Origin: a virus
Taxonomy: Duplodnaviria; Caudoviricetes
Virus record (IMG/VR): IMGVR_UViG_3300033121_001593
Coordinates: 64,001 to 128,000 of that record
DNA: 64,000 nt
Strand: one strand, 5' to 3'
Shown here: one piece after another, positions 1-64,000 of the stretch
How the letters are laid out: each line of letters begins with the position of its first letter
Numbering within the stretch: the stretch's first letter is position 1
Position numbers and translations under genes: made by a program
Notes under the pieces: model-generated
Seen by the model: the letters and a program-made list of their open reading frames with translations, nothing else
What the model was told of the DNA's origin: nothing
Databases searched by the model: none

Positions 1-135
1 GCTGCCGTAATCCCCGATATGAATAAACGTCATATCGGACGCGTTGTCTGCTGCGGCCCAAAAAGCGACGGTCACGGGTTGAGAGCCGATCCCGCTGTTT
101 GTGCAGGAGTAATAATCTCCGGCAAGGTTTATCAT
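1..135 (-). CDS. Partial tail-associated protein, possibly LamG/concanavalin-like (runs off the window)
   Basis: ATG at 135 after a GGGGAG RBS. Frame is open to the window edge: MINLAGDYYSCTNSGIGSQPVTVAFWAAADN. 'TVAFW' resembles a LamG strand. Lies downstream of the TMP. Confidence 0.5.
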   Translation of the reverse strand, partial: MINLAGDYYSCTNSGIGSQPVTVAFWAAADNASDMTFIHIGDYGS

Positions 136-136
136 G

Positions 137-658
137 CTACTCCCCTGCCGACTTTTCCCGAACGTAGATGCGGGCCAGGAGCATGTCACCGGAAGCCGTG
201 TCACCCGCATGGTCATGCTTGCGCCGGAAGCGGATCATTGCCTCGCCCTTGGCAGGAACGAGATCAGCCTGAGCGCCGGTAAAGATGATCGTCCCTGTCG
301 CCTTACGAGCCAGGGAAGACGGCACGGTGACGGTCACGCCCTGATACGAGTAGGTATGAGACGCAGCGAACGACTCGCCGGGGTCCAGATAGCGCACGGC
401 GGCTTCAAGCCTAACAGAATTCGTGGTGGCTGAGACCATTGCGAACTCTACCTCGAAGGCCATCCCGCCGCCGCCGTAGTGGCCGGGGATCGTCACCCGC
501 CAATCAATGTACTCGGTCGAGGACGCGTCGAAGGCATAGAAAAACAGGTTTTCCTGCGGGCTTGACGACGCGTAGGCCACGTAGACTCCGGCTGCGCTTG
601 AAGCCGGCATAATCCCAAAGGGAGCACGTAGATCGAGAAGGGCGTCACCTGCTGCCAT
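137..658 (-). CDS. Hypothetical virion/tail protein
   Basis: 173-aa beta-rich ORF immediately downstream of the TMP, with a GGAG RBS. Confidence 0.6.
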   Translation of the reverse strand: MAAGDALLDLRAPFGIMPASSAAGVYVAYASSSPQENLFFYAFDASSTEYIDWRVTIPGHYGGGGMAFEVEFAMVSATTNSVRLEAAVRYLDPGESFAASHTYSYQGVTVTVPSSLARKATGTIIFTGAQADLVPAKGEAMIRFRRKHDHAGDTASGDMLLARIYVREKSAGE

Positions 659-660
659 AC

Positions 661-3600
661 TTAGACTCCTTGCTTCAGTTGGCGACCTAGCTCACGGGCC
701 AGCTCGCGCATTTCGTAATCCGTCATCTTGGGCAGGGCGTCACCGCCTTCGACCCGAATGACGACTTCATGCTCAATCGTGTTGTTCTGAGCGAACGTCG
801 GGCTGGTAGACGACAGGTTAGGCCACAAGACCGAAGGCCGGTCGCCCAGCGACGTGTACTCAGCGGCCACAGCGTCTGCGACCTCACGGGCGGCCGATAC
901 TGCATTGTCCTTACCGGCCAACAGGCCCAGCGCCAGGCCATCCGACGTGAACCATCCGGCCTCCATGGCCAGCCGGGACGGGGAGCCGATCTGCAGCGAG
1001 CCTTCCAGGCCGTTGATGATCGCCTGCCCTATGTCCCAGGCGACTTGGTAGATATAGTCCTCTTGGTCGAGCATACCCGCACCGATAGAGAGGACCACGT
1101 TGGAGCCATCCTCGAAGAACAGCCGGCCGTCGAGCGCCGCGGCGTGGTACGAGAACCAACCGTGTACATTATCCACGACTTGCTGGCGCAGGTCAATCGA
1201 GGGCTGCACAAGGGAGACCGAGCCAAGCCCGGCGGCGATGGCGGTCGGGACCAGAACCGCCGCATCGTAGAACAGGTGCCCAACAGAGGCAGCGCCGTTG
1301 GTCGCCAGCCAGCCGGCCAGGTTGACCGATAGCTCGGTTTGTACCGCCAGGATCGCCGTATGCAGCGGGGTCGTCACCGAGGCCAGGCCCGTATTGAACG
1401 TGGTGAAGACCTGCATGATGGCGGCGACGAAAGCCTCAATCTCAGCGGTCGAAGGCATCCCTGACGTACCCAGATCGGTGAACAGGCCCAGGGCGTCCGA
1501 CAGGATACCGATCACGGTTTCGAGCGCCGTGAAGAAGGCATTGGCGGTGGGCGTCCAAGACGTGAGCGACAGGGTTGCGACCTCGGTGCCGAAGCGGGTC
1601 ATGGTCTGAACGATGGCCTGGAACAGGTAGCCGATCACCTGCATGGCCGCGCCCGTATTGGTCCCCGTCCCAGCGCCCGCGTTCGCCAGCCAGTCGATGG
1701 TCCGGTCATCCAGCGAGGCCAGGCCCTCGAACAGGTCAAGGGCGTCCGAGAGGCCACCCGCGGTGGCAGAGATAGCCGCCTCGAAACGCTGCAAGGCGAT
1801 GACCCGCGCGGGATCGAGATGCTGGGTAGCATAGGTCCCGACAAGATCGATCAGGAATTCCACGTTGCCAAGAAACGTGTTGATGGTCGTCTCGGAGACC
1901 GGGATATAGCCGGCCAGGTTAGAGAAGAATTCAAGCGCCGTTTGCAGGCCGCCCGTCACCGCTTCCACCGCATCGCCAAAGGCGGCCACGGGTGCGAAGG
2001 CTGCGGCCGCGCCTGCATCCATCGGGAAGGCTGCGATGATCCGCAATCGCAGGTCATCCATGAACGTGAGCACCCAGCCGATGAAGTCCGACCAAAGCTC
2101 AGGGTCGGGGGGCGTCCAGACGAAGTTCGTAATCAGGTCGATGGTCGCCATGAGGCCGCCCATGATCGACTCTAACGCCGAACCGAACGACTCCTCAGGG
2201 TCGAAGTTCAGGGCGGTGGTCGGGTCGGTGACGAGCGACTCCACGTAATCGTACACGGTCTGGAAGGCCGCTATCACCCAAGCGATAAAGGCATCCCATT
2301 GACCGGGGTCGGGGGGCGTGAACGAGAAGCCCGTGATTAGCTCCATTGAAGCCAGCAGCCCGCCCATGATCGACTCCAAGGCGGAGCCGAACGACTCAAC
2401 CGGGTCGAACTCGATGATCGAGGCGGGATCGAGCCAGAGCGTTTGAACAAGGGCGTAGAACGTTTGGAACGCGCCCCAGACCCAGGTCACGAAGGCCGAC
2501 CACTGGTCGGCGGGCGGAGCCGTAAAGACGAAGCCGCGCGCAAGCTCAAGGCCGGCAGAGAGGCCGCCCATGATCGACTCTAGCGCGCTTCCGAACGCTT
2601 CCACCGGCACGAAGTCAATGATCCGGGTCGGGTCACTCCAAAGCGTTTGAACGAGGGTAAAGAAGGTCTGGAAGATACCCCATACCCAGGTGACGAAGGC
2701 CGCCCACAATTCGGGATCGGGCAGCACGAACTCGAAGTTACGGGCAAGCTCAAGGGCAGATGAGAGCGCGCCCAGGATAGACGACAGGGCCTCGGCAAAG
2801 GCCACAACCGGGTCGAAGCCAATGATCCGGTCGGGGTCATTCCAAAGCTCTTGAACCTTGGCCCAGAAGAATTGGAAGATACCCCATACCCAATTTTCAA
2901 AGTTCAGGAATACCTCAGCGTCAGGCAGAACGAACTCGAAGTTACGAGCCAGGTCCACCGCCGCCGACAGGGCATTCATGATGCTTTCCAAAGCACCGGC
3001 GAACTGAAGAACAGGATCGAAGCCCAGAGTATTCTCCGGGTCGTTCATCAGTTCCTGAACCTTGTCGTAGAAAAATTGGAAGATGCCCCATACCCAGGCG
3101 ACGAACCGGTCCCAGATACCGGCGTCGGGCATCGGGAAGTCGCCACGTTCAACGATCTCCATTGCGACCGTCAGCCCGTCGAGCAGCGCCGTCAACACTC
3201 CGGCGAAGGCTTCCACCGCGGCGAGACCATCCTGGTTCAGGGTCAGGATGATCCGGCCTAGCTGGTCTACGATGTCGATCCACTGGCGGCCAAAGCGCAC
3301 CATCTTGTCAACGAAGTCGGGCATGATCCTGAATGCCCTCATATTGTCGGCAACCTTCATTGCCGTTTCCCAAGGGGCCAGGACTTCAGACAACAGCGCG
3401 CCGACCTTGGCGGCCTTCTTGAGGGTGCCCATGCCAATGTCGTCGGCCATACCTGCCAGGGCGTTGGCTAGCAGGATCATGGCAGCGGTCACGTCCTTAG
3501 CGGATTTGTCCACGCTGCGATAGATGAAACCGGCCAGCGCGCCCAGGACGGTGATGGCATCCTGCCAGGGGGTTAGAACGTCGGAGAGCAGGGCCGCGCC

Positions 3601-6600
3601 TTCCCGCGCCAGGGCGATTGTCTGCGGGCCTAGATGAAAGGCCACCTGAGCCAGCTTGAGCGCCAGGCCGCCGACTGCCAGGATGATCTTGTCAGCGATA
3701 CCGAGAATGGGCCGGGCGACATAGCCCGCCATTGCGTCGAGGGTGGTGATAGCATCCTGCCAGGGTACGAGGACGGCAGAGAAAAGCTCCGCGCCTTCTT
3801 TGGCCAGGGCGATGGCCTGCGGCCCGATGTGGAAGGCAACGTCTGCCAGCTTCAGGGCCAGGCTGCCCACACTGAAAATGATCTTGTCTGCAATCGGGCC
3901 GACCGGGCGGAAGACGTAATCGGCCATCACGTCGAGCGTTTCGACCGCGTCCTGCCACGGTTCGAGAACTGCGGCTATGAGGGCCGCCCCGTCCTTCGCC
4001 AGGGCGATAGTGTCCGGTCCAAGGGTATCGGCCATGCGCGCCAGCTTGCGCGCAAGCCCTTCAACCATGTGGACCATACGGGACGAGATCGGGCCAATCG
4101 GCCGGAAGATAAAGGCGGCCATTGCGGAGAATGTCTTGACCGCGTCTTCCCAGGGAGCCAAGACCTCAATCATGAGGGCCGCGCCGATCTTGGCGCGCGC
4201 GATCATGTCGGGGCCTAGCCCGTCTACGAGGAAGTTCAGCTTACGGGCCAGACCCTTGACGGCGTTTTTCATCCGTTCGGCTGCGGGGCCAACCGGGCGG
4301 AACACGAACTCGGCCATCGCTGAAAAGACCTTGATTGCGTCTTCCCAGGGAGCCAGGACGGAAGCCATGAGCGCAGCGCCGTCCTTGGCGAGCGCCATCA
4401 CATCGGAGCCAAGCCAGAGCGTCACCCAGCGCAGTTTAGACGCCAAGCCCTTGACCGCGTTTTTGATGCGTTCCGCGGTGGGGCCTACGGGCCTGAATAC
4501 GAATTCGGCCAGTGCGGTGAAGGTCTTGATTGCATCTTCCCAGGGAACGAGCACGGCCGCCATCAGAAGCGCGCCTTCTTTGGCGAGCGTCATGATCTCA
4601 GGACCCAGCCGGTCAACGATCCAGCGCAGCTTACTCGACAGGCCGATGACAGCGCGCTTGATCTTTTCGGCGGTCGGTCCAATAGGCCGGAATACGAACT
4701 CGGAGAGGGCCACAAAGACCTTTACCGCATCTTCCCAGGGCTTGAGCACGTCAGCCATTAAGGCCGCGCCATCTTTGGCAGCCGCCATCAGCACAGGGCC
4801 TAGACGGTCAACGATCCACGTTAGTTTGCGGGCAAGACCGAACACGGCATCGCTGATCCGTTCGGCGGTCGGACCCACGGGCCTGAACACGATTGATGCC
4901 AGAGAGACAAGGGTATCGACGGCATCCTGCCAGGGCTTGACGACCTCAGCCATGAGCGCCGCGCCCGTCCTGGCGTCCTCTACCATTTGCGGGCCTAGCT
5001 GCTGGGACAGAAAAGCCAGCTTGCGGGCCAGGCCATACACCGCGCCTTTGATCTGTTCGCCGACCGGGCCAACCGGGCGGAACACGAACGATGCCAGGGA
5101 CACAAGCGCGTCGACGGCCGCCTTCCACGGGGCAACGACGGCGGTCATGAGGGCCGCGCCGGCCTTGGCGTTCGCCACCATTTCGGGACCCAGGTCGGTG
5201 GCCAGCCCCGCCAGCTTACCGGCCAGCCCCTGCATGGCGTTTGCGATTAGCTCGGCTGCGGGGCCGATGGCGACAAAGACGAAGCGGGCCAAATCGTCAA
5301 GGGTATCAATCGCCTTAGACCAAGGCTCGACGACTTCCTTCACCAAACCCGCGCCGGCCTTGGAGAAACCAATCGCCTCCGGGCCTAGCTTCTCAGCGAT
5401 CCAGCGCATTTTTTGCGACAGGCCCAGCATGGCGTTAGCGATCTTCTCAGCCACCGGGCCAATGGGGCGGAAGGTGAAGCCGGCCAATTTATTCAGGGCG
5501 TCCACCGCGTCTATCACGGGGTCGACCACGGCGGCCACGGTCGAGGCGAATTCACCGGCTGCCGTCTTGGCCTTTGCGTCGATCTTGCCGCCCGCGACGG
5601 CGAATGACCGAACCAGATCGACCACGAAAGCGACCATGTTGTCGATGGGGGCCTTCATACTGCCGAACACGGCCACGTCGCCCATCGAATTCAGGGCCTC
5701 GACTACGCTCTTGATATTGCCTGCGATGGAGCCGGCCACGGAAGCGAGCGCCACCGCCTCCGGCCAGGCTTCGTCCTTGAGAGCCTTGGCGGCCGCAGCG
5801 AATCCGGTCACGAGCAATTTAGCCGCGCCGATCAGTAGGTCGATCACCTTCTTTGCATCGGTGAGCGTTCCCTTGAGCAGTTCGGGGTCAAACAGCGACT
5901 TGACGCCTGAGACGATAGACGAAATTTCGCTGAAGATTTCTCCAAGCGGTTCGAGGACGGCTTTGGCGGAGTCGAGACCGCTGTCCTTTTTGGCATAGAC
6001 ACCGGCCAGAACTTTGAAAGCGGCGACCACTTGCTTGATCTGAGCCGTGAAACCGCTTAGGTCCATCGCCTGAACCTTGAAGCCACCCAGGTCACCAAGG
6101 GCCTTGACGATGTTCGAGATCGTCCCCATGATCTTGTCCATCAGTTCGGTGACGGCAAGGATCGCCTCTTTATCGCCCTTCTTGATGCCCTGCAGCAGGC
6201 CCATGATGAAGTCCCAGCCAACCCCGGCCATCGCGGTCGACGGCGAGTGAATACCGGCCGCATCCTTGGCGGCCTGAACCGCGCCGGCCACGATCCCCGC
6301 GGCCGCGCCGGCGGCATCCGGGCCTTGATCCTCGACGCCGATAGAGAAGCCTTCCCCGAAGTACCCGCCTAGCTCCATCATGATCCTGGACGGGCTTTGC
6401 GCCATTGCCGCAGCCCAAGCGGCAGCGATGGCCGCCTGCACAAGGGCAATGGCTGCGGCGATTGCCGCGCCGATCTTTGACTCGATACCGTCGGCGAGGC
6501 CCTGACCGATGGCCGCGCCGACGCCGGCCATTTCGCCGGCATAGCCGCGCAGTTCACCGACCATGCCAGACATTTGCGAGTTGACCTCACTGCGCATCGA

Positions 6601-9600
6601 TGTAAGGCTTGATCGGGTCCCGCCCAGCATCGAGAGCCAGCCGGCCTGCATAGCGGAGGCCATGGCTGCCATCTGCGTGACGACGTTCAGGTACATCGTA
6701 TCGAATGACAGGGACACAGCCGGGATCAGGAGGACGGTCAGTAGATTGACCAGCCACAGGTAGAATTCACCGAACCGGGTCTGCACCGTCGTCGTCATGG
6801 CGAAGGCGTGACCCTGGACGCCAGTTGACATGGCCTGCCAGGCGGTAAGCGCCCCGGTCACGAAGGTCTGAGTAGCCGTCGTGGCGTTGGTCTGGTAGGC
6901 CAGGTCTTGAGCGGTCAGGGTTGCATAGAACGTTTGTTGCCCGGTCGTGGTCGCCGTCTGGTAGGCCAGGTCCTGCGTTTGGAGCGTCGTGTAATTCGTG
7001 GCCGCGCTGGTCTGAAGCGCGGTCAGGCCCGTGCTCACGGTCGTATTGAGCGCGTCCATCTGCGTTGTGGCGTTCAGGTTCATGGCGGCCAGCGCCGTGT
7101 CACCGGCGAACTGCACCGCCTGAAAGCCCGTGCTGGCTGCCGCGGCGGTCGCGGTCAGGGCGTCCGTGGTGATCGGGGCCAGGCCCTCGACGCCGGTCTT
7201 CCAGCCCGCCGTCATCGTTTGCCCGGCCACAACCGGAGCCGTCGCCATTTCGGTGAAGGTCGAATTCCAGCCGGAGAGCATCGTATCGAGATCGGTCTGG
7301 ATCACGGCTGACGAGCCGGATACGGTGGCCTGAAGATCATCGAATGTCTGCCGCGGCCCGGTCACTTGCCCGGCGAGGCCGTTCATCTTTGCCAGAACGC
7401 CGTCGATTAGGCTGGTGGTAGCCGTGTCCGTACCGGTCTGCGCCGCCTGCGCTGCGGTGGTCACCCCGCCAAGGGCAAGGGCCACCTCAGAGCTTGCCGC
7501 CGCCGCCGCCGGGGGTAGGTTCCCGAAGGCCGCAATCATCTGGTCGGAATAGCTCTGCGTCGTTCCGGCCGCCTGCGTCATGTAGGTGCTTGAGTAGCCG
7601 GCGAAGTCGGTGTAGCTCGTCTTGGCGGTATCTACGGAGCCGGCCACGGCGGTGAGCGACCCGCCGATATTGGCCGACGCGGTCGAGGCCGAAGTCGCCA
7701 TGTTACCCGACGCCGTAGAGAGCGCCGTTGAAGCGGACTCGGCCGACCCCTTGATTTTGTCAGCGCCGAACTCGAAGCCGCGTGAGACTTCCTCCCAGGC
7801 CGGCAGGGCGACGCCCGGTATGCGGTTGGCGATCCCGGTCACCGAGTCGTAGATAGCCCCGAACGCTCCGAGGATGATATTCCCGATCCCGTTAAAGATA
7901 CCGGCGATCCCTTCTTTGAAGGCTTCGAAGGCGGTTAGACCGGCCTTCGTCGCCCCGTCCATGTCGCCCTCAAAAATCGACTTGACCACCGAGATAAAGG
8001 AGTAGAAGATCGAGCGCAGTACGTCAAAGACGCCGGCCAGGACCTGGCCGAAGCCGCGAATGATCGTGCCGGCATTGCGGAAGATACCCGACAGGATTTC
8101 GCCAAAGGCGACCACCGTCGCCACGACCGAGCCGCCGATCACCCCCAGGATGATACCGGAGACGGTCAGTAGGGCGTCCCGCAGCCACAGCAGGCCGGGC
8201 TTCGCTACTTCGAGCGCGTCCTTCAGGCCCTCGAAGGCCCCGCTGAGAGCCTCCTTGATCGGGGCCAGGGCAGTTGAGACCGGGCCTAGCTCAAGCAGGA
8301 ATTCCTGGAAGCCGGTCTTGATGTCGCCGAAGACCTTGGCCAGTAGATCGAATACGGGTTGAAGGGCCGTGGCGATAGGCTCGATCTTAGCCTTGATCTC
8401 GTCAATCGCTCCCGTTATCGAAGCCTTGATCTCAGTGAACTTGGTGACGATCCCGGTCTTTAGCTGGTCCCAGGACGGCAACGTTGCGCCGGTCAGATCG
8501 TTGATCGTATTGACCACCGAGTCGTAGATGCCGCCGGCGACGTTATCGACCACGACCAGCAAGCCCTCAAGGCTGGCGACGCTGCCGGTCACGTAATCTT
8601 CTACGGTCTGCTTGGCGGCTGCCCATGCGCCGGCCCAGTCACCAGCGAGCAGGGCCTTGACGGTGGTCACGATCCCCATGAACGTGTTATTGAACGTCTC
8701 GACTTGACCGGTCACGAAGTCGATGACGCCGCCGATGATCTCAGGCAGTCGCTCGATGGTTTGGGCGACTAGCTCGCCGAATACCTTGGAGATAACGACG
8801 CCGACGATTGCGATCACTTGCCCGATCACCGAGGCCGGCCCGACCAGGCCCATGAGCGCCTGGCCAAGCTCGTCGAACTTGGGCTTGAGTAGGGCGATTT
8901 CGTCGCCAAAGCCTTTGGCCGCCGCGCCGATCCTGTCAAACGTCGGCTTGAAGACCGCCTCTAGTTGCGCAATCGCTCCCTCGATACCGGACATGATGGC
9001 ATCGGCCTTGGATTGCCCAAACAGGGTGACCAGGGCCTTGTTGAACCCGGTATAGAGATGCGAGGCCAGAACCGCGCCGGCCTCGTTGATCGAATTCTCC
9101 ATGCGGGCGATACCGGGCAGGATGGCGGACGCCATCAGCTTGTCTACAAAGATTTGCCCCTTACCGCCCTCCTGGAAGCCGGCCGCCAAGCCCTGCACCA
9201 GTAATACGCCGGCCCCCAGGATCGTCGGCACGCCGGTTCCAATGATCCAGCCAATGATCTGGCCTAACAGATCGGCAAGCTGCGGGATCACATTAGCGGC
9301 GAACGTGGTCACCCAGGTGATTGCGTTCTCGGCCCACTGGTAGAAGGCGTTTCTGATATCGGGTGCCCGGTCGCGTACCCAGCCGGCGATATTCTCGAAC
9401 AGCAGGCCAAAGGTCTCGGAGACGATTGCGGAGATGCCTTCGAAGGCGGCCCGGAAGCCCGACCAGTCGGAGAAGCCGGTCGAGAAAAAGTCGCTCAGGT
9501 CATCCTTCATGGCCTGCGTATTCTCGACCAGAACGTCGTTACCCTTTGATATCACGTCGCCAAGCGCGGCCACGAATGAGACGATCCCGGCCAGGACCGG

Positions 9601-11526
9601 ATTCATGAGCGGGTCGATCTCGGTCAACCATTCGGAAAGGGAGTGACCGTCCTCGACCACGGCTTGCAGGGCCTGGCGGAAGTTGGCGAATTGCCAGGCC
9701 GCGCCCTGGATCGGCTTGGGTAGTTTGTAGAGCGACTCGACCGTCAGATTGCCCGTCTCTGAAGCGTCTTTCAAATAGGTCTTGAAGCCGGCGAAGCCGT
9801 CCTTAGCGCCCTGAACGAATTTATCCGTGGCCTCCTTGAGGCCAAACAGGTTCTTCTTGTAGGCGACGCCGAATACCATCACAGCGCCGGCCGCAATCGC
9901 CAGCGGGCCGGCCAGGGCGGCGATAGCCGGGACCTGGACCCCGAACAGGCCCAGCAGCGGGCGGAGCGTGTACTGCGCGCCCTTCAGGGCAAAGACCAGC
10001 GCCAGGAGCGCCGTGGTGATAGCCTGTACCGGTTCGGGCATACTCTCGAACGCCTTTTGAACCGCGTCGAGACCGGTACGCAGCGGGGGCAGAAAAGACC
10101 GGATCAGGGGAATAATGACCTTATCCATAAGCTGCGTCAGGGGCGGAATAAGGGTCAGGCCGATCTCGATCCCCAGGACGTTGAAGGCGACTTTCAGGCG
10201 CTTGATCTGTGTTTCGAGGCTCTTGTATTGCTCGGCCCGCGCGGCATCGACCGAGCCGTCGATACCCTTTTTCCACTCGGCAAACGCCTCGGTGCTCATG
10301 GTGGTTTCGTTGGCGGTCAGGGCCATGACGCCGCCGATGGCGCGCACGTTGCGGAACAGGTCCGCTATACCCTCATTCGAGCCGTAGAATTCTTTGACCA
10401 GCTTCTGCTGCGCCGGGGTGGTCTTGGCAAGCTCGCCCTGGTACTGCGTCATCGTCGCGTTGAGCTTGTCCATCGACAACCGCTTCTTTTGGGCAGCGAT
10501 AGACCCTTCGCCCTCTTTCTCGGTGATCTTGGCCAGTTCCTGCTTGTAGATATCCATCTGGTCAACGAGGAACGGGTACTTGAGGCTCATGGTCGTCTGA
10601 GCCTTGGACATCCCGCCGATAGACTCGGTCGACTCAAAGACCGTGGTCGTGATAGCTTTCAGGGCGGGGATCATTCCGCCCATGCCCTCGACCATCGTCG
10701 TGCCGGATGAATAGCCCAGCTTTTCGATCACCCCTTGCAAGCTCTCGGAAGGCTTGATTAACTGCGTGAAGATGGCATTAAGCCGGGTCGCGGCCTGCTC
10801 GGCGGTTAGGCCGGTCTGTGTCATCTGCGCGAACGAGTACCCGACTTCTTCGAGCGGGATACCCAAGTTGGACGCCATCGGGGCCAGCCGGCCCATCACG
10901 TTTGCTAGATCGGGCAGCGTCACCAGGCCCGACTGAACCACCTTCAGGAATACGTCGGTGATATGGCCGGCCTGAGACGCGTCCTGCCCATAGGCCCGCA
11001 TAGTAGAGATGAGGAGCTTAGAAACCTCGTCAACGTCCGCCAGGCCAGCGCCGGCCGCGCGGGACGACGCCTGCATCACGGCCATGGCCTCGGACATTTG
11101 CACGACGCCGTCCTTGGTTTGGACAGCGACCGACTTGACCTTCTCGTCTAGCTCAAGGCCAGCAGAGGCGACTAGGTACAGGGACTTGGCGACGTTATCC
11201 GCCGACGAGCGAGTCGTCAGGGCGAATGAGATCACGTCGTCCTGTAGCTTCTGGAATTGCTCCTCCGGCAAGTGAGCCACCGAGTTGACGTTGCGCATCG
11301 ACTGTTCAAAGGTCATTGCGCTTTTGACCGAGGCGACGCCGATCCCCACAATCGCGGCTGACGCGATCCCCATAGCGGAGTTGAGGCCCCCGGCGGCGTT
11401 CTGCCCCCCTTTGGCGACGCCGTTCATTTGCTGGGAAACCGAATTAAGGCCCTGTGTCGCGCCGGCGGTATTCGCGCCGACCATGACTAGCATACCAGCT
11501 ACAGGAGTAGCGCCCGGTCCCAGCAT
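661..11526 (-). CDS. Tape measure protein (giant, 3621 aa)
   Basis: N-terminal TP901-type TMP core (FEQSMRNVNSV...AEQAATRLNAIFTQL). Ala/Gly-rich helical repeats and 'SPSR' motifs. Lies after the tail chaperones. Confidence 0.93.
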   Translation of the reverse strand: MLGPGATPVAGMLVMVGANTAGATQGLNSVSQQMNGVAKGGQNAAGGLNSAMGIASAAIVGIGVASVKSAMTFEQSMRNVNSVAHLPEEQFQKLQDDVISFALTTRSSADNVAKSLYLVASAGLELDEKVKSVAVQTKDGVVQMSEAMAVMQASSRAAGAGLADVDEVSKLLISTMRAYGQDASQAGHITDVFLKVVQSGLVTLPDLANVMGRLAPMASNLGIPLEEVGYSFAQMTQTGLTAEQAATRLNAIFTQLIKPSESLQGVIEKLGYSSGTTMVEGMGGMIPALKAITTTVFESTESIGGMSKAQTTMSLKYPFLVDQMDIYKQELAKITEKEGEGSIAAQKKRLSMDKLNATMTQYQGELAKTTPAQQKLVKEFYGSNEGIADLFRNVRAIGGVMALTANETTMSTEAFAEWKKGIDGSVDAARAEQYKSLETQIKRLKVAFNVLGIEIGLTLIPPLTQLMDKVIIPLIRSFLPPLRTGLDAVQKAFESMPEPVQAITTALLALVFALKGAQYTLRPLLGLFGVQVPAIAALAGPLAIAAGAVMVFGVAYKKNLFGLKEATDKFVQGAKDGFAGFKTYLKDASETGNLTVESLYKLPKPIQGAAWQFANFRQALQAVVEDGHSLSEWLTEIDPLMNPVLAGIVSFVAALGDVISKGNDVLVENTQAMKDDLSDFFSTGFSDWSGFRAAFEGISAIVSETFGLLFENIAGWVRDRAPDIRNAFYQWAENAITWVTTFAANVIPQLADLLGQIIGWIIGTGVPTILGAGVLLVQGLAAGFQEGGKGQIFVDKLMASAILPGIARMENSINEAGAVLASHLYTGFNKALVTLFGQSKADAIMSGIEGAIAQLEAVFKPTFDRIGAAAKGFGDEIALLKPKFDELGQALMGLVGPASVIGQVIAIVGVVISKVFGELVAQTIERLPEIIGGVIDFVTGQVETFNNTFMGIVTTVKALLAGDWAGAWAAAKQTVEDYVTGSVASLEGLLVVVDNVAGGIYDSVVNTINDLTGATLPSWDQLKTGIVTKFTEIKASITGAIDEIKAKIEPIATALQPVFDLLAKVFGDIKTGFQEFLLELGPVSTALAPIKEALSGAFEGLKDALEVAKPGLLWLRDALLTVSGIILGVIGGSVVATVVAFGEILSGIFRNAGTIIRGFGQVLAGVFDVLRSIFYSFISVVKSIFEGDMDGATKAGLTAFEAFKEGIAGIFNGIGNIILGAFGAIYDSVTGIANRIPGVALPAWEEVSRGFEFGADKIKGSAESASTALSTASGNMATSASTASANIGGSLTAVAGSVDTAKTSYTDFAGYSSTYMTQAAGTTQSYSDQMIAAFGNLPPAAAAASSEVALALGGVTTAAQAAQTGTDTATTSLIDGVLAKMNGLAGQVTGPRQTFDDLQATVSGSSAVIQTDLDTMLSGWNSTFTEMATAPVVAGQTMTAGWKTGVEGLAPITTDALTATAAAASTGFQAVQFAGDTALAAMNLNATTQMDALNTTVSTGLTALQTSAATNYTTLQTQDLAYQTATTTGQQTFYATLTAQDLAYQTNATTATQTFVTGALTAWQAMSTGVQGHAFAMTTTVQTRFGEFYLWLVNLLTVLLIPAVSLSFDTMYLNVVTQMAAMASAMQAGWLSMLGGTRSSLTSMRSEVNSQMSGMVGELRGYAGEMAGVGAAIGQGLADGIESKIGAAIAAAIALVQAAIAAAWAAAMAQSPSRIMMELGGYFGEGFSIGVEDQGPDAAGAAAGIVAGAVQAAKDAAGIHSPSTAMAGVGWDFIMGLLQGIKKGDKEAILAVTELMDKIMGTISNIVKALGDLGGFKVQAMDLSGFTAQIKQVVAAFKVLAGVYAKKDSGLDSAKAVLEPLGEIFSEISSIVSGVKSLFDPELLKGTLTDAKKVIDLLIGAAKLLVTGFAAAAKALKDEAWPEAVALASVAGSIAGNIKSVVEALNSMGDVAVFGSMKAPIDNMVAFVVDLVRSFAVAGGKIDAKAKTAAGEFASTVAAVVDPVIDAVDALNKLAGFTFRPIGPVAEKIANAMLGLSQKMRWIAEKLGPEAIGFSKAGAGLVKEVVEPWSKAIDTLDDLARFVFVAIGPAAELIANAMQGLAGKLAGLATDLGPEMVANAKAGAALMTAVVAPWKAAVDALVSLASFVFRPVGPVGEQIKGAVYGLARKLAFLSQQLGPQMVEDARTGAALMAEVVKPWQDAVDTLVSLASIVFRPVGPTAERISDAVFGLARKLTWIVDRLGPVLMAAAKDGAALMADVLKPWEDAVKVFVALSEFVFRPIGPTAEKIKRAVIGLSSKLRWIVDRLGPEIMTLAKEGALLMAAVLVPWEDAIKTFTALAEFVFRPVGPTAERIKNAVKGLASKLRWVTLWLGSDVMALAKDGAALMASVLAPWEDAIKVFSAMAEFVFRPVGPAAERMKNAVKGLARKLNFLVDGLGPDMIARAKIGAALMIEVLAPWEDAVKTFSAMAAFIFRPIGPISSRMVHMVEGLARKLARMADTLGPDTIALAKDGAALIAAVLEPWQDAVETLDVMADYVFRPVGPIADKIIFSVGSLALKLADVAFHIGPQAIALAKEGAELFSAVLVPWQDAITTLDAMAGYVARPILGIADKIILAVGGLALKLAQVAFHLGPQTIALAREGAALLSDVLTPWQDAITVLGALAGFIYRSVDKSAKDVTAAMILLANALAGMADDIGMGTLKKAAKVGALLSEVLAPWETAMKVADNMRAFRIMPDFVDKMVRFGRQWIDIVDQLGRIILTLNQDGLAAVEAFAGVLTALLDGLTVAMEIVERGDFPMPDAGIWDRFVAWVWGIFQFFYDKVQELMNDPENTLGFDPVLQFAGALESIMNALSAAVDLARNFEFVLPDAEVFLNFENWVWGIFQFFWAKVQELWNDPDRIIGFDPVVAFAEALSSILGALSSALELARNFEFVLPDPELWAAFVTWVWGIFQTFFTLVQTLWSDPTRIIDFVPVEAFGSALESIMGGLSAGLELARGFVFTAPPADQWSAFVTWVWGAFQTFYALVQTLWLDPASIIEFDPVESFGSALESIMGGLLASMELITGFSFTPPDPGQWDAFIAWVIAAFQTVYDYVESLVTDPTTALNFDPEESFGSALESIMGGLMATIDLITNFVWTPPDPELWSDFIGWVLTFMDDLRLRIIAAFPMDAGAAAAFAPVAAFGDAVEAVTGGLQTALEFFSNLAGYIPVSETTINTFLGNVEFLIDLVGTYATQHLDPARVIALQRFEAAISATAGGLSDALDLFEGLASLDDRTIDWLANAGAGTGTNTGAAMQVIGYLFQAIVQTMTRFGTEVATLSLTSWTPTANAFFTALETVIGILSDALGLFTDLGTSGMPSTAEIEAFVAAIMQVFTTFNTGLASVTTPLHTAILAVQTELSVNLAGWLATNGAASVGHLFYDAAVLVPTAIAAGLGSVSLVQPSIDLRQQVVDNVHGWFSYHAAALDGRLFFEDGSNVVLSIGAGMLDQEDYIYQVAWDIGQAIINGLEGSLQIGSPSRLAMEAGWFTSDGLALGLLAGKDNAVSAAREVADAVAAEYTSLGDRPSVLWPNLSSTSPTFAQNNTIEHEVVIRVEGGDALPKMTDYEMRELARELGRQLKQGV
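1970..3200 (-). repeat. About 6 x 204-nt (68-aa) tandem repeat in the TMP
   Basis: Unit F(D/V)PV..F..ALESIM..L...W..F..WVWG.FQ recurs every 204 nt (e.g. ~2476, 2680, 2884, 3088). Confidence 0.9.
3330..5490 (-). repeat. About 11 x 195-nt (65-aa) tandem repeat in the TMP
   Basis: Unit FVFRPVGP.AE.I..AV.GLA.KL...LGP....AK.GAALM..VL.PW.DA recurs every 195 nt (4291, 4486, 4681, 4876, 5071). Confidence 0.92.
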
Positions 11527-11543
11527 AGCGGTTCTACCTCATA

Positions 11544-11762
11544 TCATTTACGTTGACGGTTACGCTGCTTCTGGAGCGCAGCCTCGGCCTCCAGTTCGGC
11601 CGACTGCGCAATCTGCGCCCAGAGCAGCCAGAACCGGGGCAAGACAAGCCCGGCCTGAGAGGCCGTGAGAAGCTCCCAGGGCCGGGCATTGAGATAGCGC
11701 GCGGAGCGGATAATTGGATACCAGTCAGGGCACTCGAACGAGTCGTCCTCGCCGCCCGTCAT
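11544..11762 (-). CDS. Tail assembly chaperone C-terminal extension (gpGT-like, reached by -1 frameshift)
   Basis: The -1 frame from the A8 run at 11828-11835 is open (IEPDGTETPGIEAAKIELRRYL) straight into this ORF. Confidence 0.8.
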   Translation of the reverse strand: MTGGEDDSFECPDWYPIIRSARYLNARPWELLTASQAGLVLPRFWLLWAQIAQSAELEAEAALQKQRNRQRK

Positions 11763-12244
11763 TAAGTAGCGTCGAAGCTCGATCTTGGCCGCTTCGATCC
11801 CTGGCGTCTCTGTTCCGTCCGGCTCAATTTTTTTTGGCCGTCCTGCATGTCAGCCGTCATGGCCTGGAAGATCGAGCCTCTGAGCGGCACAGGGATGGCC
11901 TCAAGCGCGGCGTCCTTGTCCATTGGCCGGCCTTCGTCATCCTTCAGGGGCAGATCGACCACCACCTGTTTCAGGGCGTCAAGGATATACTCGGCGGCGT
12001 TCTGCTCCTTGATCGCGACCTGAATGGCCTCCACGATACGCTCGGCCAGTTCTTCGTCGTCGCCGATCACACCGAGCACCGCGCCGATCAGGTCAGCGCC
12101 TTCGCCCGTGTTGATCCCGTTCATCAGGTCATCGTTGAAAGCGCCCGGATTGTAGACGAATTCAATCTCGCTCCCGAAGTACGGCGCGAGGACCCTGCGC
12201 CGCTGGTTCAGGACTTCCGACAACGAAACTATTTGCTTACCCAT
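11762..12244 (-). CDS. Tail assembly chaperone (gpG-like)
   Basis: Lies between the tail tube and TMP. Start MGKQ follows a GGGAG RBS. Slippery site near the 3' end. Confidence 0.8.
   Translation of the reverse strand: MGKQIVSLSEVLNQRRRVLAPYFGSEIEFVYNPGAFNDDLMNGINTGEGADLIGAVLGVIGDDEELAERIVEAIQVAIKEQNAAEYILDALKQVVVDLPLKDDEGRPMDKDAALEAIPVPLRGSIFQAMTADMQDGQKKLSRTEQRRQGSKRPRSSFDAT
11828..11836 (-). other. Programmed -1 ribosomal frameshift site (CAA AAA AAA)
   Basis: X XXY YYZ heptamer A AAA AAA in frame, at the canonical lambda G/GT position. Confidence 0.8.
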
Positions 12245-12299
12245 GATGTTTGTTCTCCCGGAACAAGCGAATAGAGGGAAAGCCTCCCTCAAGGGGCTA

Positions 12300-13298
12300 C
12301 TAGGTCAGCGTTGCGGTCGAGTTGGTCACGACCACCGAGATTGCGCCGGGGTTCGTGCCGTCGACCGTGTCATCGTGAATGCAGTTGAAGTTGAAGCCCA
12401 GGGCATACGCCCCTTCGTCATCTTCACGGTCGCCCGGATTGGTGAACTGCAGCGGAAAGTCGAAGTGCATTCCGTAGGTGTAGGTGCCGGTGATGGTTGC
12501 GCCTACGGCCTTGATCCGCATCCAGCGAGTATCGCCGGCCCGCATGGTGGTGCGATAGCCGTAACCGGTCGAATTGTAGAGCGTCATGATCCGGCCGCCG
12601 ACGTCGGGCACGGTATCGACGATATCGGCGAACGTCGAGACGGAGCCGTTCAGCGCCCACCAGGGGGCGTACTTGTCGGTGTAGTGAATCTCGACGCCGG
12701 CCAGATCGGTGAGCGGGTCGGCTGAGGCCAGCCCGGTTCGGGTCGTCGCCAGATAGACGTAAATCTGCGAGCCGATCACGGGCTTGGGCGTAACGGTCTT
12801 GGTGACGGTGGTCAGCACCTGATTGTCGCTGACCTTACCGGCGATGCCGCTGCCGGAAAACTCGATGGCGTTACGGCGGAAGTTGGCCGTAAATCCGGTA
12901 AAGAGGCCATAGGGCATCTGCGCGCCGGACCCGGACGGGCCTTCCTGGATCGTGAACGTCTTGATCGTGTCAGCCACGGACGTATTCGGCACCCACGTCC
13001 ACTTGTACGCGCCCGACGTGAGCGTGCTCGGCGCGGCGTAGCCCAGGCCGGCTAGGAGATAGGGGAGCGTGTTGTAACACAGCTTCCCGCCCAGGGTCAG
13101 ATTGGACATTTCGTCACCGCCGGGGATGACGAAAGAAACGTGCTTGTAGCCGGCCGGGCGGAAGGCTTCGCCTTCGCCGCCCGTCGTCTCCACTACGATC
13201 TCCATTGCCGGAATCTTGATCGGGCAGGCGACCGCGGTGCCGGGCGTCGACTCCAGGCCGATACGAATGTCCCTAAAGACGGTTGGAGTTGCAGGCAT
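12300..13298 (-). CDS. Major tail (tube) protein
   Basis: 332 aa, Thr/Gly-rich, N-terminus 'IGLESTPGTAV', internal 'KTFTIQEG'. Position after the tail terminator. Confidence 0.82.
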   Translation of the reverse strand: MPATPTVFRDIRIGLESTPGTAVACPIKIPAMEIVVETTGGEGEAFRPAGYKHVSFVIPGGDEMSNLTLGGKLCYNTLPYLLAGLGYAAPSTLTSGAYKWTWVPNTSVADTIKTFTIQEGPSGSGAQMPYGLFTGFTANFRRNAIEFSGSGIAGKVSDNQVLTTVTKTVTPKPVIGSQIYVYLATTRTGLASADPLTDLAGVEIHYTDKYAPWWALNGSVSTFADIVDTVPDVGGRIMTLYNSTGYGYRTTMRAGDTRWMRIKAVGATITGTYTYGMHFDFPLQFTNPGDREDDEGAYALGFNFNCIHDDTVDGTNPGAISVVVTNSTATLT

Positions 13299-13300
13299 GG

Positions 13301-13729
13301 TTATGACTCCTTTGCAAAGATTCTGAAATACCCGCCAAGATGCCGGAACTGGCGTTCGCCGTCAGCCTCGGCCATTCGGAAGGGGCCGGTCTTAACGGCC
13401 CCGAAGACTACTCCATCGCTCGTGCTACCCTCAGCACCGTCCAGCGCGGCGGTTATGCGCTTGGCGATCTCCTTCAGGGGTACGAAGCTCCCGCCTTCGC
13501 AGACCCCGCGCACGATGTAGTAAAGGTCCGACCAGATATGAGCGTTACCGAGATGCGTCAGGTCAGCGCCGGAATAGAAGACCACCTGCACGGCGGGATA
13601 CCCCGCCTGCACGGGTAGAATATCCGTGTAGACGCCATTTGCGCCGTCTGCCAGATAGCCCACCAGCGCGGTATCGCCGCGCAAGCGGGCGTTGATGAAC
13701 TGCTCGGCCACCAGGCTCTCGATGGTCAT
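13301..13729 (-). CDS. Tail terminator/completion protein (DUF3168-like)
   Basis: 'RLRGDTALVGYLADGANGVYTDILPVQAGYPAV' pattern plus synteny. Confidence 0.7.
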   Translation of the reverse strand: MTIESLVAEQFINARLRGDTALVGYLADGANGVYTDILPVQAGYPAVQVVFYSGADLTHLGNAHIWSDLYYIVRGVCEGGSFVPLKEIAKRITAALDGAEGSTSDGVVFGAVKTGPFRMAEADGERQFRHLGGYFRIFAKES

Positions 13730-14103
13730 CCTACCACCGCCGGTCCGGCTGACTTTAGCACGGCCTCGACTATGTGCCGCGTCATGGCCGCCTTTAGCTC
13801 CGGCAACGTCGCCTGAACAGCCGGGCCGATGAAGGGCCGGGCCGCCATGAAACGGGTGCCGAATTCGGGAAACATCCAGTAGTCTTCCCGGCTGCCGATC
13901 CCGACGTGGACGGCGGCCATTCCGTTGATCGGGTTGATGTACATCCCATCGCGCAAGGCCCCCGTCGCGACCGGCGCGCGGGCCTTGATATCGGTCAGGA
14001 GCTTGCCGGCATAATCGAGTGAAGCCTGCTTAGTCTCGGCGCGGATCATGGCGTCAGCCTTGGGTAGGTGGTTATAGATGATCCGCACCGACATGGTTAG
14101 CAT
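13726..14103 (-). CDS. HK97 gp10-family neck protein
   Basis: 'APVATGALRD' and 'EFGTRFMAARPFIGPA' motifs. Confidence 0.85.
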   Translation of the reverse strand: MLTMSVRIIYNHLPKADAMIRAETKQASLDYAGKLLTDIKARAPVATGALRDGMYINPINGMAAVHVGIGSREDYWMFPEFGTRFMAARPFIGPAVQATLPELKAAMTRHIVEAVLKSAGPAVVG

Positions 14104-14106
14104 GGT

Positions 14107-14499
14107 CTAAAGCTCAAGCGCCAGGGTAGTTAGATGGGCCTCGTTCGTCAGGCGGTCCTGCATATCCATGATCCGATAGGTCACGCCCGCGATCACGACG
14201 TTGTCTTTACGTTGAACGAGCGTGCCGATAGGAAAGCACAAGGCCCACGTCTTATCCTCGGTGATCCGCAGCGTCTGCGATCCCGTCTGCACCATTGACG
14301 CCAGGTTCTGCACGTCCCGCAGATTGACGCTCTCGATTCGGCACGGGACGTTAGAGGCGACGGTGGCGTAGGTCTCCGTTCGCCCGCCTGCGCCGTCGTC
14401 CGAGAGAGCGGGCCGGGAGATCACCGCCCTCTCCGGCATGTTCCGTTCAGAACGACGGCGCAGGCGGACAAGCGAAAGGGCAAACGCCGTTGTTGTCAT
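14107..14499 (-). CDS. Head closure/head-tail adaptor protein
   Basis: 'SDDGAGGRTETY...VPCRI' motif plus synteny. Confidence 0.7.
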   Translation of the reverse strand: MTTTAFALSLVRLRRRSERNMPERAVISRPALSDDGAGGRTETYATVASNVPCRIESVNLRDVQNLASMVQTGSQTLRITEDKTWALCFPIGTLVQRKDNVVIAGVTYRIMDMQDRLTNEAHLTTLALEL

Positions 14500-14861
14500 A
14501 ACACTTTGAATACAGCGCGCCGTGTGTTAGGCGAGTCGGCAAGTGTGAGCGTCGAGTCAAGGGCGATGGCGGTCTGACCATAAGACGAGCCGGCCAGGCC
14601 CGTGCCGGCCTTGGGCTGCTCGTAGCGCAGCCGCGTCTCACGCGTCGACTCTTCTGTCACCCGCGGGTCGGCTACTGAGACATAGTGCGCCGCAAGCCAA
14701 AGCTCGATCTGAGTTAGAATTTCATCGGTCAGGCTTGCGAGCATTTCGCTCTTTGTGCCGATCAGCGAATTCGCGGCAGTGATACAGGCCGCCAGGCCTC
14801 CGTCGCTGAGTGACGTATCGATGATCTCCCGGACATCGGTGACGGTCACTCGGTTAGCCAT
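14496..14861 (-). CDS. Head-tail connector (DUF4054-like)
   Basis: Likely start MANRVTV. Motifs 'IELWLAAHY' and 'SSYGQTAIALD'. Confidence 0.7.
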   Translation of the reverse strand: MANRVTVTDVREIIDTSLSDGGLAACITAANSLIGTKSEMLASLTDEILTQIELWLAAHYVSVADPRVTEESTRETRLRYEQPKAGTGLAGSSYGQTAIALDSTLTLADSPNTRRAVFKVL

Positions 14862-15159
14862 TGGCAGGCTTTCCAGACGGCTTGCCGCTGGCGCGCTTGA
14901 CGGCGGCCTTCTCGGTCGGGGCGTCCGGCGGCGTCTCCGTATCGGCGGGGGCGTCCTCGACCTCGACCTCGGCCTCGACCGCGCTCGGAGGATCGGCGGG
15001 CGTCTCCTCCGGGGGTGCCGAAGGCAGATCAGCGGGGACAGGCTGGAGCTTGTCCAGGAAGCCCTGCGCATCCGCCTCCGGTAGCTCCACGATATCGCCC
15101 TCGCGATACGTGCCGAATGCGCCGAAGGTGTAGCCGGGCTTAACGCGGTACTTTGTCAT
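14854..15159 (-). CDS. Small head-associated hypothetical protein
   Basis: N-terminal 'YREGDIVEL' motif and a Pro/Ala/Glu-rich tail, typical of genes following an MCP. Confidence 0.6.
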   Translation of the reverse strand: MTKYRVKPGYTFGAFGTYREGDIVELPEADAQGFLDKLQPVPADLPSAPPEETPADPPSAVEAEVEVEDAPADTETPPDAPTEKAAVKRASGKPSGKPANG

Positions 15160-15171
15160 AGGGACACCGCC

Positions 15172-15615
15172 TTAAGCCACGGCCAGCAGGACGGCGACAT
15201 AGTCGTTCGCGGACAGGTTGCCGGCCGCCGATTGCTGGATTTGATCGGTAACGGTGACGGTCGTCTCGAACGACGCCGCAGCTGTGCCCAGCGCGCCGGC
15301 CGTGATCCCAAAGACGGCCAGGACCTTCATCCCGACCACCGCGCCGGTGGCGGTACACGCGCCCGCGCCGTTGCGCCCGTCGAAGGAGATCGTCTTGATC
15401 CCGGTCAGGACGGCGCGCAAGTTTGCGGCGGTGATAGCGCGGGCGGTGTCAGTCCCGGTCTGCGCCTCAGCGTTCGTCGCAAGCTCGACCTTGCCCTTGG
15501 TTGTGGCGTCGGCATCGACCGTAGTGCCCAGGCTATCCACCAGATCGGTGTTGTGGTCAAACGGGTCGGTATGCCCGTGCTGCGCCTTGAGAGCCGCAGA
15601 AGATTTGTTAGCCAT
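15172..15615 (-). CDS. Virion structural protein (head fibre/decoration-like)
   Basis: 'DATTKGKVELATNAEAQTGTDTARAITA' fibre-type motif. GGAA RBS. Confidence 0.6.
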   Translation of the reverse strand: MANKSSAALKAQHGHTDPFDHNTDLVDSLGTTVDADATTKGKVELATNAEAQTGTDTARAITAANLRAVLTGIKTISFDGRNGAGACTATGAVVGMKVLAVFGITAGALGTAAASFETTVTVTDQIQQSAAGNLSANDYVAVLLAVA

Positions 15616-15708
15616 GACTTTTCCTTTCCCTTGAGAGGGTGCCGCCTACCGGGGGGATTAACGCCCCCCGGTCAGACCAGCTTAGGTAAGCGCCGCCTGG
15701 TCGGGAGC

Positions 15709-16680
15709 CTAAGCCCCGGTGATATGGCAGACGCCCAGATTGCCCGCGTAGTCCTGCTTGAGCCGCGGGGCCATCACCATCATGACCTTGAAGAAAAGCT
15801 CCTCGCCGTCCGGGGCAACCCACTCGCGGTTTTCGACCGTGCCGGCCTGGACCAGATCGATCACGTCCGAAGTCATCTGCACCAGGACAATGACGCCATC
15901 GCTCAGGAAGTCGGAGGGCTGGACGCTTGCGATCTGCGGCAGATCGAGCACGGCATCCAGCGCCTTCTGGCCGGAGCCGTCCGTGTAGCGGGCCAGCATC
16001 TGAATGTACTGGGTCCCGGCTGCGTAGACGCTGAACGGGCCATGATAGCGGTTAGCCGCCATGGCGGAGATTGCGCCCAGGAACGTCGGCAGAATGTTCG
16101 AGATTGTGCCGAAGTCACCACCGCCGAAGTTGGCGGCGGTATCGGTCTTGCGCGCGCCGTGGGTGGTCAGGCCGTAGATGGTCGAACCGCTGACCACGAT
16201 CCCGCTAGAGCCGTTGAAGACCATGGTCTCGGCGCTCTCGATCACGGCGGAAGCAGCCGCGGCGGCCTCGGTCGTGTCCAGGCTCGCGCCCAGCGTGCGG
16301 CTGGCCAGCAGCTCGCGCCGGCCGATGGAGTAGGCGTCATGGATGATCGGCACAGGGACGCCAAACGTCTGCTTGTCGGTGCGGTCACGGTTCGACCGGG
16401 TCCGACCGTCCATCGAGACGGTGGCAGCCGTGCGCTCGCTGGCCACACGCCACTGTGAGAGCATGTTAGCCAGGGTTGTTTCCTGCGTCAGGCCGGCGGC
16501 CCGCAGATCGGCAACGATGTTCAGGCGCAGTTTTGCGCGCTGAATGACGGCGGCGTCCAGGACAGCCCACTCGGCTTGGGTTAGCTGCGAGTTGGTGATG
16601 AGGCCGGTGCGCTGATCGATCAGGGGCCGCTTGGTGTTGGTGGAGAAAGCGAGGGCGTCCTCGCCCATCAAAATGGTCAT
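15709..16680 (-). CDS. Major capsid protein, HK97 fold (Linocin-M18/encapsulin-like)
   Basis: Motifs 'LTQAEWAVLDAAV', 'VPIIHDAYSIGRRELLASR..GASLDT' and 'ETMVFNG'. Strong AAGGAG RBS. Synteny. Confidence 0.85.
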   Translation of the reverse strand: MTILMGEDALAFSTNTKRPLIDQRTGLITNSQLTQAEWAVLDAAVIQRAKLRLNIVADLRAAGLTQETTLANMLSQWRVASERTAATVSMDGRTRSNRDRTDKQTFGVPVPIIHDAYSIGRRELLASRTLGASLDTTEAAAAASAVIESAETMVFNGSSGIVVSGSTIYGLTTHGARKTDTAANFGGGDFGTISNILPTFLGAISAMAANRYHGPFSVYAAGTQYIQMLARYTDGSGQKALDAVLDLPQIASVQPSDFLSDGVIVLVQMTSDVIDLVQAGTVENREWVAPDGEELFFKVMMVMAPRLKQDYAGNLGVCHITGA

Positions 16681-16724
16681 AGTTGACTCCTTGTCAGATT
16701 AGAACGTAGGGCGTGACGCGCCTG

Positions 16725-17192
16725 CTAGGCGATCATGACACGGCAGCGATGCACGCTGCCGTCGCCGGTGACGGTGTCCAGGGCAACGCCCACGACCGCT
16801 CCGGTGACAATGGACGCGCCCATTGTGAGGGCTTTGAGCAGGCCGGCGGCGTTCGAGCCAAGCGGCGTGACTCCGGCGACGGTGCTCTCGCCGATCGCCA
16901 GAACCATGTAAAGCACGTCACCCGGCGCGGCGACCGTGTAGTACACAGTATCGCCGTTGGCATACGCCACGTCGATGGTCTTCGAAGACGCGCTATCAGC
17001 GGTCGGAGACTCGACGGCCACCAGGGTGGGCTTGGCAAGGCCGGAGTCGGTGTTGTGCGTCACGACCGCGCCGCTGCTGATCTCCAGGAGATAGCCGGGC
17101 AAGATCGAAGCCTCGCCGGCCAGGCGCTCCTGACGGTTGACGCCATCGAGAGCCGACTGGATCACGATGGTCTTGTAGGTAGTATCTGCCAT
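16725..17192 (-). CDS. Head decoration/cement protein
   Basis: 155-aa beta-rich ORF between the scaffold and the MCP. Confidence 0.65.
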   Translation of the reverse strand: MADTTYKTIVIQSALDGVNRQERLAGEASILPGYLLEISSGAVVTHNTDSGLAKPTLVAVESPTADSASSKTIDVAYANGDTVYYTVAAPGDVLYMVLAIGESTVAGVTPLGSNAAGLLKALTMGASIVTGAVVGVALDTVTGDGSVHRCRVMIA

Positions 17193-17253
17193 GTTAAAAG
17201 CCTCCGGTGAAGTTGGCCGGCAATGCCGGCATCAAAAGAATGAGCCGGCCGGC

Positions 17254-19371
17254 CTACAGCGCCGGCATCGGAATTTCGACGATCATCGAGCCGCCCGCCG
17301 GCACCCGACCATTCGGCCGCGGCCGCCCGCCGAAATCGACGGACTCCAGCGAATCCTCCAACAGGCGCAGGTTCTCGGTCGAAAACGTCGCCAGTTGGTC
17401 GGGCGTAAAGGCGCAGCGGTGGTTTGCCGCCAGCGCCGCGATCAGGCTCGCCCGCTCGGCCTGGGCGTTGGCCTGGACGTTGTTCAAGGCCGCGATCAGG
17501 CCGGCCACCCCGCCGAACTGACGGACAGCCGTCAGTAGCTCGGCAAGCTCGGACTCGTTGGTCGCTACGGGCGCTACGGCGGGCGCTACGGCCTCTTGGG
17601 CAGCCGGAACGGCTACGGGGGCCGGCACAGCCGTTTCGACCGGCACGGCGGGCGCTACGGCCTCTACGGGAACTTCGGTGACGTTGGAGACGGGGGCGGT
17701 GACTTCGCTCTCCATGCCGGGCATGAGCAGCACGTCGCCCGCCGCGGTCACTCCAAGATCGGCGGCCATCACCTTGAGATCGTCAAGCGTCATGGCCTCC
17801 AGGACGGCGCGCTCGCACTGGCAGTCGGCATTTGCCAGCAGCGCCTCGATCAACTGGCGTCGGTCGTTCATGGTTTCGTCTTCTCCGTTTTCGGCGAGAA
17901 CTCCCTCGCCAGGGGGTTGGGATTCGTCCGCCGATTCGGCGGCGGCTTCGAAGGCGGCGGGCACAGGCACAGGCTCCTCCGGGGGATCGGTGACGGGGGC
18001 CTCGGTGACGGGGGCCGGGTGCGCCTCGCGCGCCAGGGTCAACATTGCGGTGAGATCGGCATAGGTGATGAAACGCTCCGCCGTCACGGCGGACTCGTTG
18101 ACGGCCTCGGCCAGCGGATCGGCGGGGGCGGTGCGCATTTCGCCGGCCAGGTTGAAGACGATCTGATCCTGCCCGACCGTCACGCCCAGATGCGAGAAGG
18201 CCGCGCGGCCGGCCGGCGTGATCGCCGGGGTCGCCTCACCAGCCGGCAGATAGGCCAGGATCAGGTGCATGGCCTGAACGTCGATCTCCGGGGCTTCTTC
18301 CTCGTCCCCGCCATAGGCGAAGTAGCCCAGGTACTCGCCCAGGTCATAGGCCCAGCGTTGGATGGCCTGGCCGCCCAGCGTCAGGTAAAGCACGTCCATG
18401 GCCTCGCCGGTGATCAGCCGGCCAAAGCCGGTGATCTGCGCCGCCATAACGGCCGTCGAACGGGCGACATAGGCTAGCTCGCTCGAAAGGAACTGCAGGG
18501 CGTCGCTGCCGCGGTAGGTCAGAAGCGGCACGCTCAGGCCCGCCGGTTCCAGGACAATCGAGCCAGGGGGCAGGTCGCCCGGCGAAAGGGCCAGGGCGGC
18601 GGCGCTTTCGTCGGCAAGGAACAGGGCCACGGTGGCAAGGCGCTCGTCATTCGTCTCCACCACGTCGACGGCCTCAAGCTCCGCGACGGCCTCAAGCTCG
18701 GCCTCGTCCGGGGTGATACCAAAGAAGTCGGCTAGCGCGGCCATCAGCCGCTGGCCAACCGACGCGTTTACCGCGGGCATAGGGCTTGTCGGTTTCGTCA
18801 TACTTTTCTCCTGTCGAAAATTAGTTCGGGGGACACCGCAGCCGTCGGCCCAGTTGCAGGCTCCCTCAGCCGTAGGTAGCAGGGCCAGGTGATCGGGCCG
18901 AATATTGCGGGCGATAGTCTGATAGCGCCGGCCTTCGTGCGCCCCATTCGCCCGCTCGACATCCCGAAAGTAACCGGTCGATACTTCACAGCCGCCGCCG
19001 TCAACGATCTGGCTCAGGACCATATCGCCCGCGTCGCCGAACTGCTCCAGCCGGTCCAGATCGATCCATACGTCACCCTTGAGTCGCCCATCCTCGAAGC
19101 GCACGTCGTACAGCCGACCACAGGCGAAGGCGTCCAGCGCCTCAAGCGACCGGGCCGAAATGTACTCGCGCCCGTCGTGCGGGTGACCAATCGTAACCGG
19201 CGAGTCGTTCCAGACCGGCGTATAGCGGCCGATCTCGTCGGCAAGCACTAGCTCGCCGTTGAGCACGCCCGGCACCAGCGCCACAACAGGGGCCACCAGC
19301 CACTCGCGCCCGTCGCGCTCACAACGGGTGGCACCAGCAATATTCGTGCGTTGGACGGTGAGACCGATCAA
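17254..19371 (-). CDS. Prohead protease/scaffold (DUF2213 family)
   Basis: Motifs 'WNDSPVTIGHP', 'EVSTGY', 'NIRPDHLALL' and 'GACNWADGCG', with an acidic scaffold-like C-terminus. Confidence 0.85.
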   Translation of the reverse strand: MIGLTVQRTNIAGATRCERDGREWLVAPVVALVPGVLNGELVLADEIGRYTPVWNDSPVTIGHPHDGREYISARSLEALDAFACGRLYDVRFEDGRLKGDVWIDLDRLEQFGDAGDMVLSQIVDGGGCEVSTGYFRDVERANGAHEGRRYQTIARNIRPDHLALLPTAEGACNWADGCGVPRTNFRQEKSMTKPTSPMPAVNASVGQRLMAALADFFGITPDEAELEAVAELEAVDVVETNDERLATVALFLADESAAALALSPGDLPPGSIVLEPAGLSVPLLTYRGSDALQFLSSELAYVARSTAVMAAQITGFGRLITGEAMDVLYLTLGGQAIQRWAYDLGEYLGYFAYGGDEEEAPEIDVQAMHLILAYLPAGEATPAITPAGRAAFSHLGVTVGQDQIVFNLAGEMRTAPADPLAEAVNESAVTAERFITYADLTAMLTLAREAHPAPVTEAPVTDPPEEPVPVPAAFEAAAESADESQPPGEGVLAENGEDETMNDRRQLIEALLANADCQCERAVLEAMTLDDLKVMAADLGVTAAGDVLLMPGMESEVTAPVSNVTEVPVEAVAPAVPVETAVPAPVAVPAAQEAVAPAVAPVATNESELAELLTAVRQFGGVAGLIAALNNVQANAQAERASLIAALAANHRCAFTPDQLATFSTENLRLLEDSLESVDFGGRPRPNGRVPAGGSMIVEIPMPAL

Positions 19372-19389
19372 GGCGGTAACTCCGGGAAC

Positions 19390-19430
19390 AAAAAAGGCCG
19401 CTTACCGGGGGACGAATCCCGGTAAGCGGC
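19390..19430 (-). terminator. Intrinsic terminator upstream of the head genes
   Basis: 13-bp stem GCCGCTTACCGGG/CCCGGTAAGCGGC followed by CTTTTTT on the minus strand. Confidence 0.75.
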
Positions 19431-19577
19431 ACTAAGGCACTATCCTCGTGAGCAGTCACCTCCCGTGGCCATTTAAGGCACTCCGGCTAGGCCGGCAGGG
19501 GTCACCGCTCACGTTTTGCTTTATAAGAGGCCACCTTCCCGCAGGGGGAAAGGCAGGAAGGCGGCCCGTTCGCGCTG

Positions 19578-19606
19578 ATACTAACAGATATCAGATAGCT
19601 TGTCAA
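19578..19606 (-). promoter_or_regulatory. Sigma70-type promoter of the head-gene leader
   Basis: TTGACA-N17-TAGTAT. Confidence 0.6.
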
Positions 19607-19642
19607 GTTATAAACGATAATCGGCGGGCGAATTCCGGCAGC

Positions 19643-19870
19643 CTATTCGCCTCCCCACGCGCCCGCGCTCTTGCCGGGCGGCCCGGTCGGCAGCGCCCCC
19701 AGGTCATCGGCCATCAGCGCCCACCAGTCGGCGATCGTGAACGGAACGTAGACGCTCCGCTTACGGTCATAGAACAGGATCACGCCATCCTTGAGCATGG
19801 CGACGAAAGCGCCATCGGGGGAAAGCAGCCGGCCCGCCTCGTCCACCCTCCAGCCGGTTCGGTGGGCCAT
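19643..19870 (-). CDS. Hypothetical protein
   Basis: 75-aa ORF in an operon-like arrangement. Confidence 0.5.
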   Translation of the reverse strand: MAHRTGWRVDEAGRLLSPDGAFVAMLKDGVILFYDRKRSVYVPFTIADWWALMADDLGALPTGPPGKSAGAWGGE

Positions 19871-19880
19871 GCGTCACGGT

Positions 19881-20261
19881 CTACCGCCCTGGTGAATCGG
19901 CGATGGCGACGGAAGCGGCGGCGTTGATATCCTTGGCGATGGCGCGCGCCATACCCGCCACCATCACGGCGGGGAAGTAACGGGCGGCGTTTCCGCCATC
20001 ATCGTCGGTCACCCGCTCCAGGTATCGCATGATCGATACCGCGACTTCCTCAGCCTCGACGTGGTACATCCGCTCGCCTTCTTCGGGGGCCGGCGTCCAA
20101 GTCAGGGTATTCGTGCCTGACGTACTGACGTGCCCGCTCGTGGCCGCCCGATACGCGGACGCCGCCGCATTATAGGCGTCGGACGTGCCGGGCCGCGCCT
20201 GACCGGATAGAATGCCGCCTATGACGGGGGCGTGCCCTTTGGGATCGGTGGAAGTAGTCAT
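19881..20261 (-). CDS. Hypothetical protein
   Basis: 126-aa ORF, co-directional with neighbours. Confidence 0.5.
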   Translation of the reverse strand: MTTSTDPKGHAPVIGGILSGQARPGTSDAYNAAASAYRAATSGHVSTSGTNTLTWTPAPEEGERMYHVEAEEVAVSIMRYLERVTDDDGGNAARYFPAVMVAGMARAIAKDINAAASVAIADSPGR

Positions 20262-20265
20262 TTCT

Positions 20266-20478
20266 TTAGCACCCGCAGGCTAGGTGGAATAGCCGGACAC
20301 TAAGCCCGGCGGCGATGCCGACAATGGGCAGGAGCACCAGGATACCGACCGCCAGCACGGGGATACCCGCGCAGCCTGGTATGCTCGTGCGCTTCTCGGA
20401 GGGCGGTGATAGCGGTGCTAACGGCGCGCCCGAAGTCGTCTGCCATTGCACGGAGTCGTCGCTCGGTGGTTGCGTCAT
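20266..20478 (-). CDS. Small membrane protein
   Basis: C-terminal hydrophobic helix IPVLAVGILVLLPIVGIAAGL. Confidence 0.5.
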   Translation of the reverse strand: MTQPPSDDSVQWQTTSGAPLAPLSPPSEKRTSIPGCAGIPVLAVGILVLLPIVGIAAGLSVRLFHLACGC

Positions 20479-20663
20479 CGTTTTGGCCTTTCATCGTGAG
20501 GAGTATAAGCCCTTCCTCGATCTCGGCACGCTTTGCCGCGCGTGCCCGCTCCTGCTCGGCCTCGGCTAGAAGGGTGATTAGATGCCGGGCCTCCGGTATG
20601 CCGGCAGCCGCCGCGCCGGCCAGGATAGAGCCGGCCATTAGCTGCCGGCCGATTGGCGTCTCG

Positions 20664-21533
20664 TTAGGTTGCGATCTCATTTTGCCAGGTCTTCCCGGTG
20701 AAGCTCGACCGGTATTGTATCTCGCAGGAGCAGGCGTTGAGGCATTGCCGGTCGCCTATGTCGATTAGCTCGCCCTGTGGCTGCCAGCCAAGCTCAGACA
20801 TCCAAAGACAATCCTCGCAGTTTTCAGCGCCGCCCAGGATATTCATCTCCATGTCGTAGCCCCGCTTGAACATCTCACTCCCGGTAAGATGCCACCAAGC
20901 CTTGCGCAGGCTCTTTGGGTACTGGCCGACCCGCTGCCAGAAAAGGCCGTCGACCGGATACTCGGCGCTCTCCAGGGCCTGCGCGAAGCCGTCAAGGTAC
21001 TCTAACTGAAAGTCTATGCCGACCTCGACCTCCGCCCAATCGCTGGCCTCCAGGGCGGCCCAGCCGCCCAGCACTAGCATAGCCGCCGTGCCGTGGCCCA
21101 TCTTCACCGTTTCGGCCATGGCCTCCTGCCACTGCCCGATGGTGATCTCGCCGGCCACCATGCGCTCGCTCTGCAGCCGGGCCTCAGCCTCCAAGGCCAG
21201 CCGCGCCGTATCCCGCGCGCCGTTCACCAGGCTCCACGATACGCCGCGGCCGTTTACGTCGAAATAGAAGCGGGTGGCGTCTGACCACGTAAACGGCGGG
21301 ACCAGCGCCTGCTCGGCAAAGGCCGCCAGGGCGTCGTCGGCGACACTCGGCCCGCCTCGATTGGCGGCGGGTGCCGGCGTGCCCGGCAGCGCGCCAGAGG
21401 CGTGAATGAGCCAGGCCGGCGCGCCCGGTACATTCGCCGTATACCATTCGGTCAGGCGCACGATCTCCTGACCGTCGAACCTAGCCAGGCGCGTCCGATC
21501 AGCCGCGGCCCACCGACGCGCCCGGCCTTTCAT
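20664..21533 (-). CDS. Head morphogenesis/minor capsid protein (Mu gpF-like)
   Basis: C-terminal Cys cluster 'ENCEDC...CLNACSCEIQY'. Lies downstream of the portal. Confidence 0.7.
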   Translation of the reverse strand: MKGRARRWAAADRTRLARFDGQEIVRLTEWYTANVPGAPAWLIHASGALPGTPAPAANRGGPSVADDALAAFAEQALVPPFTWSDATRFYFDVNGRGVSWSLVNGARDTARLALEAEARLQSERMVAGEITIGQWQEAMAETVKMGHGTAAMLVLGGWAALEASDWAEVEVGIDFQLEYLDGFAQALESAEYPVDGLFWQRVGQYPKSLRKAWWHLTGSEMFKRGYDMEMNILGGAENCEDCLWMSELGWQPQGELIDIGDRQCLNACSCEIQYRSSFTGKTWQNEIAT

Positions 21534-21815
21534 GCGGCCTCGAAAGACCGCGTCCGTTCGTGCGGGGGCCGCCAGAGCGAACGCCAGACGCGCAGGCGCG
21601 AGAGGGTCGCCTCGCCGCCGCCGGCCCGAATACGGTCGATCAAGGCCGAGATAGCCTCAGCCTCCGTGTGGCCACGTACTGACATATTCTCCGCCAGCCG
21701 GGCCTCAACCATCGGGGCCTGGCCCGGCCTGGTGACAGGGGCCGCGATCAAAAGAACGTAGTACAGGCCCTTGCCCTTGTCCTCGCCGTCCTCGGCGACC
21801 GGCCTTTGAAAGGCG

Positions 21816-23411
21816 CTAGTATGGTGGGCGGATTGTCTGGACGGTGGGCGGTGGCCCGCTTGATTGGCTGTTCTCATCGGTCTGCGCTTCTCCTTCAGGG
21901 GTTGGTGTCGTATCCGCCGGGGGGGGCGGTGGCTTGACGGGCGGCGGGGCCGCCCAGGCGGTGAGGGCCTTAGCCTCTTTCTCGGTAAAGCCGGCGACCA
22001 GGGCCGCGGCATAAAGCGACGCGCCTGAGTCGGTCAGCGTCTTGGCGATACGCGCCAGCACGGAACGCAGGCCAAGCATCTCGACGGCGGCTTCCTTCGG
22101 CGCGCGCCCTTCGAGGCCCAGCCAGTCCCGGAACTCGGCCGGGCTGATATACACGTCGGGCGACGATCCGCTCGATACCGCCGATACAGCCCGCCCGCGG
22201 GCCTCGGCCAGGTCGGCGCGCTCAAGATCGGATAGCTCGATAATGGGCTTCCAGATTAGCTCGATCTCGTCAACATCAACCGCCGGCAGGATGCCATAGT
22301 CCACCAGGCGCTCGATCATGGTACGCACCAGGGGGTCGGCGAACTGCCGGCGACGCTCCTTGATGACGCCCGCCCATTGGCGAGACTCCTCGGTCTTACC
22401 CACGTCGCCCCGGTCGCTGCCGATCAAGATCGAATAGGGGATTTGAGTCGTGGCGCAGATCAGCTTGACGGCGACGTTGAACAGAGCCGAAGGATCGATC
22501 ACCTGCCCCGGTAGCTTTTCCAGATCGATCCCCTCGGTGCGGATCACGCGCCGCAGCCCGTTCAGGAAGTCGTCAATCGCCCCGGTTAGCTTCTCCTCGT
22601 CAGCGGTGGTAAGCTCGTAGCCTTCACGAACGTCGGCATGGAAGGTGCCGACCATATCATGCCAGACGGTTTCGGCCCCGCCGTGCACGACCTTCATTAG
22701 GGCCTCAAGCAGATTGTAACATGCCTCCAGGCGGGGCGTCCCCATCACGTCGTCTTTCTCGCAGTCCTCGGCGACGTGGATCACGCGGGTCCAATGCGTC
22801 CGCATTTTCTCGCCCGCCGTATTGACCTCGTAGTATTCGGGCAGGTTATACCGCTCGCTCTCCCGGTTGGTGTCCAGCGCCTCGATCCTGGCGTCGATCT
22901 CATCATAGACCGCCAGATAGACCAGATCGGCGGCAGTAGCATTCGCCGCCGCCTTGCGCTTCAGGGGTGACGGCCACGATCCCCGCCCCTTCATTCCCAG
23001 CACGATCACGGAGTACTGGCCCAGGCCGGCCCGCACGTCCGCCCGGCGCAGGCGCTCGTACAGGCGTACCCGTTTCGCCATCGAAGCCCAGGCCGCAAGG
23101 AAGGCGGCCTGCGCCGTCTCGCTCGTCGCGGCGTCTTCGACAAAGCGAAGCTCAGGATCATCCTTCCACGTCGCGCTCGGCTTGGCGGTGATGATCGGCC
23201 GGGCGATATCCTGCCGGCGATACTTGATCTCGAACTGTGCGAATGAGATATCGACCGGCAGGCCCAGGACGACGTTATAGTCTCTATCCCCGCCGAAAGC
23301 GGTCATCGACTGGCCGCCGCGCGACGTGAGTAACCGCCCCATCAGATCGGATAGGATGGCGATATCCTGCGGGGAATATCGGCCGCGCGGCGGCCTGGTA
23401 TCAGCCGGCAT
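21816..23411 (-). CDS. Portal protein (DUF1073-type)
   Basis: Motifs 'YRRQDIARPII', 'YNLPEYY', 'HWTRVIH' and 'TQIPYSILIG'. Follows the terminase. Confidence 0.88.
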   Translation of the reverse strand: MPADTRPPRGRYSPQDIAILSDLMGRLLTSRGGQSMTAFGGDRDYNVVLGLPVDISFAQFEIKYRRQDIARPIITAKPSATWKDDPELRFVEDAATSETAQAAFLAAWASMAKRVRLYERLRRADVRAGLGQYSVIVLGMKGRGSWPSPLKRKAAANATAADLVYLAVYDEIDARIEALDTNRESERYNLPEYYEVNTAGEKMRTHWTRVIHVAEDCEKDDVMGTPRLEACYNLLEALMKVVHGGAETVWHDMVGTFHADVREGYELTTADEEKLTGAIDDFLNGLRRVIRTEGIDLEKLPGQVIDPSALFNVAVKLICATTQIPYSILIGSDRGDVGKTEESRQWAGVIKERRRQFADPLVRTMIERLVDYGILPAVDVDEIELIWKPIIELSDLERADLAEARGRAVSAVSSGSSPDVYISPAEFRDWLGLEGRAPKEAAVEMLGLRSVLARIAKTLTDSGASLYAAALVAGFTEKEAKALTAWAAPPPVKPPPPPADTTPTPEGEAQTDENSQSSGPPPTVQTIRPPY

Positions 23412-23653
23412 TAGGCCGCGTCCTCAGCCGCAGGCTCAGCGACCGCGGCCTGCTCGCCATCTGCGGCCAGGTCGATCAGCACACCGGCGGCCTTGGCGCG
23501 CTTCAAGCAGCGGTCAAGGATCACCATGGCCAGCTTGACATCGTCGTCCAGGTCAAGCTTGGCGAGCATCGCGCCGTCAACCTTCAGCGCCCGTGTCAGC
23601 AGGATCATCGCAACTTGTAAGCGCCACATCAGGAGTCTCTCCTTTAGCCCCAT
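23411..23653 (-). CDS. Hypothetical protein
   Basis: Start MGLKERLL overlaps the TerL stop. Confidence 0.5.
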   Translation of the reverse strand: MGLKERLLMWRLQVAMILLTRALKVDGAMLAKLDLDDDVKLAMVILDRCLKRAKAAGVLIDLAADGEQAAVAEPAAEDAA

Positions 23654-25155
23654 GCGCCGGCCCGTTTCTTTTGAGCCGGCTTCTCTTGGGGGCAGAACAC
23701 CATCACCACCGCGTCGCCCGCGTCCGGCGACCGCCCGATCCGCTTCTTGACTTCTTCCTTCTCCTCGATACGGATCAGCCCGCTCGAAGTGGTGCGCCAC
23801 ATCGGCGCAGTCAGGTCACCGATCAGTTCGTCGTCGGGCGGGAGGGCGATATCCAGCCCCGTCTGCGGGTCCAGGGCCTCACGCATCGCCCACCAGGCCA
23901 GGCTGCGCCGGTTGAGAAAGCCTAGCTCGCCTGACTTGTCCTTAATGTCAGTGCGGGTTGAAGCGTTGAACGCATCGACCGTATAGCCTAGCTCACGCAG
24001 CCGATCTACCACGCCAGCGCCCATATTGAGCACGTCCACGACGGCGATACCGCGCTTCTGCGCCGTGAGCACACCGACCACGAAGCCGGTGGTTTGCATA
24101 GTATCCTGTTTTCGGAAACGGCGCAACTCCGAAATAACGTTCTCGAAGCGTAGGGCTAGAATCGTGCTGTCCGCGCCATAGCGGGCCACGTCCACGCCCA
24201 CGCCAAAGAACACCAGCACGGGCTTCTCATCCTGCCAGGCGTACCACCGCTCGTTAGCCGCCTCGACCCAGGCCAGCGGGATCACGGCATCCTCCGAGCC
24301 TTCGCTGAAGTTGCCTAGCACGCGGTTCTGGAAGACGGGCGACGACTCGGTCCACTGCGTGCGGCGGGCCTCCACCCACTCGGCGCTGATCCGGCCGGCC
24401 GCCACCGCCTCCTCGACTTTGACGTGCCGCACCCACCAGTCACCATAGCCGGGCTTACGGGCCTGGATATCGTAGAAGCGGCCAGCCGGCCCGCCCGGCG
24501 TCGAGACGCACAGCCACCAGGCGTCGCCGGTGCTCATCGCGCCTTCGGCGGCGTCCCAGGTCTCAGAGGGTATCGTCTTGGACTCGTCAAAGATGTAGAG
24601 AATGTTATCGGCGTGCGCGCCTTCGATCAGGGCGGGCTGGTTCGAGGCCAGGGCGAACGCCTCGCCCGTCGCCAGCTTGAGCGAGAGCATCAGTAGCTCA
24701 CGGCCTTCGGCCAGCGGGCCACGCCCGACCTTGGCCCAGTCCACGCGGCCGGCCCACTTGCGTATCTCCGGCCACAGGAACTTGGTTAGCTGCCGCCAGG
24801 CGCTCGCCGTGGTCGGCACCTTCCAGTCCTCCCCGTCGCGCGTCAGGGCGAACCAGAGCACGATCCAGGCACAGAGGGACGACTTGCCGAGTCCATGGGG
24901 TCCGCGCACGGAGACGCGGCGGCGCTCCTGCAGCGCCGTCATGATCTCTAGCTGATAGGCGCTCGGCCCCTCGCCCTCGCCCCAGCGAAAGCAGTCGTGC
25001 ACGAAGCCAGCGGGGTCATTGCGATAGCGGGCCTTGAATTCGGCGCGCACCTCCTCATTCTGTGAGCCGGCCTTGGCGGTCTGGCGCTTGACGCGGCCCA
25101 CTTGGGCGGGGGGCGCTTTGCGGTAAGCGGCGGCGACATGCTTATTCGTCGGCAT
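23644..25155 (-). CDS. terL: Terminase large subunit
   Basis: Walker A GPHGLGKS, Walker B YIFDE, coupling motif STP, RNase H-fold GVDVAR...SPDAGDA. Confidence 0.95.
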   Translation of the reverse strand: MPTNKHVAAAYRKAPPAQVGRVKRQTAKAGSQNEEVRAEFKARYRNDPAGFVHDCFRWGEGEGPSAYQLEIMTALQERRRVSVRGPHGLGKSSLCAWIVLWFALTRDGEDWKVPTTASAWRQLTKFLWPEIRKWAGRVDWAKVGRGPLAEGRELLMLSLKLATGEAFALASNQPALIEGAHADNILYIFDESKTIPSETWDAAEGAMSTGDAWWLCVSTPGGPAGRFYDIQARKPGYGDWWVRHVKVEEAVAAGRISAEWVEARRTQWTESSPVFQNRVLGNFSEGSEDAVIPLAWVEAANERWYAWQDEKPVLVFFGVGVDVARYGADSTILALRFENVISELRRFRKQDTMQTTGFVVGVLTAQKRGIAVVDVLNMGAGVVDRLRELGYTVDAFNASTRTDIKDKSGELGFLNRRSLAWWAMREALDPQTGLDIALPPDDELIGDLTAPMWRTTSSGLIRIEEKEEVKKRIGRSPDAGDAVVMVFCPQEKPAQKKRAGAWG

Positions 25156-25729
25156 CCAGATTCTTGAGTAGCCCTAATAGCTCATCCACCGCCAGGGCCT
25201 GCGCCTCAGCAGCCGAGGCGGCTTGGAACACGGCAGCCGCCGACCGGTACATCGCTGCCAGCGTCGACGGCCGCATAGGGGCCGCGGCGGGATTGGCGGC
25301 CTGGACCTTCTCGATCTGCTCGATCCCGACATTCGAGACTCGTAGCATACGCAGGCCGCCTTCCTGCAACGTCCGGGCCACGCGCAAAGAACGGGACCGG
25401 AACTGCTCCAGGTCGGCCATGTGCTGCGCCTCCGCCTCACGGCGCGCCCGTAGCTCCAGGTAGGCGTCATACTGCCGCGAACGATTGAGCCAGTCGTGCT
25501 GAGCCGACCAAAGCGTCCAGCGCCCGGAGGGTAGCCTTTTTTCTCCGTCCGCAACATTGCCCTTGCCATGCTCTTTTGTTGCCGCGGTGAAGGCAATGGA
25601 CAGGCTGCGAAAGGGGCCAAGGTCACGATAGACGCAGAAAGCGGCGAAGGCGGGGGCGGTTTCGCCGGCCAGCATATCCCAGGCGAAAAGGCCATCGGCG
25701 CGGCGGAAGCGGTCATCCCATTCGGCCAT
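25142..25729 (-). CDS. Terminase small subunit (putative)
   Basis: 'GETAPAFAAFCVYRDLGPFRSL...WSAQHDW..R...YD' HTH-like pattern. Directly upstream of TerL. Confidence 0.7.
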   Translation of the reverse strand: MAEWDDRFRRADGLFAWDMLAGETAPAFAAFCVYRDLGPFRSLSIAFTAATKEHGKGNVADGEKRLPSGRWTLWSAQHDWLNRSRQYDAYLELRARREAEAQHMADLEQFRSRSLRVARTLQEGGLRMLRVSNVGIEQIEKVQAANPAAAPMRPSTLAAMYRSAAAVFQAASAAEAQALAVDELLGLLKNLDADE

Positions 25730-25731
25730 AG

Positions 25732-26475
25732 TCAGGCTCCTTTGCCCGCCAGCCATTGCTCGAAGCGGGCGGCGGCGGTCACGCCAGGATCGGCGGCCAG
25801 CGTCTCACGGTCTACGATCACGGTGTAGCCGTCGAGGGCGGGGCCGATCTGGAGCAGGTCGGGGCGATAGAGGGCCGGCTGGTTGAGGGCCGGTTCCCAG
25901 GTCACCATGGCGGGGTCTTGCGGGATACGCACGATCTTGCGGTGGGCGATATCGGTGATGGTCTGCTGGAGCAGGCGCACGCCCATGGCTTGCAGGCGAT
26001 CCTGCCAGAGCCGGGAAGCGTCCCAGGTAGGGGGGATAAAGCACCAGTCTTGGGCGGCGATGGGGCCGCCGTCGACGGTATCGTTCAGCCAGTAGACGGT
26101 GCCGCCCGTCACCCGTTCGCCGAGACGGATGGCCCACTTGATGGCGTCGCGGCCGCGGTGCAGGGGCAGGAGGGACGGGTGGAAGCCGATAGCGCCGAAG
26201 GTAGCCTTGTCGCGCGTCTTGCGCCCGATGAAGTCGTGAGAATGAGCCGCGACGATCAGATCGACGCCATCGGGCAGGGTGGCCTCGCGCAGGGAGCCGG
26301 CGGGAAGCAGGGGGATATGGCGGTCGAGGGCCGCGCCATAAAGGCGGTCGATCTTGGAGAAGGCGTCTAGCGGGGCCGGCGCGGCGACGCCTACGACCGG
26401 GTGCCCGGTGTGCTCGATGATCATATCGAGCACCAGCTTGCCAAAGTAGCCCTGGCCGGCGAGATAGATTTTCAT
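25732..26475 (-). CDS. Formyltransferase (Fmt/PurN fold)
   Basis: Motifs HPSLLPLHRG, 'GGTVYW' and 'DGGPI'. Confidence 0.9.
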   Translation of the reverse strand: MKIYLAGQGYFGKLVLDMIIEHTGHPVVGVAAPAPLDAFSKIDRLYGAALDRHIPLLPAGSLREATLPDGVDLIVAAHSHDFIGRKTRDKATFGAIGFHPSLLPLHRGRDAIKWAIRLGERVTGGTVYWLNDTVDGGPIAAQDWCFIPPTWDASRLWQDRLQAMGVRLLQQTITDIAHRKIVRIPQDPAMVTWEPALNQPALYRPDLLQIGPALDGYTVIVDRETLAADPGVTAAARFEQWLAGKGA

Positions 26476-27653
26476 TTGGGCTTTGTAGTCCTTGCCTTGC
26501 GGGGCATCTGCTTGGGCTTTGCGCCGAAGCGAAAGCCCTGCACGGCCCTGAAGTGTCCGCCATAGCCGAGATTGGTAACGCTCACGCCCGGCTTGTTAGC
26601 GAGTGAGGCTATGAGGGTTGTCGCTGATCGTTTCTTGTTACCGCCGTAAAGGTTGGCGCTGACTTGCGCCCAGCGGGGGTCACGGCGCAGGGCGGCGCAG
26701 AGACCGGGGTGGGACGTATGGAAGTAGACGACTTTGACGCGGTCGCCATAGCGGGAGTGCCCGTCGACGTGCCACTGGCATAGCTCATTAAGAAAGCGAA
26801 TGCCGATGCCCGCGCCCTGCCATTCGGGCATCACAACCATACGGCAGGCGCGAACGCCCTGGACTTCCAGGCGGGGGGAGAAGGCCAGGTGAACGACTGG
26901 CTCGCCTTCGACCGTGCCGACGAAATAGGTGGCGGCGACCATCTTGGGCAGCTTCAGATAGTGATGCGGTTCAAAAATGTGCCAATAACGGGAGTCCGTC
27001 TGCCAAAACTCAAGATCGAATCGTGGCCTTCGCCAAAGGCCCCTCCCCGCGTACCTACCGGTTGCCGTGTCAAATACCCAGTCTGGCTCCAGCCATTCTA
27101 TGATATCGTAGTGGCAACTAAGCAGCACGCACTGGTTGCCGCTGGCTTTGGCCAGGCGCTTCCAGGACTTGGCGAAGGCCAGCGCGCCGAACTTGGCGAT
27201 CTGGCGATCCACGACGGACGTGAACTCGTCGATGACGATTTTGGCGGGGGCCTCGCAGATCACGCGGGCGAGATTGGCCCGGAACTTTTCACCGTTGGAT
27301 AGGACGGGGAAGGGGCGGAGCCAGGTCGGGACGGTGCCGAGGCCGACCGCGGCAAGGGCGGCGGTCACTTCGTTGAAGTCGCCGGTCGGGGCGATAGCGT
27401 CCACGATGGGCCGGTCGGCGGGCCAGTTGTCGAAATCGGCGACGGCCTGCGGCCCCCACATCTGCCGGCCCATAGACGTCTTACCTGAGCCAGACGGGCC
27501 GACGATCAGGCCCAATGACCAGCCGGGGTCATCGATGGGCAGGGTAGCCTCAAGATCGAAGTTAGCGCCCGACTCGGCGTTGAACAGGGATTTGACGCGG
27601 GCGGCGCGATAGGAGTCGAAGTCGGCGCAGTTGTTATGAACCGTGATTTTCAT
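26472..27653 (-). CDS. ABC-type ATPase fused to a GNAT acyltransferase
   Basis: GPSGSGKT, LSNGEKFR, IVIDEF. C-terminal acetyl-CoA motif 'RMVVMPEWQGAGIG'. Confidence 0.88.
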   Translation of the reverse strand: MKITVHNNCADFDSYRAARVKSLFNAESGANFDLEATLPIDDPGWSLGLIVGPSGSGKTSMGRQMWGPQAVADFDNWPADRPIVDAIAPTGDFNEVTAALAAVGLGTVPTWLRPFPVLSNGEKFRANLARVICEAPAKIVIDEFTSVVDRQIAKFGALAFAKSWKRLAKASGNQCVLLSCHYDIIEWLEPDWVFDTATGRYAGRGLWRRPRFDLEFWQTDSRYWHIFEPHHYLKLPKMVAATYFVGTVEGEPVVHLAFSPRLEVQGVRACRMVVMPEWQGAGIGIRFLNELCQWHVDGHSRYGDRVKVVYFHTSHPGLCAALRRDPRWAQVSANLYGGNKKRSATTLIASLANKPGVSVTNLGYGGHFRAVQGFRFGAKPKQMPRKARTTKPK

Positions 27654-28240
27654 GTCACCACGACCTTGACCTCATAGCCGGCCTCCTTGAGATCGTTATA
27701 GACCTCCTCCTGGTGGGCGGCGTCCGTGCAGATGATAATGACGCCATACTGCTCCCGGTAGGTCGCCTCCTGCTGCTCGCCGGCCTCGCTTGAGCCGACT
27801 TCTTCCTCGATCTCGGTGAGAAGGCGCTCTAGCTCATCGCCTTCGAAGCCGGTGTAAGCTCCGCCGAATTCGGCGGCCTCGACGGCGGAGGCCAGGGCCT
27901 CAAGGTTCCAGGCCGAAAGGTCGCCGGTGCGATTGTCGGCTATGCCATAGCCGGCCGCCTTGGCGGGGTCATCCTCGACCCAGACGACGGCGATCTGCGT
28001 CCAGCCTAGCTGACGAGCGGCCTGCCACGTGCCGTTGCCTTTTTCGATCTTGTTGCCCTGTGACCGGTTGACGACCAGGGCGACGCGCTGGCCATACTCG
28101 GTTAGGCTGGCGGCGATCCGGTCGATGGCGTGCCCGGTGCGAGCGTTGGCGGGGTCCATGTGGACCGAGTCGATGGGGACTGCCAGGGGGCGCAGGTCCG
28201 GGATAATGTAGGGAATAGGGGCGGGTGCTGTATCTCCCAT
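27650..28240 (-). CDS. ParB/Srx N-terminal domain protein
   Basis: Motifs 'DPANARTGH', 'IAASLTEYGQ', 'GNGTWQAARQLGW' and 'IADNR'. Confidence 0.85.
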   Translation of the reverse strand: MGDTAPAPIPYIIPDLRPLAVPIDSVHMDPANARTGHAIDRIAASLTEYGQRVALVVNRSQGNKIEKGNGTWQAARQLGWTQIAVVWVEDDPAKAAGYGIADNRTGDLSAWNLEALASAVEAAEFGGAYTGFEGDELERLLTEIEEEVGSSEAGEQQEATYREQYGVIIICTDAAHQEEVYNDLKEAGYEVKVVVT

Positions 28241-28273
28241 GACTGGCTTTCTCCGAACGGGAAAGCGCACGAA

Positions 28274-28324
28274 AAAGTGCGCGGCTTATGGTAGGTGAAT
28301 ATCCTACCATAAGCCGCGCACTTT
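28274..28324. repeat. Perfect 22-bp inverted repeat, probably a terminator at the early/late boundary
   Basis: AAAGTGCGCGGCTTATGGTAGG-tgaatat-CCTACCATAAGCCGCGCACTTT, with a T-run on the minus strand. Confidence 0.8.
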
Positions 28325-28349
28325 GAAAAGTAGACGATTGAGGGTTTAA

Positions 28350-28664
28350 CTAGTTGAGGGCGAGAATAACGCCCTCCAGGGCCGCCGAGGCGTCGGCGGC
28401 GGCCTCAGCGGTCACCCCCGATTCGTATTCCCCAGCGTCGATATCGGCCACGATAGTGGCCATGGCCTCTGCCACCGCCGCCTGAGTGGTGACGATGAAG
28501 CCGGGGAAGATCGGGCTGCCGTGCCATTCACCAAAGCGGCGGACGGCGCGGTTGACGATGAAGGTCTGACCGTTGACGGTTGCGAAGCCGGTCTCGGTGG
28601 TCCCGTCATTCGCAATGACGGTAACCTCTCCATCGAATTGAACTGGTACGGTGATCTGAGACAT
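28350..28664 (-). CDS. Hypothetical early protein (no Leu until the last 9 aa)
   Basis: AAAGGAG RBS; 104 aa. Confidence 0.7.
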   Translation of the reverse strand: MSQITVPVQFDGEVTVIANDGTTETGFATVNGQTFIVNRAVRRFGEWHGSPIFPGFIVTTQAAVAEAMATIVADIDAGEYESGVTAEAAADASAALEGVILALN

Positions 28665-28786
28665 GGTGACTGGTGCTCCTTTGTGCTACTGCTGAAAGAT
28701 GGTTAGATGCGGCCCGGCGTTCCGGCGCTCTTAGGTGGCTCGGTTAGGCGGAAGGCGATCAGCCCATCGCTTCCGAACCGAGCCAC

Positions 28787-28990
28787 TTAAGAGGGTCGGG
28801 ACTTGGCGATATCGCTGGTGACTAGGTCCTTGGCGGCCTGGATGGCGGCGGCCCGTGAGGAGGCCCAAAAGTCGTGGGTCAGGACGTGGCGGCCGGCCTT
28901 CTCGATGACGGCCTGAGAGAGATCGTCGCTGCCCTTGAACGTTACCTTGATCGTGTAGCCCTGGAAAGGCCGGGTGTAAGTGCTGGTCAT
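28787..28990 (-). CDS. Hypothetical early protein (first gene behind P1)
   Basis: AAAGGAC RBS behind the promoter cassette. Confidence 0.7.
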   Translation of the reverse strand: MTSTYTRPFQGYTIKVTFKGSDDLSQAVIEKAGRHVLTHDFWASSRAAAIQAAKDLVTSDIAKSRPS

Positions 28991-29038
28991 GTCGGGGTCC
29001 TTTGCGCTCGCCGTTCCGAATTTCGATCCTATAGCTCT

Positions 29039-29109
29039 ATTATACTCCTATCGTTTAACTTGTCAAGCGGTTTATGGCCTTTTGGCGAAAACTCGTAAAA
29101 TTTAAGGTT
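29039..29109 (-). promoter_or_regulatory. Early promoter cassette P1
   Basis: AACCTTAAA ... TTGACA-N16-TATAAT. Confidence 0.85.
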
Positions 29110-29258
29110 GGGCGGCGAGGCGCGTTGGCCGGCCCGAAATCGCCTTGACGGGCCGGCCATTCGTGCCCGCTACGGCCCAAAAACGGGGGGTAGACGGGCT
29201 TTTAGGGAATAGCCGGCCCGGTAGTATCGGCGGGGGCGTTACAGGCCCCTTGGGGCGC

Positions 29259-29537
29259 TCACGGGCGGGGCGGGGGGCGCTTGATCGAGGCCCGGTACAT
29301 ACGCCAGGCCAGGAGCGAAAAGACAAGCTGGAAGATCATAGCGGCGGTGGCGATCATGGCGACGGCTAGCAGGGGCGGGCGGTCCACGTAGACGGCTCCG
29401 CCCGCGCAGACGATGCCGGCGATCACCATGCAGGCGCAGAGGATCATGTAATGAGCATAGTCGGCGTCCTTCCATTCCGCCAGGGGGCGGTCGCTGATAC
29501 CGAGCAGGCGATGGCGCACGAAGGGCCGGAGCTTCAT
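29259..29537 (-). CDS. Small membrane protein (2 TM)
   Basis: Two hydrophobic segments. Confidence 0.55.
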   Translation of the reverse strand: MKLRPFVRHRLLGISDRPLAEWKDADYAHYMILCACMVIAGIVCAGGAVYVDRPPLLAVAMIATAAMIFQLVFSLLAWRMYRASIKRPPPRP

Positions 29538-29893
29538 CCGGCCTCCACGTAGAGATAGATGACGGCGACCGGCTCGTTGCGGGGCATCACGCCCGGAACC
29601 TCGACCGGGCGGGTGATGATCAGGCCCAGGCGCTCGGCAGCCTCGGCGCGCTCGCCCATCAGGCAGGCGGTCAGATAGCCGGCCATGAAGCCGATATCGG
29701 GCAGGATGACGTGCGACGCGCCTAGCCCGTGGCGCACGAGCGTATCTAGCTGCGGGGTCAGGGGCTGGCTATAATCGAGGATGGCCGGCCGCGGACCCTC
29801 CCGGACCTCACAGTCGCCCAGTAGGGCGGTTAGGTTGGCGCGGTCCTTCATCGACAGGGGCCAGCCGTAGTTATAGACGACGGGGGTTGACAT
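29534..29893 (-). CDS. Hypothetical protein
   Basis: AAGGA RBS; overlaps its neighbour. Confidence 0.6.
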   Translation of the reverse strand: MSTPVVYNYGWPLSMKDRANLTALLGDCEVREGPRPAILDYSQPLTPQLDTLVRHGLGASHVILPDIGFMAGYLTACLMGERAEAAERLGLIITRPVEVPGVMPRNEPVAVIYLYVEAG

Positions 29894-29899
29894 TGATCC

Positions 29900-30919
29900 T
29901 TAATTCTCCTTATTCGGGACCGGGTGATAGCCTTTCTTGATCTCGCCAAGGTCGGCGCGCCCGCGCAGGCTCTGCGGGCGAAAAAACGTCCCGACCATAC
30001 CGGGTCGACCAAACAGCGGGGCGTCGGCGTCATAGTGCGCCCAGTGAGCACGGACTTGGTGCAGCCGGCGCTTGTGGCCCGTCGCGCCAGACGCCGCGAC
30101 GTCGTCATCGACCCGCTTCTGCAACTGCTTGATCCGCAGCCATTTGTAGGCGACCGGCTCCTGGCCGGCGCGCGCCATACGGCGGCGCTCGGCACGCTGG
30201 TGGCGGATCGGCTCAGGCTCCGAGAGCGTCACGTTACGGCAGTTCATGAGCGAAAGAACAAAGGCGAAAGGGGAGATTAGTTTCTGCGCGAGTATCTGGT
30301 TGAGGAGATGAATCTCCGGCCGCTCAGGGTCCTCGCCGGCAAGGGAAAACGCGAAAAACATGCGCGTACCTATATCCTTACCGGGAAACGCCCGCCCGTC
30401 CTCGGTTAGATAAAGCGCGGCGAACGCCTCGGCCTTGACCGCTCCCATCATCATGACATAGGCGCGAATCCCTAAAATAAAGCCGGGTACAATACCGTCC
30501 TCTAAGGCACGAGACCGGGCGGCCTGAAGCGTAGGTAGGCTCAAGTTGTCCTCTAGCGACTTCCGCGCGTCCTTTCTGTCGCCGCCCGTCAGAAGGTTAG
30601 AAAAAAATCGCTCTAACGTCTTCCTCCGCACCGCTCCCGCGCGCCGCTCGACAGGGATAGGCGTGCAGACAATATGTGCCCCTATGCGCTGAATACCGGC
30701 CGGCAGGCCGGGTCCCTCCGCCGCCATAGACGGCGGACACGCGAACTCGATCCATGTCTCCTCGCCGGGGGCGGTAAGCCGATGAAAGTCATCAGAAAGT
30801 GACCAAATCCACTGGTCACTTTCCTCGAAAAACCAATATGCCGCCTCCGTGGCGTCAACCAGCGTCGCCTGGTCTTTGACCCAGGCCAGATCGGGGTCAA
30901 GCTCTAGAATTCCTAACAT
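29900..30919 (-). CDS. Hypothetical phage protein with a C-terminal HxVRxHW motif
   Basis: 339 aa, contains 'RLHQVRAHW', lower GC than surroundings. Confidence 0.7.
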   Translation of the reverse strand: MLGILELDPDLAWVKDQATLVDATEAAYWFFEESDQWIWSLSDDFHRLTAPGEETWIEFACPPSMAAEGPGLPAGIQRIGAHIVCTPIPVERRAGAVRRKTLERFFSNLLTGGDRKDARKSLEDNLSLPTLQAARSRALEDGIVPGFILGIRAYVMMMGAVKAEAFAALYLTEDGRAFPGKDIGTRMFFAFSLAGEDPERPEIHLLNQILAQKLISPFAFVLSLMNCRNVTLSEPEPIRHQRAERRRMARAGQEPVAYKWLRIKQLQKRVDDDVAASGATGHKRRLHQVRAHWAHYDADAPLFGRPGMVGTFFRPQSLRGRADLGEIKKGYHPVPNKEN

Positions 30920-31195
30920 CGCTGCTTCTCCTTGGGATAATTTGGGATAACGTGGGATACTGTGGGATATTCCGCCTCACAGGCCAGGCAGATATCGCCG
31001 GCCTTGCTCATGGCGTAGTGGCCGACCCAGCGGCCGCAATCGATGCAGCGCAGCACGCGGCGGGCGTCGACGGTTAGCTCCCAGGCCAGCCGCCATTCGA
31101 CCAGGCCGGCCGCTTGGGCGGCGGCGAGGAAGCCCTGATCGCCGCCATCGGCCAGCGCGGTCATCAGGGCTTGCCTCTCGCCGATTGTGATAAAG

Positions 31196-32647
31196 CTAGT
31201 CACCATCCTCCTCATTTGCGCCGGCCACGTTTGCGCCCTCGAAGGCCGCAATGAAGTGCATGAACTGAGACGACCAGCCGGTGACCTCAGCGGTCCAGAC
31301 TCCCGCATAGCTCACGCCGCGGCTATGGCCCGAAATGTCGGTGATGTAGTTGCGGGCGGCCCATGGCTCCGGCATCCGTCCGCTATCATCCATATCCTGC
31401 GAGTCGCTGAAGACGATCAGCCGGTCAGCCGGGGCACCGCGCCGATCCGCCTTGATGAAGTCCAGGGCCTGGCGGGTGAAGATACCACCGCCGCCCAGAC
31501 GCCCGGAGGCGCGCCTGATCTCGTCCATCAGGGCAAAGCCGCGCCGACGCTTCAGTAGCTCGGTCTGGTGCGTCTGCCCCAAATCGCTGCCGGCAGTAGC
31601 ATAGACCTGGACCTTGACCGCCTGCTCGGCCGCCAGCATGGCCAGGGCCGCGGCGGCGTCCAGCCAGGAAAGGTCGCTCTGCCCGGAGAGCCTGCCGTGC
31701 TCCATCGATCCCGATACGTCAACAACGAGCACGGTCTCGCCGGCCAGCTTGGGGGCGGTCGCCAGCGCCCGGAACATCATAGCCTCGATCTCGCCCTGCC
31801 AGCGGGGCGCTGCCCGGCCGGCGGCGATGAAGTTGATCGGCAGCAGCCAGCGCGCCGGGGCCGTCTCGAAGTAGGCCGCGATGGCGGCCCGGTCCACGCC
31901 CTCCCGCTCCATCAGGGCCAGGTTACGCAGGAAGGCCAGGCCGGGCAGCCGGCGCTCGGCCATCAGGCGCTCGAACGTCTCACGCTTGTTCGCTCCGGCG
32001 CTCAGGGCCACCTCCCAGGTATCGGGGGGCGTAACATGGCCGGCCTTTAGCTCGGCCAGGGCGCGGGCGTTGCGCGGCGTCGGGACCGGGTGCAGCAGGC
32101 GCGCGGCGTCTCGCAGGGTGACGGCGTGCCCCTTGCCCTGGTACTTGGCCAGTTGATAGTCATCGAACTGAGCAAAGGCGTGAGCCAGCCCGGTCTTGAG
32201 TTGGCTGGCCAGCGGCGCGCGCGGCTTGCCGGCGGGGGTCGGGTTTTCCATGGCGTAGAGCGTGAGGGCCTCGGTGATGCCGTCGGCGCGCCCGACGATC
32301 ACGGGTAACAGCTCGGCCACCAGCGCCCGGTGGGCGGGGTACTTGAGCATCTGGATTGCCACGAACAGGGGAACGTGGCGCAGGCCCTGTTCGTTGCGCG
32401 CCTGCCAGGCCAGACGGGCGACGACCGCCGGCTCGACCTCAGGCACCAGCTTGCGGATCACGTCCGCGGTCACCGCGCCGCGCTCATAGAATTTGTCCTC
32501 CCAGAGCAGGTTAGAGAGGATCGCTCGCGCCAGCAGGGCGTCCGATCCCTGCAGGGCGGCCGGCGCGCCCGCGCCTCCGGCCACGCGCGCCTTGGGGTCC
32601 ATCGCGCCCTTGCGGCTCGGCTTGGGGGTTGGCTTGTTGGTTCGCAT
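31196..32647 (-). CDS. rsr: Ro60/Rsr RNA-binding protein (TROVE + vWA domain)
   Basis: Motifs 'LLWEDKFYE', 'ARNEQGLRHVP', 'FDDYQLAKY', 'PDTWEVALSAG', 'LRNL', vWA MIDAS 'VDVSGSM' and 'FSDSQD'. Confidence 0.93.
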   Translation of the reverse strand: MRTNKPTPKPSRKGAMDPKARVAGGAGAPAALQGSDALLARAILSNLLWEDKFYERGAVTADVIRKLVPEVEPAVVARLAWQARNEQGLRHVPLFVAIQMLKYPAHRALVAELLPVIVGRADGITEALTLYAMENPTPAGKPRAPLASQLKTGLAHAFAQFDDYQLAKYQGKGHAVTLRDAARLLHPVPTPRNARALAELKAGHVTPPDTWEVALSAGANKRETFERLMAERRLPGLAFLRNLALMEREGVDRAAIAAYFETAPARWLLPINFIAAGRAAPRWQGEIEAMMFRALATAPKLAGETVLVVDVSGSMEHGRLSGQSDLSWLDAAAALAMLAAEQAVKVQVYATAGSDLGQTHQTELLKRRRGFALMDEIRRASGRLGGGGIFTRQALDFIKADRRGAPADRLIVFSDSQDMDDSGRMPEPWAARNYITDISGHSRGVSYAGVWTAEVTGWSSQFMHFIAAFEGANVAGANEEDGD

Positions 32648-32662
32648 CGCTGACTCCTTGGC

Positions 32663-32697
32663 AAAAAAATACGGCCCGCAGATAAATCCGGGGCCGT
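32663..32697 (-). terminator. Intrinsic terminator between the Y RNA array and rsr
   Basis: ACGGCCC...GGGCCGT stem followed by ATTTTTTT, ~15 nt before the rsr ATG. Confidence 0.7.
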
Positions 32698-32711
32698 GCT
32701 GGATACTTGCT

Positions 32712-32806
32712 GCGGCAGGAACTTTCAGCCGATACGGGGAGACGGGTTTGATCCCGTCAGCGGTTGCCCGCCCTTGACCGAAGTAACCGTATCGTCACCA
32801 TGCCGC
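32712..32806 (-). ncRNA. Y RNA-like unit 4 (longest)
   Basis: GCGGCA/UGCCGC end stem, UGGUGA/AAAGUUCC internal loop, CGAUACGG/CCGUAUCG stem, GGUUACUUC motif, two small hairpins. Confidence 0.75.
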
Positions 32807-32834
32807 GCGGCCCGTTGGGGCCGGCATACCGAAA

Positions 32835-32875
32835 GCGGGAATTTAGGGTGGCTCCTGGCCTACCCGCCGGCACGC
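32835..32875 (-). ncRNA. Minimal Y RNA-like unit 3
   Basis: GCG-UGCCG...GGGU-hairpin-ACCC...AAAUUCC-CGC. Confidence 0.55.
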
Positions 32876-32883
32876 GGCCGGGG

Positions 32884-32928
32884 GCGAGAATTTTTCAAGA
32901 TTCGATGAACAGGAAACCTTCACCACGC
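32884..32928 (-). ncRNA. Minimal Y RNA-like unit 2
   Basis: GCG-UGGUG-AAGGUUU/GAAUCUU stem-GAAAAAUUCU-CGC. Confidence 0.55.
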
Positions 32929-32937
32929 TTCGGGATA

Positions 32938-33009
32938 GCCAGCCGGGAACTTTGAGACTGTGACGGGAACACTCAAAGGCGAAGTAACCGCCACAACACC
33001 ACGACTAAC
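32938..33009 (-). ncRNA. Y RNA-like unit 1
   Basis: GUUAGUCG/CGGCUGGC end stem, UGGUG/AAAGUUCC loop, UUGUGGCGG/CCGUCACAG stem, GGUUACUUC motif. Confidence 0.7.
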
Positions 33010-33016
33010 TGACCTA

Positions 33017-33044
33017 ATGATACCACAACCATTCGACTTGTCAA
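33017..33044 (-). promoter_or_regulatory. Promoter of the Y RNA-rsr operon
   Basis: TTGACA-N16-(TGn)TATCAT. Predicted TSS ~33010, at the 5' end of unit 1. Confidence 0.75.
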
Positions 33045-33053
33045 GGGCCAGTT

Positions 33054-34175
33054 TTAGCCGACTTCTAGCGCCCGATCCCATTCATAGACCAGGGCCTCCC
33101 AGTCGATATCGGCCTCGGTTGCGCCGATCTCCTTTAGCGCCTGACGCATCTGATCCTCGATCATGGTGACCTGACAAAAGAGCCAGAAGTACTCACGCAG
33201 CCTGATCGACCGGGTCCGGCTCGTGCCCTTGAAGCTGGGTATGAGGCACCGCATCGCTTCATTGGACAGCCGATGCTGATCGACGATTGTGTGTGCATAC
33301 CACGTCGCAAAATTACGAAAGCCTTGAAAGCCCTCCTCTGACCAGGCGATATCCATCTGCCTTGGGGGTGCCGTCAGGCGGTCGATGATCCGGTCGACAG
33401 CGCGTAGACTTCGCGTTAGGTTACGCGCAATCAAGGCCGGGTCGGTGACGACCTCCGGGATGGGCGGCTCGGTCGGCTCGTCGGCCGCGCTCCGGGCGGC
33501 CCTCAGCCTGGGCGTCAGGCTTTGATCGGGGCTATACCAGGCCAGGAGCGTGTTTGCGCCCGTCCCGCTTTCCCTGAATGAGTCTGGCGGAAGCTCGGAC
33601 GTCTTGAACGCTGCCCGAAGCTCGGCTATGGCCCGCTCCTTGCGAAAGGCCAGCCCGGCCGGCGCGATCATCATCATTTGACCGCGCGGCGTGAGCAGGC
33701 TCTTGGCATGAGCGAGATGCTTCGCCCAGGCCAGCTTGTCGCTTTCGTCGCCAAAGGGCGGGTTGCCTACGATCAGATCGTACTGGTGATCGGGGCGATA
33801 TCTCAGGAAGTCGTCGGCGACTAGATTGACGCCGCGATCCTTCAAGGCTAGCCGGTTCAGCGGATTCTTTTCGGCCACATCCACGCGCGCCGCCGGCCAG
33901 CGCCGCCCGATCTCGTTTAGCCAGGCTCCGGTGCCGCAACTTGGCTCCAGGATCGTCTCAGGCTCATAATCGGTGACGGCCAGGGCATCCAGGGCCTGCG
34001 TAATGACCGCGTCCGGCGTCGGGTAGAAGTCGTACCGGTTAAGGGTCACCGCCGCCCCGCCGGCCAGGACTCGCCCGACCAGGGCCTCGACTTGCGCCAG
34101 GATTTCGGGGTCGCGTTCGGCCTCGCCGGCGGCCGCCAAGGCTTGTAAGTGGGTCAGGTCAATCGTCGTCGCCAT
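33054..34175 (-). CDS. SAM-dependent N6-adenine (amino) DNA methyltransferase-like protein
   Basis: FYPTP, motif I ILEPSCGTG, motif IV GNPPF. Confidence 0.85.
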   Translation of the reverse strand: MATTIDLTHLQALAAAGEAERDPEILAQVEALVGRVLAGGAAVTLNRYDFYPTPDAVITQALDALAVTDYEPETILEPSCGTGAWLNEIGRRWPAARVDVAEKNPLNRLALKDRGVNLVADDFLRYRPDHQYDLIVGNPPFGDESDKLAWAKHLAHAKSLLTPRGQMMMIAPAGLAFRKERAIAELRAAFKTSELPPDSFRESGTGANTLLAWYSPDQSLTPRLRAARSAADEPTEPPIPEVVTDPALIARNLTRSLRAVDRIIDRLTAPPRQMDIAWSEEGFQGFRNFATWYAHTIVDQHRLSNEAMRCLIPSFKGTSRTRSIRLREYFWLFCQVTMIEDQMRQALKEIGATEADIDWEALVYEWDRALEVG

Positions 34176-34485
34176 CGCCGTCCCGCGTCCTTTCGCGCCA
34201 TATTCGCTTTAGCTCGTCCTGCCAGCCGGCCAGCAACGATACGCCCTCGCTCGTATCGCGCCGGGCCAGCTTGGTCCCGTTAGCCGCGTGGGCGGTGAGC
34301 ACTTGCCCGTATAGGGCGAGCCAATCTCGCTTACCGGCGATTTGCTGGCAAGCAGCGACCAGGGCATACCATCCGACCTTGGTATATACCGGCTCGAATT
34401 TTGTACCCGTGGCGATGCGCGCCAGGCGTTCTGTCCGGCGATTGACGCCGCGGCTTTCGCCTTTTTGGCCGGTCGGTTGGGTCAT
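34159..34485 (-). CDS. Hypothetical protein
   Basis: 108-aa ORF in an overlapping chain. Confidence 0.55.
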   Translation of the reverse strand: MTQPTGQKGESRGVNRRTERLARIATGTKFEPVYTKVGWYALVAACQQIAGKRDWLALYGQVLTAHAANGTKLARRDTSEGVSLLAGWQDELKRIWRERTRDGDGDDD

Positions 34486-35000
34486 AGGACCGACTCCGCA
34501 GTGAACGCCTGAAGCTCGTCAGCGGCCCGCCAGTAGCTCTCCAGGACCTGGCTCACGAGCGAGTATTCGTCGTGAGCCTTGCCCAGGATATTGCCCTCCT
34601 CGGCTCGGACCAGGAACGTTAGGCGGGTGACAGTGAGCAGATGGACCTCGCCGCCCGGCGCGTCGGCCAGCGCCTGCAGCCGGTTTAGTTCGCGCCGGCA
34701 GGCAAAGAGCACCTGCTGGTAAAAGACGCGCCGGCACTGAGCGTCCGAAATTCCGAACTCGGTGGCGACGGCGCGCACGGACTTGCCCTCAAGGCAGGCC
34801 CGCACAGCGTCGCGGGTAACGCTGGCCAGCTTGCCGTTATCGGCGGCCTTGCGCCGCGGCGGGGGGGCGGCCCGTACCTTCAGGGACCGTATCTCCGCCA
34901 GGATGGCAAGCTCACGCGCTGAGACCGTCGCGCCCTCCGGGGCGGGCTTGCCCAGGGCCTTTTCGATCTGTGTCAGTAGGTCATCCAGATTCACGGTCAC
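34482..35000 (-). CDS. HTH DNA-binding protein (sigma region 4-like)
   Basis: 'LEGKSVRAVATEFGISDAQCRR' helix-turn-helix. Confidence 0.6.
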   Translation of the reverse strand: MTVNLDDLLTQIEKALGKPAPEGATVSARELAILAEIRSLKVRAAPPPRRKAADNGKLASVTRDAVRACLEGKSVRAVATEFGISDAQCRRVFYQQVLFACRRELNRLQALADAPGGEVHLLTVTRLTFLVRAEEGNILGKAHDEYSLVSQVLESYWRAADELQAFTAESVL

Positions 35001-35181
35001 CCTCCGGCGCGCGCTCGATATCCTCGGCTAGCTCAAACCTGATCCAGCCGGCCGCGCCGTCATCCCATTTGATGCGTGCGGCGTTCGCCTCTACCTCGGT
35101 GACCGTCCCCAGATCGGCGGGGTTGCCCTGCCACGTCACGCGGTCACCGACCTTCAGGCCGGCCGCCTCGGTATACGTCAT
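34981..35181 (-). CDS. Small SH3/KOW/Tudor-like protein
   Basis: 'LKVGDRVTW...GTVTEV...IKWDDG'. Confidence 0.65.
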   Translation of the reverse strand: MTYTEAAGLKVGDRVTWQGNPADLGTVTEVEANAARIKWDDGAAGWIRFELAEDIERAPEGDRESG

Positions 35182-35714
35182 CCTGTTACCTCCTGTGTCA
35201 TGGCCGCCCGTAGGCGCTCGATTAGCTCGTCAACGACGGTCCCGGCCGCCTGGCGGTCAGCGATGGCTTGGTGCTGCCCGTTCGGGTGGTGAATGATCAG
35301 GCCGGCCAGGTCAAGCTCGCTCAGTAGCTCGGTCACCTGATCGCCGACCGTGTCGAATTGGACGTCCTTTGGCCAGGCCGCGCCGTGCAGGGTCCGCATG
35401 GCGCGCACGGCGTCCTCCATGTCCCACATCGTAACGGTGCCGGCGTATGGCTCGAAGTAGGGGGCGAGTAGCGAGTCGTCCTCAGAATCGGCGGGGTCAA
35501 CGGTGCCCTGAAGATGGACGCCCTTAATGAAGCCGGTCACGGCCTTGGCGGCGTTGTATGCCTTGGTCGGGCGCGACGCGTCACGATAGGCCGGCACGGC
35601 GTCGGCGGCGGGGGGCGTAATACCGTCCCAGGCGCAGACGCACAGATTGACGGCGGCTTTGCCCGAAGTCGTCCGGGCGGTGGTCAGTTCGATCCAGCGG
35701 GAAAGATGAGACAT
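35178..35714 (-). CDS. Hypothetical protein
   Basis: AAAGGAG RBS; 178 aa. Confidence 0.65.
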   Translation of the reverse strand: MSHLSRWIELTTARTTSGKAAVNLCVCAWDGITPPAADAVPAYRDASRPTKAYNAAKAVTGFIKGVHLQGTVDPADSEDDSLLAPYFEPYAGTVTMWDMEDAVRAMRTLHGAAWPKDVQFDTVGDQVTELLSELDLAGLIIHHPNGQHQAIADRQAAGTVVDELIERLRAAMTQEVTG

Positions 35715-35725
35715 AGATAGCTCCT

Positions 35726-35977
35726 TTAGTAGCTAGTCCAGCGGGCAAACTCGGCCCGCAGGCCAGGTAGGCGGCCCTCGAAATAGGCGGCCCGGTCACG
35801 CTCGACTTGGGCCAGGTGATGCAGGCCGGCGGCGATGCCGGGGTCGGCATCGCCCACTTGGGCGGCGAGCGTGAGGCAGTCCTGCACCCTGGCGGTCGCC
35901 CGGCCGATAGTCTCCAAGTAGGCGTCGATGTCTGCCTGAATGGTTGCGGCAATCGCCGCGTTCGAGACGTTTGTCAT
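35726..35977 (-). CDS. Hypothetical protein
   Basis: Start MTNVSN with an ATGA overlap. Confidence 0.55.
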   Translation of the reverse strand: MTNVSNAAIAATIQADIDAYLETIGRATARVQDCLTLAAQVGDADPGIAAGLHHLAQVERDRAAYFEGRLPGLRAEFARWTSY

Positions 35978-36450
35978 TTTGTCGCCGAGGCCCGCAGGCC
36001 GGTTACTAGCTCGTTGATAGCCAAGGCGGCCTCGGTCATGTCGATAGTTTCCAGGACCCTGCCGTCGATATCCCGAACGGCGACTTTGACGCAGCCGGTG
36101 ACTATGGCGAAACGGACGCACTGGACCCCGAACGAGACCGGCTCGCCGTTGGCATTGGCCAGGCGTTGCAGGCCGACCGTGAGGCGCTTTAACTCGCTGC
36201 GCATATCCTCGGCTAGCTCCAGCGTGATATCGGCCTCGACCAAGTGAACCTTGATCTCGCCTTCACGCGGCTGCGTGTGCTCGGTGATGAAACCGGTCAG
36301 GGCTGTGCCGGCAATGACGCCTGTCAGGGCACGAGAGACAAGGGGGGTTGGTAGGCCGGCCTCGTTGGGGTCGATGGCGACAACTCGCGCCTCGATATTG
36401 GCCCATCGCTCGCGGCCGTAGTGCGATACGTCAAGTCGGCGGTAAGTCAT
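35974..36450 (-). CDS. Hypothetical protein
   Basis: GGAGG RBS, ATGA overlap. Confidence 0.6.
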   Translation of the reverse strand: MTYRRLDVSHYGRERWANIEARVVAIDPNEAGLPTPLVSRALTGVIAGTALTGFITEHTQPREGEIKVHLVEADITLELAEDMRSELKRLTVGLQRLANANGEPVSFGVQCVRFAIVTGCVKVAVRDIDGRVLETIDMTEAALAINELVTGLRASATK

Positions 36451-36761
36451 GAGGCCCTCCGGGCTGGTGACGGAATAGCCGGCAAGGCCGGCAGGGTGTA
36501 CTGGTAGGCGGCGGCGATCTTGCGGGCGTGTTCGGCCAGATCGACCGCCTCACGCGCGCTGTTCAAATGACGGGCGTCCCTGGTCCGCTTGTAGGCGACC
36601 AGGCCCTTGATAGCCTCGGCCTTCATACGCTGATAGCTATTCAGCGCCAGGGCTAGCTGGCGTTCGGCGGCCAGCGCCTCGGCCTTGACCCGCTCCTCTT
36701 CGATGTAGGCCGGGTCCGCCCGGCGCTCTAACGTCGCTTGAGAGAGAAATCCTCTAGGCAT
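36447..36761 (-). CDS. Hypothetical protein
   Basis: 104-aa helical ORF. Confidence 0.55.
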   Translation of the reverse strand: MPRGFLSQATLERRADPAYIEEERVKAEALAAERQLALALNSYQRMKAEAIKGLVAYKRTRDARHLNSAREAVDLAEHARKIAAAYQYTLPALPAIPSPARRAS

Positions 36762-36915
36762 GATCGGCCCCTTTCTTCAGCGCCAGCTTCTGCGTCCGGC
36801 GAACCTCCCGCCGGAGCAGGGCCTTGCGGCCTCTCTTGCCCTTGTTGCAGCACGAGCACTTGACGCCACCCGCTCCGCAGCGGGCGTCCATCGTCTTACG
36901 AAAAGTGTCAGCCAT
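36754..36915 (-). CDS. Small basic Cys-rich protein (not in the ORF track)
   Basis: AAAGGAC RBS; MADTFRKTMDARCGAGGVKCSCCNKGKRGRK... Confidence 0.55.
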   Translation of the reverse strand: MADTFRKTMDARCGAGGVKCSCCNKGKRGRKALLRREVRRTQKLALKKGADHA

Positions 36916-36948
36916 GGTCGGTGAGTCCTTTCGGAAAAAGGGGCTTGC

Positions 36949-37218
36949 TTACTCGCAGGCTCCCTTGATGTAACGGGTATCGGCGGGCAGCGCCCAGACC
37001 GGGATGGTTGAGGGGGTGGGCCGGGCGATGGCGGCGAAGCCGTCGATACCCTGCTCGTCAGTGGTGGCCTCGTCGGCAATCTCGTACCAGATCGCTGCGG
37101 CTGCCCAGTCGGTGTAGGTGGCGACCGTCTCGGTGCCGGTGACGATGACGATCCGGCGCTCGAAGGGGTTGTCTAGGGCGGTATAGGTGGGGGCGGTTGC
37201 GGTGGTCTGGGTGGTCAT
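36949..37218 (-). CDS. Hypothetical early protein (MTTQT start, first gene behind P2)
   Basis: Promoter-proximal, AAAGGAC RBS. Confidence 0.75.
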   Translation of the reverse strand: MTTQTTATAPTYTALDNPFERRIVIVTGTETVATYTDWAAAAIWYEIADEATTDEQGIDGFAAIARPTPSTIPVWALPADTRYIKGACE

Positions 37219-37263
37219 TTCGGCTGGTCCTTTGGGTTTCGCTTCGCTTATCTAACTATAAGA

Positions 37264-37316
37264 ATTATACTCCTATTCGTTCAGAATGTCAAGCAAAAAT
37301 GAGAATTTTTAAGGTT
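37264..37316 (-). promoter_or_regulatory. Early promoter cassette P2
   Basis: AACCTTAAA...TTGACA-N17-TATAAT. Confidence 0.88.
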
Positions 37317-37355
37317 GGACGCAAAACTCGTTTTTTTTCTCCCCCCAGGCGCGCG

Positions 37356-37694
37356 CTACTTCGGCTCGTAGCCGATCAGGCTGGCGATCTGGCGTATCAG
37401 ATCGTAGCCTTCCTCGGAGTAGACGTTGACCCGGCGCACGGCGTCGCCGATCCCGTGGACGTTGGCGCGCATCCACATCACGCGCTCGACGCCGGCGGCA
37501 TCCAGGACGGCGTCGCCGGGGGTCTTCTTGTTGACCTTGACGCCATTCTCCAGGACCCAGCTTATCTTAGTTTCGGCGACGACCTTCAGCGGGGCGTAGC
37601 ACTCGCGCTCGATGATGCGGCCGCGCTCGTCATAGCGGCGGCGGTTCCCGTCATAGATATAGACCGTTTCGCCCAGGCCGATTTGCAGTGTCAT
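37356..37694 (-). CDS. Hypothetical small beta-barrel protein
   Basis: AAGGAG RBS; start MTLQIGLGETVYIYD. Confidence 0.6.
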   Translation of the reverse strand: MTLQIGLGETVYIYDGNRRRYDERGRIIERECYAPLKVVAETKISWVLENGVKVNKKTPGDAVLDAAGVERVMWMRANVHGIGDAVRRVNVYSEEGYDLIRQIASLIGYEPK

Positions 37695-37756
37695 AGGGTA
37701 GCTCCTTGTAGGCTTGCGGGCCGGCCTCATTCTAGCCGGCCCGGTGGATTGATTGA

Positions 37757-38428
37757 CTAGCCGACCTTGATCTTGGCTGCGCCGTGGGGGAGGCCCCAGT
37801 TCTTAGCGCAGACCGGCCCATAGCCGTGGGTGGTCGATGCCTCGTCGGTCAGGGCCTTACCGCAAAAGCAGCACTCGCCCTGAGCCTTGCCCAGGCGGCC
37901 CAGCGCCTCAGCGGGGTCGGCGGCGATTTCGGCCAGGACCTTGGTCACCGCCCCGCTGAAGTCGCGGCCGGGGTGAAAAGCGCCGGCCTTGTCGATGCGC
38001 CCGTAAAAGCGGCTCTGGCTGTAGCCCTGGCCGTCCGTCACCATCAGGTCGCCGGCATAGCGGCTGGCCTGGCCGGCTCGCTGGATACGCACGGTGCCGG
38101 CGCTCGTTGCGAAGGTCACCCGCGGGTATTGCAGGCTGCTCGATGCGTGAGCGAATAGCTCAACGATTGCGCCCATGCCGGCGGACTGCTCGACCTTGGG
38201 CTGCTCGACCTTGGGCTGCTCGTCAACGATCCGGCCCTCGGCCTTCTCGACCATGTAACGCGCCCAGTCCTCCTGAGCCTTGGTCCAGACACGCGTCCGG
38301 CGCAGGCTGAGGGCGAAGTCGCCGGGGACTTTCTTCAGGCCGTTGACAACCTCGACCTCGCTTAGGTTGCTGGTGAATTCTACTACCCGATTATTGTCTC
38401 GCTTGAGGGTGACTGAGTAAGTGCCCAT
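37757..38428 (-). CDS. DUF6011-type Zn-finger protein
   Basis: C-terminal 'CCFCGKALTDEASTTHGYGPVCA'. Confidence 0.78.
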   Translation of the reverse strand: MGTYSVTLKRDNNRVVEFTSNLSEVEVVNGLKKVPGDFALSLRRTRVWTKAQEDWARYMVEKAEGRIVDEQPKVEQPKVEQSAGMGAIVELFAHASSSLQYPRVTFATSAGTVRIQRAGQASRYAGDLMVTDGQGYSQSRFYGRIDKAGAFHPGRDFSGAVTKVLAEIAADPAEALGRLGKAQGECCFCGKALTDEASTTHGYGPVCAKNWGLPHGAAKIKVG

Positions 38429-38455
38429 TTTTGCTGCTCCTTTGTCCGGTCGCTA

Positions 38456-38620
38456 CTAGCCGATGATGCTCTGGACCAGGCCGGCCTTCGGCCCGTTCTC
38501 TACGATGAATTCCATAACCTCGTCGTCGCTGCAGGCCATAACGTCGAAGCTATGCTGGCGTCCGTTGCTGGTCATTACTACCTTGAAGGTCCTGAGGCTG
38601 CGGTTGCTGGTGGGGGTCAT
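38456..38620 (-). CDS. Small early protein (54 aa, first gene behind P3; not in the ORF track)
   Basis: AAAAGGAC RBS; MTPTSNRSLRTFKVVMTSNGRQHSFDVMACS... Confidence 0.65.
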   Translation of the reverse strand: MTPTSNRSLRTFKVVMTSNGRQHSFDVMACSDDEVMEFIVENGPKAGLVQSIIG

Positions 38621-38666
38621 TTCGGCTGGTCCTTTTGGTCTCTAACTCTTTCGCTTCGTTGATCTC

Positions 38667-38711
38667 ATTTTACTCCTATTCGTTCACTTTGTCAAGGTAT
38701 TCAACCTTAAA
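38667..38711 (-). promoter_or_regulatory. Early promoter cassette P3
   Basis: Inverted AACCTTAAA plus TTGACA-N17-TAAAAT. Confidence 0.85.
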
Positions 38712-38793
38712 CTTTGGGGCTTTTTCAAAACTCGTCGAACGCCAAAAAGCCCGCGCTCAGGCGGGCCTCCGGGGGTGATCGGGCGGGAATAAC

Positions 38794-39159
38794 TCAGGCG
38801 GGCGGGGGGATCATACCCGCGCCCAGGACGGCGGCGCGGACGGCAGGCACCCTGCGCGTCAGATGGACCTCGACGGCGGTAAGCTGGCCGGCGTCGAACA
38901 TGGCCAGGATCAGCGCCTCCTCACACTCGGCAATCTGCGGGGTGACCTGCTCGATCCCAAAATAGGCGACGGCTAGCTCGCGGGCCTGAAGCTGGTCCTC
39001 AAGATTAAAGGTGATTCCTGTCTTGCGCGCCATGTCCTCGATCCCATAGACGGCGCTATTGGCCCGCTCGATGATCCCGGCTTCTAGCCGGCGCGCCTCG
39101 GCTAGCGCGCTCCGTGCCTGGACCAGCCGTACTGATGCGGATACTACTAGCTCATTCAC
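38794..39159 (-). CDS. Hypothetical protein
   Basis: 121 aa, overlapping chain. Confidence 0.55.
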   Translation of the reverse strand: MNELVVSASVRLVQARSALAEARRLEAGIIERANSAVYGIEDMARKTGITFNLEDQLQARELAVAYFGIEQVTPQIAECEEALILAMFDAGQLTAVEVHLTRRVPAVRAAVLGAGMIPPPA

Positions 39160-39376
39160 TTGGGGCCTCCCCGGTCGGCACGGTCGCGCCGATCTTGTTC
39201 AGTAGGTGAACGATCAGATTGATCGTTCCGGCCGTGAGCAGGGGTTCGCTCACCGTCTGGCCGGCGTGAATACCGCTGCGGGCGACACGCTGCGTCGGCA
39301 GGGACGCTTCCAGCAGCGTCCGCGCCATCGCGCCGGCGGCTTTGATCTCGGCGGCGTCGAAGGTTCCTGTGGTCAT
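39152..39376 (-). CDS. Hypothetical protein
   Basis: ATGA overlap, GGAG RBS. Confidence 0.55.
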   Translation of the reverse strand: MTTGTFDAAEIKAAGAMARTLLEASLPTQRVARSGIHAGQTVSEPLLTAGTINLIVHLLNKIGATVPTGEAPSE

Positions 39377-39609
39377 GATTCTCTCCGGGTGGTGAACTCG
39401 AAACTGATCGCCCAGCCCGTCTCGGCCTCGTCTACATAGACCTGGGCAAAGGCGCGGCGGCCGTCGACCATATCCACACTGACGCCAGCCACGTCGCCCT
39501 CGGTCCAGGTTACGGCGGCGCTCACGGCTCCGCCATGATCGACGGCGGCCTCGAAGGCCCCTGCACAGGCGGCCTCCCGCTCGGTGACTGTCATTGTATC
39601 GGTGGTCAT
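39373..39609 (-). CDS. Hypothetical early protein, Leu-free
   Basis: 78 aa, 0 Leu. Confidence 0.7.
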   Translation of the reverse strand: MTTDTMTVTEREAACAGAFEAAVDHGGAVSAAVTWTEGDVAGVSVDMVDGRRAFAQVYVDEAETGWAISFEFTTRRES

Positions 39610-39663
39610 TTAGATAGGCCCTTTCACGCTGTCCGGGCGGGGAATTCCCCGCCCGGTGATTGA

Positions 39664-39864
39664 CTAGAAACGATGGCTGCGCTCGAAGTGGCGCTCGGCC
39701 ATCCCGGCCTCGTGGGCGGCGGCGGCAGCGGCTTCGTAAGCGGCGAAGGCGGCGGCGGCCTCAGGGGACTCAGGCCCGAAGGCGGCGGCGGCTCGGCTGT
39801 GGGCGGCGGCGGCGCTTATGGCGGCCCCTTCGGCAAAACTGGCTCGGCGGCTGTAGCTCGTCAT
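39664..39864 (-). CDS. Ala-rich early protein, Leu- and Val-free (first gene behind P4)
   Basis: 66 aa; AAAGGAC RBS. Confidence 0.7.
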   Translation of the reverse strand: MTSYSRRASFAEGAAISAAAAHSRAAAAFGPESPEAAAAFAAYEAAAAAAHEAGMAERHFERSHRF

Positions 39865-39915
39865 GTTCGGGTGGTCCTTTCCTGGTCGCTGCGGCTGACT
39901 TACTTCACTATAGCC

Positions 39916-39988
39916 ATTCTACTATAGGTCGTTTAGTTTGTCAAGCAAAAAAGGCCCTTTTGGCAAAAAGTCGTAAAGTTTTAAGGTT
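39916..39988 (-). promoter_or_regulatory. Early promoter cassette P4
   Basis: AACCTTAAA...TTGACA-N17-TAGAAT. Confidence 0.88.
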
Positions 39989-40040
39989 GACGCAAAAAGG
40001 ACGCCGCGCGGCGTCCTTTTCATGGTTCCGGGGGTCCGGC

Positions 40041-40670
40041 TCAGGCGAACAGGTAAACGTCGCCCCCGTCCGCCAGGACGCCCTCGCGCCGCCAGGAATT
40101 CGGCCAGGGGGTAGGCTCGGCGGCGGGCGGCTCATCGATCATGATATGCACCTCCGGGGCTAAGGCCAGCGTCATGTCCAGATCGCCGGCCTCGTGCAGG
40201 AGCTTGGCGGCATCATACCAGCGGTGGCGTAGCTCCTTCCAGTCGATAGTGTCCAGGCTCCAGCCGGCATCGGCGACGGCGGCCTCGATCTCTACCAGGA
40301 TATCGGCCGTCGTGACGATCTCGGTCCAGATCGCGCGCAGGCCCGGCAGGCTGCCGGAGCGAACCGTCCTCAGCACCCAGCAGGCGTTGATCAGCGCCCG
40401 GCCGGCGGTCGGGTGCTCCATCGTCAGCTTGTCCACCAGCCACTCGGCGGCCGTGGGGAAGTCCTCACGCTCGCACCACTCGCAGCAGGCCGCGCAGGCG
40501 ACCAGGGCGCACTCGCAGCCCGTCTCCGGGACGCTGCACCATCGCTCGTGATCGGGGTGGACCTCGCCCACGATTATCTGACCGCAGGCGTGGCAGATAT
40601 CATTCGTGGCGCTCAGCACGGGCGGTAGATCAGCCGGCCCGGCGTCCCATCCGTTTGTGTTTGTGTTCAT
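40041..40670 (-). CDS. Hypothetical protein with an N-terminal Cys-rich Zn-binding region
   Basis: CHAC...CEC...CAACCEWC. Confidence 0.65.
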   Translation of the reverse strand: MNTNTNGWDAGPADLPPVLSATNDICHACGQIIVGEVHPDHERWCSVPETGCECALVACAACCEWCEREDFPTAAEWLVDKLTMEHPTAGRALINACWVLRTVRSGSLPGLRAIWTEIVTTADILVEIEAAVADAGWSLDTIDWKELRHRWYDAAKLLHEAGDLDMTLALAPEVHIMIDEPPAAEPTPWPNSWRREGVLADGGDVYLFA

Positions 40671-40694
40671 CGGTGTATCCTCTCACAGAATAGG

Positions 40695-41240
40695 CTAGGC
40701 GCGCGCAGCGGCGGCCTCGTCCTGGGGCGTTGTATCGCCCATGGTAAAAACCTCGTCGCCCTCCGGCAGGACGCGCTGATAGATCAGCAGGCCGGCGTAC
40801 CTTCGCGGGTTGGCAAAGAAGCGCAGGCCGGCCCGATCCGGCGCGGTGACGATCCTCGACGGCGGGTCGGTGATTCCGCTGGCCCAGCCGCGAAAGATCG
40901 CCCATTCGCCGATCTCGGCGTCGGCGTGATCCGTCAGGACTACTAAGGCGCTAGGCGGCCCGTCCGGCGCTCTTAGCACCGTATAGGCTACACCAGGCCG
41001 TAGCTCGGCTAAAAGCCCGTCCAGCGGCCTACGGTGGGCGCTAGCGGCCCCTACGACGTGCACCGACCGGGCGATTTCGGCGTCGATACTGAGAGCCTCC
41101 GCGCTCAGTTCGGCCAGGATCGCCCGCAGGCTCGCGGCCCGCTCCGGCTCGGTCATATCCGGCCAGGGCACGGCAAACGTGAAGTTCAGGGCCAGGATCA
41201 GGGGCGTCCTCATTCGGGACGCGATGATCGGCCCGCTCAC
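40695..41240 (-). CDS. Hypothetical protein
   Basis: 181-aa ORF in chain. Confidence 0.5.
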   Translation of the reverse strand: MSGPIIASRMRTPLILALNFTFAVPWPDMTEPERAASLRAILAELSAEALSIDAEIARSVHVVGAASAHRRPLDGLLAELRPGVAYTVLRAPDGPPSALVVLTDHADAEIGEWAIFRGWASGITDPPSRIVTAPDRAGLRFFANPRRYAGLLIYQRVLPEGDEVFTMGDTTPQDEAAAARA

Positions 41241-41608
41241 TTGCGGGCTTGCGGGTTGACGGTCAGGCCGCCATCGTTGACCGCCAGCGCCAGGCGCTTT
41301 CTGCCTATCGCCAGCCGCGTCGCCTCAAGCCGGTCGGCGGCGTCGGTATCACCGACCGCCAGGGCCTGCCGCTTCAGACGCAGGCAGGAGGCCTCGGCCT
41401 CCAGCAGGCCGACCTCGTCATCGGGCGCGGGCGCGTCGCCGCGGGCGACGGCGTCAGCCGCGACGCGCGCCACGACCACGGCGCGCACAGCGGCGGCCCG
41501 TGACGGGGCGACGGTCGCGCGCAAGTGCTCGGCCTCGCCGACCGAAAGCATCAGGGGCACCGAGACGGTCTCGGTGCCGGTGGGGTATACAGCGTGTCTA
41601 CCGGGCAT
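41237..41608 (-). CDS. Hypothetical protein
   Basis: 123-aa ORF in chain. Confidence 0.55.
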   Translation of the reverse strand: MPGRHAVYPTGTETVSVPLMLSVGEAEHLRATVAPSRAAAVRAVVVARVAADAVARGDAPAPDDEVGLLEAEASCLRLKRQALAVGDTDAADRLEATRLAIGRKRLALAVNDGGLTVNPQARK

Positions 41609-41963
41609 TCTCTTTCATCCTTTCCTTCTGTTCCGCCTGCCGGATATCCTCCTGGACCTCCGGCGCTAGCCAGACGAGTCTGGTGCCCAAGGGGGCGTCG
41701 ATTTCGGCCTCGAAGCGCGCCAGCGCGCCCGTGCCGGCCGTACTGCGTAGCTCGCCGTTCACAAGGCGCAGCGGGTGCTCCGGCTTGAGCCAGGGCTTCC
41801 AGTTGACCGTGAAACCATGCGCCGCCAAGAAGGCGGCCATCTCATGATTGCGCGTGTAGACCGTGACCAGGCCGCCCGGCACAACCAGCGGGTCGGGGCC
41901 GGCCAGATCGACCACCAGCCGGTGGACGTTGCGCGCAATCGAATAAACCGCTTGTGGCTCCAT
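41598..41963 (-). CDS. Hypothetical protein (probably leaderless)
   Basis: ATG lies 6 nt after a -10 box. Confidence 0.6.
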   Translation of the reverse strand: MEPQAVYSIARNVHRLVVDLAGPDPLVVPGGLVTVYTRNHEMAAFLAAHGFTVNWKPWLKPEHPLRLVNGELRSTAGTGALARFEAEIDAPLGTRLVWLAPEVQEDIRQAEQKERMKENAR

Positions 41964-41969
41964 AGCTTA

Positions 41970-41997
41970 ATTTTACCACCCTCATTCATCCTGTCAA
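41970..41997 (-). promoter_or_regulatory. Sigma70 promoter (leaderless transcript)
   Basis: TTGACA-N16-(TGn)TAAAAT. Confidence 0.65.
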
Positions 41998-42007
41998 TAG
42001 GCAGTTT

Positions 42008-42193
42008 TTAACCGCGCCGCTCGGCCTCGATGGCGGCTAGCTCGGCCTGATAGCCCCGCTCCGCCAGCCACTGCTCGACGGGCATCCGCCGGCCGCCGGC
42101 CCGCACATAGGCGGCATACTCGAACAGCCAGTCAGGGACGTTGGTCACCACCACAGACTCGCCGTCCGTGGTGGTTAGGATCACGTCTTTCAT
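42008..42193 (-). CDS. Hypothetical protein
   Basis: ATGA overlap with the upstream gene. Confidence 0.55.
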   Translation of the reverse strand: MKDVILTTTDGESVVVTNVPDWLFEYAAYVRAGGRRMPVEQWLAERGYQAELAAIEAERRG

Positions 42194-42741
42194 TTAGTCA
42201 CCTTGGCGACCAGATCGGCGGCGTTGATATCGCTCAGGGCCAGCGTGAGACCGACGATTGTGTCCAGGATGCCCCGGCGGATTTCCATGTTATAGACTTC
42301 CATCAGGTCGACCAGGGCATGGCCAGCCTTGATGCACACGGCGTCGAAGATATACTGGCCGGCCTTCAGCACCGCCCACTCGGCCTTGATCTGACCGTAT
42401 TCGGCGACCAGCAGCGGGCACTCGTCCTTCTTGACCTTGAAGCCGGCCTCGGCCTGCGCCCGGCGTAACTCCGCCAGGTAGGACCGAAAGTCGCGCTTGG
42501 TCATCATGTAGGACTCTTTCGGGTCCGCAACGTAGGCCGGCACAACTCCGCCGCGCTTGATGTAACGCTGCGCAATCGCCCGCGAATAGGGGAACCGGCG
42601 GCGCTCCAGGATGGCGGTCTGATAGCCGACCACGGTCGGCCGGATGGCCTCGGTGTATGCCTTGGCGATAACCAGGGCCTCGACGGCGGCTTTCAGTTCG
42701 GGGGTGATCTCAGGCTTGGCAAAGCGGGGGGTGCGGGTCAT
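42190..42741 (-). CDS. Hypothetical protein
   Basis: AAAGGAC RBS; 183 aa. Confidence 0.7.
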   Translation of the reverse strand: MTRTPRFAKPEITPELKAAVEALVIAKAYTEAIRPTVVGYQTAILERRRFPYSRAIAQRYIKRGGVVPAYVADPKESYMMTKRDFRSYLAELRRAQAEAGFKVKKDECPLLVAEYGQIKAEWAVLKAGQYIFDAVCIKAGHALVDLMEVYNMEIRRGILDTIVGLTLALSDINAADLVAKVTK

Positions 42742-42764
42742 GATGGGAGTCCTTTCTATCGCTA

Positions 42765-42810
42765 GCCCGGCTGGTCGGCCTCGTGATGAGGAGCTTGCAC
42801 CAGTCCGGGC
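42765..42810 (-). ncRNA. Conserved intergenic RNA motif, copy A
   Basis: Shares the core GCAAGCUCCUC..GAGGCCGA and a covarying outer stem with 50389-50437. Confidence 0.55.
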
Positions 42811-42825
42811 GTTTGGTTGTTGGCT

Positions 42826-43074
42826 TTAGACGCCTTCGCCCTCGAAGCGCATTCGGGCATCTGCGACTGCCTGATTGGCGGCGGCCTGGTTCCGGCTGGC
42901 GGCCTGCCAGGCGGCCTCGGCGGCGTTGACCTTTGCGTCGTCGTCGGCGTTGCTTGGGTTACGCTGCATCCGGGCCTGCGCCCAAACCTTCCAGGCTGCG
43001 TCGGCGGCCTGATTGGCCTCGAAGCGTGCCTGCCGTGCTGCTCTTACCTGGGGGTGCTGGTTCTTGGCTGCCAT
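42826..43074 (-). CDS. Ala/Gln-rich early protein, Leu-free (first gene behind P5)
   Basis: 82 aa, 0 Leu; AAAAGGAC RBS. Confidence 0.72.
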   Translation of the reverse strand: MAAKNQHPQVRAARQARFEANQAADAAWKVWAQARMQRNPSNADDDAKVNAAEAAWQAASRNQAAANQAVADARMRFEGEGV

Positions 43075-43124
43075 GTTCGGGGGTCCTTTTCGCTCGCTGC
43101 TGAATGACTTACTTCACTATGACC

Positions 43125-43197
43125 ATTTTACTACAGGTCGTTTAGTTTGTCAAGCAAAAAAGGGCCTTTTGCCAAAAACTCGCAAAGTTTTAAGGTT
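43125..43197 (-). promoter_or_regulatory. Early promoter cassette P5
   Basis: AACCTTAAA...TTGACA-N17-TAAAAT; near-identical to P4 and P12. Confidence 0.88.
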
Positions 43198-43975
43198 GGG
43201 CCTCATTCAGGCGAATTCGAGCCACGACGGCGGTGACGTGTCCCTGATAGCGGGCATAGACGGCGGCCAGGCGCTTGGCTTGTTCGGCGGCGTCCTTGGC
43301 TATGCCGGCCAGCCAAAAGGCATCCTCGCGGCCCGGCGTCGGGCCTTCGCCCTTGGTCTGCTCGGCCAGGGCGACCGTCGTCGCGCCCATGTTGGACAGG
43401 ATGAGGCCGGCGCTGAGTAGCGCCTCCAGGGCGGCGGCGATATCGCGGGTATCGTTCACCGCCCGCTCGGCGTCCGTTTCGTCGGGGTGCCGGAAGGACC
43501 GCGCCAGGCGCTCGGCCTCGGCCTGCATCCACTGCGTCTCCAGGGCGGCGATGGCGTCCCGGCGGCGGCGCTGGAAGTCGTACACGGCACGGCGCGAGAC
43601 CGGCGCGCCGGCCCGGCTCAGGGCCGCGACGGCTGAAGCGCCGGCCCGCTCATAATCCAGCGGGCAGCGCAGGGCGCGATCCGTGAAGCGGTGCTCCCGG
43701 CCGACCGCCCACTCCCGGCTGGCCAGAAACTCGGCGGTGAGGGTGGCGGGGTCCGTATCGGGCGGCAAGACGCAACTGGCCTCGTAGCCTTCTTTACCGG
43801 CCGGCCAGGTCGCAAAGACCAAGGCCGGCACAAGCACGTCGTCATAGATCGGCGGCTCGAAGATCAGATCGACCAGGCGGGCGTCCGGCACCGTCTTGAC
43901 CTGGCGCAAGGACCGCCAGACGCGCAGGGGCACGGTTAGCTCAAAGGGCAGCGGGGTAGCATAAATGTTATTCAT
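43190..43975 (-). CDS. Hypothetical protein
   Basis: GAGGT RBS; 261 aa. Confidence 0.65.
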   Translation of the reverse strand: MNNIYATPLPFELTVPLRVWRSLRQVKTVPDARLVDLIFEPPIYDDVLVPALVFATWPAGKEGYEASCVLPPDTDPATLTAEFLASREWAVGREHRFTDRALRCPLDYERAGASAVAALSRAGAPVSRRAVYDFQRRRRDAIAALETQWMQAEAERLARSFRHPDETDAERAVNDTRDIAAALEALLSAGLILSNMGATTVALAEQTKGEGPTPGREDAFWLAGIAKDAAEQAKRLAAVYARYQGHVTAVVARIRLNEAQP

Positions 43976-44237
43976 AGGGGGTTATACCTCTCACACAGCA
44001 AAAGCCCGGCACGGGCCGCCTACGGCCTTGACGGGGCAACGTAGGCCCCCTCCCCCGATAGCCCACCGGCGCGGGCCAAGGGGGAGGCTTCCGTTCAATC
44101 CGTTGCTTCGTCGTTGACACAATCCGCCTACAAACCGCTCGACCGTCGTCACCCGACCAGCCGGCTCACTGCCGGGGATCATGCGCCGGGGCGCGCCTCA
44201 CGGTTACATTCAAACGCCGCGCCGGCGGCGTAGATGC

Positions 44238-44747
44238 CTAATAGACCGGGGGTGGGTCAGGGGTGATCTGCTCCAAGGCACGGCAGAGCTTATCGCCGGC
44301 CTCCTCGATATCCCGGCGCAGCGTCTTCTCGGTGGCCGGAGCGAACAGGTCCACGTTGTCCAGGACTTCGACCGCGGCGTGCACCGCCAGCTTGAGAATA
44401 GCCAGGTCGCTCCAGGCCCGCGATAGCTGCGCCTCGATGGCCAGGCGCTCGTCATTGGAAGCCGGCAGCGGGGCGTCGTCGGGCAGGAGGACCGCCTCGT
44501 CTAAAAGCTCGATGGCCCTGCGCACAAGCCGCGCGTCGCTCATATCCCGGATATGATACTCCGCCTTTTGATCCGGCCGGCCGGCAAAGCGGCTGACGCG
44601 CCTAACCTCGATCACGGCGTCGCTGGTCACGTCCACGGCAGCGGCCCGCGTCCAAACCCGCGCCTCGACCGTGACCGTGTACCGGTCGCCCGGCTGGCTC
44701 TCACGAAAGAGGACCGACAAGACGGCGTCGGGGTGAATGGCGATCAT
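44238..44747 (-). CDS. Hypothetical protein
   Basis: Likely start MIAIHPD, ATGA overlap. Confidence 0.55.
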   Translation of the reverse strand: MIAIHPDAVLSVLFRESQPGDRYTVTVEARVWTRAAAVDVTSDAVIEVRRVSRFAGRPDQKAEYHIRDMSDARLVRRAIELLDEAVLLPDDAPLPASNDERLAIEAQLSRAWSDLAILKLAVHAAVEVLDNVDLFAPATEKTLRRDIEEAGDKLCRALEQITPDPPPVY

Positions 44748-44983
44748 ACGGGCACCGCCTGCCAGGGTGCCTGCTCCAGGGCGACGCGCGCCACGTACCG
44801 CCCAACCACACAAGCCTCCGGCCCCTTCCAGTTATCGGCGTTGGCGTATTCCGCCAGGGCCGCGCGTAAGATCGCCTCGCGCTCCTGCGCGGCCTGCAAA
44901 GCCGCCTGCAAGGTCGCCTCACGGCCCGCCGCCGCCTGCAAAGCCGCCTTCAATCCGTTGATAATACCTTCTGAAGTTGCCAT
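44744..44983 (-). CDS. Small coiled-coil protein
   Basis: GAGGAG RBS; MATSEGIINGLKAALQAAA... Confidence 0.6.
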   Translation of the reverse strand: MATSEGIINGLKAALQAAAGREATLQAALQAAQEREAILRAALAEYANADNWKGPEACVVGRYVARVALEQAPWQAVPV

Positions 44984-45038
44984 CGTCGTGTCTCCTCGGA
45001 GAATGGGGCGGGGCAATTGCCCCGCCCGGTTGAATGCT

Positions 45039-45443
45039 CTAGCGCGGGCTGGCCCAGACACCGTCGCCAATGTAGGCCACCGCCCGGTGACTGCGGCCGG
45101 CGCTCGACGGGCTATTGTACAGCTTGATCCGCCCGCCCAGGTGCCGGGCGACCGCTGCAATCGTGTGGCTGCAGGCGCAGCCCTCGCCGATGTTCTGGCC
45201 GTATTCACAGGTGCAGGTACAGACCAGCGTCGGGCGGGTCGCGCCTTCCATCACGCTGCTGATCTGGCTGACCGTCACCTCGTAGATTTCGCCGGAGTGG
45301 CCGGACCCAACTACGAAGTCGCCGTCGCCGACCATATCCACAACGTGGGTGGCGGCCTTGGCGCTCATGCGGGCGACGTCGCGCTCGATCTCGGTGCCTT
45401 TGCGGTTAGTTCGGGGGGTGAAAACTGTCTTGATGCTGGCCAT
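45039..45443 (-). CDS. SWIM zinc-finger protein
   Basis: 'YEVTV...CTC...CSH' SWIM signature. Confidence 0.72.
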   Translation of the reverse strand: MASIKTVFTPRTNRKGTEIERDVARMSAKAATHVVDMVGDGDFVVGSGHSGEIYEVTVSQISSVMEGATRPTLVCTCTCEYGQNIGEGCACSHTIAAVARHLGGRIKLYNSPSSAGRSHRAVAYIGDGVWASPR

Positions 45444-45498
45444 GTTCGGGGGTCCTTTGTGCTAACGGGGCCGGAAAGTCCGGCCCCTGATTATCTGT

Positions 45499-45717
45499 CT
45501 AGTAGCGAATGCTCGCCTCGTTGCGGGTCTCAGGCTCGTCGCCGTTGTCGAAAATGATACCGCTGCCGTCGCAGTCGTAGCACCAGTTGTAACCGCTGGC
45601 TGCCGGGGCCTGTCCGTCTCGGCTGCCGCAGCCGCCGCAAGTCTCGCAGATCGGGCTGTCGCCTTCGGCTGCGTCGGGGGTCATTTCGGTCGTCTCGGTC
45701 CAGATTGTGCGGGTCAT
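45499..45717 (-). CDS. Small Zn-ribbon protein (CxxCxGxG x2), Leu- and Val-free (first gene behind P6)
   Basis: CETCGGCG...CYDCDGSG, DnaJ-type Zn motifs. Confidence 0.72.
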   Translation of the reverse strand: MTRTIWTETTEMTPDAAEGDSPICETCGGCGSRDGQAPAASGYNWCYDCDGSGIIFDNGDEPETRNEASIRY

Positions 45718-45771
45718 TTTCGGTGTCCTTTGCGTTCGCTGCGGCTGAATTAACGTATCTAACTATAAATC

Positions 45772-45816
45772 ATTTTACTCCTAGTCATTCAATTTGTCAA
45801 GGGGCTGAACCTTAAA
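45772..45816 (-). promoter_or_regulatory. Early promoter cassette P6
   Basis: Inverted AACCTTAAA plus TTGACA-N17-TAAAAT. Confidence 0.88.
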
Positions 45817-45861
45817 AGATTCGCATTTTTCAAAACTCGTTTGAGCCAGGCCGGGCGGCCC

Positions 45862-47055
45862 TCATTCATAGTCGCCGGCCCGCCCGACCAACTCGACCAG
45901 AAAGGCGATGGTGGCCTGAGCGTCATTGTAGACGGTGAACTCGTCGCGCCGCGGCCAGGAGATCGGGTTAGGCGGGGCGACCGCGTGCATCGAGTCGTAC
46001 AGGCCCTGGGCGGCCCCGTGGTGCCCGTCGTCCTGGCGGACGGTGACCTTTTTCTCCCGGCCCAGCTTGACCGAGAATACCGCCATGCAGGCCGGATCAT
46101 CGCTGCTACCGCCGCCCCAGCGTGCGCCCTTCAGGCTCGTGTAGCTGATCGACTTATGCGCCCAGTCGGCAAAGTACAGGCCCTTGCCCAAGGCCCAGCC
46201 GTTTGAGTATGACGGGCGGATAACTAAGCCCTGCGTCATGATCGACCAGAAGTTCGGCGTCTTGCTACCGTGAAAGAGCAGCCGGCCTTTTTCGCCGGGC
46301 TTCCAGGCGTCATACTTGGCCTGCGTGGCGAAGTGGATCACCCGCCAAATCCGGCCGATGTTCGGCTTGCTCTGAGCCTCGACCAAGGCCAGGACTTGCG
46401 CCCGCTCAGCCGGCGTCGCCTCCCGGATATCGAGGCCGATGGCGTCCAGCACCGTTTGATCGGCGGCGGTAGGCTGCGGGCGTGCCCTCAGGCTGGCGCG
46501 TAGCTGATCGACTAAGGCTTGCTCGTCGGCGAGCTTTGCGCCGATCACATGCCGCGCCGCGCCGGCCGGCAGTAGCTCGTCGGCGACCTTGCGCATCTTA
46601 CGGGGCAAGACCCGCCATAGCTCGACCAGGCCGGCGTTGACGGCGCTGACCGTCATCTGCCCGTTGAGGCCGCCGATCCGGTCCAGGATGCGCTGCGCCT
46701 CGACTAGCTGCGCCTCGGTGATGCTCTCAGCGTCCGAGTAGCTGGCGGCGATTGAGACGCCCGCCTTTTGCTGCAGCCAGTCCACCAGCCAGCCGACCGA
46801 GCCGGCCAGGGGCTTGAAAGCGACCGCGTCCAGCGTGCGCTTTTGCGCCGTCATATCCCGATAATCGTGCTTCTCCCGCGTCCGAATCGTCGGGTTCCAC
46901 TCCGACATAGGGAATACCTTTGACTGGCCCGCCGTGCCCACCCGGCCCCAGCGCGCCGTGAAGGTCGATCCCGCGGGGTCGGCCTTCATCTCGTAGAATT
47001 TATTGGCGTTGGCGTCCGCCGCCACCTTGATCCCGTACCAGAAATCTGTCGTCAT
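45862..47055 (-). CDS. Poly(ADP-ribose) polymerase-like ADP-ribosyltransferase (WGR + helical + catalytic domain)
   Basis: 'NANKFYEM...ARWGRVG' WGR domain. H-Y-E triad in LLFHGS, GKGLYFAD and DEFTVYN. Confidence 0.9.
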   Translation of the reverse strand: MTTDFWYGIKVAADANANKFYEMKADPAGSTFTARWGRVGTAGQSKVFPMSEWNPTIRTREKHDYRDMTAQKRTLDAVAFKPLAGSVGWLVDWLQQKAGVSIAASYSDAESITEAQLVEAQRILDRIGGLNGQMTVSAVNAGLVELWRVLPRKMRKVADELLPAGAARHVIGAKLADEQALVDQLRASLRARPQPTAADQTVLDAIGLDIREATPAERAQVLALVEAQSKPNIGRIWRVIHFATQAKYDAWKPGEKGRLLFHGSKTPNFWSIMTQGLVIRPSYSNGWALGKGLYFADWAHKSISYTSLKGARWGGGSSDDPACMAVFSVKLGREKKVTVRQDDGHHGAAQGLYDSMHAVAPPNPISWPRRDEFTVYNDAQATIAFLVELVGRAGDYE

Positions 47056-47056
47056 G

Positions 47057-47284
47057 TTACGCTCCGAACTCGGCGGCCATCCGGGCGGCCCATGGCTTTG
47101 CAGCGGCGCACTTCGGCATCTTGGCTGTGGCGCTCGCCACCGTCATCCGCCCGCCGCGCACCTTGTAGTACAGGCCCTGCGCCTTCAGTTCGGCGGGGCT
47201 GATCGTGGCAGCCGGGCCGGTCTGCTCGAACATTCCGAATATTTCCTGCTCGGTCATGGGGGCGCTGGTGGTCTGGGTGGTCAT
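47057..47284 (-). CDS. Hypothetical early protein (MTTQT start, first gene behind P7)
   Basis: AAAAGGAC RBS. Confidence 0.7.
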   Translation of the reverse strand: MTTQTTSAPMTEQEIFGMFEQTGPAATISPAELKAQGLYYKVRGGRMTVASATAKMPKCAAAKPWAARMAAEFGA

Positions 47285-47341
47285 GGCTTGGGTGTCCTTT
47301 TCGCTCGCTGCGGGTGAATTTGTGCTATCTAACTATAAACC

Positions 47342-47415
47342 ATTTTACTCCTACTTGTTCAAAATGTCAAGCATTTTCAGGGCCTCTTTTGGCCTTCTTG
47401 GAAAGTTTTAAGGTT
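47342..47415 (-). promoter_or_regulatory. Early promoter cassette P7
   Basis: AACCTTAAA...TTGACA-N17-TAAAAT. Confidence 0.88.
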
Positions 47416-47508
47416 CGGAAAGCGCGCCCAAAAAGAAGCCCCGCCCCTATTTCTCGTTTGAGTAAAACCGACGCGCTTCTCTTTTTTGATCGAGAAGCGC
47501 GTCGGACC

Positions 47509-47844
47509 CTAGCGCAGCAGCAGCAGGATCGTCACCACCAGGCCGGCGATAGCCAGCAGGGCCAGGCCCTCACGCGCCCTCAGGCGCAGCAGCAGGCGGG
47601 CCGCGCCCTCGGCGGCCTCCGCCTCCGCAAAGCTCGGACCCGGCGCGTCGATTAGCTCCTCGGCGCGCGGGAAGGTGAAGGCGATCACCTCCTCAAGCTC
47701 CACCCTCGAAGGCGGGCGGCTATACCGCTCCATGTATAGCCCGATCACGTCCTCGAAAGCCTTACCCATCACGTCCCAGGGGCCGTCGCCTACGCGGTAG
47801 CCCGTATCCCTGCCCTGCTCATCAATCAAGGCTTGCCAGCCCAT
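47509..47844 (-). CDS. Hypothetical protein with a C-terminal TM helix
   Basis: AGGAGG RBS; C-terminal LALLAIAGLVVTILLLLR. Confidence 0.65.
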   Translation of the reverse strand: MGWQALIDEQGRDTGYRVGDGPWDVMGKAFEDVIGLYMERYSRPPSRVELEEVIAFTFPRAEELIDAPGPSFAEAEAAEGAARLLLRLRAREGLALLAIAGLVVTILLLLR

Positions 47845-47856
47845 AGCCTGCCTCCT

Positions 47857-48663
47857 TTAGCGCCAGCCGGCGCTCGCTCGGTCGGTGATTTGCTCGATGG
47901 CGACACGTAGATTGTCGCTGATTTTTTCGGGCGGCAGATCGAACGTCTTTGACCGTTCCACGTACTGCGCCGCCCAGGCCGTCAGGGCGGCGACCTCGCC
48001 GGCCTCCACCACGCGCCCGCCAAAGCCAAGGCGCTTGGCCGTCGCCAGATTCGTCGCCTCACGCATACACTCGACCGGCCAGGCGGGGTTCCAGGTCAGG
48101 GCGTCGAAGTCCAGCGACGGGGGATTGCCCGATGACAGGCTCTCCAGCGATGATAGCGCCGGCACCAAGAACATCAGCCAGTCCTTGACCGTCGCGCCCT
48201 CCGGCCAGCCCTGCCGTGCCTGGTTGCGCGCCTGGCTGGCGTAAGCCTGCACCAGGGCCGACCGGCGGTGGATCATGTACCAAAGATGAGCCACCGACTG
48301 GCCCAGCGGGGTCGTTACGTAGAGCAAGGGGCTGGCCAGCCATTCCAGGGCGGTCGGGTTGGACCGCAAGACCAGGCCCAGGAACTTGGTTAATTCCATG
48401 CCGGCGGCGTCGATTGTCGCCGGCACGCTCAGGCCCAGGACCGCCCAGTCCAGCTTGTCCAGGACCTCACGCGTCGCCGTCCGGTCAACCCGGAAGTACC
48501 AGGCGGTCGGGGGAACGTACACGAAGCGCAGATCGTGGTCGCTCGTCTCCGCGCCCAGGCCGCGCGCCCGTGAGCCGGCGTCTACCGCATAGATCACGGT
48601 GTAGCCCGTCGCCTGCTCGATGGCCTGTAAAAGGCCCTTGATTTCGTCTCGATATGTCGTCAT
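47857..48663 (-). CDS. Pol-beta-superfamily nucleotidyltransferase (RlaP/YcgL-like)
   Basis: 'GSRARG....SDHDLRFVY' (GS..DxD), 'ELTKFLGL..SNPTALEWL.SP'. Confidence 0.85.
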   Translation of the reverse strand: MTTYRDEIKGLLQAIEQATGYTVIYAVDAGSRARGLGAETSDHDLRFVYVPPTAWYFRVDRTATREVLDKLDWAVLGLSVPATIDAAGMELTKFLGLVLRSNPTALEWLASPLLYVTTPLGQSVAHLWYMIHRRSALVQAYASQARNQARQGWPEGATVKDWLMFLVPALSSLESLSSGNPPSLDFDALTWNPAWPVECMREATNLATAKRLGFGGRVVEAGEVAALTAWAAQYVERSKTFDLPPEKISDNLRVAIEQITDRASAGWR

Positions 48664-48706
48664 AGCCTACTCCTTTCTAAAAGCCCGTAGCGGCCCGCCT
48701 AGCGCC

Positions 48707-49138
48707 TCACAAGCCCGCTAGCGCGTCCCTTGCCCGATTGATTGCCCAGGTTAGCCAGGCGTCAGCGTCGGCCTTGCTGACCGCGCCTAGCCCGCCGTGA
48801 GACGCCAAAGCGATGGCGTCGTCGTAGAGCGTGCGGGTCTTGGTTGCCCGCACCAGGATATCTCCGACCGACCGGTTAGCCGAGTCGGCGTAGAAGTCCC
48901 AAAGCGTCACGAACCAGCCAGGCGGGGCCAGCCGGTCGTCAGCGTTCATCGCCTCGACCTCGATCTGGTATCGGGCGAATACGATGGCGGCGGCGACTTC
49001 GCCGGCCCGCAGCGGCGAGAGCTTGGGATCACGCTGGCCAATCGACACGGCGAGCAGGGTGGTCACCGCCTCGATCAGGCCGTCAGCGTAGGCCGCCAGG
49101 ATTGGATAATCGGCGGGGGTCGTGTTCGTGGTATTCAT
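48707..49138 (-). CDS. Hypothetical protein
   Basis: GGAGG RBS, ATGA overlap. Confidence 0.6.
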   Translation of the reverse strand: MNTTNTTPADYPILAAYADGLIEAVTTLLAVSIGQRDPKLSPLRAGEVAAAIVFARYQIEVEAMNADDRLAPPGWFVTLWDFYADSANRSVGDILVRATKTRTLYDDAIALASHGGLGAVSKADADAWLTWAINRARDALAGL

Positions 49139-49722
49139 TTTACCTCCAGATCGATCCGGGCGAGCAAGTCCTGCACGCTCGAAGCGTTCATCCAGAACAC
49201 AAAGCGGTCACTGCCGGTCCAGGCGTCGAAGTAGACGACGCGCCCGTTTGAGTCAACCTTGATCCACCAGCCCTCGGTGAATAGAACCGCGAAAGGTTCC
49301 AGGCTACGACCGCGGGGAGCGAGGCCTCGAAAGCAGCCGGTGGCCCGATCCGCTGCGCCCAGGATAACGTCGCGCCAGTCGGAAGCCGGCCCGGAGTCGG
49401 CGTTCACGTCCCTGCCCCGCAGCCGGCCCCAAGGCTCGGTGACCGAAGCGGGCGGGATCACGGCGTCGGGGAAGCGAGCCGGCGGCGGTGCCATGAGAGG
49501 ATCGACCAGCGGCCGGAACTGGTCAGCGTGGCCCCAGCGGTCCAGGCCCATGACAGGCCGGCCGCCTACGCTTGCGCCCTGATCGAGACGAACGTCGAAG
49601 ATCGGCCGGCCGTCGTCAAAGTCACCCGTGCCCGTGATCGTGCCGGGCAGCCAGTGTTTGCTGTATCCGCTGTTCTTGTATTCCACGCGGTCCCCAAGTT
49701 GGGGGGTGTAGCTGTCGCTCAT
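49135..49722 (-). CDS. Protein with an N-terminal Tudor/SH3-like domain
   Basis: 'LGDRVEYK...WLPGTI...FDVRLD'; AAAGGA RBS. Confidence 0.6.
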   Translation of the reverse strand: MSDSYTPQLGDRVEYKNSGYSKHWLPGTITGTGDFDDGRPIFDVRLDQGASVGGRPVMGLDRWGHADQFRPLVDPLMAPPPARFPDAVIPPASVTEPWGRLRGRDVNADSGPASDWRDVILGAADRATGCFRGLAPRGRSLEPFAVLFTEGWWIKVDSNGRVVYFDAWTGSDRFVFWMNASSVQDLLARIDLEVK

Positions 49723-49745
49723 AATCTGATCCTTTCGTCTGTAGC

Positions 49746-49967
49746 CTACGCGGCCGGGGCCGGGCGGAACTGATCGTCGTAGCCCCACCTGGAGTCGCCG
49801 GAGTCCAGGGTGACGGTGTAGCAGCGATAGCCGCGGTGCTCGAAGGCGTCGGCGCTGACCGTGCCTGGCTCCCAGGCGTGGGTCTTCCGGTTCAGGTACT
49901 CGCAGCGGTCGCCTTTGTGAAGCTCGGCCGGTTCGGCTTGGTCGGTGGTAGGGTAACGGTCATACAT
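49746..49967 (-). CDS. Small Tudor/SH3-like protein
   Basis: 'KGDRCEY...WEPGTV...YTVTLDSG..RWG'; paralogous to the N-terminus of the adjacent gene. Confidence 0.65.
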   Translation of the reverse strand: MYDRYPTTDQAEPAELHKGDRCEYLNRKTHAWEPGTVSADAFEHRGYRCYTVTLDSGDSRWGYDDQFRPAPAA

Positions 49968-49991
49968 CGTCTGGAGTCCTTTGGCCAGCCC

Positions 49992-50363
49992 TCAGGCGAC
50001 CGGCGCTGCGATCATCTTGGGAGCCAGGTCGGGGTGAACGTAGATGCGGATACCGTGATCCTTACCGCAGAAGGTGATGTGCTCTACCACAAAAACGGTT
50101 TTTGACAGTTCGACCGTCCGGCCCTCGTCACCCTTGCGGCCGGGTGCGAAGGGGCGTGACGTTTCGACATAGACGCCGTCGGCCTCGGCCTCGATGACCT
50201 TGTAAATCGACCTCGTGCCGTCGCCGAAGCCGGTGTCCCACATCTGCATCGTGGGCCGGACCTCGGCCCTGATCGTGCGGCCCTTGTACTCCGGGAAGGT
50301 CGCCGCCAGGATGGCCTTGACGGCTTTGTTAGTCTTGCTCAGGGGAATGGCTGGGGTCAACAT
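49992..50363 (-). CDS. Hypothetical phage protein
   Basis: 'ATFPEYKGR...FCGKDHGIRIYVHP'. Confidence 0.7.
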   Translation of the reverse strand: MLTPAIPLSKTNKAVKAILAATFPEYKGRTIRAEVRPTMQMWDTGFGDGTRSIYKVIEAEADGVYVETSRPFAPGRKGDEGRTVELSKTVFVVEHITFCGKDHGIRIYVHPDLAPKMIAAPVA

Positions 50364-50388
50364 AGTGGGGGTGCCCTTTCGTAAAATT

Positions 50389-50437
50389 CCGCCTGCCGGT
50401 CGGCCTCGGTGATTGAGGAGCTTGCCCGGTCAGGCGG
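50389..50437 (-). ncRNA. Conserved intergenic RNA motif, copy B
   Basis: Same core as 42765-42810 with a compensatory outer stem. Confidence 0.55.
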
Positions 50438-50451
50438 CTGGTTTTGAGTGA

Positions 50452-50769
50452 CTAGAAGCTGGCGAAACCGTTGCTGCAGTCGGTCATCCAGCGGCTGGTG
50501 GCCTCGGCGCTGAATGCCTGCGCCTGTGCCTCGGCGTCGGCCTCGAAGGTGCCCTCGGTGCCGAATTCTGCGAACATGGCCGCCATACGGGCCATCTCGG
50601 CCTCGATGACTTCGGTCTGCTCGGCGTCGGCCTCGGTGGCGATACCGCTCTCGATGATGAACCAGCCGGTGGCGGTCTGGAAGGTCTGCTCGGTGCGGGC
50701 AGCTTGGCGGGCTGCCTGGCGGGTGGCGATGATTGCGGTCCAGTCCTGGGTGGTGGTTTGGGTGGTCAT
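50452..50769 (-). CDS. Early protein, Leu-free (MTTQT start, first gene behind P8)
   Basis: 105 aa, 0 Leu, 1 Val. Confidence 0.75.
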   Translation of the reverse strand: MTTQTTTQDWTAIIATRQAARQAARTEQTFQTATGWFIIESGIATEADAEQTEVIEAEMARMAAMFAEFGTEGTFEADAEAQAQAFSAEATSRWMTDCSNGFASF

Positions 50770-50828
50770 GTTCGGCGGTTCCTTTCGAGAGTTTCGCTGC
50801 GGCTGAATTAACTATCTAACTATAAATC

Positions 50829-50873
50829 ATTTTACTCCTACTTGTTCAATTTGTCAAGGGGTTGAACCTTAAA
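50829..50873 (-). promoter_or_regulatory. Early promoter cassette P8
   Basis: Inverted AACCTTAAA plus TTGACA-N17-TAAAAT. Confidence 0.88.
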
Positions 50874-50937
50874 ACTTTGCCTTTTTTCAAAACTCGTTTG
50901 AGCCGGCCCGGCCCGAAAAGTAACCCCCAAAAAGGCT

Positions 50938-50977
50938 ATATTGCTACTTGACAAACTGAATGATATCATGATATAAT
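50938..50977 (+). promoter_or_regulatory. Promoter P9 (cca), same variant as the rtcB promoter
   Basis: ATATTGCTAC-TTGACA-N18-TATAAT. Confidence 0.82.
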
Positions 50978-51024
50978 GGGCTTAGTTAGATAAGCCAAGC
51001 CGAACCGAAAGGACGCCCGCCGAA

Positions 51025-52347
51025 ATGAAGATCAGCCCCGCAGCAGAGACCATCAGCCGAATAATCGAGACCGCAGGCGGAAGCGCCTGGATCACGGGCG
51101 GGGCCTGCCGCGACGAGATCATGGGCCGGACGCCTCGCGACTTCGACATCGAGGCTTTCGGGATCACGAAGGAAGCGGCCTGTGAGGCTATCCGGGCCGC
51201 AGGCTTCGCCTGCAAGATCGCCGGAGCCGCCTACAGCATTATCATCGCCACGGTGGACGGCGAGGATATCGAGATTAGCATCAGCGCCGGCACGATTGCC
51301 GAGGCTGCCGCCCGGCGCGACTTCACCGCCAACGCCATCTACTTCCGCCCGGCCACCGGCGAGTGGGCCGACTCCTTCGGCGGCCGCGCCGATATCGAGG
51401 CCGGCATCATTCGAGCCACGCCCGGCTTCGCTCAGGACCCCGGCCGCATGATGCGGGCCGCCCGCTTCGCCGCCCGCTTCGGCTGGACCATCGAGCCGGC
51501 GACGCGTGACATGATCCGGGCCATGGCCGGTCGTATGAGCGAAGTGGCCACGGAGCGCATCTGGCCGGAATTCGCCAAGGCTTTCGAGGCCGACCGCCCC
51601 GGCGACTTCATCCGGGCCATGGCCGAGATCGGCATCATGGGCCACTTCCCCGAAATCGCCGCCATCTGGGACTGCCCGCAGGACCCGGCTTGGCACCCTG
51701 AGGGACCGACCGGCCCCCACTCCGCTCACACGATGGACGCCGCCGCCGCCATCTGCCGGCGCGACGGTATCACAGGCGAGGATCGGATCGCCTTCATCGC
51801 CGGAGCCATGGTGCACGACTTCGGCAAGGCTACGACGACGGTGACGCGGGAAGACGGGCGCATCGCCAGCCCCGGACACGCCGAGGCCGGTATCGAGATC
51901 GCCGCCCGCTTTTTCGCCCGCTGCGGCATCGCCGGCAGCCCGGTGGCCGAGCGAGCCATCGCCATGACGGCTGAGCACATGAGCCACACGGGCGAGATCA
52001 GCCCCCGCACGGTGCGCCGGATCGCCGCCCGCATCGCCCGCCATGGCGCGACGATCAGCGACATCGCCCGGATCATCGAGGCCGACGCCTCCGGCCGCCC
52101 GCCCATCCCGGCGGGGATGCCTGAGGGTGGCCGGCGCATGATCGAGATCGCCGCCTCCATGGCGATTGTGGACGCCGCCCCCGTGGCCATCATCATGGGC
52201 CGGCACTGCATCGCCGCCGGCATGGCCCCCGGTCCCCGCATGGGCCGGATCGTGCGAGCCGCCTTCGAGGCTCAAATCGACGGGGCCTTCGAGGACGAGG
52301 CCGGCGGGATCGCCTGGATCGCCGAACACGCCGCCGAAATCGCATAG
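51025..52347 (+). CDS. cca: Class II tRNA nucleotidyltransferase (CCA-adding) with HD domain; leucine-free
   Basis: GG.xRD, DFD, RRDFTAN, DP.R..RA.RF, ERIW.E, HPEG, HDFGK, GHA..G motifs. No Leu in 440 codons. Confidence 0.92.
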   Translation: MKISPAAETISRIIETAGGSAWITGGACRDEIMGRTPRDFDIEAFGITKEAACEAIRAAGFACKIAGAAYSIIIATVDGEDIEISISAGTIAEAAARRDFTANAIYFRPATGEWADSFGGRADIEAGIIRATPGFAQDPGRMMRAARFAARFGWTIEPATRDMIRAMAGRMSEVATERIWPEFAKAFEADRPGDFIRAMAEIGIMGHFPEIAAIWDCPQDPAWHPEGPTGPHSAHTMDAAAAICRRDGITGEDRIAFIAGAMVHDFGKATTTVTREDGRIASPGHAEAGIEIAARFFARCGIAGSPVAERAIAMTAEHMSHTGEISPRTVRRIAARIARHGATISDIARIIEADASGRPPIPAGMPEGGRRMIEIAASMAIVDAAPVAIIMGRHCIAAGMAPGPRMGRIVRAAFEAQIDGAFEDEAGGIAWIAEHAAEIA

Positions 52348-52374
52348 GGCAGCCGCAAGGCTGGGGGGAGGCCC

Positions 52375-52447
52375 AACCTTAAATTTTTTGAATATCCCCA
52401 AAGAGGCCCCTTTTTTGCTTGACAAATTGAACGACCTGATATATAAT
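52375..52447 (+). promoter_or_regulatory. Early promoter cassette P10
   Basis: AACCTTAAA...TTGACA-N17-TATAAT. Confidence 0.88.
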
Positions 52448-52495
52448 GACTATAGTGAAGTAGATCAAACGCAGCGAGCGAAAAGGACCCCTAAA

Positions 52496-52684
52496 ATGTT
52501 CAACGACAATGCAATCATCGACAGCCTGACCAAGGGACAAGAAATCGAAGTTATCAACCCCGACACCGGCCGCCGGGAAACCGCCACGGTCACGGGAACG
52601 AGCGAGCACAAAGGCAACCCGATTGCATACGTCATATTCGCAAACGGCGACGAAAAATACATCTTCGCCTCCCAAATCTGCTAA
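52496..52684 (+). CDS. Small SH3/KOW-like protein (first gene behind P10)
   Basis: AAAAGGAC RBS; 'KGQEIEV...ATVTG...YVIFANG'. Confidence 0.7.
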   Translation: MFNDNAIIDSLTKGQEIEVINPDTGRRETATVTGTSEHKGNPIAYVIFANGDEKYIFASQIC

Positions 52685-52711
52685 GACCTCAGCGCAAAGG
52701 ACCGCCCGACA

Positions 52712-52963
52712 ATGACCATCACCAAGAGCATCTTCAGCGAAATGGCAAGCGACGATCAGCGCAGCGCCTGGGACGCCATCGACTCCCTGTACCCCGGCAC
52801 CGAAGGCGACTATGACTTCGGCAGCAAAATCCTGACGATCACCCTCTACGCCCCGGTGGCTACGGTCACCGATATCGAGACCGACCTCAAGGCCGCCAAG
52901 GTCGAATGGACCAGCTACACGGTCAAAGAATACGGCGGCTTTTTCACTATCACGGTTCAATAA
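52712..52963 (+). CDS. Hypothetical protein
   Basis: AAAGGGAC RBS. Confidence 0.7.
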   Translation: MTITKSIFSEMASDDQRSAWDAIDSLYPGTEGDYDFGSKILTITLYAPVATVTDIETDLKAAKVEWTSYTVKEYGGFFTITVQ

Positions 52964-52974
52964 GGACGCCCGCT

Positions 52975-53259
52975 ATGAACGACTCCCTTCTAAGTGCCGC
53001 CGATCTTCTCAAACTACAATACGCCCGCGCCGAATATCTCCCTGAGCCGGTTACGCTCGACTTCGCCGCCGTGCTACGCCTGGTCGAAAACCATCTCGAC
53101 TTCGGGCGCGAGGCCGAGGCCCGCGAACTGCTCAACCTGGCCGACTCCGAGCTAGCCACGCTTGAGGCCGAGGACGACGGCCGGCGCGCCAATATCGAGG
53201 CCCGGCTAGAGCAAGCCTGGCAGCGCCTGAACGGCGACTATTCCGAACTTGAGGACTGA
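52975..53259 (+). CDS. Hypothetical protein
   Basis: AAGGAC RBS; start MNDSLL. Confidence 0.6.
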   Translation: MNDSLLSAADLLKLQYARAEYLPEPVTLDFAAVLRLVENHLDFGREAEARELLNLADSELATLEAEDDGRRANIEARLEQAWQRLNGDYSELED

Positions 53260-53263
53260 CCCC

Positions 53264-53689
53264 ATGAACGCACAAGAAGCCCATATCAGCCTGCTCCGCG
53301 AGGCCCTAGACGAAATCCTGGGCCAGTTAGACGATATCGACCTAAAGCAATTCGGGATCGCCCGGACACGCTCCGCCGAAATTCGCGCCCTGGTCAACGA
53401 AGGCCCGACCGCCGAACAGATCGCCGCGCGCCGGGCCGAATTCAGCCCGGACGGTGCGCTGGAGCCGGACTTGCCCCTGGTCGAATTCCTGCCCGGCAAC
53501 GGCACCGGCGGGATCATGCTGCCCGTGAGCTACATCGCCGACTTCCCCATCGGCCGGCACCACCGCTGCGCCTTTTGCCAGGGCGACCCCTGCGCCGAGG
53601 CTAGCCCGCCCGACGCGCCGATCAGCCTATATTTTCAAGCCAGCCCGCGCGCCGAAGCCTGCCCGTTCTGCCTGGGCCGCGCATCATAA
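53264..53689 (+). CDS. Hypothetical protein with C-terminal CxxC pairs
   Basis: CAFC...CPFC; GAGG RBS. Confidence 0.6.
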   Translation: MNAQEAHISLLREALDEILGQLDDIDLKQFGIARTRSAEIRALVNEGPTAEQIAARRAEFSPDGALEPDLPLVEFLPGNGTGGIMLPVSYIADFPIGRHHRCAFCQGDPCAEASPPDAPISLYFQASPRAEACPFCLGRAS

Positions 53690-53699
53690 AGGAGCCGAA

Positions 53700-54002
53700 A
53701 TGACTAACCACGAACACGACCCGCGCGGCGGGTATCACCAGGAGATCATCGCCCTCATGGGCATTGTCGCCCGTGCCGAGGAGCTGACCGGGCCGGCCAC
53801 GATCTGGACCGACCCAGCCCTTCGGCTATACCTGGAGCGACTTGAGCCAGGAGACGACTTCGAGATTGTCGAGGCCCGCCGCCGTTACGTGCTGGCGCGC
53901 GGCATGATCGAGGAAAAGCTGCGCAATGCCGCCCGCGCCTCTCTACGTATGGCCGGCTTGCCCTCCTCACTGGACGCCGACGAATTGCTACCGCGGCCCT
54001 AA
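53700..54002 (+). CDS. Hypothetical protein
   Basis: AAAGGAG RBS. Confidence 0.62.
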   Translation: MTNHEHDPRGGYHQEIIALMGIVARAEELTGPATIWTDPALRLYLERLEPGDDFEIVEARRRYVLARGMIEEKLRNAARASLRMAGLPSSLDADELLPRP

Positions 54003-54107
54003 ACCCGCCGCAGCATAAGGTCATACCGGGCCGCGGCACAAAAGCCCGCTACGGCCCGCCTAGCGCCCCACGCGGGCAACGTGCCCGCCCCTTACAAGGA
54101 GCCAACC

Positions 54108-54440
54108 ATGCCGAATATCACCGTCGCCATCGTCAACGGCAAGCACTACTTTGATGACTGCGACGAGGCCCAAGCCCGCCTCGCCTGCCGGATACACAAG
54201 ATCGAGATCGTAACCCTGGAGGTCAAGGTCATGGCGAAGCTGCAAGCCTACGGCCTGGCCGATACCAAGCCGGCGACCGAGTTCGCCCCCGGCGACGTGC
54301 GCCTGTTCAACTATGGCCAGCGCGCGACGGTCAAGGCGGTGCGCCGCGCCTCCCCCCGCTTCCTCGAATTCGAGTATGATAACGGCAGCACGCAGCGTTT
54401 TCGCGACGACGTGCGCCTGGCCTGGGCCGCGCCGGCCTGA
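54108..54440 (+). CDS. Hypothetical protein with a C-terminal SH3-like motif
   Basis: AAGGAG RBS; 'FAPGD...ATVKAV...FEYDNG'. Confidence 0.6.
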   Translation: MPNITVAIVNGKHYFDDCDEAQARLACRIHKIEIVTLEVKVMAKLQAYGLADTKPATEFAPGDVRLFNYGQRATVKAVRRASPRFLEFEYDNGSTQRFRDDVRLAWAAPA

Positions 54441-54465
54441 AACGAGTTTTAGAAAAAGGCCAAAG

Positions 54466-54510
54466 TTTAAGGTTGTATATCTTGACATTCTGAACGAATA
54501 GGAGTAAAAT
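54466..54510 (+). promoter_or_regulatory. Early promoter cassette P11
   Basis: TTTAAGGTT plus TTGACA-N17-TAAAAT; spacer identical to P2. Confidence 0.88.
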
Positions 54511-54567
54511 GATTTATAGTTAGATAACGAAATTCAGCCGCAGCCAAAGCCCAAAGGAACCCCGAAC

Positions 54568-54777
54568 ATGACCACCCAGACCAACACCACCTACCTGAGC
54601 AACGAAGAGATCACCGAACTGGCCGAAATGACCGGAGCCTCCTTCGAGGTAGTATTGAAGGTCACGAAGCAGGTCGAGGCGGGCTGGAATTTCGACGTAG
54701 AGCCGGATTATGCAATGGTCACCGACCGGATCATCGAGGACGTTACCTACGAAATCTCGATGGGCCGCGGCCAGTAG
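54568..54777 (+). CDS. Acidic early protein (MTTQT start, first gene behind P11)
   Basis: AAAGGA RBS. Confidence 0.72.
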   Translation: MTTQTNTTYLSNEEITELAEMTGASFEVVLKVTKQVEAGWNFDVEPDYAMVTDRIIEDVTYEISMGRGQ

Positions 54778-54843
54778 ACCACAGACGAAAATCACAAGGG
54801 GCCGGCCTTCCGGCCCTCACAGCAGCGAAAGGGCACCCCTGAC

Positions 54844-55074
54844 ATGACCACCCGAACTTATGCCGAACAAGCCGAAAACGCCGAAGACCTGGGAGCGATA
54901 TGGGTCGAGCGCGAGACGGAAGTCATGAATTTACAGGCGGCCGCCGACGAGATCGGCCTGAGCAAGGCCGAGTGGCTGTACCGCCAAGGGCTGGTCGACC
55001 AGGCCAAGGCCGCCAGCGAGGCCGCCTGGACCGCCTTTGACGCCGCAATGATCGAAGCCAGCCCCGACCGGTAA
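54844..55074 (+). CDS. Hypothetical protein
   Basis: AAAGGG RBS. Confidence 0.65.
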   Translation: MTTRTYAEQAENAEDLGAIWVERETEVMNLQAAADEIGLSKAEWLYRQGLVDQAKAASEAAWTAFDAAMIEASPDR

Positions 55075-55219
55075 GACCCCCGGTCGGCCCGACAAGGAGG
55101 CCCCTATGAAAGCCTAAGCCCCGAAGGGGGACGCCATGAGCGGCGACGGCTCCGCAAACAAGACCAGCGGAGCGCCGCCGCCTGTTTGAATGACCAACCG
55201 CAGCGAAAGGACAGAAACG

Positions 55220-55480
55220 ATGGCCCGCCAAAAGCGCCAGCTAACAAGCGAACAGTTACTCGAAATACTTGACCAGGCCCGGATCAACCTGGAGAACGCC
55301 GAACGAACGAACCAGACGCTAGCCGATCAGCTAACCGGCGCGGTCGCTCACAACCGCGCCCTGAGCGCCGGCCTTGAGGCCGCCCTGCGTCACTTCCGCC
55401 TGGCCCCGTTTGCCTACGACTCGGCGGACGGCTGGGCGTCCCACGCCCGCCTGCTGAAGGAACTGGAGAGCCTGCTATGA
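55220..55480 (+). CDS. Hypothetical coiled-coil protein
   Basis: AAAGGAC RBS; start MARQKR. Confidence 0.6.
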   Translation: MARQKRQLTSEQLLEILDQARINLENAERTNQTLADQLTGAVAHNRALSAGLEAALRHFRLAPFAYDSADGWASHARLLKELESLL

Positions 55481-55998
55481 AAGAAACGTCCGTATCGATC
55501 ACCGCCACCGGCCGGACGGTCTGGCGCGTCAAAGCTAGCCGCGCCGGGCTGCGGCCGACCTTCCGCTACTTCACGACGACGGGCGCAGCGGTGAAGTTCG
55601 CGGCCTGGGAGATCGTCTCTGCCCGTTACCCGATCTACGACTGGAGCTATACGGTGCGCGGGATCGCCTGCGAATGTCACGACCCCGAAAGCGGCCCCGG
55701 CTACTACAGCGCAGGCTGGGAAGGCTGCCCCCTGCACGATCACCGGGACGGCTACTATGCCCGCCTGCATCGCAAGATCGCCGCCCGCCTGCGCCGTGAG
55801 ATCGAACGCCCGCCCGCGCCGCCATCGCTGCTCGATATGGAGCGCCAGGTCCTTGGGAGCCTGGGCGACGCTATGGAGATTCTGAACGTCAGCCAAATGG
55901 AAAGCCCCAACCTTGTAGAGGCCGCGTCCCTCCTGGGCAGGGCTATAACGCAGGTCGAGTGGGCTATTCGCCAGGCCGAGCAGGGCGGTGCCGTATGA
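55477..55998 (+). CDS. Hypothetical protein
   Basis: ATGA overlap; CECH...CPLH motif. Confidence 0.6.
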   Translation: MKETSVSITATGRTVWRVKASRAGLRPTFRYFTTTGAAVKFAAWEIVSARYPIYDWSYTVRGIACECHDPESGPGYYSAGWEGCPLHDHRDGYYARLHRKIAARLRREIERPPAPPSLLDMERQVLGSLGDAMEILNVSQMESPNLVEAASLLGRAITQVEWAIRQAEQGGAV

Positions 55999-56414
55999 CG
56001 ACGATCACCGAGGATCAGCGCCGGCAGATCGCCGGCCTGCCGCAGATGTTTGTCTATGGCCGGCCGCGCTGGCCAGTCGGGATCGGCCCCGACTGGATCA
56101 TCCTGAACGGCCCCGGCTTTCTCTATGGCCAGCGCGTCTGGGAAGGCGACGGCGCTTTCGGCCGCTGCTTTGCAGCCCTCGATCCTGAGGACCGCGACAC
56201 GCCCGACTCCCTGGCCGCCAATCTGGCCGGCCGGCCGGCGCGGGTGACGGTCGTCAGCGAGGCCGCCGCTGCCGAGGATTATGACCGCTGGCGGGCCGCC
56301 AAGACCGCCCGTTATGCTACCGCCGCCGCCATGCCGGAAGATGCCCTCCGGCGGGCTTGGATTGACGAAAGGCAGGAATCGGAATGCCGCAAATGGCGCA
56401 ACCAACCGACCTAA
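55995..56414 (+). CDS. Hypothetical protein
   Basis: ATGA overlap. Confidence 0.55.
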   Translation: MTTITEDQRRQIAGLPQMFVYGRPRWPVGIGPDWIILNGPGFLYGQRVWEGDGAFGRCFAALDPEDRDTPDSLAANLAGRPARVTVVSEAAAAEDYDRWRAAKTARYATAAAMPEDALRRAWIDERQESECRKWRNQPT

Positions 56415-57040
56415 CCCCCACCGGCTGGCGGCCCTCACCGACCGACTGGGATATGATCCCCGGCAACGAACACGTCCGACGCGCTATCGAGATCGCCTTC
56501 ATTGGCGGGCACTCGATCTTTATCGTCGGGCCGCGCGGGTCATACGCTGAGGACATGGCCCACTTTGCGCGCGGCCGCGGGATGCGGGCCTACGCCGCCT
56601 GGCCCTGCGCCTGCGGCCGGTCGACCGGCGAGTTCTGCGATACGTGCGGAACTAACACGCAGGACGAGTATATTCGCTCGCACTATCCACCCGCCGGCGC
56701 GGTGGATATCTACATCGAGGCCCGCGCCGAAGTAGGACCGCGCGGCCCCGGCGAGGCCTGGCGCAACGCGGTACACCGCGCCAATGACGCCGCGCCCTGG
56801 ATGAATGAGGACGGCGCAAAGATGGAGCTTGATGCCGCCGGCGTCTCCCTCCTGCGAGCCGCCACGGCGATGCTGGCGCTAGACGAGGACGCCTGCAGCC
56901 GGATCAAGCACGTCGCCCGCACGATTGCCTGCGCCGCCCACTCCGAGTTTATTCGCACTCCGCACCTGGCGGAGGCTATTCAGTACAGACCGCCGGCCTA
57001 TGTAGTGACCGTCACCACGCCGGCCAAGGAGGACGACTAA
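56384..57040 (+). CDS. Truncated ComM/YifB (Mg-chelatase-like AAA+) derivative with a degenerate Walker A
   Basis: 'GNEHVRRAIEIAFIGGHSIFIVGPRGS', 'PCACG' and C-terminal 'VARTIA...HLAEAIQYR'. Confidence 0.75.
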   Translation: MPQMAQPTDLTPTGWRPSPTDWDMIPGNEHVRRAIEIAFIGGHSIFIVGPRGSYAEDMAHFARGRGMRAYAAWPCACGRSTGEFCDTCGTNTQDEYIRSHYPPAGAVDIYIEARAEVGPRGPGEAWRNAVHRANDAAPWMNEDGAKMELDAAGVSLLRAATAMLALDEDACSRIKHVARTIACAAHSEFIRTPHLAEAIQYRPPAYVVTVTTPAKEDD

Positions 57041-57486
57041 TGCCACGCTTTGCCGCCCCTGTTAGCCAGGAGACGCTGCTCGATTGGGTCCGTGACTTCG
57101 TGACCCGCCCGCAAGTCGAGAGCGACCGCCGCGGCGGATGGGCACCGGTCAGCGACGCCGATCTGGGCCTGCTGGACCGGATCATCGAGAATATGATCTG
57201 CATTCACTGGGCACCGGACGCGGACGGCGACCGGCCCATCGAGTCCTATCTGAATGACCGGACGCAGTTCGAGCCATGGCCCTGGGTGCCCGTGCCCTAC
57301 TGGCACGGGGCCGGCGACATAGAGGAATTCGTGACGGCCACGATGCGCAACGCGCAGGCCGCCACCGCCCGCTTTGCCCTGGCCCTGGAGTTTGCCGAGA
57401 GCCGGCGCGAGGCCGCCGCCAAGGCCGACCGTGAGGCCGCCGCCGCCCTGGCCCTCGCCGACATAACCGACGCTTCCCTGCCCTGA
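57040..57486 (+). CDS. Hypothetical protein
   Basis: GGAGG RBS, TAATG overlap. Confidence 0.62.
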   Translation: MPRFAAPVSQETLLDWVRDFVTRPQVESDRRGGWAPVSDADLGLLDRIIENMICIHWAPDADGDRPIESYLNDRTQFEPWPWVPVPYWHGAGDIEEFVTATMRNAQAATARFALALEFAESRREAAAKADREAAAALALADITDASLP

Positions 57487-57512
57487 GAGACCCCGGCCGC
57501 CGGCCCCGCCTC

Positions 57513-57543
57513 AAAAAGCCCGCTTGACAAGAGCGGGCTTTTT
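57513..57543. terminator. Bidirectional intrinsic terminator
   Basis: AAAAAGCCCGCT..AGCGGGCTTTTT. Confidence 0.7.
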
Positions 57544-57549
57544 CGCGCC

Positions 57550-57622
57550 AACCTTAAAAGTTTGCGACTTTTTGTCAAAAGGCCCAAAACCGCTTGACAA
57601 ACTAAACGACCTGTAGTAGAAT
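57550..57622 (+). promoter_or_regulatory. Early promoter cassette P12 (drives the ncRNA)
   Basis: AACCTTAAA...TTGACA-N17-TAGAAT. Confidence 0.88.
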
Positions 57623-57640
57623 GACTATAGGATAAAGAAA

Positions 57641-57978
57641 GGCATTAACAACCGCATAGGGAAAGGCCCACGGGGCTGCAAGGCCCCACTCGCTAAGTAG
57701 GCTGCTAGGACAACACAAGCCATAAGCACTCGAAGCCCGGCAACGGGCGGCCCTCTCAGGGTAAGTCAGACAAACGGCGGCTAGGCCCGGAAGACCTCAC
57801 AAAAGGCAGGGTATCGGCAGGCAGGCACTGAGAGTTCGGGAAGGCGGGATGAAGATACTAGCGGAGACGTTGACCGGATAAGAAGCTGAGCGCCAGGGGA
57901 CGAACCGGGCGAAGGTGAAGGACCAACAGCGGAAAACCAAGGCAAGGCGAGAGGCACCCCTAAGCGGCGGTTAAGGCC
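57641..57978 (+). ncRNA. Large structured ncRNA of unknown family (~340 nt)
   Basis: No ORF of 60 aa or more. 5'/3' ends pair, with nested long-range helices and two GCAA tetraloop hairpins. Lies behind a strong promoter. Confidence 0.72.
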
Positions 57979-58005
57979 CCAAGGATCAGCGTAAGGACCA
58001 AACCA

Positions 58006-58332
58006 ATGACCACCGACCCCAGCAATATCTACACGCAGACCCCGCCAAACGCGACGACGCTCGGCTACTGGATGCGCCAGGCCGCTAATGACTATCCACG
58101 CGTCACGCGCCAGATCATTCAGGCCGGGGTCGACGCCGTCGACGCGGTGGCCGCTCAGGGCGCGGATGCAGCGCCGGCAATCATAGCCGCCGCCTGGCGT
58201 AAGATCGTGGAGGCCATTGACGAGTATCGCGGGAACACCTGCACGAGCTGCCGAGGGCGCGGGCGTTCCGAAAACGTCGAAGCCTTTTGGCCCTGCCAGG
58301 ATTGCGCCCCATTCGCAGACGAGATGAACTAG
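58006..58332 (+). CDS. Hypothetical protein with a C-terminal Zn ribbon (1 Leu in 108 aa)
   Basis: AAGGAC RBS; CTSCRGRG...CQDC. Confidence 0.7.
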   Translation: MTTDPSNIYTQTPPNATTLGYWMRQAANDYPRVTRQIIQAGVDAVDAVAAQGADAAPAIIAAAWRKIVEAIDEYRGNTCTSCRGRGRSENVEAFWPCQDCAPFADEMN

Positions 58333-58524
58333 GAAGGACCCCCGACCATGACAGACCTACTCCCGATCGGCCGACTACATGAGCTTTTGATTATCAAGAA
58401 TGCGTTTGACGCTGTGCCGCTTTCGCCTGCACAGCAAAGGCTCCACGACGCGATGAAGGCCCGCCAGGCCGCCAGCACAACTAGCCAGGCTCGCTGACGA
58501 CGATCACAAAGGACCCCCGTCCCC

Positions 58525-58797
58525 ATGCCGCTCACGCTAACAAAGACGATCACCGTAACCCTCACCGCCGAGTGGTGTAGATACGAATTCCTCCCGATGA
58601 CGCCGGAGTTCAGACGCCAACGCCGCGGCCTGGACGATCCAATGGATAAGTGCTTTTTCTGCGGCCATCGGTTCAAAGATGGCGAGATGATGTCACTGGC
58701 CAGGATCATCGGCCAAGGCGGCAACAGGATTCTTTGTCAGGAATGCGCGGGTGAATTACTCGCCAGCCAGGAAGTTACCGAAGGAGCGATAGAATGA
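58525..58797 (+). CDS. Small Zn-finger protein
   Basis: CFFCG...LCQEC; AAAGGAC RBS. Confidence 0.65.
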   Translation: MPLTLTKTITVTLTAEWCRYEFLPMTPEFRRQRRGLDDPMDKCFFCGHRFKDGEMMSLARIIGQGGNRILCQECAGELLASQEVTEGAIE

Positions 58798-59096
58798 CCA
58801 GAGCAGACACGTTAGCTACCCCCGCCCGGATCGACCAGGCCGCCGCCCAGGAACTGATCGACGCCATCGAGGCGTATACCGCAGCCGCGGAGCGTATGGT
58901 GCTGGCCAACGGAGAGGACGACGAAGCCGTCGATACAACCAACCGCGAATGTCTGACGGCGCAGCGCCGGCTAGAGGCCGCGTTCGTCGCCGCCACCGGC
59001 TGGACCGTAACGTTTCACCCCGCCGAGTATGGACGCAGGGAGAGTGAGCCAGTCACCGCCCGACCAAGCGTCCCGCCCTACTGGACTATCGCATAA
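58794..59096 (+). CDS. Hypothetical protein
   Basis: AAGGAG RBS, ATGA overlap. Confidence 0.6.
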   Translation: MTRADTLATPARIDQAAAQELIDAIEAYTAAAERMVLANGEDDEAVDTTNRECLTAQRRLEAAFVAATGWTVTFHPAEYGRRESEPVTARPSVPPYWTIA

Positions 59097-59117
59097 CGCC
59101 CAAGGAGAAGCAATACC

Positions 59118-59303
59118 ATGGCCAGAACTAACATGCAGACCGGGACCGTCGCGGAAGATGTAACCGTTAAGCTCGATCAGGGCGGCGGAGTATCCTACTC
59201 GATCAACCTTACAAAGGGCAGCCCGATCACCCTGATCGTCATCGACAATTCGCCGCGCGGCTATCGCCAACCGGCCGCGCCCAAGGAGGATACCCCATTT
59301 TGA
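59118..59303 (+). CDS. Hypothetical protein
   Basis: AAGGAG RBS. Confidence 0.55.
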   Translation: MARTNMQTGTVAEDVTVKLDQGGGVSYSINLTKGSPITLIVIDNSPRGYRQPAAPKEDTPF

Positions 59304-59491
59304 AGTCCGAATACAAAGCCCTACTGTCAGACGTTCGGAGCGCCTACGCCGAAACCACCGAAACCGCCCTGGCCCTGTCCAGAGCACAAGACGCTTATGC
59401 CCGCGCGGCCGCGCGGGCGGACGTCGCCGTCCAGGCCCTCACACGGTACGTCGAAAGCCTGGAAGTCCAGATCGAGGACCCGCCGTCATGA
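59300..59491 (+). CDS. Hypothetical protein
   Basis: GGAGG RBS, TTG start overlap. Confidence 0.5.
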   Translation: MKSEYKALLSDVRSAYAETTETALALSRAQDAYARAAARADVAVQALTRYVESLEVQIEDPPS

Positions 59492-59883
59492 ACGAACAGG
59501 AAGCCGCCGCCTGGGGCCGCCTAGAGAACGCCCTGCGCCTGCGCGACATGGCCGGCATCACGAGCCAAGCCGGAGTGATGGTCGCTCAAAAGCGCGCCTA
59601 CAAGCGCCGCACGCTGGCCGGCCTCACGCCGAACGAGGCCGCCAGCCTGGTACGCGAGGCGCAGGCCGCCGAGGACCGCATGATCCGCAACCTGACGCCG
59701 GAGGACTATGTAGCCTCCGACAAGGCCGCCCGGACGCTGGTCCAGGAAGGCGTCTGCGTCTACTACGCCGGCAAGGCCGACCTACTGAGCGCGGTCTTGC
59801 GCCGGCAAGGCGAAGTTACCCGGCACGCCGTCGGCGACTCGCTGCTTGGGATCACCTACCGCCTGGAGGCGCTTGAAGGATGA
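59488..59883 (+). CDS. Hypothetical protein
   Basis: ATGA overlap. Confidence 0.6.
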   Translation: MNEQEAAAWGRLENALRLRDMAGITSQAGVMVAQKRAYKRRTLAGLTPNEAASLVREAQAAEDRMIRNLTPEDYVASDKAARTLVQEGVCVYYAGKADLLSAVLRRQGEVTRHAVGDSLLGITYRLEALEG

Positions 59884-60713
59884 ACGATAAGCTGAACGAT
59901 CATATGATCGTTGCCGTCTTTTATCAGCGCGGGGCGAGTGGCTTCTATAAGCCCTACTCGATCTGGCGGATCGATCAAATGGGCCGGCCGGCCGGCCTGT
60001 GGACCGTCGACTCGACGTGGAGCGACGCGACGACCAGTGACTATTACCGCGGCTATCTAAATCCTGGCCCGCAGACATACTCCCGCCGGGCGGAGGCCAT
60101 CAAAGAGGCCCGCCGCGCCGCCAAGCTTTCTGGCCTGGCCGTCGACGTAAATGACCGCCTGTACAGCGACCTGTTCGGGCCGGCTGTCGTCTGCGCGATT
60201 TGTGGCGCGCAGCTACCTAGCCGCGGCTGGGAGCCAAAAATCTGTAAAGGCTGCCAGGTGATCCACGAGCACGGACTGCGCGCCCTGGGCGACAAGCAGG
60301 CGTATATGGTCGGCCCTCACCCCGGCAACGGGCGCGCCATGGAAGGGCACAGAGTCCTCTACCCCCTGCCCGATCTATTGGCCGCCCTCACCGGGTCCAT
60401 CGTGCGAGAAAAGCGCAGCGAACGCGCCGAGAGGTTCGGTGATTCTCCGAAGAAAGAAGGCCCTAAGCAGACGGTCGGCTATCGCAGAGAAGACTCTTAC
60501 TGGGGCGGCGACATGGTGGTCGATCTGACGCCCGCTCAGGCCGCGGCATGGACCGCGGCCGTCGAATGGATACAGGCCGAGATCGATAGGACCGAACGAG
60601 TCGCCCTCGATCAGGGCACCCGCCTGCTGACCGGCCTGGCGGCCGGCACGCTATCGCCTGAGGACTTCGAGCCTCAAATCATCCAACTGAGAAAAGGACG
60701 CCCGCTGCGATGA
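59880..60713 (+). CDS. Hypothetical protein with a central Zn finger
   Basis: CAICG...CKGC. Confidence 0.65.
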   Translation: MNDKLNDHMIVAVFYQRGASGFYKPYSIWRIDQMGRPAGLWTVDSTWSDATTSDYYRGYLNPGPQTYSRRAEAIKEARRAAKLSGLAVDVNDRLYSDLFGPAVVCAICGAQLPSRGWEPKICKGCQVIHEHGLRALGDKQAYMVGPHPGNGRAMEGHRVLYPLPDLLAALTGSIVREKRSERAERFGDSPKKEGPKQTVGYRREDSYWGGDMVVDLTPAQAAAWTAAVEWIQAEIDRTERVALDQGTRLLTGLAAGTLSPEDFEPQIIQLRKGRPLR

Positions 60714-61108
60714 CACAACCAACCCCCGGCCCGCATAGCGCCGGCACACAAGACACCAAGATTGCCGACTGCATCCTGGCCCCCGGCGCGCTGCTGCTGG
60801 GTATGGCCTTCTTTGACGGCGACCCCGACGAGAACCCCAAAGACGAGCCGGGCGTGCGCTGGATCACCAGGGAGGAGGCCGTTGCCAACGCTCGCCTCTG
60901 GTCAGCGGCCGGCGACCTGTTGGCCGTCGCCCTGGATCAAACCGCCGTCGAGGCACGCGTCCGCGCCCTCACTGAGGTGATCGAGGACTGGACGCAGGCG
61001 ACCCCCGATCAAGTCACCGAGATCAAGGTCATTGGCGAGGAGGTCAGACGCTTGAAAGATGCCCGCGCGGCCGCTATCGCCAAGGCTATAGGAGGCGCTG
61101 AACTATGA
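60710..61108 (+). CDS. Phage protein of the 'TPGP...ANARL.AA' family
   Basis: TPGPH...EAVANARLWSAAGDLL...AAIAKA. Confidence 0.68.
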   Translation: MTQPTPGPHSAGTQDTKIADCILAPGALLLGMAFFDGDPDENPKDEPGVRWITREEAVANARLWSAAGDLLAVALDQTAVEARVRALTEVIEDWTQATPDQVTEIKVIGEEVRRLKDARAAAIAKAIGGAEL

Positions 61109-61590
61109 CCCGCAAGAACGCCGCAACGAGGTTTGTATTCGGGATCGCCCTGGTGACAATCCTTGCCATCGCCGGCCATGGAGTCGCCTTTGCGCAGCAA
61201 GGCCCGGACACGGAAACGCCGGCCGGGAGCCGCATCTACATGCCTCTCGCGCAGATTGGGCCATCGGGATGCGGCAGCGCCGGCGGAAACGGAAAGCCCA
61301 TCTGGACATACGTCACGGGGCAAGGGATCGACGTCTGGATCACCAGCCGCTGCCCGGCGCACGTTCACATCTGGGTAAGGGTTTGGTACTCAGGCCCGTC
61401 CTGCCTGCAAGGATATTGCCAAACGTCCTGGGCCTGGATGACGGAGGACTGGGTGATAATCCCGAAGGTTGTCACGGTCGAGGCAACGAACGAAATTCAT
61501 ATCAACGAGTTTGTCGAGTTCGTCTCGGTCATGAATATACCCTTCAGCCTAGACGTGTACCCCTGGCCTCCAACGGAGAACGTAAAATGA
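61105..61590 (+). CDS. Secreted/exported hypothetical protein
   Basis: N-terminal signal peptide ending in AFA, followed by 'IYMPL'. Confidence 0.6.
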   Translation: MTRKNAATRFVFGIALVTILAIAGHGVAFAQQGPDTETPAGSRIYMPLAQIGPSGCGSAGGNGKPIWTYVTGQGIDVWITSRCPAHVHIWVRVWYSGPSCLQGYCQTSWAWMTEDWVIIPKVVTVEATNEIHINEFVEFVSVMNIPFSLDVYPWPPTENVK

Positions 61591-61955
61591 CGGCTGGCCA
61601 ACCGCTCCCCGGCCCGTATCGGCCGGACGGGAATTACATCCACTTTGACACGCCAGACGCCGGCCTACCGACGCTGCTGGCCCGGCTTTACGACACGTCA
61701 GACCGCAGCCCGGAGGCGCTTGTCGCCACCACGCGTCTGATGGCCGCGTCCTGGGAGATGTACCAGGCCCTGCTAGCCGAGGACGACTTTAACATGCGCG
61801 TCGCCGCCGTTACGAGTAGCATGGACGCGGGCGACCCCGCTTCATCCTGGCAGCCCGCCCTGGATGAGCTGACCGCTTTGGCGAGGCGCGTCACCCGCCT
61901 ACGCCGGGACGCCCTGGCCAAGGCACAAGGCCGCCCGGTCAATATTGCTACTTGA
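61587..61955 (+). CDS. Paralog of 60710-61108
   Basis: LPGPY...EALVATTRLMAASWEM...ALAKA. Confidence 0.62.
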   Translation: MTAGQPLPGPYRPDGNYIHFDTPDAGLPTLLARLYDTSDRSPEALVATTRLMAASWEMYQALLAEDDFNMRVAAVTSSMDAGDPASSWQPALDELTALARRVTRLRRDALAKAQGRPVNIAT

Positions 61956-61979
61956 CAATCTGAATGAGTAATATATAAT
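61942..61979 (+). promoter_or_regulatory. Promoter P13 (rtcB), same variant as the cca promoter
   Basis: ATATTGCTAC-TTGACA-N16-TATAAT. Confidence 0.8.
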
Positions 61980-62022
61980 AGGTGTATTGAGCAAGTTATC
62001 CGCAGCGAAAGGAACCGACCCA

Positions 62023-63342
62023 ATGAATACCCATCTTCTGCTTAACCGATACCGAGGCCAGGCGAACTATGGCGAAATCGCCAAGGACGCGGCGAAGGCC
62101 GCCCAAGCCAATCCCGCCATGACCGAGGCTGAGTTACTGGCCTACATCGAGTCGCGCTACGCGCCGGCCACCCTACTGCAGCCGATGAAGCAGGCCGCGC
62201 CGCTGGCGGTATTCGGCGCTGACCTGATCGACCCCGGCGCGTTTGCGCAGATGTACTCCGTCTTGCGCCTGCCCGTGGCGGTACGCGGGGCCTTGATGCC
62301 GGACGGGCACCAAGGGTACGCGATGCCCATAGGCGGGGTGGCGATCCTACGGGACGCCGTCTCGCCCTCATTCGTTGGCTATGACATCGGCTGCATGATG
62401 ATGGTCTCGACCTTCGAGATCACGCCGCAAGACTTCGCCGGCAGCCGCCCGGCGCTGGCCGCGGCCCTGCGTAACGTTACGTCGTTCGGCCTGGGCGCGA
62501 TGACGCCGGCTGCACAAGGCCGGTTCGATCACCCGGTCATGGACGATCCCCGCTGGTCGGAGACGGCCATCTTACGCTCGCTGAAGCCCCTGGCCCGTGA
62601 GCAGTTAGGCAGTTCGGGCGGTGGCAATCATTTCGCCGATCTGTGCGAGGTGACCTGGGCGACAGGGCGCGACGCGCAGATTGCCCTCATGACGCACTCC
62701 GGCAGCCGGGCCGCCGGTCATAAGCTGGCGACGCACTATGTCTCTGTTGCCCGGAGAGAGACGGCCGCCATCGCCCGTGGGATCGAGCCAGGCTACGAGT
62801 GGCTGCCCGACTCCAGCGAGGCCGGCCAGGAATATCTGGCCGCCATGCAGTTGATGGGCGACTACGCGCGGGCCAATCACGAATGTATCCACGCCGCCTA
62901 TGCCGAGGCCATCGGAGTCCGACCGGACTGGACGGTCTGGAACCGGCACAACTTCGCCTGGGTCGAGGAAGAAGGGATCGTACACCGCAAGGGCGCAACG
63001 CCGGCCCGCGCTGGCGATATCGGGATCATCCCCGGCAGCAGCGGAACCCCGTCCTATATTGTCCGAGGCAAGGGCAACGTCGCGTCGATCAATTCGTCTT
63101 CTCACGGCGCAGGCCGGCCCTTCTCACGCAGTGAGGCCAAGCGCCGGCACAACGCCGGCCAAGTCGACGGCTGGATGACCGAGCACGACGTTCTGAGCTT
63201 CGGCCTGGCCCCCGACGAGACCTATGCCGCCTACAAGGATATCGCGGCCGTCATGGCGGCGCAGACCGATCTGGTCGATATCGTCGCCACGCTCATCCCG
63301 CGCGTCGTCGTCATGGGCGGGCCGGCCGACGACGGCGATTGA
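62023..63342 (+). CDS. rtcB: RtcB RNA ligase (2',3'-cyclic phosphate/5'-OH)
   Basis: MPDGHQGY.MPIGG, GYDIGC, GGGNHF, HSGSR, HRKGAT, SHGAGR, DE..AYK motifs. Confidence 0.96.
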   Translation: MNTHLLLNRYRGQANYGEIAKDAAKAAQANPAMTEAELLAYIESRYAPATLLQPMKQAAPLAVFGADLIDPGAFAQMYSVLRLPVAVRGALMPDGHQGYAMPIGGVAILRDAVSPSFVGYDIGCMMMVSTFEITPQDFAGSRPALAAALRNVTSFGLGAMTPAAQGRFDHPVMDDPRWSETAILRSLKPLAREQLGSSGGGNHFADLCEVTWATGRDAQIALMTHSGSRAAGHKLATHYVSVARRETAAIARGIEPGYEWLPDSSEAGQEYLAAMQLMGDYARANHECIHAAYAEAIGVRPDWTVWNRHNFAWVEEEGIVHRKGATPARAGDIGIIPGSSGTPSYIVRGKGNVASINSSSHGAGRPFSRSEAKRRHNAGQVDGWMTEHDVLSFGLAPDETYAAYKDIAAVMAAQTDLVDIVATLIPRVVVMGGPADDGD

Positions 63343-63451
63343 AGCCCCTGAACGGGCCGGCCTGGATAGATGGCCGGCCCGGCTAGGAAAAGCCCGTAGA
63401 CCCCCCGTTTTTTGGCTTTGGGGGGCAACCAACGGATACGGAGAAACGATC

Positions 63452-63730
63452 ATGCCCGACCTACCTACTCTCGCCGCCGCCGTCACGGCTTTCGCTCTTG
63501 GCTTCCTGGTGCGGCACGCCATCCCGGAATATCGGATCGCTCACTGGCGACTATGGATCGGGCGGCGCACGCCCCACCGCTGCTCTCAGTGCGGATCATG
63601 GCACCAGATGCGGCACCTGAAAGGCGAGCGACTCACTACGGGTGCCTGGATACTACTCTGCGCGGCCTGCCGCGCCAAAGCCTTCACCCCGTTCGAGACC
63701 GCCGCACGCGGCAGGAAGGGCGACAAATGA
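63452..63730 (+). CDS. Small membrane-anchored Zn-finger protein
   Basis: N-terminal TM helix; CSQC...CAAC. Confidence 0.55.
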   Translation: MPDLPTLAAAVTAFALGFLVRHAIPEYRIAHWRLWIGRRTPHRCSQCGSWHQMRHLKGERLTTGAWILLCAACRAKAFTPFETAARGRKGDK

Positions 63731-64000
63731 GCATCGACCATCGCGCCCTGGTCAATACCGCCTGGGAGGCCGCCACTCAGGCCGGCGATGGTCAGACCGA
63801 AGAACGGTTCTATGAGCTAGAGAAGGAGCACCGCTGTTACGTGGTCGACTGGCGACGCGTCGCTATCGAGGCCGGCCTGTGTGAGCCGGATTCCGGCCAA
63901 CCCTGGACCGAGGCCGAGCAGCTAATCGCCGGCCTGAGCGACAAGGTCGCCTGGCTCGAACACGAGCGCGAGCACCGCCTGCCGCGCTACGCCGCCGCCC
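63727..64000 (+). CDS. Partial hypothetical protein (runs off the window)
   Basis: ATGA overlap; frame open to the end of the window. Confidence 0.5.
   Translation, partial: MSIDHRALVNTAWEAATQAGDGQTEERFYELEKEHRCYVVDWRRVAIEAGLCEPDSGQPWTEAEQLIAGLSDKVAWLEHEREHRLPRYAAA

Follow-up and report, generated by a model that had tools for sequence, protein, structure and literature searches.

Leucine depletion in the promoter-proximal genes and the CCA-adding enzyme of a Caudoviricetes phage

Introduction

Why are the small genes that lie first behind the promoters of a phage poor in leucine, and why does a CCA-adding enzyme encoded among them contain no leucine at all? The question is raised by a stretch of 64,000 nt (hereafter, the window) of IMGVR_UViG_3300033121_001593, a phage with a genome of 143 kb. 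An earlier note on this stretch had proposed that its immediate-early proteins are built to be translatable when Leu-tRNA is scarce. Our study classified genes as promoter-proximal without regard to their composition, using only the intergenic cassette TTGA[CA][AT]-N16-18-TAnAAT.

Results

Promoters and first genes

About 32 matches to this sigma-70-like motif are present genome-wide, all of them intergenic, and the region 36.5-56.4 kb holds 18 promoter-like sites versus 3.1 +/- 1.8 in shuffles, which bears out the promoter cassettes claimed earlier. On the minus strand, putative early cassettes recognized as motif matches are located at 29039-29066, 37264-37292, 38667-38695, 39916-39944, 43125-43153, 45772-45800, and 47342-47370. 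The first ORFs behind them encode, in the same order, 67 aa with 3 Leu (28787-28990), 89 aa with 2 Leu (36949-37218), 54 aa with 2 Leu (38456-38620), an Ala-rich product of 66 aa with none (39664-39864), 82 aa with none (42826-43074), 72 aa with none and with Cys-rich CxxCxGxG-like motifs (45499-45717), and 75 aa with 2 Leu (47057-47284), the last being followed directly by a PARP/WGR gene of normal Leu content. Three second ORFs are also relevant: 28350-28664 (104 aa), whose three Leu all lie within the final 9 residues, 39373-39609 (78 aa, 0 Leu), and 45039-45443 (134 aa, 3 Leu). A further putative early cassette on the minus strand, with an AT-rich upstream element (50829-50857), divergent from the promoter of the CCA-enzyme gene, precedes a Leu-free ORF of 105 aa (50452-50769). 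On the plus strand, putative early cassettes, again motif matches, at 52419-52447 and 54482-54510 precede first ORFs of 62 aa with 1 Leu (52496-52684) and 69 aa with 3 Leu (54568-54777). The putative early cassette at 57594-57622 is followed by about 380 nt without a plus-strand ORF of at least 45 aa; the ORF assigned to it, 58006-58332 (108 aa, 1 Leu), is indeed the first one, but it sits 384 nt past the promoter, beyond this ORF-free stretch.

All 14 of these ORFs had been named before, and their positions, lengths, and Leu counts were reproduced exactly, including the total of 14 Leu in 849 aa for the 11 first ORFs. The list was incomplete, as it omitted a cassette-first gene inside its own range (41598-41963, minus strand) that encodes 121 aa with a normal content of 13 Leu; its promoter (41970-41997) has no AT-rich upstream element. 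The gene of the RtcB RNA ligase (62023-63342, plus strand; 439 aa, 30 Leu), which the earlier note had already singled out as an exception, has 6.8% Leu behind a similar promoter (61952-61979). In all 14 ORFs, the ATG is preceded at a distance of 6-9 nt by an AAAGGA-type ribosome site, and GC3 lies between 0.75 and 0.88. Their comparison with a near relative gives a pN/pS of 0.2-0.3, and therefore we consider these small ORFs real genes. Proposed in the earlier note as anti-defence candidates, they have no match in Pfam or PHROG.

Statistics of the depletion

The depletion of Leu in the first genes is real and not a product of chance. Promoter-first genes contain 4.4% Leu versus 8.8% in other genes of at most 140 aa (Mann-Whitney p=2e-6; permutation p<=1e-5), and within the window only, the corresponding values are 2.6% and 8.4% (p=7e-5). 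Six genes of the genome are Leu-free, all of them at 39-52 kb, versus 0.18 expected. Leu is the most depleted of the 20 residues in the first genes (ratio 0.38-0.50, p=1.5e-7 to 2e-6), and no other residue is strongly depleted. Phe is increased 1.65-1.8x, and Met and Ile are increased too; the Leu share of hydrophobic residues is 0.16 versus 0.33 (p=1.3e-6), with a total hydrophobic content that is nearly level (0.232 in the first genes versus 0.266). Ala-rich composition, which the earlier note had named as a possible cause of the pattern, does not remove it: Ala is not enriched (ratio 1.01), and after matching by length and Ala, the difference is still -4.3 points, with 19 of 22 comparisons negative (Wilcoxon p=2e-4). 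The first genes are not paralogues of one another.

Position within the transcription unit also matters. Small genes at rank 1 have 4.4% Leu and those at rank 2 have 7.3%, and from rank 3 onward the content is 8.6-9.9%; the predicted rise of the Leu fraction with gene rank was recovered (Spearman rho 0.35, p=8e-7). First genes behind promoters with an AT-rich upstream element have 3.0% Leu, versus 7.8% behind those without it (p=6e-4). The structural module has an ordinary Leu content, as had been stated (9.2%), and so does the highly expressed capsid protein (29/323).

The CCA-adding enzyme

The strongest case is the class II tRNA nucleotidyltransferase (CCA-adding) with an HD domain encoded at 51025-52347 on the plus strand. 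Its sigma-70-type promoter (50948-50977, plus strand) consists of TTGACA, an 18-nt spacer, and a TG-extended TATAAT, and agrees with the consensus at 12/12 positions. The absence of Leu that had been claimed for this protein holds for all of its 440 aa (binomial p=2e-17); it has 57 Ile and 9 Val, and every Val codon is GTG. The enzyme appears to be functional, as suggested by its Pfam domains (head, RNA-binding, and HD) and by a predicted structure (pLDDT 91.7) that most closely resembles solved structures of CC- and CCA-adding enzymes. Relatives with 70-98% identity have 0-1 Leu, versus 11-12% Leu in the next homologues (about 41% identity) and a mean of 11.2% (minimum 7.4%) in 112 further homologues. 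Positions at which the outgroup conserves Leu are occupied by Ile, Met, Phe, Ala, or Gly, and about 50 core Leu have been exchanged for Ile, Met, or Phe with the fold conserved.

The avoidance can be followed at the codon level. The in-frame CTN/TTR rate in the CCA gene is 0, versus 0.090 in other large genes, and in the other two frames the rates deviate little from normal (0.039 and 0.078 versus 0.052 and 0.074); the avoidance is frame-specific and therefore acts on codons and not on a DNA motif. Across seven diverged sequences of this gene, CTN codons are absent and TTA occurs just once. In addition, GTC, the main Val codon of the phage, is missing from the gene in four of the seven lineages, two of which use GTG or GTT and two of which have 0-1 Val. 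Such selectivity between synonyms for Val suggests an effect of decoding and not of protein chemistry. Unlike the CCA gene, the small ORFs do not avoid GTC, and the two depletions might therefore have partly different causes.

Conservation in relatives

Several of the small genes keep their composition in other genomes. In the 50452 family, all nine members (63-96% identity) have 0 Leu, and the three members of the 42826 family are Leu-free at about 42% identity. The orthologue of 45499 in the relative L033 is also Leu-free, and in the relative L035, the same slot is occupied by an unrelated ORF of 69 aa that is Leu-free too. Orthologues of 39373 have 1/73 and 2/63 Leu, and the 45039 family has 2-6% Leu in close orthologues and 2-8% in distant homologues. 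The first-gene trend was repeated twice in relatives, with 5.6% versus 7.9% Leu (p=0.008) and 4.1% versus 8.1% (p=0.018). It is absent in the sub-lineages L004 and L005, where only the CCA enzyme is Leu-free, the first genes near it are Leu-normal or Leu-rich, and the adjoining RtcB orthologues have normal Leu. The proteome-wide part of the pattern is therefore lineage-limited.

Discussion

The depletion of Leu in this phage is specific to that residue, frame-specific, position-dependent, and evolutionarily conserved. Together with the strictly Leu-free CCA enzyme, this is the pattern expected if these proteins had to be translated without tRNA-Leu. We give roughly even chances to an explanation in which selection favored tRNA-Leu-independent translation, probably because the host attacks tRNA-Leu and the CCA enzyme contributes to its repair. 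The earlier proposal of proteins translatable when Leu-tRNA is scarce holds insofar as the depletion is Leu-specific, graded by rank, in-frame, and kept in orthologues. A strict codon gate is argued against by the 6.8% Leu of RtcB, by at least six of the 11 first ORFs, which keep 1-3 Leu, and by the first genes of L004 and L005.

According to this explanation, tRNA-Leu, which belongs to the class II tRNAs and has a long variable arm, would most likely be attacked in the infected cell. One can envisage a toxin of the host, or an effector of its immunity, that makes the acceptor end unusable, comparable to the MenT/AbiEii-type nucleotidyltransferases that act on tRNA-Ser, and the CCA-adding/HD enzyme would rebuild the 3' end, the probable site of the lesion. 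Leu codons would have been purged wholly from this enzyme and to a graded degree from the first genes of strong promoters, so that their proteins could be translated while tRNA-Leu is unusable; a repair enzyme must not depend on the part that it repairs, hence a CCA enzyme without any Leu. If a ribosome stalls on a Leu codon of a first gene, expression of the operon downstream might be lost through transcriptional polarity or mRNA decay. A stall in a distal gene would cost little, and the rank gradient would follow from this difference. RNA-repair genes are abundant in the phage (RtcB, RlaP, Ro60/TROVE, and PARP-WGR). It carries no tRNA-Leu gene, and its late genes have 9-10% Leu, mostly CTG; therefore, any block would have to be transient or fully reversed. 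The 1-3 Leu kept in over half of the first ORFs would also be incompatible with a complete loss of tRNA-Leu.

It is unlikely that the phage itself imposes the block, disabling host tRNA-Leu early to stop host translation, making its Leu-poor first wave meanwhile, and then restoring tRNA-Leu with its repair enzymes for the Leu-rich middle and late genes. The same compositional facts and the full RNA-repair set would fit this sequence of events. Yudelevich is said to have found in 1971 that an E. coli tRNA-Leu is cleaved after T4 infection. In the 1960s, changes in leucine-specific tRNA following T2/T4 infection had been described and disputed, but a study of 1966 saw no temporal link between these changes and the early-late switch (PMC3328318). 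Moreover, no tRNA-Leu nuclease or blocker was identified among the phage genes, the phage, lacking a tRNA-Leu of its own, could express its late genes only after fully reversing the damage it had done, RtcB, a repair enzyme, itself needs Leu, and a global gate would hardly leave the CCA enzyme as the only Leu-free protein in L004 and L005.

We also assign a low probability to a cause at the level of protein or functional class and not of decoding, such as resistance to a Leu-directed protease, the needs of early proteins that are small, helical, and Ala/Phe-rich, or a low Leu content passed on within particular families. It would agree with the low Leu of the 45039 family even among distant homologues, with the Ala-rich, helical nature of several first ORFs, with the predicted alpha/beta structure with long helices of 50452, and with the failure of promoter-proximal position alone to predict low Leu in L004 and L005. 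However, the trait is common to unrelated, non-paralogous proteins, including the non-homologous replacement in L035, it persists after Ala and length matching, and it reached about 50 core positions of the CCA enzyme, a protein of 440 aa that has kept its fold. The synonymous Val-codon effect cannot arise at the protein level, and the highly expressed capsid protein is normal in Leu.

Quite improbable is a threat to the mRNA, in which a ribosome-dependent (RelE/HigB-type) endonuclease or another host A-site surveillance factor cuts at Leu codons (CUN) and, depending on the host, also at GUC, so that transcripts that must survive are purged of such codons. A frame-specific and partly codon-specific avoidance (GTC versus GTG/GTT) would be expected from it, and A-site toxins with codon specificity are an established class (RelE targets, cited in PMC10264068). 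Nevertheless, it leaves unexplained why a tRNA 3'-end enzyme, of all genes, has an absolute, clade-wide depletion, and CTG is plentiful in late mRNAs. To our knowledge, no A-site toxin specific for all six Leu codons exists, which also argues against it. Finally, an artefact (wrong frame or strand in a high-GC genome, restriction-site avoidance as a DNA motif, or small-ORF chance) has a negligible probability: although the minus strand holds an overlapping ORF of 479 aa (50986-52425) antisense to the CCA gene, which is open because its in-frame stops would correspond to TTA, CTA, and TCA, all absent from that gene, and the composition of small ORFs varies widely, this reading is refuted by the Pfam domains and confident model that belong to the plus frame, the normal levels of out-of-frame CTN, the pN/pS of 0.2-0.3, the permutation p<=1e-5, and the 6 Leu-free genes versus 0.18 expected.

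Comparison with known systems

If selection for tRNA-Leu-independent translation is the true cause, it would reveal an undescribed phage-host conflict centred on tRNA-Leu; we found no publication on Leu-purged early genes of a phage. A low cognate amino-acid bias has been described in biosynthetic enzymes (Alves and Savageau; Fasani and Savageau 2014, PMC4209129). These proteins are needed to replenish one amino acid, contain little of it, and can thus be made while it is short; the same logic would apply to a Leu-free enzyme that acts on tRNA ends. Their bias is modest and statistical and concerns cellular metabolic enzymes, whereas that of the phage tRNA-end enzyme is absolute (0/440), extends to a positional class of unrelated genes, and concerns the usability of a tRNA and not the synthesis of an amino acid. 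The proteome of chlamydiae is partitioned into 'Up-Trp / Down-Trp' proteins under host tryptophan-depletion immunity (PMC3937554). In this case too, the proteome of a parasite is split by one amino acid, and host limitation selects which proteins are translated; however, it involves an intracellular bacterium, amino-acid starvation by host IDO, no promoter-proximal organisation, and no enzyme wholly free of the residue.

Phages are known to survive host attack on specific tRNAs by means of RNA-repair enzymes or substitute tRNAs. T4 Pnkp and Rnl1 repair tRNA in opposition to the anticodon nuclease PrrC (background in PMC1920235), and phage tRNAs with altered anticodon loops counter anticodon nucleases (PMC10264068). 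Systems of the latter kind supply substitute tRNAs, whereas the present phage supplies no replacement tRNA-Leu, and in the literature searched on phage tRNA repair, we did not find a counter-measure purged of the codons of the attacked tRNA.

In vertebrates, the antiviral factor SLFN11 cleaves all tRNA-Leu, and SLFN12 cuts tRNA-Leu-TAA (PMC12215978), so innate immunity disables tRNA-Leu there and represses viral translation in a codon-dependent manner; these systems differ in being eukaryotic and in that the acceptor stem is cut at its base, damage that a CCA-adding enzyme could not mend on its own. In mycobacteria, overexpression of the CCA-adding enzyme PcnA rescues cells from MenT3 (DUF1814/AbiEii-family), a toxin that lengthens tRNA-Ser, a class II tRNA, at its 3' end via the variable arm, and a two-nucleotide deletion turns tRNA-Leu into a full MenT3 substrate (PMC11541572). 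As proposed for the phage, an abundant class II CCA-adding enzyme restores 3' ends blocked by an isoacceptor-specific toxin, but the target is tRNA-Ser and not tRNA-Leu, and the enzyme is cellular, of ordinary composition, and not phage-encoded. By analogy, MenT3/PcnA and SLFN11 may be regarded as precedents for the proposed explanation.

Promoter-proximal genes are depleted in leucine

Special attention was given to defining first genes by promoter pattern alone, with a pattern (-35 TTGACA, -10 TAnAAT, spacer of 16-18 nt) that was written without regard to gene content. The cassettes recovered with it have a near-consensus, extended sigma-70-type core, TTGACAAaCTGAAcGA...TAnAAT, and the 32 copies found genome-wide are all intergenic and face a gene (32/32); in their hexamers, spacer, location and orientation they are promoters of the sigma-70 type. 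An independent scan of 36.5-56.4 kb found 18 promoter-like sites vs 3.1 +/- 1.8 in shuffled sequences. The structural module (window 661-28240) contains no cassette, an absence that would fit an early role for these promoters, with transcription by host RNA polymerase.

Our gene calling, which used a codon-usage model trained on the long ORFs of the genome, yielded 219 genes; the promoter pattern designates 28 of them as first genes, and the small ones among these (<=140 aa, n=22) were compared with the 101 other small genes. Leu makes up 4.4% of the former and 8.8% of the latter (Mann-Whitney p=2e-6, permutation p<=1e-5) and is the most depleted of the twenty residues in first genes; the ratio for Ala is 1.01, Phe is raised 1.65-1.8x, and Thr, Met, and Ile are also raised. 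The share of Leu among hydrophobic residues is 0.16 in first vs 0.33 in other small genes (p=1.3e-6), with a total hydrophobic fraction of 0.232 vs 0.266 (p=0.053). The earlier note had conceded that its claim would fall if an Ala-rich or low-complexity composition explained the depletion; such a cause is ruled out by the Ala ratio and by controls matched on length and Ala, against which the difference stays at -4.3 points (19 of 22 negative, p=2e-4). A depletion of one residue beyond overall composition or length conforms to amino-acid sparing. Two further causes were rejected: an N-terminal MTTQTT bias, as dropping the first 10 residues leaves the effect unchanged, and paralogy of the first ORFs, which have no mutual blastp match at 1e-3.

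All 14 ORFs named in the earlier note are present with the lengths and Leu counts it gave (52496 corresponds to 52496-52684 on the + strand), and the eleven first ORFs indeed total 14 Leu in 849 residues. These named ORFs have a GC3 of 0.75-0.88 and a correctly spaced AAAGGA-type ribosome site, and their pN/pS of 0.2-0.3 against L033, a syntenic near relative, indicates that they are genuine genes. The list of first ORFs had omitted an exception within its range, 41598-41963 (13 Leu/121), whose promoter lacks the AT-rich upstream element found in some cassettes. First genes behind promoters with this element contain 42 Leu in 1387 residues (3.0%), compared with 7.8% behind promoters without it (p=6e-4). 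The proposed gradient by gene rank was also borne out among small genes, with 4.4% Leu at rank 1, 7.3% at rank 2, and 8.6-9.9% at rank >=3 (rho=0.35, p=8e-7). Six genes of the genome are Leu-free vs 0.18 expected, all of them at window 39-52 kb; the structural module, as had been said, is ordinary in Leu (9.2%), and RtcB is the Leu-normal exception that it was taken for (30 Leu/439). Residual Leu is not bunched at C-termini, its positions being uniform (mean 0.48), and a general layout of a short ORF followed by a terminator was likewise rejected, given that hairpins are not general and the terminator scan is unremarkable (26 vs 15.7 +/- 4.6). The search for a function of the small ORFs matched no Pfam or PHROG family, and the AlphaFold model of the 50452 family has a pLDDT of only 64.5.

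Several features were observed alongside the cassettes. The sequence ATATTGCTAC lies immediately upstream of the -35 hexamer in both the CCA promoter (50938-50953) and the RtcB promoter (61942-61957), is absent from the other cassettes of the genome, and may be a common regulatory site of these two repair genes. A start of the MTTQTT or MTTD type, with ACC-rich codons after the ATG, is shared by many cassette-driven ORFs (among them 36949, 47057, 50452, 54568, 58006, and 39373). It is found again in orthologues, as well as in first ORFs of relatives that are unrelated, and may belong to the expression cassette, perhaps as a translation-initiation context. A consensus promoter is directly followed by about 380 nt (57623-58005) without a + strand ORF of at least 45 aa, a candidate non-coding RNA; an Rfam search of 28-64 kb, which includes this stretch, gave no match. 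On the 3' side of the Leu-free ORFs 42826 and 50452, at 42742-42825 and 50364-50451, there is a common conserved segment, GCAAGCTCCTCA..CAC.GAGGCCGACC, which is contained in a longer inverted repeat and looks like a repeated structured element. Outside the window, a 206-aa ORF with 1 Leu (p=3e-7) at genome 48854-49474 (+; L030:8854-9474) has a low coding score and gene-poor surroundings, and may be either one more Leu-poor gene or a miscall.

A predicted CCA-adding enzyme without leucine

The CCA gene (51025-52347, +) is the first gene of a rightward unit, divergent from the Leu-free ORF 50452. Its product matches the PolyA_pol head (PF01743, E=8e-15) and the RNA-binding domain (PF12627, E=8e-12), in each case past the curated cut-off, and has a C-terminal HD phosphohydrolase domain (PF01966, E=7e-7). 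Our alignment of homologues (A1) has as invariant positions G25, G26, R29, and D30 (GGxxRD), D41 and E43 (the catalytic carboxylates, D/E-x-D), R97, R98, and D99 (RRD), and the HD His-Asp pair H264 and D265. The structural model (pLDDT 91.7, pTM 0.84) finds its best Foldseek matches in 3WFQ, 1MIV, 5HC9, and 9KMA (E ~1e-15, TM ~0.65), which are solved CC- and CCA-adding enzymes. In its domains, motifs, and modeled fold, this protein is a putative class II tRNA nucleotidyltransferase with an HD domain; its predicted activity is CCA addition, with CC-adding, A-adding, or poly(A) activity as alternatives. A head-domain segment of about 19 residues (A1 columns 90-108) is present in the nearest Leu-containing homologues and missing in the Leu-free CCA clade.

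The 440 residues of the enzyme include 57 Ile, 19 Met, 19 Phe, 92 Ala, and not a single Leu. Leu counts are 0-1 in eight database relatives at 70-98% identity and jump to 50-60 in the next homologues, at ~41% identity; 112 further homologues have a mean Leu content of 11.2% and a minimum of 7.4%. An apparent single Leu occurs in two of the relatives: one is a TTA codon, and the other lies within an N-terminal extension that overlaps the promoter and therefore probably stems from a start-site miscall. At outgroup-conserved Leu positions, the alignment has Ile, Met, Phe, Ala, or Gly in the CCA clade, and the seven diverged CCA gene sequences contain no CTN codons. A 479-aa antisense ORF (50986-52425, -) spans the whole gene in the codon-aligned frame and has no family match; it is most likely open owing to the lack of TTA, CTA, and TCA codons on the sense strand. 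An antisense-ORF artefact was rejected, since it is the sense frame that carries the Pfam domains and the confident model.

Selection acts on codons

The in-frame rate of CTN/TTR is 0 in the CCA gene vs 0.090 in other large genes, and in its two non-coding frames it is 0.039 and 0.078 vs 0.052 and 0.074. As the absence is restricted to the reading frame, the constraint bears on codons and not on DNA or RNA motifs, and avoidance of a DNA motif or restriction site is thereby ruled out.

A second codon shows a related behavior. GTC, the commonest Val codon of the phage, is missing from the CCA gene in four of seven lineages, two of which use GTG or GTG plus GTT (window 51025-52347, 9 Val, all GTG; L006:1984-3306, GTT 10 and GTG 15) and two of which are nearly Val-free (none in L004:1780-3090, one in L005:1351-2661); the gene uses GTC in L001, L003, and L035. 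Whatever the frame, GTC is scarce in the CCA gene (2 in 1323 nt), yet it occurs in-frame in these three lineages. Its avoidance suggests that, depending on the host, there is a second target, for instance tRNA-Val(GAC). In the same gene, TCN Ser codons are rare and AGC is favored.

Conservation among relatives

In L033, whose CCA enzyme is 98% identical, every Leu-free gene is still Leu-free, despite 12% amino-acid divergence in 45499. All members of the 50452 family (9/9, 63-96% identity) and of the 42826 family (3/3, ~42% identity) have 0 Leu. In L035, an NCBI assembly with 82% identity at the 50452 orthologue, the first small genes have 4.1% Leu vs 8.1% in the others (p=0.018), and an unrelated 69-aa ORF, likewise Leu-free, takes the place of 45499; five more distant contigs, when pooled, have 5.6% in first genes vs 7.9% (p=0.008). 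The 45039 family is somewhat Leu-poor in distant homologues too, and the RtcB, PARP, and RlaP orthologues have normal Leu everywhere. In L004 and L005, the absence of Leu is confined to the CCA enzyme, with 9-17% Leu in the adjoining first genes. Leu sparing is thus kept by selection across relatives, except in the first genes of L004 and L005. The trait that the whole clade has in common, and its core, is therefore the Leu-free CCA enzyme, which the sub-lineage of this phage has elaborated into a Leu-poor first wave.

The phage genome and its RNA-repair genes

The source is a single contig of 143,318 bp with 63.6% G+C, in which the window occupies bases 64001-128000. This contig is a tailed-phage genome, with genes for a portal, a DUF6260/linocin-like capsid, and a terminase, plus a 3610-aa protein. 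Its terminase is closest to those of Streptomyces and Actinoplanes phages (48-51% identity), and it carries FtsK and DUF5131 genes; both features are only hints at the host. There was no DNA-level match among phage GenBank records, and IMG/VR, searched with CCA-enzyme patterns, returned no relatives; a metagenome scan gave a single member of the CCA clade and distant homologues. The genome scan for a named host retrieved only cellular CCA enzymes (25-28% identity), mostly from Streptomyces, an outcome that was probably driven by the search pattern and says nothing about the host.

The load of RNA-repair genes is unusual: a CCA-adding/HD enzyme, RtcB, RlaP (a Pol-beta nucleotidyltransferase of an RNA-repair pathway), Ro60/TROVE-vWA, and PARP-WGR. 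A dense RNA-repair and RNA-modification set, composed of Ro60/TROVE-vWA, a methyltransferase, a PARP catalytic domain with WGR, RlaP, and RtcB, is found at 31196-32647 (-), 33054-34175 (-), 45862-47055 (-), 47857-48663 (-), and 62023-63342 (+); in L004 and L005, the CCA gene is closely followed by RtcB. The phage has ten tRNA genes, all outside the window and none for Leu. None of them (genome 32004-38290; L029:12004-18290) encodes the full 3' CCA, the bases after the discriminator being CTA, CCT, CAA, GCC, and similar, so the phage's own tRNAs need a CCA-adding enzyme. Servicing them is a mundane role for the CCA enzyme, and one that leaves its zero Leu unexplained.

Explanations for the absence of leucine

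The explanation that we favor, at even odds, is selection for making these proteins while tRNA-Leu is unusable. Under such selection, the absolute requirement to do without Leu would fall on the protein that rebuilds tRNA 3' ends, and the rank gradient would arise, by our own reasoning, if stalling in the first gene is paid for by the entire operon. It is important to consider that the CCA enzyme acts on tRNA 3' ends generally and that we infer the Leu-specific link; among the main weaknesses of the tRNA-Leu reading are that RtcB has ordinary Leu, that 6 of 11 first ORFs retain some, and that in certain lineages only the CCA enzyme is Leu-free. Slightly less probable is the fuller proposal that a clade of large high-GC phages possesses a Leu-independent opening programme, consisting of a Leu-free tRNA 3'-end repair enzyme and Leu-free or Leu-poor promoter-proximal proteins, which would have evolved in answer to a bacterial immunity, so far undescribed, by which tRNA-Leu and, in some hosts, tRNA-Val(GAC) too are disabled.

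The choice among synonymous Val codons is hard to fit with protein chemistry and points to decoding, by way of tRNAs or A-site events. A protein-level cause of the Leu depletion is accordingly improbable, and we give the same low credence to a tRNA-Leu block that the phage itself would impose as a temporal gate. Cleavage of mRNA in the A site at Leu codons, also a decoding event, seems less probable still. An artefact is practically dismissed by the genuine genes and the confident enzyme model, and the leftover probability is assigned to causes not yet thought of.

If selection under tRNA-Leu loss is the true explanation, the phage genome alone reveals which translation component is attacked in its host: the disabled tRNAs could be read off from the codons that its first-expressed genes and its repair enzyme lack. 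The purging of codons from counter-defence genes would then be a general, sequence-readable signature of a defence-targeted tRNA, and phage genomes could be screened computationally for the tRNAs that bacterial defences target, a screen that would also address how phages start under crippled translation. The same explanation would predict a tRNA-Leu-directed defence, so far undescribed in bacteria, would show concretely what the common but so far unexplained CCA-adding enzymes of phages are for, and would supply natural cases of a 440-aa enzyme that folds without any leucine.

Comparison with known systems

Three known kinds of system do not match these observations. Leader-peptide attenuation requires a leader rich in the regulatory amino acid, and the first ORFs here are Leu-poor or Leu-free; in addition, hairpins follow only some of them, with no greater strength than behind other genes (p=0.85). 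Rare-codon gating of the bldA/TTA type is rejected, as the depletion covers every CTN and TTR codon, even CTG, the most frequent, and phage tRNAs matched to late codons are rejected because the phage has no tRNA-Leu gene. Motif avoidance of the mRNA-interferase ('ACA-less') type needs depletion in all frames, and CTN/TTR is near normal out of frame.

Neither Leu-free phage proteins nor a bacterial defence aimed specifically at tRNA-Leu turned up in our search of the full-text literature. MenT3, which belongs to the AbiEii family of abortive-infection proteins, is reported to recognize class II tRNA-Ser by its long variable arm and to block the 3' end; with a two-nucleotide deletion, tRNA-Leu becomes a full MenT3 substrate, and overproduction of the CCA-adding enzyme PcnA rescues the cell from MenT3 (PMC11541572). 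The vertebrate antiviral factor SLFN11 cleaves all tRNA-Leu (PMC12215978). That a protein restoring a supply is itself independent of that supply has been established for amino-acid biosynthetic enzymes (PMC4209129), and the same sparing principle is found in chlamydial proteomes under Trp-depletion immunity (PMC3937554). These precedents, from MenT3/PcnA and SLFN11 to residue sparing, make a concrete tRNA-Leu scenario plausible. Our finding is residue sparing, known in kind, which here is absolute, positional, and located in a putative phage counter-measure.

Follow-up and report, generated by a model that had tools for sequence, protein, structure and literature searches.

How a virus can come to encode an enzyme of tRNA metabolism in a long reading frame without a single leucine codon, and whether this tells us something about the tRNAs at hand when the enzyme is made, is the question raised by a gene in the phage DNA described here. 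The window, by which we mean the whole stretch of 64,000 nucleotides that was analysed, comprises bases 64001-128000 of a 143,318-bp IMG/VR virus record (63.6% G+C; CheckV 97% complete).

The gene and its predicted product

The gene, called cca here, encodes a protein of 440 aa (P0001) and ends in a TAG stop (Table 1). Judged by its sequence motifs and predicted structure, P0001 is a phage tRNA 3'-end enzyme in which a class II tRNA nucleotidyltransferase head is fused to an HD phosphohydrolase. Three Pfam domains were identified, a PolyA_pol head (PF01743, E 8e-15), a PolyA_pol_RNAbd domain at aa 155-213 (PF12627, 8e-12) and an HD domain (PF01966, 7e-07; 29.9 bits against a cut-off of 22). 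The residues of motif A (GGxVRD and DxD) in the head, namely G25, G26, R29, D30 and D41, do not vary across 104 homologs, and neither do R97, R98 and D99, which make up the RRD of motif B that is responsible for ribose recognition. The metal-binding H...HD...D residues of the HD domain are also present, with H224, H232, H264, D265, K268, H285, H318 and D354 invariant in the same 104 sequences. The AlphaFold2 model built from the alignment of these homologs has a mean pLDDT of 96.9, so that a normal fold is predicted without leucine, and its top fold matches in the PDB are class II tRNA nucleotidyltransferases. An enzyme of 440 residues that keeps its active sites and is predicted to fold while lacking the commonest amino acid is remarkable in itself, and offers a natural template for the design of leucine-free proteins.

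Table 1. Features of the cca locus and neighbouring genes, numbered by position in the window
Feature	Position	Strand	Basis or remarks
WGR + PARP-domain protein, normal Leu (30)	45862..47055	-	
RlaP, RNA-repair-pathway nucleotidyltransferase, normal Leu (31)	47857..48663	-	
105-aa ORF of no known family, 0 Leu, 1 Val, 6 Ile, 8 Phe	50452..50769	-	Divergent from cca; own promoter at 50857-50829
cca promoter, TTGACA-18-TATAAT at 50948-50977 (12/12, upstream TG), inside extended box ATATTGCTACTTGACAAACTGAATG	50938..50977	+	Promoter scan
Class II tRNA nucleotidyltransferase + HD phosphohydrolase gene (P0001, cca)	51025..52347	+	ORF, 0 Leu codons, three Pfam domains, AlphaFold2 model, fold matches
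Nucleotidyltransferase head, aa 21-130: GGACRD, DFD (D39, D41), RRD (97-99)	51085..51414	+	PF01743; homolog alignment
S87/A88 junction, where homologs carry the BxA motif and the bulk of the flexible loop (PRRESKVGAGHRGF...), about 19 residues lost here	51283..51288	+	Alignments
Motif D template, QDPGR in place of EDxxR	51433..51447	+	Homolog alignment
HD domain, aa 232-322	51718..51990	+	PF01966
RtcB RNA ligase, normal Leu (32)	61987..63342	+	Behind the same promoter variant as cca

Absence of leucine codons

A recount of every codon in cca agrees with what an earlier note on this DNA had reported: there is no CTN or TTR, all nine valines are GTG, the serine codons (12 AGC and 4 TCC) include neither TCG nor TCA, and isoleucine, put there at about 57 residues, numbers exactly 57, of which 51 are ATC. 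TCT and AGT are missing from the serine codons as well, and the protein has 19 methionines and 92 alanines (72 GCC). The three family motifs that were said to be respelled, as TGGACRDEIMG, DPGRMMRA and MVHDFGK, are all found in the translation. When codon usage was computed gene by gene for the whole 143-kb genome, as the earlier note had proposed, cca proved the extreme outlier among 186 ORFs, with a binomial P of 2.3e-17 for zero leucines against a genome leucine content of 8.3%. GTG makes up 31% of the valine codons elsewhere in the genome, and nine out of nine in P0001 has a P of 2.6e-5.

It had also been claimed that the avoidance concerns codons and not a DNA motif, and a count by reading frame bears this out. 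In cca, leucine-type triplets are absent from frame 1 and occur 17 times in frame 2 and 34 times in frame 3, compared with counts of 32, 14 and 36 in the gene for RtcB and 30, 10 and 36 in the PARP gene. As the out-of-frame triplets of cca are at the levels of the control genes, the ban acts on codons and not on DNA words, and avoidance of a DNA motif is thus ruled out. GTC occurs at two sites in cca over all frames, although outside frame 1 its deficit does not reach significance. That the mRNA might shun CCA or ACCA was considered as well and is ruled out, since neither motif is avoided in the gene.

Relatives of P0001 and continuing selection

Among 5.8 billion proteins searched, eight relatives of P0001 (P0002-P0009) came up at 70-98% identity. 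They come from independent metagenomic samples of JGI, ENA and Logan, those of P0002-P0006 being wetland or soil, and have 0-1 leucine each; the sole leucine of P0007 sits in an N-terminal extension that is probably false. The next homologs after this core clade, at about 40% identity, have 36-66 leucines, and named bacterial homologs, such as those from Kouleothrix and Roseiflexaceae, have 52-56. Whether the loss of leucine is specific to a lineage had been asked in the earlier note; it is confined to a phage lineage and is not shared by the named bacterial homologs. Neighbouring genes on the contigs of four relatives (58-65% G+C) have a normal leucine content, including those for RtcB (30 leucines), RlaP and the PARP-WGR protein. 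The depletion of leucine is gene-specific, goes beyond the background of genome and family, and is conserved among the relatives.

At 45 alignment columns in which the outgroup has leucine, the core clade has isoleucine (41%), methionine (18%), phenylalanine (9%), valine (8%) and alanine (7%), and also tryptophan and cysteine, and the replacement of conserved leucines extends into the family motifs. Leucine is found in 1 of 54 variable hydrophobic columns of the core clade, whereas outgroup sequences of equal pairwise divergence have it in 27 of 50 (Fisher P 4e-10), and this indicates that leucine is kept out continuously by purifying selection. In our view the cca gene has very probably been shaped, and is still held, so as to be translatable without tRNA-Leu.

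When 1.84 billion cluster representatives were searched exhaustively with HMMER, the core clade came out as one isolated cluster, and further leucine-poor phage homologs were found at 41-46% identity that have 0, 2, 8, 19 and 20 leucines. The first of these, P0128, keeps the full flexible loop. Both leucines of P0210 are TTA, and six of the eight in P0139, whose gene lies near a WGR-PARP gene as in the window, are TTR. P0254, with 19, is encoded on a 204-kb phage-like contig, and P0189, with 20, is available as a protein sequence only. The neighbouring genes of these more distant homologs also have a normal leucine content. In a phylogeny built with FastTree the distant leucine-poor lineages nest around the core clade, but recoding all hydrophobic residues as a single letter disperses them. 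Leucine may have been lost once, with gradation, or on several occasions; the tree is compatible with either and cannot settle the matter.

Other collections yielded little. The locus had no megablast match among 50,697 phage records, and tblastn of P0001 gave only matches below 31% identity. Pattern scans of IMG/VR, run both with P0001 and with the alignment of the clade, brought up no relatives, and a metagenome scan recovered no new close relative, returning one already known contig and distant homologs with normal leucine.

Synonymous codon signatures

The restriction extends to synonymous codons. In all seven of the leucine-poor lineages that were tested, threonine is preferentially written ACG, namely in 106 of 135 codons, compared with about 30% in their own neighbouring genes (P <= 0.002 in each lineage; combined P 1e-22); in outgroup homologs 43% of threonine codons are ACG. 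In the core clade serine is written AGC and TCN is avoided. Valine is avoided, or limited to GTG, only in the phage of the window and the two lineages closest to it: P0004 has no valine at all, and the leucine-poor genes of L003 and L001 use GTC normally. The positions of valine (GTG) in P0001 are mostly isoleucine (ATC) in P0004, and because GTG and ATC differ by two steps, GTG has been chosen and is no mere inheritance. The choice of ACG for threonine, AGC for serine and GTG for valine is beyond the reach of protein chemistry, and these signatures therefore point to particular tRNA species. The leucine-free state has been enforced by selection over long divergence and in several phage lineages, with limits on synonymous codons in addition.

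Which tRNA species these might be is less simple than was supposed. The earlier note had explained the valine codons by loss of the tRNA that reads GUC and GUU, and this part holds in one lineage only: GTC is in normal use in L003 and L001, and the other promoter-proximal early genes of the window phage prefer GTC or GTA and avoid GTG, so that the tRNA reading GUC and GUU is unlikely to be lost in general. A reading confined to class II tRNAs (Leu, Ser and Tyr) was also rejected as a poor fit, as AGC, read by a class II tRNA, is freely used for serine and tyrosine is low throughout the family.

Promoters, early genes and tRNAs of the phage

The cca gene stands directly behind a perfect promoter, and the extended box around it also precedes rtcB as a 25-mer with one mismatch at 61942 (24/25 identical). 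The motif of the early promoter cassettes, AACCTTAAA, was found 13 times in the window at up to one mismatch (11 exact), against 2.8 expected. The 14 first cistrons behind these AT-rich cassettes are poor in leucine (3.3% against 8.6%) and valine (4.0% against 7.4%), with isoleucine, phenylalanine and methionine not depleted, and 81% of their serine codons are AGY, against 35% (P 3e-14). Leucine is at normal levels in the second cistrons of these operons. In their choices for threonine and valine (ACC, and GTC or GTA, with GTG avoided) the first cistrons are opposite to cca, and for threonine so is the divergent leucine-free ORF, in which all 17 threonines are ACC. A single tRNA blacklist common to all early genes was accordingly discarded, since others choose ACC and GTC where cca has ACG and GTG.

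A cluster of tRNA genes lies outside the window, with tRNAs for Ile, Phe, Glu, Trp, Asp, two for Ala and perhaps one for Tyr. None of the phage's ten tRNA genes is for tRNA-Leu, and a complete CCA is not encoded in at least nine of the ten. The phage's own tRNAs could read 52% of the cca codons compared with 37% genome-wide, the highest value among 55 long genes.

Why the gene might lack leucine

The explanation that we prefer holds that at the moment when the enzyme has to act tRNA-Leu cannot be used, owing to a lesion at its 3' end which this enzyme would repair; we infer this as a plausible reading, if one somewhat short of probable. Selection on translation has cleared the reading frame of all six leucine codons, about 45 family-conserved leucine positions being rewritten as isoleucine, methionine, phenylalanine, valine or alanine, and the cca mRNA is therefore translatable without functional tRNA-Leu. 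At the time of need the 3' end of tRNA-Leu, and in some lineages that of further tRNA species, would be trimmed, extended or blocked; the HD domain would heal the tRNA end, the transferase head would re-add nucleotides, and ordinary leucine-containing phage genes could then be translated. Candidate agents are a host toxin or defence directed at the acceptor end (MenT/AbiEii-like, toxSAS-like, HEPN-like or Cas12a3-like) or a transient shut-off of host translation by the phage itself. This reading is plausible because only the 3'-end enzyme is purged, because narrow acceptor-end toxins exist, and because a CCA-adding enzyme can rescue cells from MenT3; with RtcB and RlaP not leucine-poor, the 3'-end enzyme is singled out among three RNA-repair genes. 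In its fullest form the proposal is of a self-immune restart switch, in which all tRNA-Leu and, depending on the lineage, some isoacceptors for threonine, serine and valine would be put out of action at the acceptor end by a host immune toxin or a phage shut-off, and the repair enzyme, its mRNA using only codons of surviving tRNAs, would be the one long protein that could still be made and would reopen translation. This larger scheme we put forward tentatively.

Several observations sit uneasily with a repair of damaged tRNA-Leu. A ban so absolute across phages of 49-65% G+C fits patchy host defences poorly. cca and rtcB have a common promoter variant, yet RtcB needs 32 leucines. The ACC of the 105-aa gene and the GTC of the early genes, opposite to the choices of cca, mean that no one tRNA blacklist fits all early genes. 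An enzyme of the core clade that may add only CC could not rebuild a full CCA by itself. The phage tRNA genes are without an encoded CCA, so that maturation of phage tRNAs would be a sufficient job for the enzyme. A rival explanation invokes scarcity instead of damage. Charged tRNA-Leu would be in short supply in starved or slow-growing hosts at the start of infection or under the huge demand of the phage, as would tRNA-Val and the tRNA-Ser that reads UCN, though to a smaller extent; the enzyme would have the ordinary task of maturing the phage's CCA-less tRNAs, and any gene that has to be expressed all the same would largely or wholly dispense with the scarce codons, by the logic of cognate bias, the documented depletion of amino-acid biosynthetic enzymes in their own product (PMC4209129). 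The composition of the first cistrons, in leucine, valine and serine alike, the phage tRNA genes without CCA and the large share of cca codons readable by phage tRNAs agree with scarcity. Slowness should exact only a small cost per codon, however, which should neither purge the last leucine from the EDPLRxLR and LHDxGK motifs nor hold the count at 0-1 across seven diverged lineages; other early and repair genes keep normal leucine, and there is no known reason for leucine in particular to be limiting. We regard scarcity as an unlikely cause, though one to be taken seriously.

T-even phages cleave a host tRNA-Leu soon after infection, and it is conceivable that the window phage itself disables tRNA-Leu early to stop host protein synthesis. 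Leucine-poor proteins of the first wave would be made in the gap, and the leucine-free enzyme would restore tRNA-Leu for the middle and late genes, in a translational time-lock that amounts to the best explanation with its agent named. A cause intrinsic to the phage would account for a ban that is constant across divergent phages, and for first cistrons that are leucine-poor when later genes are not. Against this, no phage-encoded inactivator of tRNA-Leu was found, the first-wave ORFs have no family matches, the second cistrons of the same operons have normal leucine, and a toxin and a repair enzyme acting together would run a futile cycle unless timed; we think it rather improbable. Causes at the level of protein or DNA, unrelated to tRNAs, are largely excluded, and to our minds very improbable. 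They would include a leucine-directed protease or binder, a DNA or RNA motif, a non-standard reading of leucine codons, and an ORF on the opposite strand (50986-52425), in register with cca and open for 479 codons. The open antisense frame and the normal fold that AlphaFold2 predicts without leucine could be said in their favour. The antisense frame is open because TTA, CTA and TCA are absent from cca, and such a constraint was rejected since it would forbid these three codons but not CTG, CTC, CTT or TTG. The frame counts, and the indifference of the gene to CCA and ACCA, stand against a nucleotide motif, and protein chemistry cannot produce the synonymous biases. Isoleucine, methionine and phenylalanine, which are chemically close to leucine, are moreover enriched. 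As for the genetic code, other phage genes carry leucine codons at conserved leucine positions, which indicates that it is standard.

Comparison with known systems

Damage to tRNA 3' ends, and its reversal, has precedents that lend substance to the repair of tRNA-Leu proposed here. The toxin MenT3 acts on tRNA-Ser alone, whose 3' ends it extends, and overexpression of the CCA-adding enzyme PcnA confers resistance to it (PMC11541572). This mycobacterial pair resembles the proposal in that a toxin blocks the tRNA 3' ends of one amino-acid family and a CCA-adding enzyme counteracts it; it differs in that the target is tRNA-Ser, the rescuer is the host's own enzyme, no phage is involved, and nothing is reported on the codons of the rescuer (PMC11541572). 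The abortive-infection toxin AbiEii has a seeming preference for class II tRNAs (bioRxiv 10.64898/2026.01.19.700257), FaRel2 selects tRNA-Gly and tRNA-Thr through their acceptor stems (PMC11559606), and Cas12a3 cuts off CCA tails.

T4 Pnkp and Rnl1 repair the tRNA-Lys that is cut by PrrC. Other phage answers to tRNA-targeting defences include phage tRNAs with altered anticodon loops (PMC10264068) and a tRNA-Lys that acts against PARIS (PMC11464382). Such systems, like the one suggested here, keep translation running by means of repair enzymes or tRNAs carried in the phage genome, but the tRNA is replaced or religated, and in none of these cases is the repair gene reported to avoid the affected codons. 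Cognate bias similarly fits a protein for synthesis in the absence of one amino acid or one charged tRNA; it is a modest statistical depletion in metabolic enzymes, whereas cca combines a complete ban with synonymous limits in a viral tRNA-end enzyme. Ivanova in 2014 and Borges in 2022 reportedly dealt with stop-codon-recoded phages in which early genes avoid the recoded codon. There too a codon class is absent from genes read before the phage alters decoding capacity, but that case involves stop codons and suppressor tRNAs, and cca lacks all sense codons of one amino acid without a sign of recoding. Full-text searches of the literature turned up no phage repair or translation gene described as lacking an amino acid. 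If inactivation of tRNA-Leu is the cause, cca would bring a new principle to the contest between phage and host, that of a gene immune to the very damage its product repairs, and codon holes in phage translation and repair genes could then be used to reveal computationally which tRNAs are attacked in uncultured phage-host pairs.

CC-adding or CCA-adding activity

The earlier note had called the product a CCA-adding/HD enzyme. The family motifs and the HD domain are as described, but the CCA-adding activity is doubtful. In alignments about 19 residues between motifs A and B, BxA included, are absent from P0001-P0008, and the Pfam match of P0001 to PF01743 is split into profile positions 1-63 and 85-126. 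The first residue of motif D is glutamate in 88 and aspartate in 8 of 96 outgroup sequences, and glutamine, aspartate or arginine in the core clade; D138 and R141 of this motif are retained in P0001. The flexible loop between BxA and motif B is required for the switch to ATP, in which a loop arginine and the leading residue of EDxxR form a pair that turns the pocket from CTP to ATP, and CC-adding enzymes have been described as marked out by a loop that is short or missing (PMC2910056; PMC3925840), although the length of the loop does not by itself settle whether an enzyme is CC- or CCA-adding (PMC3925840). With both the loop and the template glutamate missing, the label of CCA-adding is not secure for the core clade, and on these alignments its enzyme may add only CC and be unable alone to rebuild a full CCA. 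The core clade thus flags a possible phage enzyme of CC-adding type. In P0128 leucine is absent and the loop is intact, which indicates that the purge of leucine and the loss of the loop were independent events.

P0001 is like the class II tRNA nucleotidyltransferases in its head-neck-body fold (TM 0.6-0.7), in the GGxxRD, DxD and RRD motifs, in the aspartate and arginine of the template and in the HD residues; it is unlike them in having no leucine, in the missing BxA and loop residues, in the change of the template glutamate and in being phage-encoded. The best structural matches of the P0001 model are PDB 3WFO-3WFS, titled 'tRNA processing enzyme' (2014). These appear to be the CC-adding enzyme of Aquifex aeolicus, an identification that rests on PMC3925840. 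This enzyme, the top structural match, likewise has a short or deleted loop; it differs in that identity is only 17-20% and in that the activity of P0001 is a predicted one.

Other features of the locus

Pfam gave no family for 16 of 20 neighbouring ORFs, and within the window there was neither an Rfam match nor a tRNA gene. The WGR-PARP gene is also near the leucine-poor enzyme gene in L001, L004 and L035, and the phage encodes a Ro60/TROVE protein as well. The only hint of a host comes from the terminase, which has a similarity of 48-51% to those of Streptomyces and Actinoplanes phages. One of the phage tRNAs is odd in having an anticodon loop of six bases, TGACGA.

Alterations in the nucleotidyltransferase

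The core-clade enzymes, that is the Leu-free protein and its phage relatives at 70-98% identity, lack the flexible loop together with the BxA motif, a stretch of about 19 aa, and their EDxxR motif has lost conservation of its template Glu. In the CTP-to-ATP switch the flexible loop and the template Glu act as the two partners; because both are altered, the core-clade enzyme may, to judge from its sequence, be limited to CC addition. At least nine of the ten tRNA genes in the phage cluster lack an encoded CCA, with ends such as ACC|TAG and AC|TAG. One tRNA-like gene of this cluster is a near copy of the tRNA-Phe gene and has a 6-nt anticodon loop, TGACGA, which is Val-GAC-like; a 97-nt 'tRNA-Arg' called there by ARAGORN was not confirmed by Rfam.

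Leucine depletion in homologs and first cistrons

More distant phage homologs, at 41-46% identity, contain between 0 and 19 Leu, and in those on contigs L034 and L035 eight of the ten leftover Leu codons are TTA/TTG and not CTN. Depletion is also seen in 14 promoter-proximal first cistrons, where Leu (3.3% versus 8.6%) and Val (4.0% versus 7.4%) are reduced and Ile, Phe and Met are not, while Ser is encoded by AGY in 81% versus 35% of cases (P = 3e-14). Many of these proteins start with MTTQTT, and the composition pattern recurs in weaker form on L001, the contig of a relative. The antisense ORF in register with the Leu-free gene is open simply because the sense frame has no TTA, CTA or TCA, and nothing indicates that it is a real gene.

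RNA-repair genes and shared promoter

The Leu-free gene and rtcB have in common an extended promoter box, ATATTGCTACTTGACAA(A/T)CTGAATG, of which two looser copies lie at 1429 and 23740 of the whole record. Together, the TROVE ORF, RtcB, RlaP and the tRNA-like RNAs make up an RNA quality-control and repair tool-kit carried by the phage. Four phage contigs, one of them distant, encode a WGR + PARP-catalytic-domain protein close to their Leu-poor nucleotidyltransferase gene.

Coordinates of features
Feature	Location	Strand
3621-aa ORF, biggest gene in window	window 661-11526	-
Terminase large subunit	window 23644-25155	-
First ORFs after AACCTTAAA / TTGACA-TATAAT cassettes	window 28787-58332 and beyond	
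TROVE (Ro60) match, 483 aa	window 31196-32647	-
WGR + PARP	window 45862-47055	-
WGR + PARP	L001 4097-5257	
WGR + PARP	L004 5089-6279	
WGR + PARP	L035 2042-3229	
Promoter box, Leu-free gene	window 50938-50962	
Promoter box, rtcB	window 61942-61966	
Antisense ORF, 479 codons	window 50986-52425	-
Site of the missing flexible loop and BxA motif	window 51283-51288	
EDxxR site	window 51433-51447	
tRNA cluster (Ile, Phe, Glu, Trp, Asp, Ala x2, possibly Tyr), outside window	genome 32004-38290 = L006 2004-8290	
tRNA-like gene with TGACGA loop	L006 6730-6800	
Leu-poor homolog, 0 Leu	L033 842-2179	
Leu-poor homolog, 2 Leu	L034 1193-2545	
Leu-poor homolog, 8 Leu	L035 4726-6141	
Leu-poor homolog, 19 Leu	L036 8001-9458	

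The phage's large terminase subunit shares 51% identity with that of Streptomyces phage TurkishDelight and 48% with that of Actinoplanes phage phiAsp2, a similarity that hints at the host and is the sole pointer to it.

Follow-up and report, generated by a model that had tools for sequence, protein, structure and literature searches.

A putative family of large structured RNAs directly behind an early promoter of uncultivated phages

To our knowledge, few bacterial or phage RNAs longer than ~300 nt possess a conserved, intricate fold, and most of the large RNAs of this kind that have been solved are ribozymes, ribonucleoprotein cores or self-assembling cages. ROOL (~580 nt) and GOLLD (~800 nt) RNAs are encoded by stand-alone genes. 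Shorter RNAs are part of phage early transcripts: put of phage HK022, with ~70 nt and two stem-loops, acts in cis in antitermination, and the CI RNA of P4 and the C4 RNAs of P1/P7 are antisense regulators of ~70-80 nt with targets located downstream. Y RNAs measure 80-130 nt, lie within ~4 kb of the Ro60 gene and are characterized by the motif GNCGAAN0-1G close to the 5' end and by tRNA-like D and T arms (PMC4201824). A catalogue of structured RNAs from IMG/VR has a stated range of 29-151 nt and required at least three IMG/VR regions per RNA (PMC10690425).

Here we analyze an element in a stretch of 64,000 nt (the window), corresponding to bases 64001-128000 of an IMG/VR record of 143,318 bp with an estimated completeness of 97%, which derives from an uncultivated phage. 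The element matches no described RNA family; its position is like that of HK022 put, P4 CI and P1 C4, and its size and style are like those of GOLLD and ROOL. In common with the latter two it is a large multi-helix RNA of tRNA-bearing phages, with GNRA-capped hairpins and invariant junctions, and like them it has no assigned function so far; in contrast to them, it matches the Rfam models neither in sequence nor in structure, is at most about half their size and lies within an early-operon 5' leader, immediately after the promoter. Like put, it is non-coding and folded and would be part of the operon transcript as the first product of a strong phage early promoter, but it spans 275-397 nt and 15 helices, shows no sequence relation, and is followed by no terminators that we could identify as targets of read-through. 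With P4 CI and C4 it shares the arrangement of an RNA gene within an untranslated early-operon leader, whose release would need processing; however, there is no Rfam match to C4, and no long complementary stretches were seen in the phage genome other than those expected by chance. Similarly to the RNAs of the IMG/VR catalogue, it is a conserved intergenic phage RNA backed by covariation, and many of those also lie just upstream of genes; the size range stated for the catalogue (PMC10690425) sets the present RNA apart, as it has at least 275 nt, and exact-motif scans revealed no further copy in IMG/VR. The likeness to the Y RNAs YrlA and Yrn1 lies in the phage encoding both Ro60 and RtcB and in the RNA ends pairing into a long stem.

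From comparison of related phages, we consider the element very probably a real, conserved and structured RNA. It appears to represent a family of large structured phage RNAs that had not been described before and that has good comparative support.

Position and composition of the module

The locus comprises the following features, with positions given in the window:

57513..57543, plus strand: intrinsic terminator hairpin of the preceding transcription unit, a stem followed by a T run
57594..57622, plus strand: early promoter of the sigma-70 type, TTGACA-17-TAGAAT, with 11 of 12 consensus matches
57629..57644, plus strand: leading part of the generic early leader, ATAGTTAGATAAGC-like, with the transcript start presumed from the -10 box
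57645..57974, plus strand: structured RNA module of 330 nt, delimited by the outermost bases of closing helix P1
57975..58005, plus strand: generic translation-initiation part of the leader, CAGCG-T-AAGGACC followed by ATG, as in other early cassettes
58006..58332, plus strand: first gene of the unit, 108 aa, without known family and not a fixed partner of the RNA

The original prediction of a strong early promoter immediately before the stretch is borne out by its near-consensus hexamers, and relatives carry TTGACA-17-TAAGAT or TTGACA-17-TATACT at the equivalent place. The description of the stretch as purine-rich and devoid of a 60-aa ORF also holds: no ORF exceeds 19 aa on the plus strand of 57629-58005, and the 374 nt of ORF-free sequence behind the promoter (A118 G123 C97 T36) contain the most purine-rich 350-nt segment of the 143-kb genome, with R = 0.649 compared to a mean of 0.504 and a standard deviation of 0.034 (~4.3 sd). 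Inside the element G exceeds C, and in the flanks C exceeds G.

The genome contains ~20 other early cassettes with leaders of 37-55 nt, which begin with a ATAGTTAGATAAGC-like sequence and end with CAGCGAAAGGA followed by ATG. Here, and in every relative, the module sits between two such generic leader parts, ~16 nt from the presumed start and ~31 nt before the start codon. Its length is ~330-335 nt in the studied phage and varies from 275 to 397 nt across relatives. About 20 near-consensus early promoters, e.g. at window positions 50948, 52419, 54482 and 61952, share an upstream element of the AACCTTAAA type; among the protein-gene cassettes of this promoter family, only that at 57594 has a long ORF-free leader. 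The 350-nt segments that rank next in purine content lie outside the window, at G000:C1:29100-31500 and 34300, and fall in the other long ORF-free, promoter-driven stretches; the former stretch extends over 2.4 kb after a promoter at 29122 and the latter is the tRNA array, neither resembling the element in sequence. RNA genes of this phage may be purine-rich in general.

Relatives, conservation and mosaic genomes

Homologues were reached through the downstream 108-aa protein and then through an 88-aa neighbour, and the contigs obtained were inspected upstream of the gene. Homologues of the 108-aa protein in metagenome assemblies have 61-98% identity, and most have an ORF-free stretch upstream. 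The element was thereby found in about six phage lineages with three sequence types, always directly behind a TTGACA-17-TAnnnT promoter and, as judged by nhmmer and the covariance model, in one copy per genome. As these lineages are related and mosaic, they represent few independent events.

Identity in the RNA core amounts to 97-99% for L020, L021 and L008 and to 85-87% for L029, L016 and L025, whereas the DNA of the 108-aa gene is 74-86% identical in the same comparisons, in which the range for the RNA core is 85-99%. A non-coding stretch that is better conserved than the adjacent coding gene is under constraint. In L017 and L019, the RNA is ~86% identical over the common part and contains a 65-nt insertion. 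Comparison with window positions 56008-58352 showed that in L008 the upstream genes and the RNA are ~97% identical and the 108-aa gene 74%, and that L017, with ~98% identity in both flanks, has an RNA of the other sequence type. The boundaries between such segments are sharp in L008, L017 and L020, which indicates recombination at or inside the RNA; because the genomes are mosaic, part of the similarity can be attributed to shared ancestry.

The gene behind the RNA is the 108-aa gene in most lineages, an 88-aa gene in L025 and a 59-aa gene in L032. In L025, the 88-aa ORF lies between the RNA and a 109-aa gene (L025:2722-3003), and the last 24 nt of the leader, its ribosome-binding region, are duplicated before both genes. 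A homologue of the 88-aa protein is encoded on the 58.6-kb contig of the lineage defined by protein P0005, which had seemed to lack the RNA, as its 108-aa-type gene has a similar promoter with an ordinary ~38-nt leader. Directly after the 88-aa homologue, this contig has a second promoter, TTGACA-17-TATACT, behind which lie a 275-nt version of the RNA (L032) and then the unrelated 59-aa gene. Neither the 88-aa nor the 59-aa protein has a homologue in the studied genome. In the L004 lineage, the 108-aa gene stands behind a similar promoter with a plain ~38-nt leader and no module. As a divergent copy occurs elsewhere with another gene, the RNA is bound neither to a single locus nor to a particular downstream gene.

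Beyond these lineages, DNA and protein searches of GenBank phages gave no relative of the element or of its neighbours, and the portal protein has at most 33% identity to that of any isolate. Searching IMG/VR via the neighbouring proteins returned nothing usable, a search with RtcB retrieved only an unrelated low-GC phage without the element, and a representative search for remote homologues of the 108-aa protein added no new lineage. Exact-motif scans of IMG/VR viral contigs, metagenome contigs and genome contigs revealed no further copy; the sole match among genome contigs, L031, is a 22-nt chance match inside a gene. The RNA thus appears confined, among the sequences searched, to a small group of uncultivated phages. 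Within the studied genome we found neither paralogues beyond chance k-mers nor antisense targets with extended complementarity beyond chance. A 14-mer complementary to 37511-37524 was discarded as an antisense target, as it lies outside any tRNA gene and is close to chance expectation.

Fold and covariation

The elements of the fold in the studied phage are:

57645..57661, plus strand: 5' strand of closing helix P1, TTAAC-AA-CCGC-A-TAGGG, pairing with 57958-57974; inner two segments kept by compensatory changes in L032
57672..57687, plus strand: hairpin P2 with a GCAA tetraloop; one compensatory change of C-G to U-A
57702..57708, plus strand: 5' strand of long-range helix P3, CTGCTAG, pairing with CTAGCGG at 57858-57864; three sequence versions, all paired, with 4 of 7 pairs covarying
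57729..57734, plus strand: 5' strand of helix P4, CTCGAA, pairing with TTCGGG at 57835-57840; two compensatory pairs in L032
57735..57748, plus strand: hairpin P5 with a GCAA tetraloop; two covarying pairs
57753..57834, plus strand: variable central domain, with helix P6 (57753-57762 with 57825-57834) as its closing stem; P6 has three compensatory pairs
57874..57942, plus strand: 3' sub-domain, in which a helix of 57874-77 with 57937-42 encloses three helices; near-invariant in most lineages

The original prediction listed nine helices and hairpins, all of which are present at the positions given, with a single A.G mismatch, located in CGCTAAG/CTGAGCG. It further described the RNA as highly structured, a claim that receives support from comparative covariation but not from folding energy in the studied phage. 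The minimum free energy of the region, -119.8 kcal/mol, is no better than that of shuffled sequences (z = -0.41; core alone, z = -0.14). Considering that short G-C helices are expected in any sequence of this length with 60% G+C, the case for the fold is made by comparison. The L032 copy folded alone adopts the same architecture, with z = -1.6 for the whole and -3.1 for the core. Owing to the G.U pairs and to the poorer folding of the reverse strand (z = +1.25), the fold is assigned to the plus strand.

Across 13 homologous sequences, the originally predicted pairs are standard in 94.2% of cases and include 4 double changes, compared to 22-50% and no double changes for slid partners. The structure obtained with RNAalifold is 97.2% paired on the 13-row alignment A2, with 6 double changes. 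When RNAalifold was run without constraints on ten full-length homologues, it returned the nested fold, in agreement with the large multi-junction architecture originally proposed. A hand alignment of L032 with the studied phage contains 12 compensatory and 6 one-sided compatible changes, and whole helices differ in sequence between the two, as follows (studied phage, then L032):

UAGGG/CCCUA replaced by CACGAC/GUCGUG
CCGC/GCGG replaced by ACCG/CGGU
CUGCUAG/CUAGCGG replaced by CUCUCAG/CUGAGAG
CUCGAA/UUCGGG replaced by CUCAGA/UCUGGG
CUCUCAG/CUGAGAG replaced by CUUCCG/CGGAAG

The full length of L032 could be aligned, at 211 bits, to a covariance model comprising 337 positions and 89 pairs. In the nine-row model alignment 97.9% of the cells are standard pairs, and compensatory double changes are found in 18 of the 89 pairs, distributed over 10 of the 15 helices; shuffles gave 6.5±1.6 (0 of 500 reached the observed value) and slid controls 0-2. 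An alignment fitted to a model is biased toward the model's own structure; nonetheless, the hand alignment and the independent fold of L032 agree with it. Compensatory changes in several helices, the generic hallmark of a structured non-coding RNA, are therefore present. The homologue search that had been suggested as a check on the prediction yielded relatives in metagenome assemblies, and these carry compensatory pairs.

Seven of the nine originally proposed helices have compensatory support. The two exceptions are the outer segment of P1, TTAAC/GTTAA, which is invariant in the other relatives and absent or unpaired in L032, and the helix CGCTAAG (57691)/CTGAGCG (57886), which is paired in 72% and whose 3' partner region is missing from L032. 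An RNAalifold helix of 57689-57695 with 57947-57951 was dropped because it is broken in L032. An 11-nt GAAA receptor, for which CCUAAG/AUAGG in P1 had been considered, was rejected because the strands are fully Watson-Crick paired.

Core junctions are invariant and purine-rich in the homologue alignment, and variation is seen in two domains. In the central domain, the tetraloop of the hairpin at 57793-57807 varies between ACAA, GAAA and UCAG, and the 65-nt insertion of L017 and L019 follows 57783. This insertion (L017:2720-2790; also in L019) is a partial duplicate of the neighbouring AAGACCTCACAAG hairpin, and the adjacent helix strands are rewritten. In place of the 3' sub-domain, L032 has a 9-nt loop on the same closing helix; the sub-domain is therefore accessory. 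The expandable central domain and the replaceable 3' sub-domain are as expected of a folded RNA in which peripheral domains surround a core.

Several short repeats were noted. The motif GGGA(U/C)GAA occurs twice in the conserved 3' half, at 57846-57853 and 57897-57904; both copies read CGGGAUGAA in the second clade, and the copy at 57897-57904 forms the loop of a covarying hairpin. In 57639-57977, there are 8 copies of AAGGC versus 1.7 expected from dinucleotide shuffles and 4 copies of AGGCCC versus 0.36 expected, with only some copies kept in relatives.

Known RNA families and candidate functions

A search of the whole window with Rfam 15 (4227 models) gave no match at the gathering threshold. 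The models covered include those for RNase P, tmRNA, group I/II introns, 6S, GOLLD, ROOL, raiA, OLE and HEARO, as well as riboswitches, self-cleaving ribozymes, CsrB/Rsm and C4. The sole match within the element at E ≤ 10 is a 13-bit snoRNA-like match that can be attributed to chance, and four divergent homologues had no match on the element at E ≤ 1. ARAGORN detected no tRNA, tmRNA or tRNA-like part in the window; the ten tRNA genes of the genome are all found at 32-38 kb. The Rfam comparison proposed with the original prediction is thus negative for known families, and the statement that the RNA cannot be assigned to tmRNA, RNase P or a group I intron stands for every variant searched. Two further assignments were rejected. 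The sequence GGGAAAGGCC resembles CR-I of RNase P, but the RNA is U-poor and has no partner strand for the P4 helix, in addition to having no Rfam match; a CsrA sponge is not indicated, as GGA occurs 13 times compared to ~12.8 expected from base composition.

We favor, at about even odds, the view that the module is an autonomous, early-expressed structured RNA, probably a protein-binding scaffold or decoy, which is co-transcribed with whatever gene follows. Host RNA polymerase would transcribe the module first, from the near-consensus early promoter, so that the RNA would be made at a high level right after infection. The RNA would fold into a closed, GNRA-stabilised multi-junction body, in which a long irregular closing helix joins both ends and encloses two GCAA hairpins and nested long-range helices. 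Transcription would run on into the following gene, the module being a portable RNA gene inserted in the standard ~45-nt leader, and the RNA would either be released by cleavage near the closing helix or be active while attached. It would act in its own right and in trans, most likely as a compact scaffold or decoy that binds a host or phage protein.

No terminator was found on the plus strand within or just after the module, so that in physical terms the RNA is a 5' UTR. The leader has the generic Shine-Dalgarno region, and no convincing helix that would sequester it was found. Given that the gene behind the module varies by lineage and that the 108-aa gene also occurs without the module, we infer that the module probably does not regulate that gene.

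An autonomous RNA of this kind would be a candidate for an RNA-based function in infection, in takeover or counter-defence. The phage lineage is rich in RNA-handling genes, encoding Ro60, RtcB, a CCA-adding enzyme, a tRNA array and a PARP-like protein. With this background, a defined promoter, a compact core, one dispensable and one expandable domain and natural variants that already indicate which helices are important, the RNA is a tractable candidate. Even if its role were limited to that of a leader element, its size would be unusual.

A cis-acting role is possible but less likely. The leader could protect the 5' end, mediate put-like antitermination, block Rho loading or constitute a very large riboswitch. 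Consistent with this, the module invariably lies between the promoter and the first ORF, close to the start codon and without a terminator of its own; the excess of G over C in the element, set against that of C over G in the flanks, is the opposite of a Rho loading site; and invariant junction nucleotides are typical of ligand- or polymerase-binding RNAs. However, the lack of a constant downstream gene argues against cis regulation, as does the plain leader before the 108-aa gene in the L004 lineage, and the downstream genes are unrelated between lineages. As to a riboswitch, neither a terminator/anti-terminator nor a terminator after the element was found, and the single candidate for Shine-Dalgarno masking, GGCCC/GGACC, is a weak pairing and is broken in L025. 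As to antitermination, the position matches that of HK022 put but the size and fold do not, 275-397 nt being far above put RNA or known aptamers; no convincing plus-strand terminator is present at 58000-61900, i.e. the operon has no notable terminators that need read-through. The closing helix also begins ~16 nt from the presumed 5' end rather than at the end.

Self-processing, in which the module would be a ribozyme or an excised, possibly circular RNA whose ends, or the two leader halves, might be joined by the phage RtcB, appears improbable. The paired ends, the flanks of 16 nt and 31 nt that together make up a generic leader, and the invariant core junctions are compatible with such a process, and RtcB is encoded 4 kb downstream and is also found near the RNA in L013. 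On the other hand, no known family of introns or self-cleaving ribozymes matches, the closing helix does not form a bulge-helix-bulge motif and its outer segment is lost in L032; moreover, the leader is non-coding, so excision is not required. We regard as similarly improbable the far-reaching version of this idea, a new class of large catalytic or self-organising RNA that would be cut out of the leader at the closing helix, with RtcB sealing its ends or the two leader halves, to give a stable, possibly circular RNA particle that would cooperate with phage RNA-repair proteins in the minutes immediately after infection.

It is very doubtful that the RNA is a Y-RNA-like partner of Ro60 and that the phage Ro60 protein binds at the closing stem. 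The phage does encode a TROVE+VWA protein (31196-32647, minus strand), the two RNA ends are paired in a long stem, a feature shared with Y RNAs, and GGCGAAG at 57907 matches the motif GNCGAAN0-1G (PMC4201824). Nevertheless, the RNA has ~330-335 nt and is encoded 25 kb from the TROVE gene, compared to 80-130 nt and ~4 kb for Y RNAs (PMC4201824); ARAGORN and Rfam detect no tRNA-like arms or other tRNA-like part; and the motif resides in the dispensable 3' sub-domain, with ~0.7 chance occurrences expected from base composition. A likelier place for a Y RNA is the 363-nt ORF-free leader of the Ro60 gene itself (window 32648-33044), which is preceded by its own promoter, TTGACA-16-TATCAT, at 33044; this leader has no Rfam family match at E ≤ 1.

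It is most unlikely that the element acts as DNA or as a primer, either through an R-loop that primes replication, as with ColE1 RNA II or T4 oriF, or as a conserved DNA site. The strongest purine and G skew of the genome directly behind a strong promoter, in one copy per genome, could be read in this way, but the cumulative GC skew has no turning point at the locus, the genome position varies between lineages, and neither an adjoining AT-rich unwinding element nor iterons are present; strand-specific G.U pairs and compensatory changes point to selection on the RNA fold.

Hardly credible is the notion that the element has no function as RNA and is a hidden small protein gene or a decaying remnant: the minus-strand open frames of 47-110 codons in every homologue are expected because that strand is A-poor, their frames and sequences vary, the 10-codon ATG frame with a Shine-Dalgarno-like motif that starts at 57849 changes in length and sequence between clades, and the element is better conserved than the neighbouring coding gene and has substitutions that preserve base pairs. 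Homologues differ by indels of 1 and 2 nt that shift the frames, no ORF on either strand is conserved in frame and sequence, and the longest plus-strand ORF is 19-27 aa among them, so a protein gene is excluded.

A protein with WGR and PARP catalytic domains is encoded at window positions 45862-47055 on the minus strand. The L032 lineage also encodes a WGR+PARP protein (L032:6122-7291), 1.5 kb downstream of its RNA copy.
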